The translations under genes were made by a program, and so were the position numbers. From Euglena gracilis (taxonomy: Eukaryota), in NCBI GenBank assembly GCA_039621445.1, contig CP154954.1, forward strand, positions 45,549,847 to 45,613,846: DNA of 64,000 nt, read 5' to 3'. The notes under the pieces are model-generated. The model was not told the DNA's origin and searched no databases. It saw nothing but the letters and a program-made list of their open reading frames with translations. Below, piece after piece: positions 1-64,000 of the stretch (position 1 is the stretch's first letter; every line of letters begins with the position of its first letter).

Positions 1-3000
1 AAAAAAAAGTGTTTTTGAGCGAAAAAAATTTTTCCGACCCGGACCCCTCCATGCCCCCTCCCCCCCCCCCCCCTGGCCGGTGGACTTAGCCATTTTTGGG
101 TCAAAAAGTCCAAAAAAAATTTTTTCGCCCAAAACCATGTTTTTTGACCTCCCGGACCCGAAAAAAGTGTTTTCGAGCCAAAAATGAGCGCTTTTTGACC
201 CGCCAGCGCCCCGTTTTGGGCCGCCAACCCATTCACTTTAGGTGAAAACCGGGTCAAAAAAGTCGAAAAAAATCGAAAAAAATTTTTTTGCCCGGAACAA
301 TGTTTTTTGGCCTCCAGGACCCGTAAAACCTGTTTTTGAGTCGAAAATGAGCGTTTTTTCGACCTGCCAGCGCCCCGTTTTGGGCCGCCAACCCATTGAT
401 TTTTGCTCAAAACTGGATCAAAAAAGTCGAAAAAATTTGAAATTTTTTTTGCCCAAAACGATGTTTTTTGCCTTCCCAGACCCAGAAAAAGTGATTTTGA
501 GCCGAAAATGAGTGTTTTTCCGGGGCCGGGGTGGTCTCCCAAAGAGCTCAGCTCTACGTCACACCCTGGTCGCTGAGCTCTTATCTCTTTAGAGTAAGAG
601 CGAAGCTTACCACCGGGGCCGGAGGGGGGTCGGCCCCCCCCCCCCCCCCCCCCCCCCCCCCTGCCCCCCCCCTGAGTAGGTCCGGAAACCCCGGGATTAT
701 CGATGTGACTGGATTTCGTGGCCCCCAAAGTGAATGGCCTATAGGTTAGGGGACGGTCCCTAGTACCTCCAGAGCCCTTCGGTTACCCGCAACTCCCCGC
801 CAGTCCGGAGATATGGCCCGAGCAAAAAAGTTGTCTACCGTTTTTTTTTTCCGGGGAAATTTCAGGGTCATTTTGGGGTCAAAAAATCGATAATTTCAAA
901 ATATCTCGAAAACGCCGGGGAGTTGCGAAAAAGTAAAGAGGACGTCATTCCTCAACTTTGGGACGCCCGATCGATCGCTATGCGCGGTTTGGGCCGACTC
1001 ACCTCCCCGCCTAGCCCGAGATACGGCCGTTTTGGGGTTTTGGGCCAGTTTGGCCAGTTTTGGCCATTTCGGGCCCGTTCGGGGCCCGAAACCGTAATTT
1101 GCCCGTATCTCGGGCTAGACGGGGAGTTGGAGCCCAAACCAGGGGGTCAATCATTAGGTTTAGGGGGGGGGTTTGACCGTTTTTTGGGGTTCCCGGGGTC
1201 TGGTTGTGCCATTTTGGGCCATTTTTGGGTATTCGGGGACCCCTGCGGGGGTTCGAGGGCCGCCGGGCTGGGGTCCAAAAATCGAAAATTTCAAAATATC
1301 TCGAAAACGCTGCGGAGTTGAGGAAAAGTGATGGCGACCTTATTTGACGACCTTGGAACGCCCTATCGATCGGTATGCGCGGTTTAGGACAACTCCTTGC
1401 CTAGCCCGAGATACGGCCGTTTTGGGGGTTTTGGGCCCGTTTTGCCAGTTCTGGCCCGTTCAGGGCCCGAAACCGTAAATTGGCCGTATCTCGGGCTAGA
1501 CGGGGAGTTGGGACCCAAACTGGGGGGCAAACATTACGTTTTTAGGGGGGGGGTGGTGTTGACCGTTTTTTGGGGTTCCCGGGGTCTGGTTGTGCGATTT
1601 TGGCCAGTTTTGGGTGTTCGGGGACCCCATCGCGCGCCGTCAGGGCGGCTGGGTGAGGGGGGGTCGGGTGGCAGGTCGGGACCCAAAATTTTGAAAAATT
1701 TTTTTCGCTCAAAAACACTTTTTTTCACTTCAGAACATCAAAAAAAGTGTTTTTGAGCGAAAAAAATTTTTCCGACCCGGACCCCTCCATGCCCCCCCCC
1801 CCGGATGCCCCCCCCCCCTGGCCGGTGGACTTACCATTTTGGGTCAAAAAGTCAAAAAAATTCAAAAAAATTTTTTCGCCCAAACCATGTTTTTTTGACC
1901 TCCCGACCCGAAAAAAAGTGTTTTCGAGCCAAAAATAGCGATTTTTTCGCCCAAAACCATGTTTTTTGACCTCCCGGACCCGAAAAAAGTGTTTTCGAGC
2001 CAAAAATGAGCGCTTTTTGACCCGCCAGCGCCCCGTTTTGGGCCGCCAACCCATTCACTTTAGGTGAAAACCGGGTCAAAAAAGTCGAAAAAAATCGAAA
2101 AAATTTTTTTTTGCCCGGAACAATGTTTTTTGGCCTCCAGGACCCGTAAAACCTGTTTTTGAGTCGAAAATGAGCGTTTTTCGACCCGCCAGCGCCCCGT
2201 TTTGGGCCGCCAACCCATTGATTTTTGCTCAAAACTGGATCAAAAAAGTCGAAAAAATTTGAAATTTTTTTGCCCAAAACGATGTTTTTTGCCTTCCCAA
2301 ACCCGGAAAAAGTGATTTTGAGCCGAAAATGAGTGTTTTTCCGGGGCCGGGGTGGTCTCCCAAAGAGCTCAGCTCTACGTCACACCCTGGTCGCTGAGCT
2401 CTTATCTCTTTAGAGTAAGAGCGAAGCTTACCACCGGGGCCGGAGGGGGGTCGGCCCCCCCCGCCCCCCACCCCGCCCCCCCCCCCGCCCCCCCCCCTGG
2501 GTAGGTCCGGAAACCCCGGGATTATCGATGTGACTGGATTTCGTGGCCCCCAAAGTGAATGGCCTATAGGTTAGGGGACGGTCCCTAGTACCTCCAGAGC
2601 CCTTCGGTTACCCGCAACTCCCCGCCAGTCCGGAGATATGGCCCGAGCAAAAAAGTTGTCTACCGTTTTTTTTCCGGGGAAATTTCAGGGTCATTTTGGG
2701 GTCAAAAAATCGATAATTTCAAAATATCTCGAAAACGCCGGGGAGTTGCGAAAAAGTAAAGAGGACGTCATTCCTCAACTTTGGGACGCCCGATCGATCG
2801 CTATGCGCGGTTTGGGCCGACTCCCCGCGTAGCCCGAGATACGGCCGTTTTGGGGTTTTGGGCCAGTTTGGCCAGTTTTGGCCATTTCGGGCCCGTTCGG
2901 AGCCCGAAACCGTAATTTGCCCGTATCTCGGGCTAGACGGGGAGTTGGAGCCCAAACCAGGGGGTCAATCATTAGGTTTAGGGGGGGGGGGGTTGACCGT

Positions 3001-6000
3001 TTTTTGGGGTTCCCGGGGTCTGGTTGTGCCATTTTGGGCCATTTTTGGGTATTCGGGGACCCCTGCGGGGGTTCGAGGGCCGCCGGGCTGGGGTCTAAAA
3101 ATCGAAAATTTCAAAATATCTCGAAAACGCTGCGGAGTTGAGGAAAAGTGATGGTGACCTTATTTGATGACCTTGGAACGCCCTATTGATCAGTATCCGC
3201 GGTTTAGGACAACTCCTTGCCTAGCCCGAGATACGGCCGTTTTGGGGGTTTTGGGCCCGTTTTGCCAGTTCTGGCCCGTTCGGGGCCCGAAACCGTAAAT
3301 TGGCCGTATCTCGGGCTAGACGGGGAGTTGGGACCCAAACTGGGGGTCAAACATTACGTTTAGGGGGGGGGTTTGACCGTTTTTTGGGGTTCCCGGGGTC
3401 TGGTTGTGCGATTTTGGCCAGTTTTGGGTGTTCGGGGACCCCATCGCGCGCCGTCAGGGCGGCTGGGTGAGGGGGGGTCGGTCGGGTGGCAGGTCGGGAC
3501 CCAAAATTTTGAAAAAATTTTTTCGCTCAAAAACACTTTTTTTCACTTCAGAACATCAAAAAAAGTGTTTTTGAGCGAAAAAAATTTTTCCGACCCGGAC
3601 CCCTCCATGCCCCCCCCCCCGGATGCCCCCCCCCCCTGGCCGGTGGACTTAGCCATTTTTGGGTCAAAAAGTCAAAAAAAATTCAAAAAATTTTTTTTCG
3701 CCCAAAACCATGTTTTTTGACCTCCCGGACCCGAAAAAAGTGTTTTCGAGCCAAAAATGAGCGCTTTTTGATCCGCCAGCGCCCCGGTTTGGGCCGCCAA
3801 CCCATTCACTTTAGGTGAAAACCGGGTCAAAAAAGTCGAAAAAAATCGAAAAAAATTTTTTTGCCGGGAACAATGTTTTTTGGCCTCCAGGACCCGTAAA
3901 ACCTGTTTTTGAGTCGAAAATGAGCGTTTTTCGACCTGCCAGCGCCCCGTTTTGGGCCGCCAACCCATTGATTTTTGCTCAAAACTGGATCAAAAAAGTC
4001 GAAAAAATTTGAAATTTTTTTTGCCCAAAACGATGTTTTTTGCCTTCCCAGACCCGGAAAAAGTGATTTTGAGCCGAAAATGAGTGTTTTTCCGGGGCCG
4101 GGGTGGTCTCCCAAAGAGCTCAGCTCTACGTCACACCCTGGTCGCTGAGCTCTTATCTCTTTAGAGTAAGAGCGAAGCTTACCACCGGGGCCGGAGGGGG
4201 GTCGGACCCCCCCACCCCCCCCCCGCCCCCCCTGGGTAGGTCCGGAAACCCCGGGATTATCGATGTGACTGGATTTCGTGGCCCCCAAAGTGAATGGCCT
4301 ATAGGTTAGGGGACGGTCCCTAGTACCTCCAGAGCCCTTCGGTTACCCGCAACTCCCCGCCAGTCCGGAGATATGGCCCGAGCAAAAAAGTTGTCTACCG
4401 TTTTTTTTCCGGGGAAATTTCAGGGTCATTTTGGGGTCAAAAAATCGATAATTTCAAAATATCTCGAAAACGCCGGGGAGTTGCGAAAAAGTAAAGAGGA
4501 CGTCATTCCTCAACTTTGGGACGCCCGATCGATCGCTATGCGCGGTTTGGGCCGACTCCCCGCGTAGCCCGAGATACGGCCGTTTTGGGGTTTTGGGCCA
4601 GTTTGGCCAGTTTTGGCCATTTCGGGCCCGTTCGGAGCCCGAAACCGTAATTTGCCCGTATCTCGGGCTAGACGGGGAGTTGGAGCCCAAACCAGGGGGT
4701 CAATCATTAGGTTTAGGGGGGGGGGTTGACCGTTTTTTGGGGTTCCCGGGGTCTGGTTGTGCCATTTTGGGCCATTTTTGGGTATTCGGGGACCCCTGCG
4801 GGGGTTCGAGGGCCGCCGGGCTGGGGTCTAAAAATCGAAAATTTCAAAATATCTCGAAAACGCTGCGGAGTTGAGGAAAAGTGATGGTGACCTTATTTGA
4901 TGACCTTGGAACGCCCTATTGATCAGTATCCGCGGTTTAGGACAACTCCTTGCCTAGCCCGAGATACGGCCGTTTTGGGGGTTTTGGGCCCGTTTTGCCA
5001 GTTCTGGCCCGTTCGGGGCCCGAAACCGTAAATTGGCCGTATCTCGGGCTAGACGGGGAGTTGGGACCCAAACTGGGGGTCAAACATTACGTTTAGGGGG
5101 GGGGTTTGACCGTTTTTTGGGGTTCCCGGGGTCTGGTTGTGCGATTTTGGCCAGTTTTGGGTGTTCGGGGACCCCATCGCGCGCCGTCAGGGCGGCTGGG
5201 TGAGGGGGGGTCGGTCGGGTGGCAGGTCGGGACCCAAAATTTTGAAAAATTTTTTTCGCTCAAAAACACTTTTTTTTCACTTCAGAACATCAAAAAAAGT
5301 GTTTTTGAGCGAAAAAAATTTTACCGACCCGGACCCCTCCATGCCCCCCCCCTGGATGCCCCCCCCCCCTGGCCGGTGGACTTAGCCATTTTTGGGTCAA
5401 AAAGTCAAAAAAAATTCAAAAAATTTTTTTTCGCCCAAAACCATGTTTTTTGACCTCCCGGACCCGAAAAAAGTGTTTTCGAGCCAAAAATGAGCTTTTT
5501 TTTTTCGACCCGCCGGCGCCCCGTTTTGGGCCGCCGATCCATTGACTTTGGGTCAAAACCGGGTCAAAAAAGTCGAAAAAAATCGAAAAATTTTTTTTTG
5601 CCCAAAACCATGTTTTTTGACCTCCCGGACCCGAAAAAAGTGTTTTCGAGCCAAAAATGAGCGCTTTTTGACCCGCCAGCGCCCCGTTTTGGGCCGCCAA
5701 CCCATTCACTTTAGGTGAAAACCGGGTCAAAAAAGTCGAAAAAAATCGAAAAAATTTTTTTTGCCCGGAACAATGTTTTTTGGCCTCCAGGACCCGTAAA
5801 ACCTGTTTTTGAGTCAAAAATGAGCGTTTTTCGACCCGCCAGCGCCCCGTTTTGGGCCGCCAACCCATTGATTTTTGCTCAAAACTGGATCAAAAAAGTC
5901 GAAAAAATTTGAAATTTTTTTTGCCCAAAACGATGTTTTTTGCCTTCCCAGACCCGGAAAAAGTGATTTTGAGCCGAAAATGAGTGTTTTTCCGGGGCCG

Positions 6001-8030
6001 GGGTGGTCTCCCAAAGAGCTCAGCTCTACGTCACACCCTGGTCGCTGAGCTCTTATCTCTTTAGAGTAAGAGCGAAGCTTACCACCGGGGCCGGAGGGGG
6101 GGTCGGACCCCCCCGCCCCCCCGCCCCCCGCCCCCCCGCCCCCCCCCCCTGGGTAGGTCCGGAAACCCCGGGATTATCGATGTGACTGGATTTCGTGGCC
6201 CCCAAAGTGAATGGCCTATAGGTTAGGGGACGATCCCTAGTACCTCCAGAACCCTTCAGTTACCCGCAACTCTCCGCCAGTCCGGAGATATGGCCCGAGC
6301 AAAAAAGTTGTCTACCGTTTTTTTTCCGGGGAAATTGCAGGGTCATTTTGGGGTCAAAAAATCGAAAATTTCAAAATATCTCGAAAACGCCGGGGAGTTG
6401 AGAAAAAGTGAAGAGGACGTCGTTCCGCAACTTTGGGACGCCCGATCGATCGGTATGCGCGGTTTGGGCCAACTCCAGATTCGGCTGTTTTGGGGTTTTG
6501 GGCCAGTTTGGCCAGTTTCGGGCCCATTCGGGGCCCGAAACCGTAATTCGCCCATATCTCGGGCTAGACGGGGAGTTGGAACCCAAACCAGGGGGTCAAT
6601 CATTAGGTTTAGGGGGGGGGGGGTTTGACCGTTTTTTGGGGTTCCCGGGGCCTGGTTGTGCGACTTTGGGCCAGTTTTTGGTTATTCGGGGACCCCTGCG
6701 GGGGTTCAAGGGCGGCCGGGCTGGGGTGCAAAAATCGAAAAATTCAAAATGTCTCGAAAACACTGCGGAGTTGAGAAAAAGTGATGGCGACCTCATTTGA
6801 CGACGTTGGAACGCCCGATCGATCGGTATGCGCGATTTGGGACAACTCCTCGCCTAGCCCGAGATACGGCCGTTTTGGGGGTTTTGGGCCAGTTTTGCCA
6901 GTTCTGGCCCGTTCGGGGCCCGAAACCGTAAATTGGCCAGACTGTCTCGGGCTAGACGGGGAGTTGGGACCCAAACCAGGGGGTCAATCATTGGTTTAGG
7001 GGGGGTTTTGACCGTTTTTTAGGGTTCCCGGGGTCTGGTTGTGCGATTTTGGGCCAGTTTTGGGTATTCGGGGAACCCACAGGGCGCCGTCAGGGCGGCT
7101 GGGCGAGGGGGGGTCGGGTGGCAGGTCGGGACCCAAAATTTTGAAAAAATTTTTTTCGCTCAAAAACACTTTTTTTCACTTCAGAACATCAAAAAAAAAT
7201 GTTTTTGAGCGAAAAAAAAATTTACCGACCCGGACCCCCACCCCATGCCCCCCCCCCCTGGCTGGGGCCCGCCCCCCAGGCTGGTGGACTTGGCCATTTT
7301 TGGGTCAAAAAGTCAAAAAAATTTTTTTCGCTCAAAACCATGTTTTTTGACCTCCCGGACCTGAAAAAAGTGGTTTCGAGCAGAAAACGAGCGTTTTTCG
7401 ACCATCCAGCGCCCCGTTTTGGGCTGCCAACCCATTGACTTTAGGTCAAAACCGGGTCAAAAAAGTCGAAAAAAATCCAAAAAATTTTTTTTGCCTGAAA
7501 CAATGTTTTTTGGCCTCCCGGACCCAGAAAAACTGTTTTTGAGCCAAAAACGAGTGTTTTTCGACCCACCGGCGCCCCGTTTTGGGCCGCCAACCCATTG
7601 ATTTTCGGTCGAAAAGTCGAAAAAAGTCGAAAAAAAAGCCGAAAAAAATCGAAAATTATTTTCACCCGGAACGATGTTTTTTGGCCTCCCGGACCCGGAA
7701 ACGGTGTTTTTTTGAGCCGAAAATGGACGTTTTCCGACCCCCGGGGCCCCGTTTTGGGCACAAAACCCTTGCATTTCAGTCAAAAGAGCTGCACGGGCCG
7801 CCGGGCCGCTGGCCGGGCCGGGCCAGGCCGCCGGGCCGGTCCGGGCCGGGCTTCCGGCCGGGCCGGGCCGCCGGGCCAGTTTGGTCAGTTTTGGCTGTTT
7901 CGGGGCCCGAAACCGTAAATTGGCCGTATCTCGGGCTGGACGGGGAGTTGGGACCCAAACCAGGGAGTCAATCATGAGGTTTAGGGGGGGGTTTTGACCG
8001 TTTTTTGGGGTTCCCGCCTGGTTGTGCGAT
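1..8030. repeat. Tandem array of a complex ~1.75-1.9 kb unit (about 4.3 copies)
   Basis: Marker ccctggtcgctgagctc recurs near 570, 2391, 4142 and 6042 (periods 1821, 1751, 1900); units built from ~160-210 bp subrepeats and inverted gcccgagatacggcc/ggccgtatctcgggc motifs. Confidence 0.93.
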
Positions 8031-8454
8031 TTTGCTAACAACCAAACACTGACTGGACCCTCACCAGCAACCCAGGGCGAAACCTCAAATTCTAACCGCT
8101 TGCCCACGGCAAGATAGCAAAGTAGGTAACCGCCCGCAACCGTGCGGGTCCCCGGTACCCATAGCCGGGGATACCCAAGCCGATGACATCCCATCATTGT
8201 CACCCCACTTCACGGGCAACGACGATGGGAGTGGTGCGAAATCGGGGTAACCACGCCTGGGCCGCATCAACTGTTCGGAGGCGTCCCGAATAATAATGAC
8301 TCCTTCTTTCCCCCTTTTTAACACCAAAAAGTCACACACGCAATTATACTTGCATGTGCAAACACCATACTACATAACTCCAATGGTCTTCATTTCTCCA
8401 CAAGGGCTCCCTGAAGTCTTCAACATATGATTTTAACCCCATCACCACCTATGC

Positions 8455-9835
8455 TACAGGGCCGCCGGGCCGCCGGGCCGCTGGCCGGCCGGGTCGGGCC
8501 GCAGTGGCCTCCCAAAGAGCTCAGCTCTACGTCACACCCCGGTGGGGGTCGCTGAGCTCTTATCTCTTTAGAGTAAGAGCGAAGCTTACCACCCCGGCGA
8601 CGGGGGGGGTCGGACCCCCCCGCCCCCCCTGGGTAGGTCCGGAAACCCCGGGATTATCGATGTGATTGGTTTTCCGGGCCCCCAAAGTGAATAGCCTATA
8701 GGTTAGGAGAGGATTTCTAGTTTCTGACGCCCTCACTTTACCGGCAACTCCCCGACAGTCCGGAGATATGGCCCGAGCAAAAAAGTTGTCTACCGTTTTT
8801 TTTCCAAAAGAAATTTTGTTGGACTGGCAAAAGGGGTCATTTTTGGGGTCAAAAAATCGAAAAATTCAAAATATCTCGAAAACGCTGGGGAGTTGAGAAA
8901 AAGTAAAGAGTACCTCATTCCACAACTTTGGGACGCCCTATCCACCGGTATGCGCGGTTTGGGCCAACTCCCCGCCTGGGCCGAGATATGGCCGTTTTGT
9001 GGTTTCGCCACGGGGGGACTCTGCCAAAAAGGGGTCATTTTTGGGGTCAAAAAATCGAAAAATTCAAAATATCTCGAAAACGCTGGGGAGTTGAGAAAAA
9101 GTAAAGAGTACCTCATTCCACAACTTTGGGACGCCATATCCACCGGTATGCGCGGTTTGGGCCAACGCCCCGCCTGGGCCGAGATATGGCCGTTTTGTGG
9201 TTTCGCCACGGGGGGACTCTGCCATTTGGAGCCCAAAACAGGCCAAAAAAAAACAGTTTTTGCAAAATATCTCCAAAATGGTGGGGAGTTGAAAAAAATA
9301 TCCGGAGACCTAAATTGAAGCCCTTGGAACGCCCTATCTAGTGGTATTTTCATTTCCACGCAACTCCCCGCCTGGCCCGAGATACGGCCGTTTTTCGGCC
9401 CGGATGGCCGTTTTGTACGCTTTTCCCACTGTATTTGTACTTGTATGCATGCACATATGGCAGCCTACAATTACCAGGGTGTGACGTAGAGCTGAGCTCT
9501 TTGGGAGACCACCCCGGCCCTGGATTCGGATTCAGGCCCAAAACGGGGGGCGGGAGGTCGAAAAATGTTCGTTTTCGGCTCAAAAACATTTTTTCGGGTC
9601 CGGGAGGCCAAAAAACATGGTTTTGGGCAAAAAAAATTTTTTCGATTTTTTTGCACTTTTTTGACCCGGTTTTGACCCAAAGTCAATGGGTTGGCAAACC
9701 AAAACGGGGCGCTGGTGGGTCGAAAAACGCTCATTTTCGGCTCAAAAACAGTTTTTACGGGTCCGGGAGGCCAAAAAACATGGTTTTGGGCAAAAAAAAA
9801 ATTCGATTTTTTTCGACTTTTTTGACCTAAAATGG
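8455..9835. repeat. Diverged and inverted partial copies of the same repeat family
   Basis: Diverged unit start at ~8510-8800; reverse-complement terminus cagggtgtgacgtagagctgagctc at ~9475. Confidence 0.85.
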
Positions 9836-11044
9836 CTGAGTCGGTTCGGTCACTGTGGCTTTTCATGCAATTCTTGTCTATCAGTGGTCCTTTAACTCTC
9901 TGCAGTCCCACCTACCCAAAACTGACCCCCCACCAACCATGCATTCTCATCTGTGGGTGATCATACTGGTGCAGAGTACTCATTTGGCCTTATGTGGATC
10001 GTCTCTGGGTGATTTGGGCCATCCAACCCCACCCGGGCCTCAATTTGGGCAATTTTCTGTGAAATGACGATGTTAAGTAGGGTAAAGTTTATGAATGCGG
10101 ACTTAGTCGGCCTACCCCCCCTTGTGGGGCCCTATAGCTTCCGTATATATTTATATACATCAGTATGAACAGATTTCAACGTCTTGGAAATTGACTAACT
10201 CTTCCTCAGCTTTTGGCCAATATGGCCCAAATTTCCCATGCGGTCGAAAGTCCCTCTCACCTGAGAACAAAAATGGGGGGATTATCAAAAGCCTCTGATA
10301 GAAGGAGAGACCTGATGCGCAACCCGGTGTCCAAGACACCAGGACGCTCCCGAAGGAGCGTTGGGGCACAGTTCTTAAAATCTATTTCCTGGGCCCAACG
10401 CTACTTCCATTGGAAACTGTTAGCGTTGGTTGATTTCCAAGCTGGCGCCAATAATTGTCAGTCGATTTCCAAGACAGAAATATGTTGCTGGCCAGATTCA
10501 ACCGCTTCGGGGTCAAAAAAATAGCTTCTTTTCAAATTATTTTGAAAATGTCAGGGAATCAGAGGAAGCCTGGGGGGGGGGGAAGTGAAACCCTGGGGAC
10601 CCTCTATCACCCCATGCAGGGCCACCTGCGTGCCTGGCCCATTTTGCACTGCTTTCGCCAGTTTCAGCTTGGTCATGAAAGGAGCTTTGAAAACATGCAA
10701 AAAAGCATTGCACAAGCAATAAATGAATGGCTACCTGCAAATGAGATCACGAACAATAATAAATTTCCTGCAGATGGAGAGGTTCCATTTGCATTTCCAA
10801 AAGGAGTGAAATACGGTGATGACGGTATTGATGATGGACAACAATGACGAACAATCCTCAAATCTCGTGCTTCTGAGAAGAGAAAATGGAATTTCCCACA
10901 AGTGCAGATAACCTTGCTAGCTATGTCCCCGGAGAGGTTTCCCCAGAAGACAAATAAAAAAACGATGCATTGTTTGTTGGTTGCTGGGCGCGCAAATCAT
11001 CAGATGGGTCAGCATCGCGGACTTTGTCCAACGAACAAAATAGA

Positions 11045-11650
11045 AACCAGCCATTTCGGCGGAAAGTTGGGAACGACGCCTGCCGTACACGTGACCTATT
11101 GTTGAGAAAATGTGTTCCAAATTGGCAGAACTTGCCAAACAATTGCAAAGGCGTAAGCCACCCCTGTCAAACCCATAGGAAAACCGGACATCTTGCCTGC
11201 CAACCACCAAGCAACAGGATCACCTTTTTGTTTGATCAAGGCAGGCTGAAATGGTGGGGATTGAGTCAAATATGCATTCAGTGCACATGCAACGTCTGAC
11301 CCTTCCTCCTCTGCAAATTGATGAGCCAAATCCAGTTGTGCCGGGGTCAAACTCCTTCCAAAAAAATGGGCATCCAACTCATTTACCAACAAAAAGAAGG
11401 AGCAATTTAAAGTTTGTTTGCTTCTCTCCAAACCCAAATTATACCCTCCTGCTTTTGTGGGGATGCGTTCTTGCACAATTCGACAGCCTCCACCAGCGTT
11501 CCTTTTGTGCGTTGCATCAAATCCAACATTTCAACAACAGGATCTATTACAGCAAGCAAATCTTGTGCACCATTCAACACTTGCATAAGCCGTCGCCCAG
11601 CCGTCGGCCAGCCGCGTGACTCACAAGAAAATGACCCGAGCCACATCCTT
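11045..11650 (-). pseudogene. hAT transposase C-terminal fragment including dimerisation domain (frameshifted)
   Basis: DPVAWW...FP..L..VA / LASSANLEHIFSTIGHVYGRRRSQLS across a frameshift near 11135; upstream LLAVIDPVVEMLDLMQ....TL..A helix typical of hAT enzymes. Confidence 0.82.
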
Positions 11651-13599
11651 GCAATAAAAAAGCAATTTCTCCATCAATCTCCCCTCCAGGTCATGGTCAT
11701 TGTTGTGGAGGCTGCATTTTTGCCCATTTTTTGAGGCTTTTTTCGCCAATTTTTGTCAATTTTGCCAATTTTGGATTTTTGCGACTGGAACCAACCCAAA
11801 AAAAAACTTTTTCTTTCTATGTTCCACAAATCCTTTACAAAAAGTGCCTTGATACTGTACTGTTCAGGGGGGGGGAACAGTGAGGGGTGGGGGGCATGGT
11901 ATTAACACACCAAATTAGGGATTCAAATTTCAGCATCATCCGAAATTAGGCATTTGCCACTCAAAGTAAGGGATTGACGCATGGAATTAGGAATTTGCTC
12001 CTCAGAATTGGGAGTTGGCACATTAAATGGAGAATTTGCCTTTGAAAATTCGGAACTGGCATACCAAATTAGGCATTTGCTACCCAAAAGCGGCGTAACA
12101 ACATAAACTAGCTTCCGTCACACCGTCGGCCAGCCGTCGGGAAGCCGTCAACTGGCCATGGGCCAGCCGTGTGCTCCACCGCTCAGGGTTGGGCACATCA
12201 TTTTCCAAGTCAAGCAATTAACCATGGTTAATTGGGGGTCGATTAACCAATTTTTGATTAACCGTGCATTTCCCTCGATTAATTTCGATTAACTGACATT
12301 GGATCAATTTTTTCCAAAAAAATCACATCCTTTTCCGGCGTAAAAAAAATGCAAAAAATGTTGAAAAAAATAAAAGGAAAATTTCGTAAAAAAACTCACG
12401 ATGAAACACCTAAACCACACTTGGAATTCCATTAAGTTCAAAATATGCCAAAATGGTCAAAAACATCCAATATGTTAAAATATGCATTCATGCGTCCAAA
12501 AAAACAACAACAAAGAACGGCTTCCAAAAAAACAAGTTGCCGACTATAGAGGCTAGATAGTCCACTTTGGGACCCCGAACCCCCCCTCCCCCCCTCCGGG
12601 AAGTCAAAATGTCTAGTTCAGCTCGGAAGTGAACAGGGGGGGTCCCAGCCCCCCCTCCGTGAACCTGGGCTCCTATGCATTATTATTGTTTTGGTGAAAT
12701 TGGCCCTGTTTTAGAAATAGAGTACCGTGCACCGTGGATAAATCTGATGAGCACCGCTGGTCGTCTGTTGAAAAGAGCTTTCGACCGAGGGGTAACTTGG
12801 TACCCTAACGTTGCACGCAGCCTGAGATACGCTCGCGATCGTCGATCGGCCAGGATCTGAGTTGAAATTTGTGGTAATTTTTGGTGATTTTTGGTTTAAG
12901 ATGCTGAATAAACCTTACAGGAACGATTTTTCTCTTCGAATCGACGACCTGAGGGGTCTAGGGGGGCACAAGAATTGCGAAATTAGGATTTCCCTGCAAC
13001 AAGAAAGAAGGTTGCCAGGCGGCTTGGCTGAATTTGGTGATCATCACCAGTCGTCTGATGAAAAGACCTTTCGATCGAGGGGTGAGTTTGTACCTGGACG
13101 ATTGACACAGCCCGAAATACCCTCGCGATCGCCGGAATTTGGTGAAATGCAAAGTGGCGTGACATTGCCGACCACTGATCGGAGATTGGTCCTGGGAGGG
13201 TCCTTTGACCGAAGGTTGGGGACGCGCCGCTTTGAACAAAAGGGAGTCCCCAGAGGCCGGTTCCGCCGGTTCTGAAGGACGGAACCGGCGTCCGGGACGC
13301 TGGGTTCAGGACAAAACCGGCGTCCGCCCCCCCCTTTTTAGTAGAATTCTTTGAACTCTCTTTTTTTTGACAAATTTTTCCGAGTCATCTTACAGGTCAT
13401 TTGAATGGCGACCTAAGAATGAAGAAAAAGTCATGGAAAAGGAAAAAAAATGCTTCCGTGAATTGACATTGTGAAGAGAGAGTGGCATCCAAATGACCCA
13501 AGCATATCAATAGGCACCCCCAAAAAAACTCCGTTGCAAAACACCCTTGAAGTGGAAGGAAAACCTTTTCTTTTTCTGCAAATTAGCTTGATTCGTGAA

Positions 13600-13970
13600 G
13601 TTGCTCATTGAGGTCTTTTTTTTGAGTGATGGAGAAATTCAAATATTTTCCAACATTCCAATTCCAAGTGCGAAAAAGCACGCGCTTTTCGCTGGCCACG
13701 ATTGACCGAGAATGCCTCCACCACCGTGCTGCTCTGCCCAAAATTCCAGGGGTTTTGGAGGTCACGGATCAGCACCTGTTGTGCTGCACATTCAAAAAAC
13801 CTTTGCAAGTGGCACACTTCAATCTGAGACTTTCTTAATTCCTTGGCACAACGATGTAGCTTCCAAGCCAAGAAGGAACAACGGTCTGACGAAAACACCC
13901 GCCTGGTCACATTTTTTTTCCACGCCTTGATGGCGACGGACCCATGGCGATTGACTTCACCATTTGTCAC
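13600..13970 (-). pseudogene. Probable central fragment of the same hAT transposase
   Basis: Degenerate VAI[K]AWKKNVT (catalytic D.W position) and ECAA[Q]..LIRDL (CxxH motif), collinear with the C-terminal fragment. Confidence 0.5.
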
Positions 13971-14464
13971 ACCCTACATTGTACCCTCGTCGCAAAAGCA
14001 GTTCCCACGTTTCAATGTCCATCGGAATCACCCCCAACCACCAAAACGGTGAAGTTCACCGGTGGAGTCCCCCCGTACAACCGACTGAAATTTCCGGCCC
14101 CTGAAATTTCACGACATTTCACGATTTTTTACTTTTCTTTCCGACCACCTTTCACGAATGTCACCACCCCCCCCCCCCCCCCCGGGTGAAATTCACCATT
14201 TGAAACTTCACCGGGGGTCCGGACCCCCTCTCCAGGGTTGACGTCTTTTTTTTTGCATCTGTGAACAGAAGCCCGGCGCCTGCCCTGGGTTTCGTGGACA
14301 TGATCACGGATTACGGGGCATTAATTGGTTAATTAACGTCCTGATAATCGTGAACAACCTGTTCACGATCATCAGGCGTCCAGGTGAGCATGGCTTACTT
14401 CCTTACTCCACAATAGGCGAGGAACCCCCAAAATTTTGGTGTCCAGAAAATGTGGAATCAAACA

Positions 14465-14575
14465 CAGAGTTTTAAGCGGGACATTTAAGGCTTTTTGAAA
14501 GAATTTTTCATCCACTGCACAACCTTGCCATCTTCCTTGAAGAAATGTTCCCAACCCGGACATTTCTTCTTTCTT
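14465..14575 (-). pseudogene. Probable decayed BED-finger N-terminus of the hAT transposase
   Basis: KKKCPGWEHFFKEDGKVVQ...*MSRLK resembles BED W.HF...SRL pattern; Cys ligands lost, in-frame stop. Confidence 0.4.
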
Positions 14576-14838
14576 CAAAAAAAAAAGAAGCGATTAACTG
14601 GGGGGACAAGTGATTAACTGGGGGGAGAAGCGATTAACCAGTTTTCGATTAATGGTGGTTAATTGTCCCCCCCACAAACGAACGATTAATTGGGGGGGTC
14701 GGTAAACAAGCTAGCAGCCAAGAGGTGGTCCATTTGGGTCTAAAAAGACCCCCCCACCCTCCCGTGCAGATGATTCAACTGACCAGCAAGCTGGGCGAGA
14801 AGTGAAGTTAGCGCCGGCCATAAACAGACAAGAAGCCT

Positions 14839-15218
14839 TACCCTCACCCCCCCCCCTAATTGCCCCCCCCCCCTAATTGGCTAATTGGGGGGTCCTTAAG
14901 GAAGGTCCATTAGCCAATTAGGGGGGGGGGTTAGCCCAATTGGCCAATGGACGTTCCCTTGGCCAACTTTGGCCAATTTCGGCAAGGGCTCAGAAAACCT
15001 CCAAAAACGTCCGTTTCGAAAATGTTAAAAATTGCCGGATAAGAAAAAGTCATGACCAATCCAAAAATGCACAAAAAATCGACCAATTTTGCACAGGTCA
15101 AAAATTATAGGGTCGGGGTCCTCGAGCCCCCCCCCCTAATTGTCCCCCCCCCCCTAATTGGCTAATGGGGGGTCTGAAGGAGCCCGGCCATTAGCCAAAT
15201 AGGGGGGGGGTGAGGGTA
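14839..15218. mobile_element. MITE with taccctcaccccccc...gggggggtgagggta inverted termini
   Basis: Terminal inverted repeats, internal cccccctaattggc palindromic repeats. Confidence 0.7.
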
Positions 15219-16069
15219 GTGCAACTGAGGGGGACCAGGAGCCCCTCCCCCCATCCAAAACGAGCCATTTCACCACCCCAAAACAACCCTATCCCAAAAT
15301 CCAAAAACCTTAAATAAAATCCAAATACTCAAATTCATTAAATTTGTGCCTTCAACACCCTGCTATTGGCTAGTGGCGAGAAAGAAAAGTAATAAATCGT
15401 GAAATTTTGCGAAATTTCAGGGGCCGGAAATTTGAGTCACCACCCTACCAAAATCCTGCAAGTTACTGCCTGATCTCCCCCCCACTCTGGGAAGTCAACA
15501 TTTCCGGTCTGAACCGCCCGGGCACCTGGCCTCCTGACTGCACCATTTCCCCAAGATGTTCTTCCTTGGATGGAGAATTCTCCCTTTGGAGGTTGAGTCA
15601 AGGGGGTTCACCCCGTGACCCCCCCCCCTCATGACTCATCCTAAGACCCTTTTCAGCAAAATTTTTCAGAAACAAATTGGTTGGAGATGCCTAATTTGAA
15701 TACATATTCAAGTAAATTACTAATTTTGAGGCATAAATTTTACAAATTTGGGGATGGTGATTCCTAATTTGGTGTCAGAATACAAATTTAAGGTGTGGGG
15801 ATTCCTGATTTTTATGCATTTTCCCAAAAAATTTCTTGTTCGGTGATTCCTGATTCCCCTGACCCCCCGTGACCCCTCCCCCCCCGTGACCGTGACCCGA
15901 ACCACCTCCCAAAGCTACGAACTTCCCAAGGAAAAGAGATATTGTAGTTGAGAGCAGGCAAAACTGGCCTCCATCCCCTATTGTTCTAAATTGAATTTTT
16001 TTGCAATTTTTGCAAAAAAATTCCAAAACAAATTCTAGCGCCTGCATACCCGGGATCATACTTGTAGTT

Positions 16070-16620
16070 AGTGCGCCGCGGTGCTCATGCCACGGCGCAA
16101 AACTTTTTTTTCCGCGGTGGTCGCGGCGCACAGAAAGATTTTTGCCGCGATTGTCGCGGCACAAGCAAAATTTATTGCCGCGGTGGTCGCGGCGCAAGGG
16201 GAAAATTTTTCCGCGGTGGTTGCGGCGCAAAAAAAATTTCTGCCCGGAGCTCAAGAATGTTGATGTGGAGGTCTCGCTTGACATGGTGAAAGCTGATCTG
16301 TGAAAACAAACAAGAACATTTGCACAAAAGTTCACTACCTGCCGCCAAATACCCTTCTCGGCCATGGTCGAGAAAGTATCAAAGAGGCTAGGCAGGGGAA
16401 GGGGCCGAAAGGAAGTACATGTGGGACACAATTCAAAAAGACAATTGCCGCGGTGGTCGCAGCACAAACTTCAAAAGCTTCCGCGGCGGTCGTGGTGCAC
16501 ACATAAACCAGTGCCGCAGCATTCGCGGCGCACAAAAATTTTTTTGCCGCGGCGCTGCCGGTTACAAAAAAAAATTTTCCGCGGTGGTCGCGGCGCACGA
16601 AAACTTTTTTTCCGGTCGCA
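16070..16620. repeat. Arrays of ccgcggtggtcgcggcgca motif (~30-bp spacing), transposon subterminal-like
   Basis: About 11 copies in two clusters separated by ~190 bp of unique DNA. Confidence 0.75.
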
Positions 16621-17327
16621 CTAGCTACACGTATGCCCGGGACCCACGTTCCTCTTGACACTTAAGTTTTTTGAAGCTGCCTACTTGATGAGGGGTCAGC
16701 CCCATCGAGCTTTTCGCACCTCCCAAGTAAGGAGGTGTTGGGGGGGGCAATCAATGCGCAAGAAACAAACTTGACAAAGGAGGTTGATGATGTGTCGCAA
16801 AAAGATATCCCTTTTTGAGATGCTGACTTGTGACAGCTTTTGGAGGTGACATCACATCTTGAGAGCCTGGACAGAGCAACACAATTATGATGACATGACC
16901 TCACCCTCCCCTCAAAGTGGCCACCCTCCAGGCACCCATTGGGGGGGTGGTCAAAATTTGGCCTTCGGCGCCCACTTTGAGGGGGGGGTAAACCAAAATT
17001 CGCCAAAGAAAATTTGAGCATGTGGACAAAATGGCTTTGGGGTCTAACTTGCTTGGTTAACTCCTGAACGTCAGGGGGTGGAGATCATCCCCCCTTTCCT
17101 GCTCCAACTGACCCTGAGGGGGCCACGGAACGCCTTTTCAGGTCGGGCCTTTTCAGGCTCGCTCGCGCCGTACTCGCGCGTCGCACGTGCTTTTTTTGCG
17201 AGGGTGTCGCCCATGTCGGCGCGCTGTCCTTTGCCGTCGAGATGGGACACCGCGAGCCGTTGCTCACGCCTCTCGTCTCGCTGGCCTTCCAGAGGGGGCC
17301 CTTTTTCTCATTGATGGTATGGCGCAA

Positions 17328-17515
17328 CCTTGGAGATCAGGCGGTGAACTTTGGGTTTTTTTTGGGCGGGACCCCCCCCCACCTCCCCCTCCTCATTGGA
17401 AATACATGGACGAACTTCACCAGTGAACTTCACCGGTGAACTTCACCAGTGAAGTTTCTCCATGAAATTCCTTTAGGGGCGGAGCCCTCCCCCCCCAACC
17501 CCTGCCTAACCTCCC
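17328..17515. repeat. Dispersed repeat, second copy at 28563-28742
   Basis: ggagatcaggcggtga...gaacttcaccggtgaa...cctaacctccc near-identical in both places. Confidence 0.85.
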
Positions 17516-18559
17516 TTGTCTGTTGTTTTTCCGTCTCTCACCTCGGTTTGGAGCATTGGATCCGGAATTATTTGTCGGAAATAGACACTCACCCCCCACC
17601 TACCCCCGTGTATCAGGGTCATTTTTCATTGAATTCCCTTAAAATGCCCTGAGTCATGGCACAAAGTGGGGCCTCCAACAACCCACACATACCAACAAAC
17701 AACGCCCCCCTACCAAGAGGACGAGTGGGGGTGCGGCGAAATCAGAAACATCCTGTGCGCATATAGGGTTGATGATTGCAGCTTCCCTCCCCCAAATTGT
17801 CACCCCCCACCCCCCCCGAGTGGCCCAAAAAACGGGTAGTGACTTTTTGGGGGGTGGTATTTTTCTCTTTCAGGAGTGGTGTACCGATTTACGATAGAAA
17901 CAATGGGAGGAAAAGAATAGTAGGCGGTGGAGGAATACAGGGGTCAGGTGAGCTAGTCGGCGGCGGGAGGTAGTGGGTAGTCGGCGACTAGTCGGCGACT
18001 ACCCACTTAATGATCCTAACGAGGTCAAAAAAAACGCCGGAATTTTAAGAAAATGAGTATAAACCTCAAGGCCGGATGTTGGTGGAGGGTTCTTGAAAAG
18101 GAATGGGGGTGGGGAGTGGGGGTAGCCACCCAAGGGATTGGGGGGCTCCAGACCCCCAATCGGGGGTGAGTTGAATATGCCAAAAAAATGAGGGGAGGGG
18201 GGAAAATGTCCATTTTGGGCCACTTTTGACCAAAAGTACACCTCTTCCCATTGTGAAGTTAATTTTGATATATGTCAAAATTTGGGCGTGGGAGGTGAAG
18301 AGTGCTTTCACCACTAGTCGGCCGACTAATGGGTCGGCTATCTAGTCGGCGTGGTGGTATTGGGGAGTCGGGGGGGGGTCCTACTAACAAATAAACCACC
18401 CAAATGGCTCCAGAACCCCCCAATCGGGGGTGAATATGCAAAAAAATTGGGGGAAAATGTCCTTTTGGGCCACTTTTGACAAAAGTTCACCTCTCCCCAT
18501 TGAATTTTCAATATAGGTCAAAATTTGCACAAAAAAAGGGTCTTATCCCCCAAGTCTAT

Positions 18560-19290
18560 AGCCAACATAGAAGGGATTTTGTTATTTGAGGGGGGGGGGT
18601 GGGGGGGGGGAGCCCCCCCCGCCTATGCCAAAGTAAGCCACAAAAACGACTTAGCCCCCGCGTATCTTGCCAACACAGAAGGGATTTTGTTATTTGAGGG
18701 GGGGGGTGCGGGGGGGGGCGGAGCCCCCCCCGCCTATGCCAAAGTGAGCCACAAAAACGACTTAGCCCCCCCCGAATATGTTGCCAACACAGAAGGGATT
18801 TTGTTATTTGAGGGGGGGGGGTGCGGGGGGGGGCGGAGCCCCCCCCCCCCTATGCCAAAGTGAGCCACAAAAACGACTTAGCCCCCGAGTATGTTGCCAA
18901 CACAGAAGGGATTTTGTTATTTGAGGGGGGGGGGGGTGCGGGGGGGGGCGGAGCCCCCCCCGCCTATGCCAAAGTGAGCCACAAAAACGACTTAGCCCCC
19001 GATATGTTGCCAACACAGAAGGGATTTTGTTATTTGAGGGGGGCGTGCGGGGGGGGGCGGAGCCCCCCCGCCTATGCCAAAGTGAGCCACAAAAACGACT
19101 TAGCCCCCGAGTATGTTGCCAACACAGAAGGGATTTTGTTATTTGAGGGGGGGGGTGCGGGGGGGGGGGCGGAGCCCCCCCACCTATGCCAAAGTGAGCC
19201 ACAAAAACCACTTAGGGGGGGGGGGAGCCCACAAAAACGACTTAGCCCCCGAGTATGTTGCCAACACAGAAGGGATTTTGTTATTTGAGT
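18560..19290 (+). repeat. ~110-bp tandem minisatellite, about 6.5 copies
   Basis: gccaacacagaagggattttgttatttgag...gccaaagtgagccacaaaaacgacttagc repeated; related inverted motif at 21895-22140. Confidence 0.92.
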
Positions 19291-20838
19291 CTCGGATTGG
19301 GGTGGAGGGGGAGTTTTCTGCCTCTCGTGATGCAGAACGCAGATTGCAGATTGCATTTCTAAAGGATTTTAATGTAATCCCTGTTTCATCATTGGCTTTT
19401 TACCCCTCCGGACCCCCATCAAGGGCCCACCGACCCCCCACTGACCAAAGATTTCCATCTGGGGGTGTTTATTTAGGTGTAAGACACTTATTTGGACCCA
19501 TCCGGACCATTTCCGGGTGATTTGGGCCCGCCACAGACCATTTTTATGACCGCCGACTGGCCACCGACTAGTTTCCATTGGATTTTGTTCATGGGGGGGG
19601 GCTTAAAAGTCGGCGGTTTTGACCCGTTAGTACATTAGAGTGGGTAGTCGGCCGACTAGTTGGCCGACTACCCACTACCCCCCTCCCCCCTGTCTCGCCG
19701 ACTAGCTACCGACTAGGCCTAGTCGGTGGACCAATTGGGTAGTCGGCCGACTAGTCGGCCGACTACCCACTACCCCCCCCCCAGTCTACCGCCTTGCGCC
19801 CACCCCCCCAATAGTTGCCAGGGAGAGTTTTGGGGGGGGGGTGCCATTTGTGACATTGATGGGTCACACTGTTTACCCACAAAATAAGTCGTGGGGCGGG
19901 GGGTGCCCAAGGGGGGGCAAATCCTACTGCATTGTTGTGGGACCAGGAAAAATTTGCCGGGCTGGAGACCACCCCCAAAACCGCGATTATCACATAACAT
20001 GACCTTGCTAACCATTTTGGACACTTTGGCACTTTCATATTTGGTACCCAGATGCTGCCGCATGCCCGAAGCGATGTCTGAGACGCCGGTTCGGCGGGAA
20101 ATTTCCTGACGCTGGTATGGGCATGAGGCCCCAGACACAGTCACGTCCATCCTGTTTGTGTCATCCATTCTGTTTGTGCAAAGTGAAAAAAATTCCCCAT
20201 CAGAGTCGCGATTCTTCCAAGTCCTCTCATGTGTCCCCTCATTTTATGGCTCCGTGCGGATGATTGGCTATGACGATCCCAGAGGTCGACCGTTGTTGAT
20301 CCCAGAGGTCGACCAGTGTCCATGGTTGGGCCGACCGTTGGCCATGGCTTATCGACCATTGGAGGTCAGGCCGACCAGGTCGGCCCGACCTCCAATCATC
20401 TGCATTACCCCCCCCTTTTGAAATTTAAGCCCCCCCCCCCAGCGCCATTAGTAAATATCGATTCATTAAGGAATGACAATGGGATGACGTGGAAATGGCA
20501 GTAATGACCAAGGAATATGATTCAATTGACAGGAATACAATGGGATGACGTTGAAAATGGCAGTAATGGAACAAGATTGCACCTACTTACATTGCCAGCC
20601 ATGGGTGTAGAAGTATTTTTTTCTCGGGGGGGGGGGGGCGAGATTCTTGACAAGGCCCATTATGACCATTTTTTCCCCGCCGCCCAAAGGGCGGCAAGAC
20701 GGTAGCGCTTTTTTTCCATAAAAGATGGCATTTGTTTTTTTTATTTATTTTTGGGGGCTAGGCGCACCGCTCAGGGGGGTCCTGGGACCCCACCCCCCCG
20801 CACGGCCCCTGCGCGGCCGCCGCGCGGCCGCCTTCGAC

Positions 20839-21102
20839 CAGGCTTCTTTTTAAGACCCCCCGGGGGGGGGGAGGGGGGGTCCCCCCCACCCCCCCAAGGT
20901 GGCGCGGACCCCCCGGGGGGGGGGGGGACCCCCCCAAAATCGGGACCGTTAAAGACAATTTTCAAAAATTTTCGGCGCTTCACGCCGAAAAGGTATACCC
21001 AGCGCCTTCGGCGCGGGACCCCCCCCCCCTGGGGGGTCCGGCCCGGACCCACCCAGCCCCCCTCCCCCCCGGGGGGGGTCAGGTGACTTAAAAAGAAGCC
21101 TG
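20839..21102. mobile_element. hAT-type MITE, TIR caggcttctttttaag
   Basis: Perfect TIRs; flanks ccttcgac / ccatcgac (7/8 TSD). Confidence 0.88.
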
Positions 21103-22144
21103 CCATCGACCCCCCCACTTTGCCACCCAACAAAAAAAAATTCAAGGAAAACCCGCGACCTTTTGAGGCCTAAAAATGGACGAAATGACCATTTTTGACA
21201 TAAAATAATGCATTTCTCCAAAAGGTTTCCCCAAAAGGAGCCAAATTTGTCAACAGGAATGGTGTGTTTATGAAAAAATGAATTTCAGAAGCCATGTCAA
21301 AACACATGCCGTTTATTTCCGCCCCGTGGAAAAAGATTTTTGCCCCCTCCGACCCATGAGTTTTGGACTTGTTTTGCCGCCCGAAGGGCGGCGAGACGGT
21401 AGCGACATTCAACAGCAAAAACAGCCAAAAAGCTCAATGAAAAGTTGCGACCTTTTGTGAGAAATTTGAAAGGCACAGAGAATGTGGTGAGTAAAATACA
21501 CACTTTGCAAAAAAAATTTCTTTCCAAAATCTCGGGGGGGGGGGGCGGCCGCCCCCCCCCCCCCCCGACCCCCCACTTCTACACCTATGTTGCCAGCTGC
21601 CGATCTGAGGAGTAAGGAGAGCAGCGGCACTGCAGAACAGTAAGCATTTTGTTTCGTTTTCGTGTGAAAAGGTACGATCCAAAAAAGGTGACATTGGATC
21701 AGAAACGTCTATGCTGCAGACGTGGTGCAGATAAGAATAGGAACAGCAGAACGGACCGGCCTACGTCAAACTGCGGACAGCATTGGATACGCGGTGAAAA
21801 AATAGCCCCTCCCCCACATAAGAAAATGTGTTTTAGAATCCGTAATGAACTTAGTCGGTCTGGGCTGCCCCCCCCCCCCCCGGACCCCTCCCAAAATAAC
21901 AAAATACCCTTGTGTGTGCAAGGCAGGGCTGGGCAATAACACACACACCATACAAAATCCCCTGTGTGTGCAAACTGTTTTGTGTGCTAACTTAGTCGGC
22001 CTCCTCCAGGGGGGGGGGGCTGCCGCCCTCCCCCCCCCGGACCCCCCGGCCAAAAATAACAAAATCCCCTTGTGTGTGCAAGGCAAGGACGGCCAAAACG
22101 CGCACCCTAACAAAATCCCCTTGTGTGTGCAAGGCAGGGGTGGC

Positions 22145-23034
22145 CATAACTTGTTGTGCGGGTCGCGGTCGTGTCGGGCGTAGTCCAGCAGGTGGGCGGT
22201 GTGCAGGTCCACGGTGGGGCCGACGAACAGTGCCGAAGGCGGGGGTTGGCGGCGCCAGCGCCGCCCCTGCGCCGCGTTCCAGCACTCCCGCCGGTCCGCC
22301 TCCGGCTCGTCGGCGGTGTCCTCCAGCCCGCTGTCGTCCCCGTCGTCGTCCTCCGGGACCGCGTGGTAGTAGCCCCAGAACGGGTCTGGGTCGGCCCGCA
22401 AGCGGTCCACCACCGCGTCCTCCACGGGCAGGCCCAGCGTGCACGGCGCGGGGACCACCCAGTTCTCCGCGTAGGCATCGAGGACGCCGGGCGCGAAGCA
22501 ACCGGGGCGATTGTGCACGAGCGTGTGGAAGCCCATCCCCGCCGCATCCCGTTGGGCGCGGCGCACGCACCGCAGGGCGTCCTCCGCCTGCCGGTGGCCC
22601 GTCAGCCCCCTGCAGTCGTTCGTGAACTCCAGGTATTCACAGGCGTCCACGTAGAACAGGTTGCGCTCGCAGCCGCAGGCGCGGGGCTTGAGGAACCAGG
22701 CGGTGGACTGCCACTGCACCACCGTCCGCGGGTCGTTCAGCGCCCGCTGGAGCGGTCCGGACGTCCGGTTCAGGACGAGGAGAGTGGTCGGATCGCAGAA
22801 CGCCACCACCCGGTGTACCCACACCTCCGTGGGGATGCGCGCCCGCGGCCCGCACCGCTGCCGCTTCACTCCGCGCAGCACCACCCGGCAGGTAGCGGGG
22901 CTCCGCGGCGCCGGGGTCCCCGGGGCGGGTCGCGGCGGTGGCAGGGTCGCCGGCTAGGTGTCGTCCGCGGTCCAGAACCAGTCGTCTCCCGCCGGCTGTG
23001 CCGCGGGGATCTCCTGGCCGTGGAAATTCAGCAT
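22145..23034 (-). pseudogene. Intronless GC-rich F-box-like gene with one in-frame TAG and 3' end overrun by repeats
   Basis: ATG 23034 in frame with ORF 21766-22884 except TAG at 22954-22956; IPTEVWVHRVVAFCDPTTLLVLNRTSGPLQRALND fits the F-box pattern; poly-T/CAG acceptor 15 nt upstream of ATG; strong GC3 bias. Confidence 0.6.
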
Positions 23035-23145
23035 CGCGGGGACGAAAAACCTGCGGGCAAAAAAAATAACAAAAAAACCCCCAGACCGTTCCACGGTGAT
23101 AGGCTACCGGGCGCCCTCACCCCACATTCACCACTGGATGCTTGC

Positions 23146-23220
23146 CCCCGCCCCCCGGCCGAATGGTCCCCCGCGGCGCCGTCCATGCGAGCGACCCGGG
23201 TTCAAACCCCGATCGGGGAC
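23146..23220 (+). other. Degenerate tRNA-like sequence (A and B boxes; possible SINE head or tRNA pseudogene)
   Basis: cggccgaatgg (A-box-like) and ccgggttcaaacccc (T-arm/B-box) at tRNA spacing; acceptor and anticodon stems imperfect. Confidence 0.5.
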
Positions 23221-23321
23221 TGGGGTACTTCCGGACCGTCCCGCAGAGGGTCAAAAAGGTAAAGATAGGCTGTGCTCTGGATCCGCTTGGGCTCGGGAGA
23301 GCCTCGAACGGGCGTGCAGGG

Positions 23322-23590
23322 TCAGTCGTTCAGGGGGTCCCAGCCAGACCGGCACACGCCGTCCACGTACCGCCGGATCCCCTGTTCCCCCCCCCACACC
23401 ACGAGTTCGTTGCGGGAGCAGGTGTCGGCGGGGGACAGGCAGTAAAAACACCAGTCCTCCGCGGCCTCGTGTCCGCGGCGGACGAACGTGTGACCGTGCA
23501 CCACCCCCGAGGGTAGCCGCCGGTTCTTCCGGGGGCGGTGCCGCTCCCAGAGGTCCGCGTGGACCTCGGCCTTGTCCAAGAGGTACACCT
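23322..23590 (-). pseudogene. 5'-truncated GC-rich ORF of unknown function
   Basis: 88 codons with coding-like GC3 bias, cut upstream by the MITE at 23603. Confidence 0.4.
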
Positions 23591-23602
23591 TTGAGGGGTG
23601 AC

Positions 23603-23784
23603 TACCACCCCCCCCCCCTTTATTGTCCCCCCCCCTTTATTGTCCCTGGGCCCCGGCCGACGGGGGGTTTTTTTGGCCCGGCCAATGAAATTCCTTTGGT
23701 ACCCCTTTATTGTCCCCCCCCCTTTATTGTCCGGTCGGGCCTCCCGGGGGCAGGTCGGTGGGACAATAAAGGGGGGGGGGGGTA
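23603..23784. mobile_element. MITE with tacc(c)ntttattgtccc / gggacaataaa(g)nta termini
   Basis: Inverted termini with internal ccctttattgtcc repeats. Confidence 0.75.
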
Positions 23785-24540
23785 GCACAACCCAGGACCC
23801 CCCCCCCCTCCGTGGCTGCCGCCAGGGAACATTTTTTTTAATTCCTGCCCACGAGGCAGGGACCCCCACCCCTCCATGGCTGCCGCCAGGGAATATTTTT
23901 TTTAACTCCTGCCCACGAGGCAGGGACCCATTTTCTCCAAAAAAGAAATGTTCACAATTTTTGTCAAAAAATAACAATTTTTGTCAAAAAATTGAATTTT
24001 TCGGGGGGGCAAAACAATTTTTGTTTCAAAAAAAACGCCTCGATTTTGGAAAAAAAAACATTTTGATAAACATTTTCAAAAAAATCGTTGTATTTTTTTT
24101 CGGGCTGGGGGGGAGGAGGGGCAAAATTTGTTTCAAAAAAACGCCTTGATTTTGGAACAAAAAAAACAACATTTTGATAAAAATTTTTTTAAAAAAATCG
24201 ATTTGTATTTTTTTCGGGTGGGGGTAATTTTTTTAAAAAATGTGTATCAGTTTTTGTCATAAAAAACACCTTTTCATCATAGAAAACTTTCTTAAAAAAT
24301 TTCGATTTGGATTTGGGGTGGGCAATTTTTTTTTGTTTCAAAAAAAGATCAAAAGAAATCGTCCTCATTGATGATGATACGTGAAACAAACAATTCGGAA
24401 GAGAACAGAGAATATCGAAACAAATAAGTGATCTCGTTGAGAGATTATCGAAACCGACGAATGGCTCCATCGTGACCGGAGGGCACGTGTGCAAATAAAA
24501 CTATCCTATTTCCACAAACACACTGACCTAACTGCCGTTA

Positions 24541-24662
24541 AGTCGGTGACCCCCCCCACCGGACTCAGGACAAAGCCGGTGACCCCCTACGATGGACTCA
24601 GGGGTGACAAAGCCGGTGAGGGGGGGTCACCGGCTTTGTCCTGAGTCCGGTGACCCCCCCCC
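24541..24662. repeat. ccggactcaggacaaagccggtga palindromic repeat cluster; second cluster 25580-25752
   Basis: Motif present in both orientations in both clusters. Confidence 0.8.
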
Positions 24663-24953
24663 AATTTTTAAAAATGAATGATGAATCGTGTGGGGATGTG
24701 CGGGACAACCAATTAAACGCCAGGAAAGACCACCATGCACTAAAACGCCAGGAGGACCACAAGATTGCCAGGCACAGCACGAGGACAGAGAGAGCTCCCA
24801 CCAAAAAAAACCTGGTGCAAGCATCAAGCATACGTTATGGTATTAGTAGGTTCCAGGAGGGAAAAAAATGGAGGCAGACAGTTGGTGTGATCCTCATTGC
24901 TTACGCTCCGTGTTCAAAACACGGGCGGGTATGGGGGGCATCTCCCTGCTATC

Positions 24954-25400
24954 ACAACGAGGACAACATCAACTGTTGCGAGGGGGGGGGGGCATGGTAC
25001 GGCCAGCGCAATCAAGGTGCCAAAATTCGTGGCATGAGTCGCAGTCCATTGGGCGCAAACCGCGTAGAAAGTACCGAGCACAAGGCTTTCCTTGCATGTG
25101 CTCCTCGGTGTTTCCGTCTTTAGTTCGGGGAACGGGTACATGGGTACCCCAGCCTACCGACACAGAAGCTGCCTTTGGGCCTTATGGGCAATCTTTTCTG
25201 CTTCTGTGTCAAAGATGGCGTGCATTGTGAGCACATACTTTGCAAAAGCGCACATGTGCTCGTCCAGGTGATCAGTTTTGCAGCCTCTCACATCACAAAT
25301 TTTCTGGAAATTGGTAAGAATACCCCCCTTACTAATTTTTGGCACTTCCATCAGGCTGAGGTGCAGATTCTGTTAAAAAAAAATTGTCCCCAAAAAGCAC
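24954..25400 (-). pseudogene. Decayed ORF ending in a PHD finger
   Basis: PCAR[Y]...CDSCHEFWHLDC...PPRNS*CCPRC: C4HC3 spacing with Cys->Tyr and Trp->TGA lesions. Confidence 0.68.
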
Positions 25401-26184
25401 TGTATCCGCAGATTCTTTTTTCATTGGGGATTCCGTAAATTCTTTCAACCTTGCCAAAAGGGCACTTGGGGTGGGCGTGGGTCCCAAGCCATCCTCAGCT
25501 ACCACAACGGCCTGTGCCGGCATCATTTTGGCTAATGGAAACAAGAAACCGATGATGAAAAACAGAATTTTCCTCATTAGGGAGTCACCGGCTTTGTCCT
25601 GAGTCCGGTGGGGGGGGTCACCGACTTAAAGCAAGACCCCCCCCTCACCGGCTTTGTCCTGAGTCCGGTGGGGGGGGTCACCGGCTTTGTCCTTCGGACA
25701 AAGCCGGTGACCCCCCCCACCGGACTCAGGACAAAGCCGGTGAGGGGGGGGTCTTTCTTGATATAATATGACTTCATCCCCTGCGCTGCTGTTTCGCATT
25801 AGCCACACGCAGGCTGCGCCGTACCTGGCTGGCTGCAGGCTGGGGCTGTTGTTGTGGCTCACAGACTTGCTCGGTATCACGAAGGGGCTCTTCTTGAGGC
25901 TCACGGAAGAGGGGCTCTGCCTCACGAGTACCCTGTGGAATTTTTTTTGAAATATAAAGAACAAAATAAAAATACACACATCAACGACATCAACAGGGGA
26001 GGGTCGTCCATCTTGTTCGCTTTCAGCCTGAAGAACAAAGGAATTAAAACACACACAAAAAAACATACCACCGAGAAACCCTGTGTGAGTTCACTCAATA
26101 TCCAAATGCTCATTCTCACCCAGCCAGCAACACCAGATGCATTGACTGCTGGTTTCTCATTTTTTGTGTGTCGGAATGGCACAA

Positions 26185-26630
26185 CATGCTTGCATGCCAT
26201 GATGCATGCATGCCATGCATGCATGCATGGCATGATGCATGCATGTATGCATGGCATGATGCATGGCATGCATGCATCTCACAAAACACACACAAAAAAG
26301 AAACCAGGTCAACAACAGGGACAGTGGAAACAAAAGCTGGGGTTGGGACTGGGGCTCTGCACTGGGGCTGGGGCTGGGGCTCGGGCTGGGGCTGGAGCTG
26401 GGGCTGGCTGCACCGGGGCTGGGGCAGGGGCTGGCTGCACCGGGGCTGACTGCACCAGGGCTGGGGCTGGGGCTGAGGACGGGGTTGGGACTGGGGCTGG
26501 TTGCACTGGGGCTGGCTGCACCGGGGCTGGAACTGGGGCTGGGGCTGGCTGCACCGGGGCTGACTGCACTGGGGCTTGGGCTGGGGCTGAGGACGGGGCT
26601 GGGACTGGGGCTGGCTGCATTGGGGTTGGA
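26185..26630. repeat. (GCAT)n-like microsatellite followed by ggggct/tgcacc minisatellite
   Basis: Direct inspection. Confidence 0.85.
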
Positions 26631-29600
26631 TAGACCAACGGCTGTTGTAGTGATGCAGCAGCTGGAGGGGGTCCAGGGGCTGGCTGTGGTAGCAGTGGAG
26701 TGGTACAGTAACGTAGAAAAGAGAACCTCGGGGGGGGGGTGAGGCTCCGACTCTAGGCAGGACTATTGGGACTCTCAGGACTGTAACGGGGGCTGATCTT
26801 AGGATTGTTTTTTTTCGGAAAAATACAAAAAATATTTTTCTTTCGGAAAAATTTCGGAAAAATTTCGGAAAAATTTCGGAAAAATATTTTATGTACGGGA
26901 AGTGTGACGTCATGGTTGAGCGCACCCGGGAACTGCCTCCGAGGCCCTGCCGGTGCCCTCTTTTTGCCCCGTGGGGCGCGGCGAGGAGTTAGTTCCGCCA
27001 AAGAGTTGCTCCATCTTCGTCCTTGGGCACAAATTGTTCCCGTTTGGCATGCTTTCTATGGCGTCCCATGAAAAAAAATTGTGAGAATGGAGAGGACAAA
27101 AAAAAACTTCTTCCTCATTGACATCGTTGTCCGGTTGAAAGAAATATAAATTTTCATATTTTTCCACGTGGAAAAATAAAAAATATTTTTCCTTGAAAAA
27201 TTTCGGAAATTTTTCCATTTTATTTTTCGGAAAAATTTCAGGTACAATCCTAGCTGATCTGTAGTGAACTACGTGGGGAGTGTGGACTGTAGGGAAGACT
27301 GGGACCATAATCAAGGGAATCAATAGAGTCATGCCATGGACTCGATGGGGGGGGTTATAATTTCTTGCTTCAGACCACAATGAATGCAGTGCATAGTGAT
27401 ACTATCTGAGAAAAATGATTACAAAGATTGATTAATTAAGGAAACAAACAAATTACTCAAACAGACAGACGAGTGGTGTGTATGTGACACGTATGCTACC
27501 CATGCACTTCGCTAAGTTACTGTTTCCTACCTTCCTACCAGAGTCTCATCGGCCACCAGACGATTGATGCCTTCCTTTTTTTTTTTTTTACACCAAAGCC
27601 AACAAGGATCCACTCCAGGAATCCGATTGGCATTCTCCCAGAATTCCCTTTTGATCGCCCTGTTATCTGATGGACCTTTTCAAATCGTTCTCAATTTACA
27701 ATTGAATATCACAAATTACAGTCTCATCAAACCGAAATGCACTGAAATTACACTAAACTCACACAGATAATTCCCAAATCTCACCGCTCCTCTTCCCTCT
27801 GTCAAACTCTCCAAACAGACAAAGGGGGGGGCTTAAAAAATCTCGTTAGGAAAAGACTACCTCGGGACGTTCTCATACCTTACCTTTTTAGGTTAGGAAT
27901 GAGAAAAAATATCTGGATGGGTGGTTTCAAAAATTGCCATAAGAGATTTGTGAGAAGAATGGCCAATTTCGGATTTTTTTTCCATAAAATTGCCTTCGTT
28001 CGGCATAAATTTTCTTTGATACGCCACTTTCCTTTTAAGTTTGACATTGAGGTGACATAGAGGGGGTGTCTCCCCCGCGTCCCCCCCGCGTCCCACTTTG
28101 GAACCAAAATTTTGTTCTCGAGACAGCCAAATTTAGGAGGCTGCTTCCTAATTTCAGGCAAATATGAGGTTGGTGATTCCTAATTTGGTGTGGGTGATTC
28201 CTAACTTGCGGTGGGTGATTCCTAATTTGGGGTGGGTTTGTCCTAATTTGTTGTGGTAGAATCCAAATTTGGCCAAAAATTTCTCGCAACAAATTCCTAA
28301 TTTCACCGTCCCAAAAATGGCGTCTCCCCCGCGTCCCCCCCCCCCCGCGTCCCCCCCCGTCCCAGACACCCCAGAGGGAAAAAAAGTGTTTTTGAGCAAA
28401 AAAGTTTTTTCAAAAATTTGGGTCCCGACCTCCTCCCGACCGTCCCCGACCCCTCGCCTAGCCCCCTTGGACCCCCGCAGGGTTCCCCGAATATCCAAAA
28501 TTGGCCCAAAATCACACAACCAGGCCCCGGGAACCCGAAAAAACGGTCACCCCCCCCCCTAAACCTCGGAGATCAGGCGGTGACTTTGGGTTTTTCGGGC
28601 GGGACCCCCCCACCCCCCCCCTCTTCATTGGAAATACATGGCGGTGAACTTCACCGGTGAACTTCACCGGTGAAGTTTCTCCATTGAAATTCCTTTAGGG
28701 GCGAAGCCCCCAACCCCCCCCCCCACCCCTGCCTAACCTCCCTCATGATTGACCCCCCCAGTTTGGATCCCAACCAGTGTGGGTCTCGTCTTTTATAGGT
28801 AGTTTAAAAACATCATTTTAAATCAGTTTTAAACCGTTGTCGAAAATCAAAACGACTGGTTTTCGACAGTATGGAAAAAGTCATAGGGCATCTAGACATC
28901 TAGCTCACAAAGGAAACGGCCCGGACAGCCCCCGGTAGTCGCAACCCAGTGGACGGCATTTCTGAGCCTCCGGGAGACAGCGAACCCTTCGTCAGAAGTT
29001 TGTTGTCCGCTCATCTCAGTGAGGCAGTCACCCCCCCCCCCTAACCATCACACGCCTTTCCAATGGCATAGTCCCTGCCCCCCGCTTTTGGGTAACCAAA
29101 AAAAAAAGGAGACCACCCATAAAACTTGCCAAAAGCGTGATCCCAACCTTCACAGGGGGGGGGCAAAAACTGACCCACCAAAAATTGGCCCAAAACTGTG
29201 AGACCCGCGGGCAAAAAAATCACCCAAAACTGTGGCACCCAGTTGCCCCCCCCCCATGGCCAGAAATTGGACCAAAACTGTGAGACCCTGGTGGTCCCAC
29301 CTGTGGCCAAAAAAAGGCCCCAAACAGTGAGACCCAGGTGCCCCCACCTGTGGCCAAAAAAATGGCCCAAAGCTGTGGCACCCAGCTGACCCCAAACTGG
29401 CTACCCATTGTGCCCACCGGTGGACAACAACACCCAGCCCCCCCCCCCTCGTGGCCCAAAACTGCCCCACCCGTAGACCCAAAAAGGCCCCCAAAAACAG
29501 ACCAGATGGCAGATCCAAAATTGAGACAAAACCCAGATTGCAGATCCAACACGTCACATCCTTTAACAACAAAAAATTCCTAAAACGTTGCACAAAATAA

Positions 29601-30600
29601 TTGCAGTGCACGGAGAGGCAGAAAAGGAACAAGTGACAGTACACAGCTTAAACCATGGGCAGGATCAGGTCCACCTGGTGTCTTAAGTTCAAATCCCAAT
29701 GAATAAATCCAGTACTTAAACCCCACCAGGGGTGTCAGTTGACCCTGTAAAGGGAACAATGAGACATAGTAAGGGAGAAAGAAGCAAACCTTGAGCTAGC
29801 AACATTGTGACTGGACATCCAAATCCCAATGAACCAGCACACAACCCCATCAGGGGTGTCAATTGACTCCAGTGCACCCTACCAAGGGAACAAATGAGAA
29901 AAAGCAGGGGGAGAAAAAAGCAAACCTTGAGCTTCACCTGCAGCAACCTTGCAGCTGGACTTCTCCAATTTCAGCACACCAGTCCAAATGCATCCAAATG
30001 CAGTAACCATTTCTATCCTGGCTTCACGGCCCCCTTCTCGTCGGACTGGCGAATATAATAAACCCAAACTCCGCCAGTCGGCGGCCGCCTTTCATAGCTG
30101 GAGACGGTGGAAGTCGGATTAGCGTCGAATCGGGTGCCTTTTTTTTCGTGATGTTTCTGACCAATTCCGGGCATTTTTTTTCCCGGCATTGAAAGCCGGA
30201 CTAAAAAAAAAAAGTCGGATTAGCGTCAAATCGCGTGTCTTTTCGTGAGGTTTTTTTCCAGCGAAAAAGACGGAGACAGACGTTCAGACGGTGTCGAATT
30301 GTCGGAATGGTCTTTTATTCGAGTGGACCTTGCCAAATTCATTGATTGGAGGTTGGGCCGACCTGGTCGGCCCGACCTCCAATGGTCGTAACGGCCAGGT
30401 GGGCCGACCATGGTCGGCCCGACCTCCAGGATCTTCATAGCCAATCATCCGCCCAGGGCCCACTTTTGTTTCATATCTCTGTTGAAGAAAAATTGCAACA
30501 CCCGGCAATGAATGCCGGGCCCTGGGGAGGGTTTAGGAGCAGGTTTGTGGCCTGGGGGCTGGGGGGTTGGCTGGGGACTGTTGGCCGCCAATGACACTGG

Positions 30601-30912
30601 GGTACTTATCTGTTATCGCACGACATACCCCCCCCCTTTCGGTTATCGCACGACGCCTTATTTTTAGGTTTTATAGGGTTATTTGAAGGAGTAGGGTTAG
30701 GTGCGCACATGCAATGTTGCGCTACATGGCCACGTTGCGCTACATGGCCATGTTGCGCTACATGGCCATGTTGCGCTACATGGCCATGTAGCGCAACGTA
30801 GCATGTGCGCACCTAACCCTATTCCTTTAAATAACCCTAAATAACCCCAAAAAAGGGTGTCGTGCGATAACCGAAAGGGGGGGGGTATGTCGTGCGATAA
30901 CAGATAAGTACC
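30601..30912. mobile_element. MITE with >50-bp perfect TIRs (ggtacttatctgttatcgcacgac...) and perfect 8-bp TSD gacactgg
   Basis: TSD at 30593-30600 and 30913-30920; core palindrome shared with 31114-31226. Confidence 0.92.
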
Positions 30913-31904
30913 GACACTGGGGTTGGGGACACGGGGGGGGGGGGGGGCCCGCTTCAGTACGTCGGACAGTTGCACCCTAAAATTTTGGCTTTAGGTTGGT
31001 TCCAGAGGCCTTGTGACTTTTCAACCAATTGAGCTGGAGGAGGAATTGAATTTTTGGTACTTGTTCGCTGCACGACCGCCCGAAATTTTTCTAAGTCCTA
31101 AGTTTTAGAGTTATTGAAGGAGTAGGGTTAGGTGCGCACATGGCCATGTTGCGCAACATGGCCATGTTGCGCACATGGCCATGTTGCGCAACATGGCCAT
31201 GTGCGCACCTAACCCTACTCCTTCAAATAACGCCATAATAAACTGGCGGTCGTGCAGTGAACAAGGACCGAATTTTTTTCAACGTGGGGAGGATGGTCGT
31301 CCAGACCATCATGCCACCATCGTGCTCGCTGGCGGCTGGTTGCATGTGTTGGTGCGACCACCCAAAAGTCCATAGCCAATTCCCGCTCATATGCAAGTGT
31401 TTCACACCACAGGTGGGGGGAGGAACCACCCCCTCAACCTATTTAAAGTTCAATGGGCGGAGGTGCTTGGAGTTTTTTCCTGCATTTTTTGTTGCTTATC
31501 TCCCCTGTGGTTGGGGGGTCTGAAGCAATTTAGGTGGGCTTGTGCTGTCCAGCAGCCCAATTGGACGAGGCGGTTCGGACCAAAAACAATGTCCGCTTCT
31601 TTTTAAGGAAGGTCTCCCCCCCCCCCCGACCCACAAACTTTTTCTTAAAATATTTTTGGAGGGTTTGACCAAAATCCATTGATCTGAGACCATCCTTGGT
31701 CGAGTGGCCAGAGTGACTGACCCTGAGTTGGAAGTGGGCGACTGGGTTTCAAAAAGTGACCACCCGTACTTTGAGGTGCAAAGGACAATGGGGGGGGTGA
31801 TGTATGTCATGGGGGGGTGATGTATGTCACACCTGACGATTGGGATCATACCACAGCAAACAAAATGGGGGCTGCCAACTGTTTTTTTTTTTGAGGTGAA
31901 TTGC

Positions 31905-31920
31905 ACCCTTTCTCAATCAG
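31905..31920 (+). promoter_or_regulatory. Pyrimidine-rich AG acceptor 16 nt upstream of the beta-COP ATG (likely spliced-leader trans-splice site or 5' UTR intron acceptor)
   Basis: ccctttctcaatcAG|cactcaacaacaacaaATG; SL trans-splicing is general in Euglenozoa. Confidence 0.55.
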
Positions 31921-31936
31921 CACTCAACAACAACAA

Positions 31937-32137
31937 ATGTCACAAACTCAAGAGACGCAGTGCACACAGCTCATCCATTATGATGGTGTCCACATTGGCC
32001 AAAAGGAATTGAAGGAGGCTCTGGAAAAGGGCAACACGGATTCCCAAGTTGAGCACATGAAGCAGATGATCATGCTCCATCTCAATGGTGAACCTCAAAG
32101 TGCCATGCTGATGACTTTCATCCGATTTGTGCTACCC
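31937..32137 (+). CDS. COPB1: beta-COP exon 1 ([15 protein letters not shown]...IRFVLP)
   Basis: Matches beta-COP N-terminus; 3' boundary set by nonconventional intron geometry and could slide a few nt. Confidence 0.92.
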
Positions 32138-35100
32138 AGCCAGGCTCGTGTTTGAAGGGTCAAGGTTGCAAGTGGTGAAAAAGCAATGGCCACCACATCG
32201 GAAAGAACAGGTCACTAGTTGAGGAAGTAGGAAGTTTCCTCCCTAACCCTGAGGTCATCACTCTGCGTAAGGTCCATCCTTCGTCAAATCAAGCCTGGTG
32301 TTAAGCAAGATCACAAATTGAAGAAGTTGACTCTTTATTTTCTGGAGATCATCGACAAAACCGACTCCTCCGGCAAGTTGCTGCCAGAGATGATATTGGT
32401 CTGCAATTTCATCCGAAATGACCTTCAGCACGCCAATGAATATGTTCGAGGCTGCACCCTCCGATTTGTGAGCAAAATCCGTGAACAGGAATTGGTGGAG
32501 CCCCTGACAGATTCAATCATGGCAAACTTGGACCACAGGTGTGTATCCCCTTTCATGATGACACTATCGCAGGGGGAACACTTGAATGGAAAAAATTGTG
32601 GGTAATATTCTGAACAAAATTTTGTCCAGGATTTTTTCTGCCGTTTTAAGGATCCGCCCAGAATTTTTCCGGCCAACTGAAGGAGAATGGTGAACTCCAA
32701 TTTTTTTCTTCGGCGCTTTGTGTTGATTCTTGGAATGCATTTTTGTTCCAAACCCCCTAGATGGTGTATTGGAGGCTAGGCACAGAGGGGGAGGGGAGTC
32801 CGAGGGCGACCGTGCGCACCACGCGGAGCCTAAAAGCGGTGATTTTGGGTCCAAAAAGTGGTAATTTCTGGCCATTTTTGGACCATTTTCGATCAAAAAA
32901 TGCTTTTAGGGCCGTGCGCAGAGCGCGCGGCACCCAAATTTGCCATTTTATATCCGAAAATGGTCATTTTTGGCCATTTTTGGATTGTTCAATCAGAAGA
33001 ATGGTCAGAAAAATCAGAATCGGACCATTTGGCACTGTCTGATGATGTCGAATCCCTCTAATCATCTGACACACACAAATGTCCTGGAGTTTGCCTATCC
33101 TTCATCATGAAAATTTGCCAAAAAGTTTCAAAAAATTTCTACACACAAATTGTGGCTGAGCCCAGATTTCAGCCTGAAGACGTGTTCAGGAGGGGGCCCC
33201 CGAAGGGGCCCCCTGAACACGTTTTCAGGGCAAAATTCATTGTCCTAGATGGTTGAAACAGTCATACGAGCACCTTAGGGACATTTTTGGGCACTTTTGG
33301 TGACATTTTTTTGGAATGAAAACCGGACGCCGGGTTTTGGACAAAACCGGCGTTCCTAACGCCGGGTTTTAGGACAGAACTGGCGTCCGGAAAACCCGTG
33401 GGGGGGACGCCGGTTCTGTCCTGAACCCGGCGTCTCAAACGCCGGTTTAATGGAAAACGTGTCATTGCCACAAATGCCCTCATGGAAAACGTGCCTGAAC
33501 ACAGATGCCTTAATGGAAAACGTGTTCATGACCACGAATTTCAGGGCAGGCATTTGGCGGGCTGAACACGTTTTTAAAAAATTTCCGGCGCCGGGCCAGC
33601 CACTTTTTCATTTTCGGGCCTACCCCACCCCCCAGGGAAGGGCGGCCTTGGCCAGAAAACCAGTCAGTCACTCTGAAAAACCAGTCAGTCACCCCCCGGG
33701 GGGATGGGGTGGGACAGGTGTTAAGCAATGGTATGGACCCCGTTTGGCAGGTGTCTCAACCCCCCCAGGAAGTTCAAAAAAGCAGTTGAACTGTATGGAA
33801 GAGGAATACCCTTCAGACAGTTTCCTGCAGTCGATTCCCAAGACACTGATCTGATGCTGCTCAGATTGGGAATTTTTTGCCAAAATTTTGGACATTTTAG
33901 ATTTCCACTTTTCCTGTGGGGTTCTGGAAGCGTTTTGAACTGGACAAAGGCTTAATTTTGGGGTCATATGATCACAACTCGCTGAAATTAGGATGTCCTG
34001 TTTCATTTTTTTTGAACATACGGGGTTATTTGGCAACTGTTAAAAACGTGTTCAGCCCGCCAAATGCCTGCCCTGAAATTTGTGGTCATGAACACGTTTT
34101 CAATGAGGGCATTTGTGGCAAGGACACGTTTTCAGTGAAGGCATCTGTGTTCAGGCACGTTTTCAGTGAGGGCATTTGTGGCAAGGACACGTTTTCAGTG
34201 AAGGCATCTGTGTTCAGGCACGTTTTCAGTGAGGGCGCCGTTTTTGGGGTCCGAATTTCACAAATTCGCGTTTTTGACCCCTTGCGTGAATCATGACCAC
34301 GAATTTCAGGGCAGGCATTTGGCGGGCTCTGAACACGTTTTTAAACAAATTGTGGCTGAGCCCAGATTTCAGCCTGAAAACGTGTTCAGGGAGCCCCCTT
34401 CGGGGGCCCCCTGGCTGAACACGTTTTATATAGAAATAGATGGATACGATCCCGATTGTCTGGATGTTCGCTTATATATCAAGGACTGTGTCCCAGGCAC
34501 CGGCAGAAATCTAAGGCCATCTGCTGAAAGCCCTTGAGAAGAGCTTTCGATCGATGGGCAACATGGCAGCTGAAAGGTGGAATTTCAAATTTTCAAACAG
34601 GGTCGGAAAATGTGATCGCTGATTTTCAGAGAGCTGTGCAATGTGGCTGAGTTCTGTGGGTTCCAAGCGAAAGGTCTTGGTGAGAGCTTTCGTTTGATAT
34701 GGAATATGTAAACCCTCCCCCCAAATAATACCCCCCCCCCTCGGGTCCGACTTCGGCCGCCGAAATAATACAGGGGGGAGAAATTGCACATCGGGAGGTC
34801 AAAAATTGCACAAAATTGCACAAAATTGCACAAAATTGCACAAAATTGCACATACCAGAAAAGCCATACCAGAAACCAGAAAAGCTGCATATTTTGCCAA
34901 TTTACCCTGGTCGGTTCGCCCAAAAAGTTGCAACACAAGCAGCCGTGGCAATATGCCATGGCAACACTTGCGCCATTCATCCTGAACTTGTTCATCATCC
35001 AGCGGAAGACACAACAATTCATACTTAGAAATTACCAAGGCACAAAATACAAGCCTATTTGTAGAATGCCTATTGCTCCTTTGCCAATTGGCCGATTGGG

Positions 35101-38100
35101 TTTGAAAACTGAGTAAACCAACAATAAACAGCCTTTGAACGGAAATTTTCACTACGCACATCAGTGTCCCAGCAAAAACTACCCCTGCTACCCATATATT
35201 GCAAAAACTGGCTCCAACACTAATCCATTGTGGGGGGGGTGGGGGGGGCGTGGGGGGGTTAATGTCCAACACCTCCAGAAAAAAAAACGGTAACTTCTCA
35301 ATTGCATCAAAAACTGACATTTTCCAAAACAAAATGTCCTGGGCCATGTGCAATTAATTGCATGTGCAATTAATTGCACAAGATTGCAAAAAATTGCACA
35401 TTTCGGGAAAATCGAAAATTGCTCAAAATTGCAAAAATTGCACGGTGCAATTTCCCCCCCCCCTGAATAATACCCCCCCCCCGGTTTCGGGCCGAAGTCC
35501 CGGATTTTTGACCTGAAAATGCAGGTAAAATCACAATATCTTGCAAAAAATTACGAAAAAATCGATTTTTCTGGATCATCTGGTCTCCAAAAAAAACTAA
35601 ATTTCATGAGAAAGTGCAAAAAATGACCCCAAAGGATTTTTTTGGCGCTATTTTTGCTCCTACGGAACTTCGAAAAATTTCGAAAATTTTTGGGAAATAA
35701 TACCCCCCCCTTGGGCCGGGACTTCGGGGGAAAAAATAATACCACGGGGGGTATTATTTGGGGGGGGGTTACCCTGAACTGTGGGATTTGACAAATTAAT
35801 ATGTCAAATTCGGGAATACACGATCGCTGAAAATAAGAGCTATGTGCATTATGGCCGAATTCTGTGGACATTTGTCGAAAGCCCTTGAGAAGAGCTTTCA
35901 ATTTATGAACAACATGGCTTCAGAAGTGTGGAATCTCCCAATTTCGACCGGTGGCCCAAAGTTGCCCAAAACTGCCCCGAACATGGGGATTTGGGGCGAA
36001 ATTGGCCGTGATTCCTCAGCCGCCGGTTCGGGCGTGAAGCCGGAGCGCCCTAGAAACCTTTCAAAAAACTGTGTCCCAGAGCCGGTTCAGGCGTGAAGCC
36101 ACGCTGCATGGTATTCTATTTTAGAAATCCCCAATATTAGCCAAAGGGAAATTATTGCGCAAAACCCCCCAATTTCTAGTCTAAGACCCCCCAAAAACTG
36201 CTCGAATATGATTACCACATGTCTACAAATCCTTTTGGACACTTTTTGGCACTTTTTATTTTGGATCCCCCAGACGCCGGCTTCTTGCCCGAACTGGCGT
36301 CGGGTTCGGGCGTGAAGCCGGAGCCCCCAGACACGGTTTCAAACAAAAAATTGGCAGGGTGCATCACCCATTTTTTCATTCGCTTGAAGAATATGGCACC
36401 CCCACACAGTGGGGCGAGTTTGCTGGTGGGGGCACCAATGTTTGCAATACCTCCCAAAACAGTGCATTTATCTTGGCAACTGGCAATTTCTCCCAAAAAT
36501 TTTCATGCTCTGGAGAACTCTCTGAGCACATCCCCAAGGGTCTTGTGGATCCCCTGCTGGAGGTGGGGTTTGGCCATTTTTGGCCATATTTTTCTTTGCA
36601 AAACACCGAAAATTTTTTCTGCCGCAAAATTGCGTGTGTCCGTGGCCCCAAAAGTGGGTCCCCAGATCCCCCCTCCCCCGGAGTCATAGGGGGGGGGAAC
36701 CCTCTTAGCATCGTTTCCCCCCCACCCCGGAGTCTCAGATGCATTTCACCAGCGTGTTGTTTTTTTCTGCCATCCTGCTCAGGCACTCTTATGTGCGGCG
36801 CAACGCAGTGCTGTATGCAAGGAGTTCCTTGTGTTCATTGTTCATTTGCTTTTGACCCAAACGCCACAAAAATTCCCGGGGCATTGATGATGTAATGACC
36901 TCAGTGACATGTGTGGGTTTCAAAATCAAAATGATTCACCTACTTTTGAAATGAAACAAAAGTCAAAGCAAGAAACAAATTCATCCATTTCCCCTTCACG
37001 GCAAAGTTGAATGCCACTTCACCAACCACCCATTTGTGTCATCCCCCCCCCACTGTCATTTTGGTTCAACCATTTCTGTTTCCTCGAAATGTTACCCCTC
37101 CTTTTCTCCCTGGATGGTTTTCTGGCGTTACTTCATGCTGTTGGTACGTTTATATTATGTTGTCTCTGTTTTGGGTTCAGTCAAGGGGCCCGGCCATCCT
37201 CTCCCTCCTCTGGAACTTATTGATTTTGTTTGATGGCTGTGTATCAGCGCTTTCCTCATTTGTTCCCGGATGCTCCAGAGCCAGGCCTTAACTTCAGGAT
37301 TTGCAGTCCCCCCCCCCCCCAGGGCTGTGTGGGAATTCCCGATGGTGGGGGTAGACCCCAACCCCCATCCTGGGTTGATGGGGAGGGTCCGGTCCGACAA
37401 CCGGAGGGGGGGGAGAATATGTGGAGCGCATATTTTGTGCCAGATTTTGTGCATTTTTACATATTTAGCGCATATTTCACTTATTTGGCAAAAAAGTGCA
37501 TATTGAACTTCTTTTAACCATTTTAGGCCATTTGTTTTCATTTTGGGGCATTTTTGGCCAATTTTTTTTGCCAGTTTTGGTCCATTTTGGGCCATTCTGA
37601 GCCACTGTGGCATTTGGTCATTTGGGCTATTTTCCATCGCAAAATCATCCCAATGCTGAAAACGACCGCAAAAATGGCCAAAAGGCAGTCAAAACGATCC
37701 AAAATGGCCCGAAATGATTGTGATGGTTCCAATAAAAATAAGCTGTGGAAAATATGCGGAAAATATGCGAGAATGGGCAAAATGTGTAGTAGGAAATTCC
37801 TGCAGCCCACCAAAATACGAGCTAAATATGCAAAAATATGCGAAATATTGTGGCCGGTTGTGAGCTAATATCACCCCAAAATGCCCAAAATGGCTTGAAA
37901 TGAATTGCCAGTTGGGTCACCTGAACATGTCCAAACGTGGCCCGATTTTGGAAAAATCACATATTTTCCGCATATTTTCCTGCATATTTAGCGCACATTC
38001 CCGCATGTTCTTTTGTATATTTTGGGGGGAGGTGGGGGTGGGTGGGTGCTATAGGGTGCCTGCCCCTAGCAGGCGCCCCCCGGGGGGGGGGGTGGGGGGA

Positions 38101-41100
38101 CCCAGAAAATTTTCATTGAAAATGGCCTTTTCCGGGCCGGGGTCGGAGGGAGGTGCCTGCTATGGGCAGGCACCCCCAAAAACCCTGCCCCCCCCGGGGG
38201 TCGGATGGGTGCCTGCCCCTGGCGCCCCCCCCCCTCCCCCCCCCTGGTCGGTAAGCACAAGCGTGCCCCCTCCTTTCCTGGCCTTTCCCCCGGAGGTGTG
38301 GACTACAGCTGGGTAGTCATCCCTGTGAAACGCTGTAGGAAGTTTTTTTCCAGTCGGGGGTGAGCTTTTTTCAAACGAGCGAAAATCCCAATCCAGTGGG
38401 GGTCCCCTGGGGGTTCCTCAAGCAAAGGCTTGCCCAAAGCTTGTTGAAGCCTCCTTGGACAAGGAGTCCTGCCAGGCAGTTTCTTTGGTCGAGTTATTGC
38501 CATTCTTACCAATGTTGACCGATTTGAATATTCCTTGTGGAGTCATGTTCAGGGGATTATTGAGGTGACAGGACACCTTTGGGCACATTTGAAATTGGCT
38601 TCATGTTTGAACTTTAAAAATTTTCTTTTCATTTTTATTGATAGAAAAGAACAGGAAGGTGTTAACGTCCCGAACATGCCTTTTTTTGACAATGATGTGG
38701 CAAATCGATTTCTGCATTTTGGCCTTTTTTCCTGATATTGCCTGCCCCAGATGTCACCACAAAGCGAAACTCTTTCTTGATGCTTTTCAACTGTGCCCAG
38801 GAGCGCGCTGTTCGTTATTTGCGAAAGGTGTGACCCTTCTCCTTTGCTACTTGTCTCAGAGATTCAGAGCTCAATTTGTTCAAATATCCAAGGGTCGGCT
38901 CTTTATTGACTTTGGTTCTTTTTCTTTGCAGGCAATTGATGTCGACATTGACCTTGCTGGGGAGCCTTTCCAGTTGGCACTTGTGGATTTACTGCGTCAT
39001 CTCTGCAAGACCAGCCCTGCTGAGAAGGCCAAGTACTTGTCAGTGATATTCGACTGGGAAGACGTTGCAGTGAGTGCTTGCATTGAATCATCCCACCTGG
39101 CATTGCACACCTCTTCCCAGCCCCAATCTGCTCTCTTCCCGCCACGCGGCAGTGCTTTTCCAGTGCGCATCAACGCTGCAATCCCTAGCGTCATCCCGGA
39201 CTGCAATCCGAGAGGCTGCCCACACCTTTGTGAAGCTTTTGACAACCCATGCTGACAATAACGTGAAGCTCATTGTTATCGATCGTTTGGAAGCCATAAA
39301 AAAGAGGTGTGTTCATGTGACTTTGTGGTTGATGCTACAATGTAGTCACCTCCTCATGCTTGAGCTATTTCTCAACATATCCAGTGCAAACATTTGCACC
39401 AGTTTTATTGGCATTACCCCAAATCCCAGAAGATTCCTTGGTGCTTGGGACAATTTTCTTCCCAGATTAGGCAAAGTGCCCTCTTTTTTGAATTTAAAAA
39501 AGCTGCTTTTTGTTGGAGACAGCCGATATTTTCCACTGTGGATAAAATTTGTGAACACCCAACCCAATCTCTAATTTTAATAACCAGGAAGAATCCACAG
39601 TGGTTTGAATGCCGCCTTTCACGCCACCTTAAAGTAATGGTGGAAACCAATTTTGAGCTGCCTCTTGCATATTTTCCACATGGTCCAACCCTGCTGCAGG
39701 TTCCCTGACATCTTGTGTGAGCTTCTGACTGATTTGTTGCGGACTCTGGCCTCCCCCAACATGGACCTGAGACGGAGGATCCTGGACCTGTCTCTGGATT
39801 TGACCACCAACCAGAACGTGGAGAAGGCGGTGCAGTTTTTGAAGAAGGAGGTGCTGCGGATGCAGGTGTGAAAAGCTGCTGTGGTCCGAAGTGGCGAAGT
39901 GGCAAAGTGATGAAGTGGCGATGTGCAATTAGAAGATTCACCAAAGTGGCATTTTGCGTAACACATTTGGCTGCTGAATGAGCTGGTTCTATTTTGCTGG
40001 GGATGTTTTTTGGGGGGGGATTCAGCAGGTCCCAGGAACCAAATTTGGAGCAATTTATGTTGGAAAATAATTTCCCCCATTTCACATGACTTTTTTTTTT
40101 CCAGAGGGACATTTGCAATGTGAATTTATTATGTGCAGTGACAAATACATATTCATAATCTGCCCAATAATGCACCCCAAAATAATATATATATATATAT
40201 ATGTATATATGTATATGTATATTAGGGGGGGGGGGTGTATGAAATATATATACCCCCCCTGGCTTCTGGTTTTGGATGCTCAAATAATATTCTCTTATGT
40301 TGTAATGGTATACAAGTTATGTAAACAAGAAAGATGTGAACCCCAGTCAGGTTTATATAAACTCTGTGTGTGTTCATGTTGCAAATGTATAAGAGAGAGA
40401 TTTTGAGCGCGATTGTGTCTTAAGATGGATACATACACAAAATTGGCCCCCCCCCAAATTCTTGGGCAGTTTCTGAAGTTGACACTTTTTTTTGATTTAT
40501 ATGTTGATGATTTCTTGATTTTATTGCACCAATCATTTTTGTCAAAGTATGCTCTTTTGGAACGGTTGATGATTTTCCCCTTGCTTGATTTTCTCCTGAG
40601 GTGTGGCAGGGAGGTATCACCATTTCCCCCCTTTCGAGCTGACCCCCCCCCCCGAGCTATTCCCACTGGGGGGAACTGTCATTGCATTTTTTTTTAATGA
40701 AGGACATGCAAAAACATGGCCAAAAAATCGATGTTTTCTGGACTTTTCAAAAATTCCTTTTTGGCAAATGTGCTTGAAATTTACCATTTTTTTTTTGCAA
40801 ACATCCAACAAAAAAGTTGCCGAAAATGACCCCTTTTGGGCTGTCCGAGGTCAGTGTCTGGGAAAAGATCACTGGGGGGCCTAGGTGCCCCCGCACTGTT
40901 CCCATTGGGCCATAAAGGGTTCCCGGGGACGGGAATAGCTCAGGGGGGCATGGTATTTGGGAAGGAGGCTGGGGGATATCATTTGGAGGCAGGGTTCCCA
41001 CTCTCAATCTCCTTTAACGTCAGGTGATTTTGCCATACAGGCGCTGTAAGTGTGCAATTGTTTAATTGAATGATGTCAAAAGTTTTGCCGTTTCTCTGTC

Positions 41101-44100
41101 TTGGAAGTTGGGCATATTTCCAGCATTGGGCTTCGGTGTGTAGAGTGTAAAGAAATGCAATTGTTGTGTGTTGTGTTTTTTTTTGGAGTTGATTCCAAAA
41201 TTGCTCACTGCAACTCTGTGGGAGTCATTTTGGTGAATAACATACCTTTTTATGTTGACATGAAGCTTCTCTCCCTTGTGCAGGAGGATACGGCCATGGT
41301 GGACAAGCAGGCCAGCAATGAGTACCGCCAGCTCTTGGTCCGCAGCATCCACCAATGTACGGTGAAGCATCCCCATGTCGCAGGTCAGTTAGCAAAAAAA
41401 TTGGGTAACATCCTCTTTTTTGGCTGTTCTGTCGAAGACGCCTGTGCAAGGCAAGGAGGACCCAGACGGTAGACTGGGGGGGGGGGGTAGTGGGTGGTCG
41501 GCCGATTACCCAATTGGTCGGTCGACTGGGCCTGGTCGGTGGCTAGTACGTGATTTAAAACGTTGGATTTTGCCACTGGCAGTGCATTTTTTTTGATGCC
41601 TCTGTGGCCATCTCTCTGCAGGATGAACGTATGATGAGTGTAAATGAATCCGTAATAGAAAGGAATGAATACAATAATTGTATAACACATTTTTTTTGTA
41701 AAATTGTTTGAGTGACTGAGTCCACTCCCTAACCTTTCTTCAAAATCTATTTTACTTTGGGGTATGGCCTTTTGGTAAGCCCAGAGGGGGGGGGGCTGCA
41801 TGTGAGGAGTTTGAATCAACCTTCCTGCTCAACTGCTTGTGGTGGTCGAAGAGGCCTGTTCTAGATCATTCCCAAACTTTCAGGAAAGAGGCTTTCAAAC
41901 TTGAACAGGACAGAGCACCATGATATTTTGGATTCCTCACAGGCAAAGGCACACATTGGGGTGAAAAAATTCGCAACATTTATCTTGTCTTCGATCAAAA
42001 TACTTCCAAAATAAACTCTTTCCCCTAAGAGTTTCCCCCTCAGAGTTTTGAAGATGGATTTGGATTTGGAAGATTGGAATTGGAATTGAAATTGGATTTT
42101 TTTTGTATGCTTCACGTAGGATGCCCCCTATAAGGCTCTTTCGGCGTTTCTTTGTGCAAACAAAGCTGATGTTGCCAAATGTCAAGTGGGCATTCTGGTC
42201 AGAACTCACATTTGCCAGACTAAAATTCTTTTTCTCAGCAGCCATTTTTACAGACCTGAGGCACTCTGGAAACATAGGCTCGTGACAAAGATCTGTCAAG
42301 TGCAATGCCGAAGTGGCTTTGTTCCAATTGGCTTACTCACAGGACTGATTGTTCCCGTTTTGTCTGATTACCTGATCGACGTGGGCCCGTCTGCCGTGGA
42401 CGTCATGCTCTTCATTCGCGAGATTCTGCTTCGACAGCCTCAACTTCGAGATGAGGTATTCCGTGTATCAAAATTGCGTCTTTGTACCCCATTTCCCTTG
42501 CTTGTGAGGAACGTTTGGTGTTCTTTGTCGTTCTTCGTGTTTCCCTTTTTCGCCCTCCTTAGCCCCCAGAGTTTTAAGTTGGTTTTGTTCAGGGGGAGGT
42601 GAGGGGGTCCAGACCCCTCAGGGCCAGACCCCCCCCCCCCCGTAGAACCATAAGTTTTTGTTCCCCGGCGCTTTGCGCTGGCAGACTTATACCCCCTACC
42701 CCATTTATAAACCTCCTGGAGTTCAAGTGATCTGATTTGGTTGTTCAGCCAAAGGGGGGGGGGCATAAGTTGGGGGTTCAAAATTCAAGGAATGAAAATT
42801 TTAGTTGGTGAAAATCCAACTCCCCCAAATGGCCCGCAAACCCCCCAAGTTGGCAATTTTCGGCAAATTTGGTCAAAAATGGCATTTTTGATAATGGTCA
42901 GTGAAAAAGCAATTGCCAAAAAAATCAGCTTTTTGGGTGGTTTGCGGCTGAAACAATCATCCCCGGAGATCTTCATCTTTCTGTCTGGGGGGGGGGGGGT
43001 TTGGTTGGTTGGCCCGAGGGGGTTTATGCTTTTATCACCTGTTTTCGACAATTTGGTGAGAAAAAAATCCTGAAAATGCTATTTTGGGCTTTTTGAAGTC
43101 CCACAAAAACTTCTTTCTGGGCGCTTTAGGCCGTTTTTTTTTTACCTGGGGGGTCGACCCCCCCCCCCCGGGGAGGGGGGTCTGTAACCACCTCATCCCC
43201 CTAAATTTAATACCCAGCTAGCGCACAAATACTCCTCTGGGTGACCACAAAGTTGCCCAATCACTTTGGAACAAGAGAGTTGTTGCAGAAAAGGTGTTGG
43301 AAATGTGAGGTGAGAATTTCGAGCTCCTGCAAAATGTTATGTGGACACACAAATATTTAGGGCAGTTAAAAGTTATTTGGGGGTTCACATCTTCGTGAGA
43401 GTGATCAACAGGGCCGTTGCAGGGGAAAAGTCGTAAAAGGTCCAAATAATTTTGCACCCAGGAGTCACGTGAAAAAAATCATGCATCTTTCTGGGAAATT
43501 ACGAGGTGGTAAACAAAAAAGTCATTTGAAATGCCATAACCTTGAGTTCAAGCATTATGTTTTTAGGCGAATGTTTTCGAAAATTTCAATGTTTCCAATG
43601 CTTTTTAAAAGGGTTTTTTTAGGTTTTTTTTGAAGGCATTTTAAAATTTTCAAAATTGTCAAGGGTCCATTTTCCAAGGGCGGTTAAATAGCTATCCGGG
43701 CATCGAACCATCGTCGGTCCAGGTTGATAAAACGTTACGGGCAGATGGACAGTGCTCCATCAATGCCACAAAGCATTTTTCTCCCCTTGGTGTTGGCTTG
43801 TTTTTGCCAAGATTTTGTGACCTCTTCTTTGTTTGGAATTTGTTCTGGAAAATTTTTCTACAATTTAAATATTTTTTCATATACTATACTCTACTGTACT
43901 ATACTATACTATACTATACTGAACTGTACTATACTATACCATACTATACTATACTATACTATACCATACTATACCATACTATACTATACTATACTATACT
44001 ATACTATACTATACTATACTATACTATACTATACTATACTATACTATACTATACTATACTATACTATACTATACTATACTATACTACACTATACTATAAT

Positions 44101-44850
44101 ATAATATTAAATATTTTTTTTATTTATTTTTTTTTTCGGGCATTTTGGCAAAAAAATAAGATTTTTACAAGTTTTTTTTAATTTTTTTTAAAGTGCCTTA
44201 AAAGTGATTCCTGGTTTTGTTGTCCAATGAACAGAAGCATTGAAGAAATGAAAATTATCGGCAAAAAACAACATTTGATGCAAATTAATTTCAGGGAAAG
44301 TGGAAAATCAATTCCATTATTTTTTGGGGAGGGTCAGCCAATAGTTAGTTAAAACCCTGGGGTGGGAAGGATTATTTGGATTTTGGTAAAACCAAAGGGG
44401 TTATTATTCAGGGGGGCTTTAAATCCGAACCCTGTTACCCCCTTCCAAGCAATTTTGCCTCCCTGCAAAGTTAGGGGACGGATCTTTTTTTTTGCCTCTG
44501 CCCCCTACAGAGTTAGCCTAATGGGGGCCATTGTTCAGGGGGGAATGGGGTCCAGGCTTGTGCTTAGTCGGGTACCTACCCCACGGGGGGGGGGGTGCTA
44601 GGGGCAGGCACCCTAGAGCACCCACCCAGTCAGTAAGCACAAGCATGATAGGGTCAATGCGCCACCCTCGTGCCATCCTGTGCAGATATTGGCCAAGCTG
44701 ATTGATGTCTTTGGCAGTATTTCTTCGCCTAGGGTGCTTCGGATCTTGCTGTGGGTTCTGGGCACCTACTGCAAGTCTGCAGATGAGGTTTGTTCATGAG
44801 CCCCATGTGTGCGTGTGTGCGTGGCTGCGTGCACGTGCGTGCGTGCGTGC

Positions 44851-44890
<40 letters not shown>

Positions 44891-47800
44891 CTCGGAGCAC
44901 ACAACCCCCCCCCCTTTGGTCCGGACCGACAGGTGACTTCTGGGTGGCCATGTCTTTTTTTAAAAAAGTTTGTGACCATTTTTTTGTGTCAACGTTTCTG
45001 TTACAGCTCAACAGAATTTCACTAAATGAAAGAAATCTGAGAGAATTTGAAGCAGCCGGAGTTTTTCTCCGAACCAAGCACCTCCCCTAGTGTGGAATCC
45101 CCCCAAATTAACACCAAATCTTTTATTACAGGGTTATTGTTTTCTTTTCTGCTTGCACTGCCGAAAAATTCTGTGAATCATGAGGAACGTGCGTCGGAGC
45201 AATTTATCATGTCTCGGAAGATCAACTGAGGTTTTCCCTCACCTGAACTCGGTTATATATGATTTTTTTGTGAGTTTTTCTGGCAGCATTTCATGCGCCT
45301 CACCATGAAGCATGACCATTTTGTTAATGCTTGTTGGATCTCTGCAAGGCCTCCAGCAAAAAAAAACCCAACTGCTGGTTCCCAAAAGCCCCCAGACAAA
45401 ATTTTTTTTTGCATCATTGTGTTACTGCCCCTTTTTCGACCTCTCTGGTGCACAAACATGACCCCCCCCCCCCAAACTCTACTGATTGGGGGGGTGCGCA
45501 TGCTATTCATAAAGGCAATCCCAATCATAAGGCTGATTCCAGATTTCTTTCACTTTTTTTTGGAATTTTTTTGTCCGTTTGCCAAAAGCATTTACAATTT
45601 TGTGCATAGCACAGATCAGGGCTGCCTACCGCTGACAAGCTACATATGTGTGCGTGTATGTGTGCATCCAGCTGTTTCCTCTGCCACAGGTGATGTCCGC
45701 CATGAGTGCTATCAAGGCGGCTATTGGCTCTTTTCCGTTGGTTCCCATTGAAAAGGTTTGTTTGCTGTTGATGTCAGATGCCACATGCAGTCATGGGGTG
45801 ATGGGTTTTTATCTTTCCAAGCTCATTTGTTTGTATTAAGGGCATCACATCCCCGGGGGGGGGGTCCAGCCAGCCAGCAGCCTTTTTTCCAGGCAGCGGC
45901 TTTTTTCCCTGCCCAGGAGCAGGGTTTTCTCAAGCCGGAGGGGACCCTGCCCCCGGTGGGGGGATCTAGCCAGGCATCACTTTTTTCCAGCCAGCAGCTC
46001 CCAGCCGTGCTGCAGACCCCTCCCGGGGGGGGGTCAGCTGAAATAAAGTTGGGTCCAGCCCGCCTTTGCCGGGCTGGACCGAAACCTTTTTTCAGCGTAA
46101 AGTGTCAAAGTTTTTGAAAAGAGGGGGCAAAAATGGCCAACCATGGCATTTTTGAATAGTTTTTGGTTTCACCTCAAATTTTTGGCTGAAAAATGCCAGC
46201 CAGGCTGGATTCGGGCTTTTTTTGGCCTGTTTTTGGCCGGGTCCAGCTGCCAGCCGACCGGCCGGACCCCCCCCCCCCTGGAACCCCCGGGGTTTTAGCG
46301 GGGGTTTTTCGAAGGGGGGTTGAGGGGGGGGAGACCCCCCCCTCCTCCCCCTTCGTACCGAGGGGGGTCCGGGACCCCCTGGAAACCCAAAACAAGTGAT
46401 GAAAAATAAAAGGATTTGGTGTGTTTTGACTGATTTTCCATAAAAAAATGTGAAGGCAAATTTTATTATCAGCCCTTTGCGCCGGAAATTTTTTTGCACA
46501 GCAGGGGGGAGGGGGGGTCCAGACCCCCCGGTCATTTAATACCCTGTGGATCCCCATCCCCCCAGGGGGGGGTCCAGCCAGCACCATTTTTCCAGCCAGC
46601 ACCTTTTTCCAGCTGACCCGTGGGACCCCTCCTCCCCTGAGGTCCTTAAGAAAACCTCCCACGACGAGTTTTATTTATTTTGTGGCCGGGCGGCTGGAGG
46701 GTGGACAGTGGCAAGGGAGGCTGGACAGTGACCAATTTTTGGCTTTTGGGGGTGCAAAATGGGCAAAAATGAACTCAATTTGAGCTGTCAGGACAAGTTT
46801 AAGGTCAAAAAATTGATTTTTTGCATAACTCGCAGTTGTTGGGGTATTTTTGCATTTTGTTTTTTTTTGGGGTGCCCGGTTCGACCCCAGGCCCAGTTCC
46901 AGCCGGGGGACCCTTATGGGGGGAGCCAGCCCAAACATTCCAGCCTCTGAGCTGGACCCCCCAGGAGTTGGGGCGCCCGGGAGGGACGCCCTGGCTGGGA
47001 GGTGCCATTTTTCATTTCCCCCTTAAGTGAAAAATGGCACCTCTCAACCTCGGGCGTTTTTTTGAAGCTGCGTTCAGTTTTCAGAAGCCCAACATCTGAA
47101 ACTCAATCTTTTTGACCGTTTTTTCTTGCTTCCCAGGCAGCTGGTGAGGACACCACCAACCGACAGAGGAAGGGAGCAGAGGCCACCGATGCCACCGGAG
47201 ATGTCGCCAGGATGGTGTGCAAGTTCGACGAGTCATTTCTGTGCATAAATAAATTTAGTCACCAGTCCAATTAGTTTCATAACTTTAATTGGTTTATGCG
47301 TCGCTATGCACGCTGCATGTACATGCAGGATGTGCAACAAGAGTGGCTGGTGTCTTCTCCTGGTCCCTGGCCTCTCCCGAACCTGATGACTGCTTTTTGC
47401 CTTCACAGACAAACACAACTATCAGCAAGGATGGCACGTATGTCACGACCGTCACAGAGTCTGCACCCATCGCCACAGACAGTGGAGAATTGCCATTGAG
47501 GTACGTTGCATTACCTCGCTCCCACGTTGGTTTTTTTCCAGGTGTTTCACACAATAGCCCCCCAAATTAAGGCCCGGGTCTTACTTTTGGGTCGACCCTC
47601 CCCCCACCACCTCTTCCTGTTTTTCTGATGGCACCAGTTTTTGGACCCCAAATTTTTTTCCCGGTGCCTTAGGGTGAATTTTGGACCCATTTTGGGACCC
47701 ATTTGGGAGGCCCAAAGACCCCATTTTTTCACTCTTTCCAAGAATTCAACATTTTCTCAAAATTTTGATTTTGAGAGGTTCTTTGAAGCAAAAAAAATGC

Positions 47801-50800
47801 CATTGAAAATCCAGAAAATTTCCAAGATAAAAAAATGTCAGTAAAATTTGATTGCACCAAAATTTGGTCCAATTTTTTTGATCTTTGTTTTTTTCACCCC
47901 CCTCCTAAAGACTACCAGTTTTCCAACCTGAAATTTTTGGGATTTTTTGGGGGGGGAAAATGTGGTTTTCCATCAAAAAATCATGTATTTTTGGGTTCAT
48001 TTTTCAAAAAAATTTAAGAAAATTCGCCGGCCAAAATCCCCGTTTTCCCAAAATTGATGAAAATGCTGTGGTGGGTGGGGGGTGTCGACCCCCCCCCCCC
48101 CACCTCCCGGGTGGGGAGGTTGACCACCTGCCCCCACCAGGCCTTCCCGTTCTGCCCTGGCGGGGGGGGGGGGTGATTTTTGGGGGGGTCTTGTTTTTGG
48201 ATTTTTTCTTGACCAACCCGGGCCCCAAAAAGCATCATTTTTCATGCCCAAGAACATTTCCTTCGGCGCTCAAATTGGTGTAAGTTGATATTTACCATGT
48301 TTTTTGCACTTCAAAAATCCGAAAATTTTTAAAATTTCATCATTTTTGTGTCTGAAATTGTGTTTTTTGGTAATTTTTTAGGGAAAATTTTCGCCGTCAG
48401 GGGGTCTTATTTTTGGCAGGGGTCTTATTTTTGGATCTTTTGGTTGAACGGCCCGGGGGGGGGGGGGTTATTTTTTGGGGGGGGTTATTTTTGGTGGGTT
48501 TATGGCATCAAGTGGAGTCCCCCAGAGTTGAGCATGGGGTACTGTGGGGGCAGGTGTGGGGGGAGTGTGGGGGTGTGGGGGGGGGCAGTGGGGGGTTGAC
48601 AGTGCGGTGGAGTGTGGGGGAGTGTGGGGGGCGGTGGCATTTTCCCATTTTTGCATTTTTTAAAATTTTTGATTTTCTGTGAAAATGATATTTTCCTCAT
48701 GTTTCTATATGATTTCTTCCAATTTGGAGCCGTTTTTTTGCCTTTTTTTAAGGTAAGTTTTGCATTTTGGTGGTTTTTTCTTAAGCCCTTCCTCTCGGAT
48801 TGTGCACGCTTTTTGTGCATTTTGCCCCCAAGATGCATTGTTTTTTTTTAAAGAGATGCGACTCTTATTCATATGCAGGGTGGGGGGAATTGACCCGCAA
48901 TTTCTGTAATTTTTCGCAATTTTCTGCAATTTTCCGCAATTTTCCGCAATTTTTCCGCAGTTTCCGCAGTTTTCCTGCAATTTTTTTCCCTTTTCGCAAT
49001 TCTTCCGCATAAGCCTGAACAGAAGTTGAGATGAGTTTTGGCCAGTTCTCGAACATATCACAAGGGCGTTTTTTTTGCTCCTTGTTACAAATTTCCAAAA
49101 TTTTGTCAAATTTTACAAAATTTGACAAAATTTGGCAATTTCTGGGTCTTTTTTAGGTTTTCCCTCTTTCTGCTAGGAAATAATTTTGATTTAAAAAAAT
49201 TCTATATTGAACCAGATTTTTTCCTGAGACCAATTTTTTTGGCGATTTTCCCCCATATTTCCAGAATCAGCATGTTTTCAAATTAGAAAAATCATTCTTT
49301 TGGACCTTTTTGTTGGAAACGTGAATACCAGCTCAAAGCTGCATTTGCAAAATTTGCAACATCTATGTTGCAAAATGACCAAATTTTTTTTTTAAGTTTG
49401 TGAATATTTTCTAAGTCCCCTCCAGCAGAAATGTGCATATTCTCCACATCAATTTTCCGCAATTTTCCCGTAATTTTCCCGTAATTTTCCCGCAATTTTT
49501 CCTAAGTCGTTCGATATCAATCCCCCCCCTGCATATGACTCAGAATTTCCGCTTTGTGAGCACTTCTGCACACATGCTGTCTTCGGCCAATTGCCACTAA
49601 TTCATTCTTTGTGTTCCCGAGGAAAGGGGTGTTGTTATGCCCCCCCCCCCCCGACAAGGCTGAAGGCTGAAAAAGTCAAAAAATGGCATTCGAACATTTG
49701 GCCACATGTTGGAAATTTGGCCACATTTGGCAATTTCAGTTGCAACAAAAGGGGCGTTGTCTCGAGCAAAAGTGTGAGGGGAGTGTGGGGTGACAGCTGG
49801 GGGGGGGGAGTGTGGGGGGGGGGTGAGTGTGGGGTTACAATCTGGGGTGACAGTGGGGGGGGGCGGGAGTGTGGAGTGACAGTGTGGGGGGGGGAGTGTG
49901 GGGGGAGTGTGGGGTGCAGGGCAGAACGGGAATCGGCCAAACAGCCAGGGTGGTGGGAGGGAGGTCAACCCCCCCTCCCCACCCCCTGCATGGTGGGCAG
50001 GCGACGCCCACCTCCCGTTTTCTGGGAGCACCAATTTTCGACCCCAAACATTTTTCCTGGCGCCTATGGCTCCGGGAAAAATTTGTTGAAAAATCTGTGA
50101 AAATGCTGGTGGGGGGATCGACCACCCCCTCCCCCACCTCCGGAATTCCATCCATTTCAAGGAGTGAAACACTCATTGGCAGCCGTCTGATGCCATTCCT
50201 GAAATTTTGCGCCGCACAGACATGGCCAACCGTTTGTTGCCTCCGAATGACGACACAGGCTTGCATTCCATCAGGACGTTGTTGGCAACGGGGGACTTCT
50301 TCCTGGCCAGCGCCTTGTGCAACACACTGGTGAAGTTTGTGTTGCTGATGCAGGGGGACGAGCGGCAGCACGTCAAGACAGAATTGAAGGTGCGCCATTG
50401 CAGGGGGGGGAGGAAAGGCAAACGCGCTTTTTTTTTGTGCTCTTTTGCATTTTTTTTTAATTTTGGCGAAATTTGCGTTTTGCGCTTTTTTTGTGTTTTT
50501 TTTTTTTTTTTTTTTTACCAGCGTTTTTTTTTTATTTTGGGAATTTTTCTTTGACTCTGAAAAATTCCTCGTTTTGCCCTGATTTCCCCGCAAGAGCAAA
50601 AATTTTGTCACTTTTTTGCACTTTTTTTTTGGTCAAATGCTTATTTTTTATTTTTTGAAAAAAATAAAATAATTCCCCCGGTGGATCTGAAAGTATTTCA
50701 AGTCCTCTCCAGCAGAAAGTGTCCTTCCCAGGGGAGCTCCTGAAGGATTTTGCTTGCACGCACGTTTTTTTTTTTAGGCGTTTATTTGCATTTATTTGTT

Positions 50801-53800
50801 GTTTTTTTGCGTCGTTTTTTTAATGGCCGATGTAGCCCCCCCCCTCCCCCCCAGTGGTCCTGTGAGCTTCTCCAATAGTCTAACCTCGGTTTTACACAGT
50901 CTGCCTCACCTCATTTTGGTTTCGGAAAATAGCAGTACTATTTCAAAGGATGGGAAATCCACTAGTTTGAGCTCCAATTTCGCTTGTGTGGCCGACAGAT
51001 GGATGCAATGGAGATCGTCAACGAGCTCCTGCGCCTTGGGTCCCATTCCAAGCCCCCGATCGACAACGACTCCCATGAGCGGATCGTCTTGTGTCTGGCG
51101 CTGCTGCAGAATGCCAACACCGTTCCGGCCAAGGTCGAGAATTTATGCTTGGACACCATTTGGCACAGAACTTGAGCGTTCTTGTCCAGACCATAGAATC
51201 ATTTAGCACCTGTGTGGCCCCTCCCCCGGGGCAGGGCAGAACGGGAATCAACCGAACAGCCAGGGTGGTGGGTGGGGGGGGTCAACCCCCCCCCCCCACC
51301 CCCTGCACGGTGGGTGGGGGGGGGTCGACCCCCCCACCACCTCTTCCCGTATTTCCGGGAGCACCAATATTTGGACCCGAAAAATTTTTCCGGCGCCTTC
51401 GGCGCCGGGTGTTTTTTTTGACCCATTTTGGGACCCATTTTGGGACCCATTTTGGGACCATATAGGGGGTCCCCCCAAGAACCCCTGAAATGAACCTACT
51501 GAAATTGAATTGAAAGTCCAGAATTTTTCAACGAGAAAAAAATTTCAGTAAAATTTGACTGTGCCAAAATTTTGTCCACTTTTTTTGACCTTCGTTTTTT
51601 TCACCCCCCTCCTAAATATTGTCAATTTTTAACCCTGAAAATTTTGAGATTTTTTTGTGAAAAAAATGTCATTTTCCATCAAAAAATCATGTGTTTGGGG
51701 TTCATTTTTCAAAAAAAAATTCAAAAATTTTCCGGCCAATATCCCCGTTTTCCTGAAATCGGTGAAAATGCTGTGGTGGGTGGCGGGTGTCGACCCACCC
51801 CACCTCCCGGATGGGGGGGAGTCGACCCCCCCCCCCCCCCCCACCAGGCCTTCCCGTTCTGCCCTGCCCGGGGGGGGGGTGGGCGGGTGGTTGGGGCACC
51901 GGGACCAGGCTTGTGCTTAGTCGGGTGCCTACCCCGCGGGGGGGGAGAGGGTGCTAGGGGAATGCACCCCAAAGCCCCAGATCCGACCCCCCCGGGGGGG
52001 GGGTATTGTTTTGGGGGGTGCCTTCCCACAGCAGGCCCCCCCCCCCCCGCCCCCGGCGCCGGGGCCCCGGAAAAGGCCATTTTGAAAAATTTCTGGGTCC
52101 CCCCCCCCGGGGGGGTGTGCCTGCTAGGGGCAGGCGCCCTATAGCACTCACCCCCCCTCCCCCCCAGTCAGTGAGCACAAGCCTGACCGGGACCCCGTGG
52201 GGGAGGTGCACCATGAGTCAGGTTTTTGCCCGGCCGAAGCCCAGGCCGGAAATATTCTTTCTGTGTTTTGGGCCGATGCTGGCTGGAGTTTGTGTGGGTG
52301 GGTGGGTGGGTGGTTGGCCCCCCGGGGGGCGGTCGTGGGGGGGTGGGGTTTCGAAAAAAGTGGGTGGGTGGGTTTTCAAATAAAAGTGGGTGGGTGGGTT
52401 TGGGCCCAGGAAAAAGTTCCCCCTGGGGCAGGGGTTTTTTTTGTTTGTGGGGCTGGGGGGGGGGGGGGGGGTGGGGTGGTTGGGTCCGGCCGAGCCCCCC
52501 CCCCCCAGGGGGGGTCCCCCAGAGGGGGGGATATACTTTCGGCGCCGAAAAAGTGCTATTTTTAGCACTTTTCATGATTTCTCGGCCATTTTTTTTTTAT
52601 GGGTCCCCCGGGACCCCCCCCCCCCGGGGGGGCCCCCAGGGGGAGGGGGGGTGGGGGGGCCCCCCGGTCTGAAAAAAACCCCTGCCCTGGGGGGTCACTA
52701 AGTAAATCTATGATCCAGACTCAAGGCCCTCAGCTGTGATGAACTCCAGCAATACTGCTCAATCAGGGACAGCTTTTTCTCCCTCCATGTGCTGAAGGAT
52801 GCAAAGTGTTGATTTCTTTTTTTCCTTCAAACCCAAAATGCTCAATGGCCCAAATTGGGCTGTCAGTTCCAGGGCGGTCCATAAGGGACAGGATTTTTTT
52901 TTTAGTTAAGGACCGCCCCTCAAGGCCCCCCCCCCCAGGGCAGTTTTGGACCCGAAAAAAATTTTCCGGCGCCTTCGCCGCCGGGTGTTTTTTTTGCCCC
53001 ATTTTGGGACCCATATGCAGGCACCCATGGCTAAAATGGCCTAAAATGCCTAAAATGGCCTTAAATGGCCTAAATTGGCCTAAAATAGGGGAACTTTGGG
53101 GCTTGACCATAGGTGCTTGCCAAGGTTGACTGCTTGTTTTTTTGAAACAAAAAAAACCAGGTGTTTTTTTTAAAAAAAAGTGCTTTTTTAAAAAAAAACT
53201 TTTTTTTTTACAAAAACCACAACAAAAAGGCGTCACTTTTTGATGACCAAAAATGATTTCAGAACTTTTTCCTCAAAAAAATGGCCATTTCGCAAGGAAA
53301 ACTCCCTCAAAAGTTTTTTTTTTTTTTTTTTTTTAAATCCAACACCATTTTTCACACCTTCCAAAAAAAATCAACATCTTCTCAAACTGTTGACTTTGAG
53401 AGGTTTTGAAGCAAAAAAAAAAATGCCATTGAAAATCCAAAAAATTTGACAGAGAAAAAATGTCAGTAAAATTTGACTGTGCCAAAATTTGTTCCACTTT
53501 TTTTTGACTTTCGTTATTTTCCACCCCTCCTAAAACTACCAAATTTAACCCTGAAATCTTTGAGATTTTTCTGTGAAAAAAATGTGGTTTTCCATCAAAA
53601 AATCACCAATTTTTTCGGCTTCCAATTTTGTCGGTTCTAATTTTATCTAGCCCCAATTTTTTCCCCCCGGTATTTTGGGTTCATTTCTTCAAAAAATTTT
53701 AAAATTTTCAGCCCAAATCCCCCGTTTTCCCGAAATTGGTGAAAATGCTGCCCAAAACGTTGCCCAAAATCCCCCCAAACCCCATTTTTTTCACACCTTC

Positions 53801-56800
53801 TAAAATTTCAACATTTCTCATAGTTTTGATTTTGAGAGATTTTGGAAGCAAAAAATGCCACTGAAAATCCAAGAAATTTCCAAGAAAAAAAATGTCCGTA
53901 AAATTTGAATGTTTCAAAATTTGGTCCCATTTTTTTGACCTGCATTTTTTTGACCACCCTCCTAAAAACGAACAATTTTCAACCCTAAAAATTTGGAGTT
54001 TTTTTGGGGGAAAAATGTATGTATTTTGGGTGTTCATTTTTCAAAACATTTTCAAAAAAACCCCGCCCTTTTCCTTATTTTTTTGGTTGAAGTGTATGGG
54101 GACAGGATTTTTTTTTTTTGCTTAAGGACCGCCCTGGTCAGTTCCATCACCCCCCCTTCAGGGAAGTTAACGTATCTCCTGAGGTGGCAGGAGCATTGGA
54201 TTCTTGTGCAACGCGTTTGTTTTCTTTCTGCTTCCCCTTTTCCCTGTGGTGGGTTGGGGGGAAGAATTGTTGTTATTGTAGTTCAACTGTTACTGGTGTT
54301 GTGAGGTTATAAGGTTGGACGGTTTGGGAGAGTGCAACTGCTGCGCAGCACTTTTGAACTTCACTGAAAATCAGTCACCCAGGTGCAGGGATGTGTGGGA
54401 AGCCTGCGGTGCTGAGGTAGGTGTTAGGAGGAGGGTCCAGACCCCTATCTTGCATTTTACCGTATCGACACCTTATATTGGGTAAGGTGGTGGGTCCGGA
54501 CCGCCCTCCAGATGTTGGAAGGGGGTGTCTGGACCCACCCCCACTGCCTTTGGCAAGTTCCAAAAAATAGCGAAAAAATTTTCTTCCAGCACATACGCCA
54601 GAAAATGCAACAAAAAGGTCCCTTTCCTTATTTTCAAGCGTATTGCACATTTTTTGATGTTTTGGTGTTTTCCACATAAAAAATGAAAACAAGTACAAAG
54701 AATATTTTCGTTCTTGGATATTTTTTGAAGAAGGATCAGAGATTTTTTTCAACATATTTTGCCTGGTATTGGGTCCTTGACCGTCAACAAAACCAAACAA
54801 TTCCCCTGCCCTTTACGGTTTCGAGGTAGGAGGGAAGGTCCGAACCCCCCAGGGCTTCCCATACATCCCTGCCCAAGTGTGAAGGAAAACAAAATTGTGT
54901 TTTTTGCAACTTGTTGTTCGTTTCTTTTTTTTGCATTTTGTTTTCTTCTCCTATTGATTTTCTGTTCTGTTTGCTTCTTTGGATAGTATCAACCCAGTAA
55001 TTTGGTAAAAGGCGACCTTTGATTTTTGCCAGACGCCTGCTTCGGTTTGGAGTTGCTGCCAACCCTCCTGCTGCCCCAACAGGGCTTGAGAAGGGCAGGC
55101 ATCAGGGTGCGGCCCTCCTGGCTCAGTCCCCAGAAACAATTTCGCACAAACACGTTCATGCGCCATCTGTGCCTTGTATTAGTTTTGTGTAGCCTTGTTT
55201 TTGGGCCCCCAATTTTGTGCGATCTTTCACCATACGCATACATCACCACACGCAAAGTCCATCATCAACGTCTTGCACATTCCCAAAATCAAATTCAAAC
55301 CCAATGATCTCACGCCTGGAAGTTTTTTTTTGCCTTGAATACCGCCCAAAAGAATTGCCGTTTCAAAAAAGGAGTCATCAAAACAGGCAATATCATGGAG
55401 TGCGGCTCCATGACATTTCCCCTTCCCACCACGGCTTCGCATCCCTGGCCGGAGCCAACCGCCAAAACTTCGGAGCGGCCAAGCCCCCCCCCCCCCCGCC
55501 CTAGGCGCTGGTGGAGGGCTCCGTCAAGGCGTTCGCAGACATGCTGCAGGAGACGGCCACCACGGTGGTGGACGCCGGCACCGCCGCCCCGGCCGCCGCC
55601 AGCGTGCCCGTCGACTCCACCATCAAGTTCTCCCAGTTCTCCAAGGGTGTGCCGGGGAGGGGGGGGGGTGACAGGGGGGTCGACACGGGGCGGTGGGACG
55701 GTGTCGGCAACGGCACCGGCTGTACGGTGTTGCTGCTGCTCTGTACTGCACTGCACCCCCGCACGACACTGACGAAGGGGTCCCGGTTCTGGGCATTTTG
55801 GGATTTTTTTTTGGATTTCAATGCCATCCAAGGTCCAGCCATCCTGCACAAGGAGAAAACCAAATTTGCACAATATTATAAATACCTTTTTTTCGGAAGG
55901 GCGCTTCCATTTGGAACACTTTGATTTTTGGAATTCCATTTAAATTATGTATTTCAGGGACAGGGGGCTCTGAATTTCATCTGGGGGGGATGGGGTTCGG
56001 GTGATGCACCAGCGCTTATTGCTGTTGTTTTTTTTCGAAGTTTCTATTTTATGAGTTTTTTCCTTTCATTTTTTCTTCCAGTGCTCCTCAAAGAAAAAAC
56101 ATGACATATTGTCTCCGTCAAATATTTTTTATGCTTTTTGCAAAATGTTTTCAGTGAAGCTTTTTTTTGAAAAGAAGTTACGTATATCCAAGTCCCCTCT
56201 CAAAAAAAAAAGAGCCAAGGGACAGAATTTGTTAGGGGGTAGTTCCAATCAGGGTTTTTTTTTTAAGTCTTGGACCCTCGGGGAGGGGGGAGGGGTCTGG
56301 CCGAGCCCTCCTCCCCCCCAGAGGGGGGTGGGATATACTTTTCGGCACCGAAAGCGCCAAAATTTTTTAAAAAGGTGCATTTTTTGCATTTTTCACGATT
56401 TTTTGGCCTTTTCGCGGGAAAAATGGGTTGGGTTCCCTGGTTTTCGGGGAAAAGTGGGTTGGGTCCCCTGGACCCCTCCCTGGGGGGGGCGCCCCCCCCC
56501 CCAGGGGTAGTGGGTTGGTTGGGGGACCCTTCCTCCCCCCCCCCCGGTCTTAAAAAAACCCCAACCCACTCCTTAATCACAGTGGGGGGGGGGCTGGACC
56601 GAACCCGGAGGATTCCCCAGAATGTCATTTTTTTTTTTTTTTTTTTCTCTTCCAGACCCCCAAAATGCCCCAAATGCTTAAAATGGCATTTGGAGTCGAA
56701 ATGGGGACAGGGATTTTTTTTGCTCCAGCGCTTTGTTCCAGACCAAAAATGTTCCATTTTGGCTGTGTTTGTTACGGTAGAAGCCACCCCCCTTGACTGG

Positions 56801-59800
56801 AGGGGTCCAGCCCTTGTATCGAACCCTGGGGGAGTACTTTCATCAGATTTTTTTTGTGATTTGCCCCTTCGAAATCAAATGAGTGATCCGTACCGCTAAA
56901 GCATCACAGGGTCCACGCGTCCGTTCCATGTGGTCGGGGACCCAACTCCAACGAGCAACCCCACCTCTGGATTTGCTTTTGACGACGCTGGCTTCCTTTC
57001 CCTGTGTGCTGCAGACAAACACAATCGACTGGAAGAGGAAGATGAGACGGAGGATCCGAGTGCCGCAATGCTTTCTGGGGTAAGCCCAGAAGCCCGGATC
57101 GGTATTGGGAAGGCATGCCCACAGGATTTGCTGCAATCCAGTTTCATGTGCGGATATCGCTGAGCATGGCCCTGGCCTGGCGAGAAGTTTCACAGCTCAG
57201 GGGCCCCTGGGGTCTATCTGGGGGCGGTCTTATATTTGGGAGGGGTAAATTTGGAGTTTGTTGCCCTCCTGCTGCAGGCTTCTGCTTAAGGGTTCGCAGT
57301 ACCCCCCCGGGCTGCAGCTCGTCCAATTTTGGCTAGTGGAAATCCTAGTGGACCCCCCTTGGGGGGATCTGTTAGGACTAGTAGTAGCAGGACTATCCAG
57401 GTGGAGAATTTTTCCAGTGACCAGTGCGAAGTGCCGAGTTTTTTTGGACCCCCCAAACTGGCCAAAAAAAATCTCATTTTGGTCAGTTTTGGTTGTTTTT
57501 TTTTTAGAACTAAATCAGCCAAAAAACCCATCAAAAACCTGATTTCCACCTTGGCGCAGCGCTGGAGGAATTTTTTTTCCTGTCGGGACCCCCCCCCCCC
57601 AGGGGGTCTAGCAAGTCCATTTTTTTTCCAGTGTCTGGCAAAATGACCACCCAGTGGACCCCCCCGTCCTTAAGAAAAGACCCGGCTGGGTGTCAGGCAT
57701 TTGCCTTGCGGCAGCAGCACAGACCAGCCTTGCTGGAGCAAAGGGAAAGAAGAGCGCCTTCATTTCCCGCCTGGACAGGTGTTCTGTTGCCTCCTTTCGC
57801 ACGCCTGCAAGGCAAGGCAAGGCGCTGTGCTGCAACAATTCTGCATACGCTGGACTCTTGCCACTGTAAGTCAGTCCTGGCAGCACCCCCTCTGTGTGCC
57901 GGGCCGCAGGGTCATCCAGCTGACGGGCTTCTCCGACCCGGTGTATGCGGAGGCCATGGTCACCGTCAACCAGTTCGACATCTCCCTGGACATCCTCGTC
58001 GTCAACCAGTCCTCCCACCCAAGGCATTGCTCAAAGGATATGCAAAGAAGTTGGAATTGCAAGAAGTTGTGAAAAATTTATTTCTTGTTTCTCTTGCTCT
58101 TTTGGATACCTTGAATCGAGGGGGTGGGTCTGACTGTGAGGCTGAAGGGTGGTGCTCTACATCCAAGTGGAAAAGCACTCATGTTGCATGTGCTTTTCCG
58201 TGGATTCATTGTCGGTTTTGATGGTTCCTGGACTTCCGCATGTTGTCTGCACATCTACACCCACAACTTGCTGGACTGGCTGGAGGCGAAGCAAAGACAT
58301 ACCCACAAGGAAAATTTTGAGACCCCCGGGGAGGGGGTCCAACCCCTTCAGGGAAAAAGGTGCTGGTGCCCCCACAAAAGATCCTTGGGCAGACTGCGCT
58401 GTAACTGTGCATTCTTTGGTAAAAAAAAATGAGAATAGAAACACCGAGTGCCTTTCTTCCAGTTCCCAGGTAGCTGTTTTTCTGGGGGTTGGACATTTCG
58501 ACACGCAGCGGTATGATGGGGGAGGGGGTCACCCCCCCCCCCCCAAAGCCTTCCCGACAGCTTTGGGGGTCCAGCTGACTGATGGGCTGGACCCAAAGGC
58601 AAAGAAGCAAATCCAGCTGAGAATTTCCGTAGGAGAAAAAATGCCCCAAAACACACCCCTCCCATCGCCCTTTATTAACCCTTCACATTTCTGCCGGAAA
58701 CGTCTGGGCCTTGGCTAGAGCCAGCGAGCTGCAACTTGGACCTGCAGCTTTGTTTTCATTCATGAAAATAAGTCCAAAGGTGTTCCAACTTATCGCCCAC
58801 AACTCGTTGGTTGTTCTCATCAAAATCCAATACTTTGTTAAGCGTCATAGCGCAATCTGCTACACAATGGTGCGCATGGGAGATTTGCTGCAAGAGTGGG
58901 TGCTCCATTGGGAGGTTTGCAACTATGCGCTGAATCGTGTTAGTGGGGTGTACGGGGGTATCCCAACGTGGGGTGTACGGGGGGTGTCCCCTAGGTCTTC
59001 CGCATCATTGTCCATGGGTTGAACGGTACCTGCGTTTGCGGGCACCATGCAACGAATTTCTGGATGTCAGGGCAATGTGGGAAAGGACCCAGTATCAGGT
59101 ATTGCTGGCAACTGTCCGTAAGGACTTGGAGGGGGAGCGCAGGGGGGAACACCCTTCCCTCGGCTGGTGGAAAAAGACGCTGGTTTCCTGGATTCCCCTG
59201 GGTGGGGGGGGGGGCAGTGTCCGTTTCACTCCCTCACAGTTTTAACATTTTTTTTGTTTTCCTGTTGTTTTATTTTTTGTTTGCATTTTGTGCAGTTTTT
59301 ATTTTATTATTTTTGAAAACCGATATGTTTCATGCTTGCACTCATTTTTTTTCTTCGATTTTTATCAATTTTTCACATGTCTTTGGCCCTCCGTATTTGC
59401 ATTTTTTTTGCATCTTTTCTTTCACATGCTTTTCAGGTCATCGCGAAAAAAGGGTCTAAATGTGGCGGAGTTGCAGCACAGATCCACATGCCTTCTTCAT
59501 TCCTTCCCTCTGTTCGAATGGGAGGCGGTCTTATTACACATTTGATTCTCGTTGCAATTGGTGGGCTTTTGGCCACCTGAGGAAGAGTGCCTTGGGATCA
59601 TTTGCTGCAAAGCCTCACGGTGGAGCTGGCGACCCAAGGGGACCTGAAGCTTTGTGAGCGGCCGGAGACATACACACTGGCCCCCAAGGAGCAGGTCAAC
59701 ATGCGGGTCAACATCAAAGTTTCGTCGACCGATACAGGTGTGATACGTATGAGGAACGTTTTAGAAACTCGAAAGAAAATTTTGCCCTTGACATTGGGGG

Positions 59801-61557
59801 GGGCATTCTAACTTGCCAGCGTTGTCTGAGGCACAGTTTGAAACACCTAATGGTAGAGGATGAAGGTTGGACGTCGTCCGCTTTTTGCAAGGCAAAGAGC
59901 AAATGGCAACCCAATGAGGTCACTCTCCATCTGCCCAAGGTGTGTTGTTTTTTTTTCTTTTGGCGGCGCAACCTCAACGATGCGTGATCCTTGAAGTTAA
60001 TACAGAGCTCAAATGAAAAAAGTCTTGGCCGACCCCACCCCCTCCCTCCGCCCCTTCTGGAGACATTTGGTCTATTGCCATGGCCAGGTTGTGGTTGACC
60101 AACGCTGGGAATTTGAAGCCCCCCCCCCCTCCTGGTCAGGCACCCCCTCCCCCAGGGGGGATGAACCAAATTTTGGCTTCTTTTCTGGGCTTCTGGCGCC
60201 TTTTAGTGCTGAAGTGCCCACCATGTCTTCAACCGCCGTTCCGGTGAAAGTTGTTTGTCCCGTCCAGTCTGGTGATGCGAATCCGGTGCGGCAGGACACA
60301 ATGCGACGGTATGCGACGGTTCAATCAAATTGCTGTTTCTGTTTCTGTTTGCCCAAGGGATTTTGACACACACACACACACACACACACACACAAGTAAG
60401 AGTCTTCCGCTGTCCCAGGAATCATCTTCGGCAACATTGTGTACGACGGCCCCGGTGCAGCTGCGGAGAGGCAGTGCGTCATCCTCAACGACATCCACAT
60501 CGACATCATGGATTACATCAGGTGTCTGTGATATTGTGGGATCGCACCAGGGGGCCCATGGTGCCATGCTGGGAATCGGTTTTGTGTGAGGGTTTGGCAT
60601 ACGAAGCAAAGACCAGGCTTTTGCTTAAGGGATTGCAGTACCCCCCCCCCCCCGGGGGGGGGCTGGACTGCAGCTAGTCCAAATTTGGCTAGTGGGATTT
60701 CTAGCAGCAGACCCCCAGGGGGTCTGCTAGCAGGGCTAGCTAGTGGAATTTTTTTCCCGGTGACCGACGTGAAGCGCCGAAAATTTTTTTGGGACCCCCA
60801 AAAATGGCCAAAAATGCCGTTTTTGGCCATTTTTGGGATTTTTTGGAACAAAATCAGCCAAAAACCTGTTAAAAACCTCATTTTTCCAGTCCGGGGGACC
60901 CCCGGACCCCCCCCCCCCGGCCTAGCTAGTCCACTTTTTCCAGTGTCTAGCCGATTGGCTAGCCAGTTGTTTTTTGTTTTTTTTTTTTTTTGTTGTTTTT
61001 ACTCACCCCCCTGGGGTCTTTTTTTTTTTTTTTTTTAAGCAAAAGCCTGAAACAGACAGTCTGAAAGGAAAAAGGGTGAACGGGATTTCCTTGGTACCCC
61101 CTCCCCCCTCTTTGTCGGGTCCAGTTTAGTTTTGAAAAAATGAAGGATACCCCCTGCAATCCTGTTGTGGAGTAAAAACAACATTTGCTCTAAGGTGTGT
61201 TTTTTGTTGTTTTTTTTTGAGCTTTGCCAGTTTCACAAACAAGCGTACCAGAAACACTTTAGAGGACCGAAAGGATCACCACGACGCAACTGCTGGCTGG
61301 CTCCTTCTCCTTTGATGGAAAGGTGGCTCCGGAACGATTGACAGAATTTTTTTTTTGGTGTGAGAAGAGTTTCTCGTGGATCCCCCCAGATGGGTTGCTT
61401 CCCTAACTTCGCAATTGTGCAGCCCGGCAACCTGTGCCCCGACTGCCTTCCGGTCGATGTGGGCTGAGTTCGAGTGGGAGAACAAGGTGGTGGTGAACAC
61501 CGACATCAAGTCTCTGCGTGAATTCCTGGACCACATCATGCAGAACACAAATATGCG
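31937..61557 (+). CDS. COPB1: Coatomer subunit beta (beta-COP), multi-exon gene, 24 exons in window, 3' end probably outside window
   Basis: Joined exons translate without frameshift into recognisable beta-COP motifs in the correct order: [143 protein letters not shown]. Exon phases are consistent at all 23 junctions. Confidence 0.97.
32138..32302 (+). other. Nonconventional intron 1 (165 nt, no GT donor)
   Basis: ccc|agcCAGgct...agcCTGgtgtt|aag; ccaggct pairs with agcctgg; removal joins VLP to KQDHKLKKL in frame. Confidence 0.85.
32303..32538 (+). CDS. COPB1: beta-COP exon 2 ([15 protein letters not shown]...ANLDH)
   Basis: Strong motif match; ends AG|GTGTGT. Confidence 0.95.
33145..34427. 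mobile_element. Composite repeat bounded by ~80-bp direct repeats, each ending in a GC hairpin
   Basis: acaaattgtggctgagcccagatttcagcctgaa..cgtgttcagg...ctgaacacg at 33145 and 34345; internal inverted copies of a gaacacgtttt module. Confidence 0.7.
36783..36814 (+). CDS. COPB1: beta-COP exon 3, 32 nt ([11 protein letters not shown])
   Basis: Highly conserved motif HSYVRRNAV after cag acceptor. Confidence 0.93.
36815..37227 (+). other. Nonconventional intron 3 (413 nt)
   Basis: ctgt|atgCAAggagttcc...ggaacttaTTGatttt|gt; no AG acceptor available; removal gives [13 protein letters not shown]. Confidence 0.8.
37228..37278 (+). CDS. COPB1: beta-COP exon 4 ([17 protein letters not shown])
   Basis: Matches conserved ...IY..F.HL.PDAPE. 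Confidence 0.9.
37279..38437 (+). other. Nonconventional intron 4 (1159 nt)
   Basis: ccag|agcCAGgcctt...aaggcTTGcccaa|ag; 8-bp stem with one G.U; removal gives PDAPELVEASL. Confidence 0.8.
38438..38469 (+). CDS. COPB1: beta-COP exon 5, 32 nt ([11 protein letters not shown])
   Basis: Fills the gap between PDAP and D.T.KRN without indels relative to the ELIHDFLVNEKD-type segment. Confidence 0.78.
38470..38749 (+). other. Nonconventional intron 5 (280 nt); alternatively GC-AG 38471-38750
   Basis: tcc|tgcCAGgcagt...attgcCTGcccca|gat; 8-bp stem with one G.U. Confidence 0.72.
38750..38827 (+). CDS. COPB1: beta-COP exon 6 ([26 protein letters not shown])
   Basis: KRN.F.ML...Q.RA..YL motif; ends AAG|GTGTGA. 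Confidence 0.92.
38932..39051 (+). CDS. COPB1: beta-COP exon 7 ([21 protein letters not shown]...KYLSVIF)
   Basis: cag acceptor; motif match. Confidence 0.9.
39052..39124 (+). other. Nonconventional intron 7 (73 nt)
   Basis: ttc|gactgggaaga...tcttcccagcccc|aat; perfect 9-bp stem ctgggaaga/tcttcccag; removal joins SVIF to NLLSS and corrects the frame. Confidence 0.88.
39125..39306 (+). CDS. COPB1: beta-COP exon 8 ([10 protein letters not shown]...[17 protein letters not shown])
   Basis: Motif match; ends AG|GTGTGT. Confidence 0.95.
39700..39865 (+). CDS. COPB1: beta-COP exon 9 ([10 protein letters not shown]...[10 protein letters not shown])
   Basis: AG/GT bounded, motif match. Confidence 0.95.
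41284..41383 (+). CDS. COPB1: beta-COP exon 10 ([23 protein letters not shown]...VA)
   Basis: AG/GT bounded, YRQLLVR motif. Confidence 0.93.
42343..42455 (+). CDS. COPB1: beta-COP exon 11 ([11 protein letters not shown]...DVMLFIRE...LRDE)
   Basis: AG/GT bounded, motif match. Confidence 0.93.
43880..44097. repeat. (ATACT)n microsatellite
   Basis: About 43 pentamers. Confidence 0.97.
44553..44647. mobile_element. 95-bp hAT-type MITE, caggcttgtgctta family
   Basis: TIR caggcttgtgctta/taagcacaagcatg; flanks atggggtc / atagggtc (7/8 TSD). Confidence 0.85.
44686..44787 (+). CDS. COPB1: beta-COP exon 12 (ILAKLIDVF...[13 protein letters not shown])
   Basis: AG/GT bounded, LW.LG.YC motif; missed by ORF track. 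Confidence 0.93.
44806..44890. repeat. (GTGC)n/(GT)n microsatellite
   Basis: Direct inspection. Confidence 0.95.
45690..45755 (+). CDS. COPB1: beta-COP exon 13 ([22 protein letters not shown])
   Basis: AG/GT bounded, matches I...LG..P.V segment. Confidence 0.88.
47137..47214 (+). CDS. COPB1: beta-COP exon 14 (variable linker [10 protein letters not shown]...VARM)
   Basis: Strong pyrimidine tract/AG and GTGTG donor, phase 0/0; poorly conserved linker so less certain. Confidence 0.7.
47409..47500 (+). CDS. COPB1: beta-COP exon 15 ([13 protein letters not shown]...ELPL)
   Basis: DGTY.T motif; AG/GT bounded. Confidence 0.9.
50275..50389 (+). CDS. COPB1: beta-COP exon 16 ([21 protein letters not shown]...ELK)
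   Basis: GDFF motif; AG/GT bounded. Confidence 0.93.
50999..51133 (+). CDS. COPB1: beta-COP exon 17 ([14 protein letters not shown]...[13 protein letters not shown]...PAK)
   Basis: PID.D...RI.LCL motif; AG/GT bounded. Confidence 0.93.
51232..51866. mobile_element. hAT-type MITE, TIR cagggcagaacgggaa; other ends at 48145-48159, 49917 and 63841
   Basis: Perfect 16-bp TIR; flanks ccccgggg / cccggggg. Confidence 0.85.
51906..52185. mobile_element. hAT-type MITE, caggcttgtgct family
   Basis: TIR caggcttgtgct/agcacaagcctg; perfect 8-bp TSD accgggac. Confidence 0.92.
52870..54136. mobile_element. Non-autonomous hAT-type element, TIR cagggcggtcc
   Basis: Perfect 8-bp TSD gtcagttc (52862-52869, 54137-54144). 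Confidence 0.92.
54386..54871. mobile_element. hAT-type MITE, TIR cagggatgtgtgggaagcc
   Basis: Flanks cccaggtg / cccaagtg (7/8 TSD). Confidence 0.88.
55505..55646 (+). CDS. COPB1: beta-COP exon 18 ([14 protein letters not shown]...[12 protein letters not shown])
   Basis: Matches ..F..ML....V..D..I.F.Q; high GC3; AG/GT bounded. Confidence 0.88.
57015..57079 (+). CDS. COPB1: beta-COP exon 19 ([22 protein letters not shown])
   Basis: Phase 1/0 fits its neighbours; acidic linker; AG/GT bounded. Confidence 0.75.
57723..57778 (+). CDS. COPB1: beta-COP exon 20 ([18 protein letters not shown])
   Basis: S.L.R motif preceding the appendage domain; nearby alternative CAG acceptors possible. Confidence 0.8.
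57910..58016 (+). CDS. COPB1: beta-COP exon 21 ([16 protein letters not shown]...VVNQSS)
   Basis: Highly conserved motif. Confidence 0.96.
58017..59599 (+). other. Nonconventional intron 21 (1583 nt)
   Basis: tccc|accCAAggca...tgccTTGggatc|at; perfect 9-bp stem cccaaggca/tgccttggg; removal gives [15 protein letters not shown]. Confidence 0.9.
59600..59737 (+). CDS. COPB1: beta-COP exon 22 ([18 protein letters not shown]...KVSSTDT)
   Basis: Motif match; ends G|GTGTGA. Confidence 0.95.
60419..60521 (+). CDS. COPB1: beta-COP exon 23 ([10 protein letters not shown]...[10 protein letters not shown])
   Basis: Highly conserved motif; AG/GT bounded. Confidence 0.96.
60614..61049. mobile_element. 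hAT-type MITE, TIR caggcttttgcttaa; older relative at 57275-57685
   Basis: Perfect 15-bp TIR; flanks gcaaagac / aaacagac (eroded TSD). Confidence 0.82.
61423..61557 (+). CDS. COPB1: beta-COP exon 24 ([23 protein letters not shown]...NTNM)
   Basis: Highly conserved motif; ends CG|GTTTG. Confidence 0.96.
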
Positions 61558-64000
61558 GTTTGCCCCAGGGACTGCCCCAGGGCGTCCCAAAGTGGGGGGG
61601 GGGATATTTTTCGTGTTTTTGCACATTTTTAGTGCATTTTCCCCGCATTTTTTTTGCACATTTTTTGTTTTTTTTTCCGGCGCATTTTTGGGGCATTTTT
61701 TTGTGATTCCAGTTTTTCGTATTTTTTTTTCCACCATTTTTGCAAATTCTTACCTCTGATTTTTGAAACTGATATTTTCCTCTTGATTCCATACAATTCT
61801 TGTAAATTTGGTACCCCTTTCGCATATTTTTTGGGTATTTTTTTCCTATTTGTGATTTTTGCGCCTTTTCTCTCAAACTTTCGCATTCCCCCCCCAACAA
61901 TGCTCCTTTTTTGCTCATTTTTTTGTGCCTTTTTTCAAGGCCGGAGTTGCGCCTTCCCCCCTGTCAACCTGAAGGGGATTCCATCCCAGTCCAGTCCAGC
62001 CAGCATCCTTTTCCCGCCAGCAGCCTTCTTCCAGCAGCCAAAGGGCGGCTGGACGGCAACAATTTTTCCGCTTTTGGAGGTGCAAAAAAATATGGGGCAA
62101 AAATGGGCAAAAAATGGGAAAAGGGCTGTCCCGCTCAAATTTTGGGTCAAAGAATCAATGTGTTGCCCAATTTGCAGCTTTTTTTTGAAATCATTTCTGC
62201 AGTTTCAAGTTTCTGTTACCCGGTTCGACTCTGTGTCGAGCTAACTTCAGCTGGTGGAGTGGGGTGGTCAGCCAGCAACCATTTTTCCAGCCGACACTCC
62301 AACTCTGAGGTGCCCCCTTGTCAGCTCTGCCAGAGGGTGATATCAGGGGTTGGAGGAAAATGCAAGTTGCATAATTTGCATTTTTTGTGCAATCCTAACT
62401 CTTGAAAACTTGATTTTTTTGCATAATTTGCTTTTTTGTGTATAATGAAAAAATTTGTGAAAAGTCGCATTTTTTGCATTTTTTGCATATTTTGCCTTTG
62501 CGTTTTTTTGGGGGCATTTGTGCAGCACCTCAAGTTGCATGTAAATTTCTTTAGGAGCTCCCAGGGCTGTACGCTTTTCTGCTGGAGAGGACTTAGAAGA
62601 AATTCAACTGCCCCAAAATGCAACACCAAAGGAAAATGTGGTGCAAACTTGCAAAATGATGTGCTTGGTTCACCAAGTTGCATCCACTTATATTTAATTG
62701 AACAATTACTGCTGGAAATGTGAAATTGGTCCAAAAACATTTTTTTTTGCATTTTTTTGCATTGCATTTTTTGAGGAGCCTTGTGTCATATTCCCCCCTT
62801 GTGATGTACAAACATATGGGCATGAAAAATTAAAAAAAATCACGTGGAGAATGTGGAATATGCAGTTTTGGTTATTTTACATCTTCAAGTATTGTGTGTA
62901 TGTTATTTTCCACCGTGTTCTATATTTCTATCGTCTTTTTTAATTTTTTTTTGGATTTTGCATATTATTTTCTCAAATTGCAGCCCCCAAATGGACTCTT
63001 TTGTTTGAGTCCTCCAGATCTCGGTGCTCATTCGGCCCTTGCTCCAGGTTTCCCATCATTGTTACCTTCCATCCTGCTGGACCCTTGGAATCGCTTTGGG
63101 CAGTGACAATGGGTTTGATGGAATTGTGGTTGCGCATGTGGATGTTTTTTTTGTTTCCTCCCCCCCTCCCTCCCCGATATGGAGTAAGTTCAATACTTTG
63201 GGCTCAGGGCTGCATGGAAATCCCCAAATTGGGATTTCTGGGATTTTTGGGGGGGGTCGCCTCCCCCCCCTACTCCTGGTGGGTGGGGTCTGCCCCCCTC
63301 CCCCCCCCCCACCAGGCTTTCTTGTGTTTTCTGGGGCACTGCTTTTTAGGCAGGAAATTGGACCTTGCTTGGGGACACAACAATAATCCAGAACAGGATG
63401 TCCCAGAACAGGTCCCCCAGCTGGAACTTGGCCCGACCTGGGGTTGATCTGGGTACCAAAAAATCGAAACTCCAAAAATGCCCAAAAACTGCCAATTATG
63501 CAAAACATTTTTTGACCCAAAATTTGAGCTGGCCCAAATCTGACCCTTTTTTTGGCCATTTTTGGCCCATTTTTGCACCTCCAAAAGTGAAATATCTGTC
63601 ACTGTCCAGGTGCCCTTCGGGCGGCTGCAAAGTAATTAAAACTTGTCTATGGGGGAGGAGGGGGGGTCCGAGGCTGGAAAAGGCTGCTGGCTGGAAAAAC
63701 GGCTGTTGGCTGCCCCCCCCCCCGGTGTTTCATTTTTTCTTAAGCGGCGACCTGACACAGACCCCCAAAGCCCAGGCAGGGCTGCACGGGAAGGCCTGTA
63801 CGGCATGTGCGGGAAGGCAGGGGTGGGGTCGACCCCCACCCAGGGCAGAACGGGAATGCCAAACAGCCAGGGTGGTGGGTGGGGGCTGGACCCCCCCCCC
63901 CCCCCCACCTCTTCCCGTTGTTCTGGTGGCACCAATTTTTTTGGACCCCAAATTTTTTTCCCGCCTTCGGCACCGGGTGTTTTGACGCATATAGGAGGAC

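What the first reader, a model, noticed from the sequence alone, without database searches (positions are those of the whole stretch)
32130..59610. Nonconventional introns look like self-neutralising hAT MITEs: splice geometry removes the element plus exactly one 8-bp TSD
Seen: all six non-GT-AG introns pair +4..+6 with -8..-6 (CAG/CTG, CAA/TTG, CAG/TTG or TGG/CCA). That leaves 3 nt outside the stem on the left and 5 nt on the right. Seen: seven MITEs from six TIR families begin CAGG, nearly all end CCTG, and they carry perfect or eroded 8-bp TSDs (20839, 44553, 51232, 51906, 52870, 54386, 60614); a fossil hAT transposase is also present. Established: CAG(G) termini with 8-bp TSDs are typical of hAT elements, and euglenid nonconventional introns have the CAG(+4)/CTG(-8) stem; a MITE origin has been suggested in general terms. 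Inference: 3+5 = 8, so cutting at these sites keeps 5 nt of the left TSD and 3 nt of the right TSD, regenerating the pre-insertion codons exactly. This would be a transposon-tolerance and intron-generating system whose splice sites are set by TIR structure rather than GT-AG. I do not know whether this arithmetic link has been published.
Basis: partly seen in the sequence, partly recalled or inferred. Interest (0 to 1): 0.92.

Follow-up and report, generated by a model that had tools for sequence, protein, structure and literature searches.

The report
Transposon-derived nonconventional introns in a euglenid gene
In a euglenid coatomer gene, one odd non-GT-AG intron is a copy of a small hAT-type transposon, and the published cutting rule for such introns would remove the transposon plus exactly its 8-base target duplication, which could explain how these insertions stay harmless and become introns.

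Summary
The window carries a beta-COP gene with 23 complete introns. An eighth non-GT donor runs off the window. All 7 NC introns have a stem starting at +4/-6, against 2 of 16 GT-AG introns. All seven listed MITEs are real, with 13-21-bp CAGG-type TIRs and 8-bp TSDs matching at 5-8 of 8. An unbiased scan added two more. A frameshifted hAT transposase C-terminus lies at 11046-11595.

The 3+5 spacing is already shown experimentally (Nomura 2025), and a MITE origin with "TSD-like" repeats is already proposed (Milanowski 2014; 2024 review). In the papers I could search or read, none links this to hAT or to an 8-bp TSD.

New here: intron 4 (37279-38437) belongs to the same MITE family as the TSD-flanked element at 60614. 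Its length is element + 8, and it keeps a 6/8 TSD in exactly the predicted register. Intron 1 also has family-type termini and element + 8 length, but no TSD (1/8). The other five show nothing. There are no RNA data for introns 1-11, and no genome-wide test was possible. The idea is plausible and testable, but not proven.

The parts
31937..61559 (+). beta-COP (coatomer beta) gene, partial. It has 24 exons, 23 complete introns, and intron 24 runs off the window.
   Evidence: ortholog P0001, Pfam adaptin/coatomer domains; RNA joints for introns 12-23.
32138..32302 (+). NC intron 1 (165 nt), N3=AGC, CAG/CTG. Its termini belong to the CAGGCT-type MITE TIR group. Length is element (157) + 8. TSD is only 1/8.
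   Evidence: Absent in relatives P0002 and P0003. No RNA check.
36815..37227 (+). NC intron 3 (413 nt), CAA/TTG, TSD 3/8.
   Evidence: Absent in relative P0125. No RNA check.
37279..38437 (+). NC intron 4 (1159 nt). It is a MITE of the 60614 family (element 37282-38432, 1151 nt) plus 8 nt. Stem is CAG/TTG.
   Evidence: Absent in relative P0125. No RNA check.
37274..37281 (+). Left TSD copy of intron 4 (TCCAGAGC): 5 exon nt plus the 3-nt spacer.
38433..38440 (+). Right TSD copy of intron 4 (CCCAAAGC): the 5-nt spacer plus 3 exon nt. It matches the left copy at 6/8.
   Evidence: Random P(>=6/8) = 0.008.
38026..38266 (-). Truncated copy of the 51906/44553 MITE family, nested inside intron 4.
   Evidence: 73% over 239 nt.
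38470..38749 (+). NC intron 5 (280 nt), CAG/CTG, TSD 1/8. An intron at the same site is apparently present in relative P0125.
39052..39124 (+). NC intron 7 (73 nt), TGG/CCA, TSD 2/8.
57058..57718 (+). It has an 8-bp stem from +4/-6 (TGC/GCA) and TSD 2/8. It holds a decayed 60614-family copy from 57275.
   Evidence: joint in X1, X21 45 reads, X24 16 reads; none in X20.
58017..59599 (+). NC intron 21 (1583 nt), CAA/TTG, TSD 2/8. Its interior is at single-copy depth in the DNA run.
   Evidence: joint 58015->59599, slide 2; X21 64 reads.
61560..64000 (+). 5' part of intron 24. The donor is non-GT, CAG lies at +7..+9, and the 3' end is outside the window.
   Evidence: loose ends at 61559.
6504..6944 (.). 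MITE-like element, TIR 15 bp, TSD 6/8 (new).
20839..21102 (.). MITE, TIR 21 bp (2 mismatches), TSD 7/8.
44553..44647 (.). MITE (95 bp) in intron 11, TSD 7/8. The right end reads CATG.
51232..51866 (.). MITE in intron 17, TIR 16/16, TSD 7/8 (low-complexity target).
51906..52185 (.). MITE in intron 17, same family as 44553, TSD 8/8.
52429..52684 (.). MITE in intron 17 (new), TIR 13/13, TSD 8/8.
52870..54136 (.). MITE (1267 bp) in intron 17, TSD 8/8.
54386..54871 (.). MITE in intron 17, TIR 19 bp (1 mismatch), TSD 7/8.
60614..61049 (.). MITE in intron 23, TIR 15/15, TSD 5/8. It is the family reference for intron 4.
11046..11595 (-). Fossil C-terminal part of a hAT transposase, with two frameshifts.
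   Evidence: three collinear tblastn HSPs to P0025, E 1.3e-45. P0025 carries PF05699. Direct Pfam hit to PF05699 has E 0.025, below the cut-off.
9475..13976 (-). Candidate limits of the fossil hAT element (TIR 11/14 with 10 consecutive matches; TSD only 3/8). Inconclusive.

Best explanation
The window shows a euglenid beta-COP gene in which hAT-type MITEs are both passengers inside ordinary introns and, in at least one case (intron 4), the intron itself.

PROPOSED MECHANISM.
- A MITE with CAG(G)...(C)CTG termini inserts and duplicates 8 bp of target. This is shown for nine elements here.
- When the target is an exon, the TIRs pair in the pre-mRNA.
- The euglenid nonconventional splicing machinery cuts 3 nt upstream of the first stem pair and 5 nt downstream of the last. 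This is shown by others through knock-in mutagenesis.
- Because 3+5 = 8, the excised piece is the element plus one TSD copy, and the pre-insertion codons are restored in either orientation of the element. This step is inferred. It is directly visible for intron 4, where the spliced junction reads exactly as the left TSD copy.
- After fixation, only the stem and the spacer lengths are constrained, so the spacers, TIR details and interior decay, and further MITEs can nest inside. This fits the five NC introns that keep only a stem.

OPEN POINT. Whether hAT MITEs are the main source of NC introns genome-wide is not shown.
For: 1. The geometry is established independently. The code 5'-N3CDG-/-CH'GN5-6|R is defined by knock-in mutants: the 5' spacer is intolerant of +/-1 nt and the 3' spacer is optimal at 5 (PMC12501133, abstract and section 8).
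2. Nine CAG...CTG elements in the window have 8-bp TSDs at 5-8 of 8, three of them perfect. The blind scan is bimodal.
3. A hAT transposase fossil lies in the same window. hAT elements are defined by short TIRs and 8-bp TSDs (PMC3942097, passages).
4. Intron 4:
   - Its 5' 45 nt match the 60614 MITE at 35/45. Two bona fide copies (60614 and 57275) match each other at 33/45.
   - BLAST places the match at the very terminus.
   - Its 3' arm is 16/25 to the same TIR.
   - Intron length minus element length is 8 (1159-1151), independent of the register chosen.
   - The flanking 8-mers match 6/8 (random P 0.008), with both mismatches in the intronic 5-nt spacer.
5. Intron 1: its termini align with the same TIR consensus (alignment A1; 14/20 ungapped), and 165-157 = 8.
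6. Genomic gene calls from relatives read straight across the sites of introns 1, 3 and 4. They stop at conventional intron 2 and run into an intron at the intron 5 site. So introns 1, 3 and 4 look lineage-specific, while intron 5 (TSD 1/8) looks older.
7. TSD position 6 becomes the first base of the 3' exon, where the published code needs a purine. It is G in 8 of 9 MITEs (G is 25% of the window). The exon start is a purine in 7 of 7 NC introns.
8. In the DNA run, MITE-bearing bins have summed depth of 30,000-215,000, against about 60-600 in unique bins, at >=95% likeness. This suggests many near-identical copies. The tool warns that this is not a copy number.
Against: - Only 1 of 7 complete NC introns has a detectable TSD. 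The other six total 11/48 matches, which is chance level (about 26%).
- With seven introns tested, 6/8 alone has a family-wise P of about 0.055.
- Intron 1 has MITE-type termini about 70-80% like the consensus and seems lineage-specific, yet its spacers match the flanking exons at 1/8. Simple neutral decay does not explain this.
- Four of 7 stems do not begin with CAG (CAA twice, TGG, TGC), and only 2 of 7 fit the strict published code.
- Intron 24 has CAG at +7 rather than +4, although its 3' end is unseen.
- The published code tolerates a 6-nt 3' spacer, and 3+6 = 9.
- The TSD consensus here does not resemble the hAT target consensus I recall (recalled, not checked).
- Introns 1-11, including intron 4, were mapped by an ortholog protein and not by RNA of this organism.
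- P0125 comes from a 2.8-kb assembly contig whose DNA or RNA nature I inferred and could not verify.
Confidence: 0.6

Rival explanations
1. Coincidence plus occasional exaptation. NC introns as a class do not descend from hAT MITEs. The machinery recognises any terminal stem, and a MITE that lands in an exon sometimes supplies one (introns 4 and 1). The equality 3+5 = 8 is then a lucky fit and not the reason for the geometry.
For: - Five of 7 NC introns show no MITE family and no TSD.
- Four of 7 stems are not CAG-type.
- Intron 21's interior is at single-copy depth.
- The published code allows N5-6.
Against: - CAG/CTG is the consensus of NC introns genome-wide in E. agilis, and 84.4% of introns there carry junction direct repeats (PMC12501133 section 5). 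About 44% would be expected by chance (my estimate).
- Both family-assignable introns here have element + 8 length.
- The MITE target preference puts G at the position where the code needs a purine.
Confidence: 0.25
2. RNA-level spread. NC introns, which are excised as circles, propagate by reverse splicing or retro-insertion and carry their own 3-nt and 5-nt spacers. No TSD is made in this route. The MITEs are DNA-mobilised derivatives of such introns, or share termini with them only because the termini are the splicing signal.
For: - Intron 1 has family-type termini but no TSD.
- Introns 1 and 4 share the same 3-nt spacer, AGC.
- Circular excision products are reported (review PMC11282704, passages).
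Against: - Intron 4's spacers match its own flanking exons (3/3 and 3/5), as a TSD predicts.
- The 5-nt spacers of introns 1 and 4 differ.
- Nine elements outside exons carry site-specific 8-bp TSDs, and a hAT transposase fossil is present.
Confidence: 0.08
3. The MITEs belong to another superfamily with 8-bp TSDs and not to hAT. Merlin, which is reported in Euglena gracilis, is the obvious candidate.
For: Two Merlin families with 8-bp TSDs are described in E. gracilis (PMC8101967, passages).
Against: - All Merlin TIRs start with GG (same paper). All nine elements here start with CAG, and the CA/TG dinucleotides are inverted, so they are part of the TIR.
- The only transposase remnant found in the window is hAT.
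- The splice arithmetic would be unchanged under this rival.
Confidence: 0.05

Closest known systems
Euglenid nonconventional introns (Milanowski et al. 2014, PMC3935182; Nomura et al. 2025, PMC12501133)
   Same: Non-GT-AG borders, a terminal stem with CAG at +4..+6 and CTG at -8..-6, 3-nt and 5-nt spacers, a purine at the 3' exon start, and junction direct repeats. A MITE-like origin and a role in neutralising insertions are already proposed.
   Different: In what I read of those papers, there is no superfamily assignment, no TSD length, and no statement that the two spacers sum to the TSD (word searches for hAT and TSD). Here a specific intron is tied to a specific TSD-flanked MITE family.
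Introner elements of Micromonas and Aureococcus (Huff et al. 2016, as described in review PMC11282704)
   Same: A DNA transposon inserts into an exon. One splice site comes from the element and the other from the TSD, so splicing removes the element plus one TSD copy.
   Different: Introners use GT/GC-AG and the spliceosome, and have 3-nt TSDs. Here the cut sites are set by distance from an RNA stem, the borders are arbitrary, and the TSD is 8 bp.
MITE-derived non-canonical introns of Fritillaria borealis and Amoebophrya (review PMC11282704)
   Same: Mass intron gain from TIR- and TSD-bearing elements with non-GT-AG borders.
   Different: Those are reported to be removed by an adapted spliceosome. 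Their TSDs are 3-5 nt.
hAT superfamily MITEs (features as in PMC3942097)
   Same: 8-bp TSDs, short TIRs, no coding capacity, nesting in and near genes, and a hAT transposase remnant in the same window.
   Different: No autonomous partner with matching TIRs was identified. The target-site pattern (Y at position 2, G at positions 5-6, C/G at position 8) is unusual.

Membership tests
Euglenid nonconventional introns | Borders are not GT/GC-AG in any register compatible with the mRNA. | tested here: met
   Seven of 23 complete introns. Introns 19 and 21 are confirmed by RNA joints. Introns 1, 3, 4, 5 and 7 rest on ortholog mapping.
Euglenid nonconventional introns | A stem pairs +4..+6 with -8..-6, giving 3-nt and 5-nt spacers. 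| tested here: met
   Met in 7 of 7, with runs of 3-9 pairs. Only 2 of 16 GT-AG introns reach 3 pairs; random is 6.8%.
Euglenid nonconventional introns | The strict published code, CDG...CH'G. | tested here: inconclusive
   Two of 7 fit strictly (introns 1 and 5). Intron 4 is CAG/TTG (G-U wobble). Introns 3 and 21 are CAA/TTG, intron 7 is TGG/CCA and intron 19 is TGC/GCA. The paper finds the code in 61.2% of NC introns.
Euglenid nonconventional introns | A purine at the first base of the 3' exon. | tested here: met
   Seven of 7.
Euglenid nonconventional introns | Excision as a full-length circle, after the conventional introns are removed. | not testable with these tools
   Known from the review. 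Not visible in the output.
hAT-superfamily MITE | 8-bp target site duplication. | tested here: met
   Nine elements: 8/8 in three, 7/8 in four, 6/8 in one and 5/8 in one. Random P(>=7) is 0.0013.
hAT-superfamily MITE | Short TIRs (10-25 bp). | tested here: met
   13-21 bp with 0-2 mismatches. The criterion is from PMC3942097.
hAT-superfamily MITE | A hAT transposase in the genome. | tested here: met
   Fossil at 11046-11595, with E 1.3e-45 to P0025, which carries PF05699. The direct Pfam hit is below the cut-off (E 0.025).
hAT-superfamily MITE | TIRs shared with an autonomous hAT element. | tested here: inconclusive
   The candidate ends 9475/13976 start C/TAGGG, but the TSD is only 3/8 and there is no match to a MITE family beyond the first 5 nt.
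Merlin MITE | The TIR starts with GG. | tested here: not met
   All nine elements start with CAG. The rule is from PMC8101967.
Introner elements (spliceosomal) | GT/GC-AG splice sites supplied by the element and its TSD. | tested here: not met
   No GT-AG or GC-AG register exists for intron 4 or intron 1.

The most novel reading that the evidence does not exclude
The euglenid nonconventional splicing system is a ruler-type RNA excision machinery whose two fixed spacers (3 and 5 nt) are matched to the 8-bp TSD of resident hAT-type MITEs. Every such MITE that lands in an exon, in either orientation, would then be born as a frame-restoring intron. This would be the main reason why most introns in some Euglena genomes are nonconventional.

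Two further concordances fit this reading:
- The MITEs' target preference puts G at TSD position 6, exactly where the splicing code needs a purine.
- Cutting the same TSD position at both junctions would explain the same pyrimidine|purine consensus reported at both intron ends.

A side speculation, from arithmetic only: 3 nt on the 5' strand against 5 nt on the 3' strand is a 2-nt 3' stagger across the helix axis, which is the geometry of RNase III-type cuts.
Probability: 0.45. Interest if true: 0.85.

Novelty: new variant of a known kind. Interest (0 to 1): 0.7.

Why it matters
The origin of euglenid nonconventional introns and the nature of their splicing machinery have been open questions since the 1990s. 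If the 3+5 spacing equals the hAT TSD length for a reason, three things follow.

- Origin becomes specific. It changes from "MITE-like" to one superfamily, with quantitative predictions: 8-mer identity in one register, slide ranges bounded at 5 and 3 nt, and empty alleles equal to one 8-mer.
- Intron load is explained. It would show how a genome can tolerate, and then accumulate, hundreds of thousands of exon insertions.
- It adds a second mechanism. Alongside spliceosomal introners, this would be a mechanistically different case of transposons that arrive already spliceable.

It also suggests a simple engineering rule for synthetic introns in Euglena. Intron 4 of this gene is a concrete locus for such tests.

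Tried and rejected
- WHOLE GENOME. None is held for this window, so no genome-wide intron or MITE test was possible.
- RNA LAY, FIRST TRY. I then laid 44110-64000. Introns 1-11, including intron 4, therefore have no RNA check.
- SEQUENCING RUNS. In one search no listed holder is on record as RNA. The runs used were chosen by their share of words and by species label.
- MITE EXCISION FROM RNA. None of the 15 listed joints skips an intronic MITE plus 8 nt. However, 1963 joints were not shown and intron depth is low, so this says nothing either way. The three listed non-gene joints (45887->46938, 51845->52034, 52054->63293) also occur in the DNA run or lie in repeats, and I set them aside.
- PFAM. 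Twenty ORFs from 9.5-16.5 kb and 21.8-23 kb gave nothing. A regex search for hAT motifs gave only false hits.
- OTHER GENES. The first 31 kb is mostly repeats, and I could map no second gene for more introns.
- EARLIER FINDINGS OF THIS SCAN. Nothing relevant turned up.
- PAPER SEARCH, CALL 52. It was badly posed: 'euglen' as a whole word matches nothing. It is uninformative.
- INTRON 1, ALTERNATIVE TSD REGISTER. GTGCTA and GTGTTA, offset by 4 nt, was rejected because it would imply a frameshifted ancestral gene.
- INTRON 9. It scored one point higher as non-GT-AG. I rejected that in favour of the GT-AG register 39866-41283.

Full report
WHAT THE REGION IS.
The window is nuclear DNA of a euglenid. 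On the + strand, from about 31.9 kb to beyond the window's end, lies a beta-COP (coatomer beta) gene. A search with exon 2 found a full-length, transcript-derived ortholog: P0001, 945 aa, 97% identical, with adaptin/coatomer Pfam domains. tblastn with P0001 and a junction-enumeration script gave 24 exons and 23 complete introns.

I laid RNA reads and contigs from three runs (X1, X21, X24) and contigs of a probable DNA run (X20) on 44110-64000. They confirm introns 12-23: 12 of the 15 listed joints are these introns, each is seen in all three RNA runs, and none is seen in X20. Introns 1-11 rest on the ortholog only.

CHECK OF THE INTRON OBSERVATION.
Sixteen introns are GT-AG. Intron 9 was assigned GT-AG by inspection, one BLOSUM point below the top register, and has no RNA check.

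| Intron | Coordinates | Stem |
|---|---|---|
| i1 | 32138-32302 | CAG/CTG |
| i3 | 36815-37227 | CAA/TTG |
| i4 | 37279-38437 | CAG/TTG |
| i5 | 38470-38749 | CAG/CTG |
| i7 | 39052-39124 | TGG/CCA |
| i21 | 58017-59599 | CAA/TTG |

The RNA joint for i21 (58015->59599, slide 2) includes the chosen register.

Intron 19 is joined 57056->57718 in RNA (ends CG..AG, slide 1; 45 reads in X21, 16 in X24, one X1 contig, none in X20). In the slid register 57058-57718 it has a perfect 8-bp stem starting at +4/-6 (TGC/GCA).

An eighth non-GT donor follows exon 24 at 61560. Its 3' end is outside the window, because the next exon's sequence is not in the window. Its CAG sits at +7.

Runs of consecutive pairs from +4/-6 are 6, 3, 8, 8, 8, 8 and 9 in the seven NC introns. 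Among the 16 GT-AG introns, 2 reach three pairs and none goes further. Random position pairs reach three pairs 6.8% of the time. The first base of the 3' exon is a purine in 7 of 7.

CHECK OF THE MITE OBSERVATION.
For each of the seven listed starts, a partner end was found, with a 15-21-bp TIR (0-2 mismatches) and flanking 8-mers matching at 7, 7, 7, 8, 8, 7 and 5 of 8. Random 8-mer pairs in this window reach 7 or more with P = 0.0013, and 6 or more with P = 0.008. Six of the seven end CCTG; the element at 44553 ends CATG.

A blind scan of every CAG...CTG inverted pair (>=12 of 14, 40-3000 bp apart) returned 34 pairs. Their TSD scores are bimodal: 25 pairs score 0-4 and 9 score 5-8. The scan recovered six of the seven and added two new elements, 52429-52684 (8/8) and 6504-6944 (6/8; two alternative left ends).

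In the DNA run, bins holding these elements have summed depths of 30,000-215,000, against about 60-600 for unique bins, at >=95% likeness. This points to many near-identical copies, although the tool warns that it is not a copy number.

CHECK OF THE hAT FOSSIL.
- A six-frame reading of 9.9-14.4 kb showed a frameshifted hAT-like C-terminus.
- Pfam gives PF05699 (hAT dimerisation region) as the only hit for 10920-11219(-). The hit is below the cut-off (E 0.025, 14.8 bits).
- A database search with the adjoining ORF found P0025 (279 aa, 58% identity, E 1.5e-31), which carries PF05699.
- tblastn of P0025 gives three collinear HSPs from 11595 to 11046 in two changes of frame (E 1.3e-45).

So the fossil is real. 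Candidate element ends at 9475 and 13976 (TIR 11/14 with ten consecutive matches, starting C/TAGGG) have a TSD of only 3/8 and remain inconclusive.

Merlin elements with 8-bp TSDs exist in E. gracilis, but all Merlin TIRs start with GG (PMC8101967, passages). The elements here start with CAG. hAT is therefore the better assignment: short TIRs of 10-25 bp and 8-bp TSDs (PMC3942097, passages).

WHAT IS ALREADY KNOWN.
- Milanowski et al. 2014 (PMC3935182, passages) proposed MITE-like elements as the source of NC introns. They noted direct repeats at most junctions and placed the conserved CA/TG at +4,+5 / -7,-6.
- The 2024 review (PMC11282704, passages) calls CAG/CTG a TIR and the junction repeats "TSD-like".
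- Nomura et al. 2025 (PMC12501133; abstract, sections 5 and 8, discussion passage) found 71.8% NC introns in E. agilis and junction direct repeats in 84.4% of introns. By knock-in mutagenesis they defined 5'-N3CDG-/-CH'GN5-6|R: the 5' spacer does not tolerate +/-1 nt, and the 3' spacer is best at 5. They suspect that the machinery mitigates transposon insertions.
- None of the passages I saw names hAT, gives a TSD length, or states that the spacers sum to the TSD. Word searches inside these papers for hAT, TSD and "target site duplication" found nothing relevant. Six library searches found no such paper; one search was badly posed.
- Supplements were closed. Subscription-only papers are not covered.

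NEW EVIDENCE FOR THE LINK: INTRON 4.
BLAST of all NC introns and MITEs against the window matched the first 44 nt of intron 4 to the very terminus of the MITE at 60614 (82%, E 3e-6). It also matched an internal part of intron 4 (38026-38238) to the 51906/44553 family, which is a nested insertion.

Ungapped, the 5' 45 nt of the intron 4 element match 60614 at 35/45. That is as close as 60614 is to another copy of its family at 57275 (33/45). The 3' arm matches the same TIR at 16/25.

If the element ends are defined by this homology (37282-38432, 1151 nt) and the amount removed by the ortholog protein (1159 nt), the difference is 8, independent of register. The 8 nt before the element (TCCAGAGC) and after it (CCCAAAGC) match 6/8. 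Both mismatches are in the intronic 5-nt spacer. The 3-nt spacer equals the first 3 exon nt, which is why the junction slides by 3. The spliced junction reads exactly as the left copy.

COMPARATIVE HINT.
Gene calls from related genomes read straight through some intron sites.
- P0002 (from a 489,897-bp contig; 90% identical) and P0003 join exons 1 and 2 and then run into conventional intron 2.
- P0125 (89% identical in the region searched; 2.8-kb assembly contig) starts inside exon 3 and joins exons 3, 4 and 5. It then runs into sequence translating as G-Q-A at the intron 5 site, which is compatible with a spacer followed by CAGGC.
- Upstream of exon 3 the P0125 ORF does not continue into exon 2, and conventional introns are reported to be removed first. 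I therefore read this contig as genomic. That is an inference.

On this reading, introns 1, 3 and 4 are lineage-specific and intron 5 is older.

EVIDENCE AGAINST, OR MISSING.
- TSD scores in the 3+5 register are 1, 3, 6, 1, 2, 2 and 2 of 8 for introns 1, 3, 4, 5, 7, 19 and 21 (intron 19 counted by hand). Without intron 4 that is 11/48, which is chance level.
- With seven tests, the 6/8 of intron 4 has a family-wise P of about 0.055. Its weight comes from the independent TIR homology.
- Intron 1 is a problem for the simple model. Both its arms align with the CAGGCT-type TIR consensus (14/20 ungapped to 60614), its length is element + 8 (165-157), and it looks lineage-specific. Yet its spacers match the flanking exons at only 1/8.
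- Four of the seven stems are not CAG-type. CAG/TTG (intron 4) is a plausible wobble intermediate towards CAA/TTG (introns 3 and 21), but TGG/CCA and TGC/GCA are not simple derivatives.
- Intron 21's interior is at single-copy depth.
- Intron 24 has CAG at +7.

ADDITIONAL CONCORDANCES (post hoc, small n).
- TSD position 6 becomes both the intron's first base and the first base of the 3' exon. It is G in 8 of 9 MITEs, while G is 25% of the window. The published code requires a purine there.
- Cutting both junctions at the same TSD position would also explain why the same pyrimidine|purine pattern is reported at both ends of NC introns. In the window it is Y|R in 5 of 7 at each junction.
- A 95-nt TSD-flanked MITE folds with its stem starting exactly at CA/UG and the TSDs unpaired. 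Intron 7 folds with its ends brought together.

VERDICT.
The arithmetic is sound and rests on two independently established facts, and one intron in this gene is a direct worked example. Generality is untested, and one apparently young intron contradicts the simple expectation.

Relative to the literature I could read, the specific hAT / 8-bp / 3+5 link appears to be unstated. The broader ideas are already published: MITE origin, TSD-like repeats, neutralisation of insertions, and introner-type "element plus one TSD" splicing. I rate it a new variant of a known kind, with interest 0.7.

Noticed in passing
It has an 8-bp stem from +4/-6 (TGC/GCA) and holds a decayed copy of the 60614 MITE family from 57275.
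   Followed up: yes
window 61560-64000: Intron 24 starts with a non-GT donor and has CAG at +7..+9 and not at +4. The next exon, seen as RNA loose ends at 61559, is not in the window.
   Followed up: partly
The second has two alternative left ends (4599 and 6504) because the region is part of a larger repeat.
   Followed up: partly
TSDs of the nine MITEs (see parts): There is a target-site pattern: C/T at position 2 in 9/9, G at position 5 in 7/9, G at position 6 in 8/9, and C/G at position 8 in 9/9. It is not palindromic. Three of the targets lie in G/C runs of other MITEs.
   Followed up: partly
window 43880-44107: A (TATAC)n microsatellite of about 45 copies inside conventional intron 11. 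It blocked the first read-laying request.
   Followed up: no
window about 700-9900: Repeated blocks of roughly 1.7-1.9 kb with near-identical long ORF-like stretches. For example, 2717-3151 resembles 4452-4874, and 3364-3720 resembles 5097-5453. Nature unknown.
   Followed up: no
window 21766-23785: A G+C-rich stretch (67% in 22-24 kb) with overlapping long ORFs on both strands, up to 395 aa. The 395-aa ORF has no Pfam hit.
   Followed up: partly
window 45737, 55537, 59676, 61514, 61519: Exonic single-base differences seen in roughly a third to two thirds of the RNA reads. The first three also appear in a DNA-run contig. They look like alleles or strain differences and not like editing.
   Followed up: no
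window 32138-32140 and 37279-37281: Introns 1 and 4 share the same 3-nt spacer (AGC) before CAGGC, and intron 5 has TGC. In intron 4 the spacer equals the downstream exon; in intron 1 it does not. Unexplained.
   Followed up: no
proteins P0002, P0003, P0125 (relatives): Genomic gene calls of related euglenids lack introns 1, 3 and 4. They keep conventional intron 2 and an intron at the intron 5 site. This gives a small presence/absence series for NC intron gain in one gene.
   Followed up: partly
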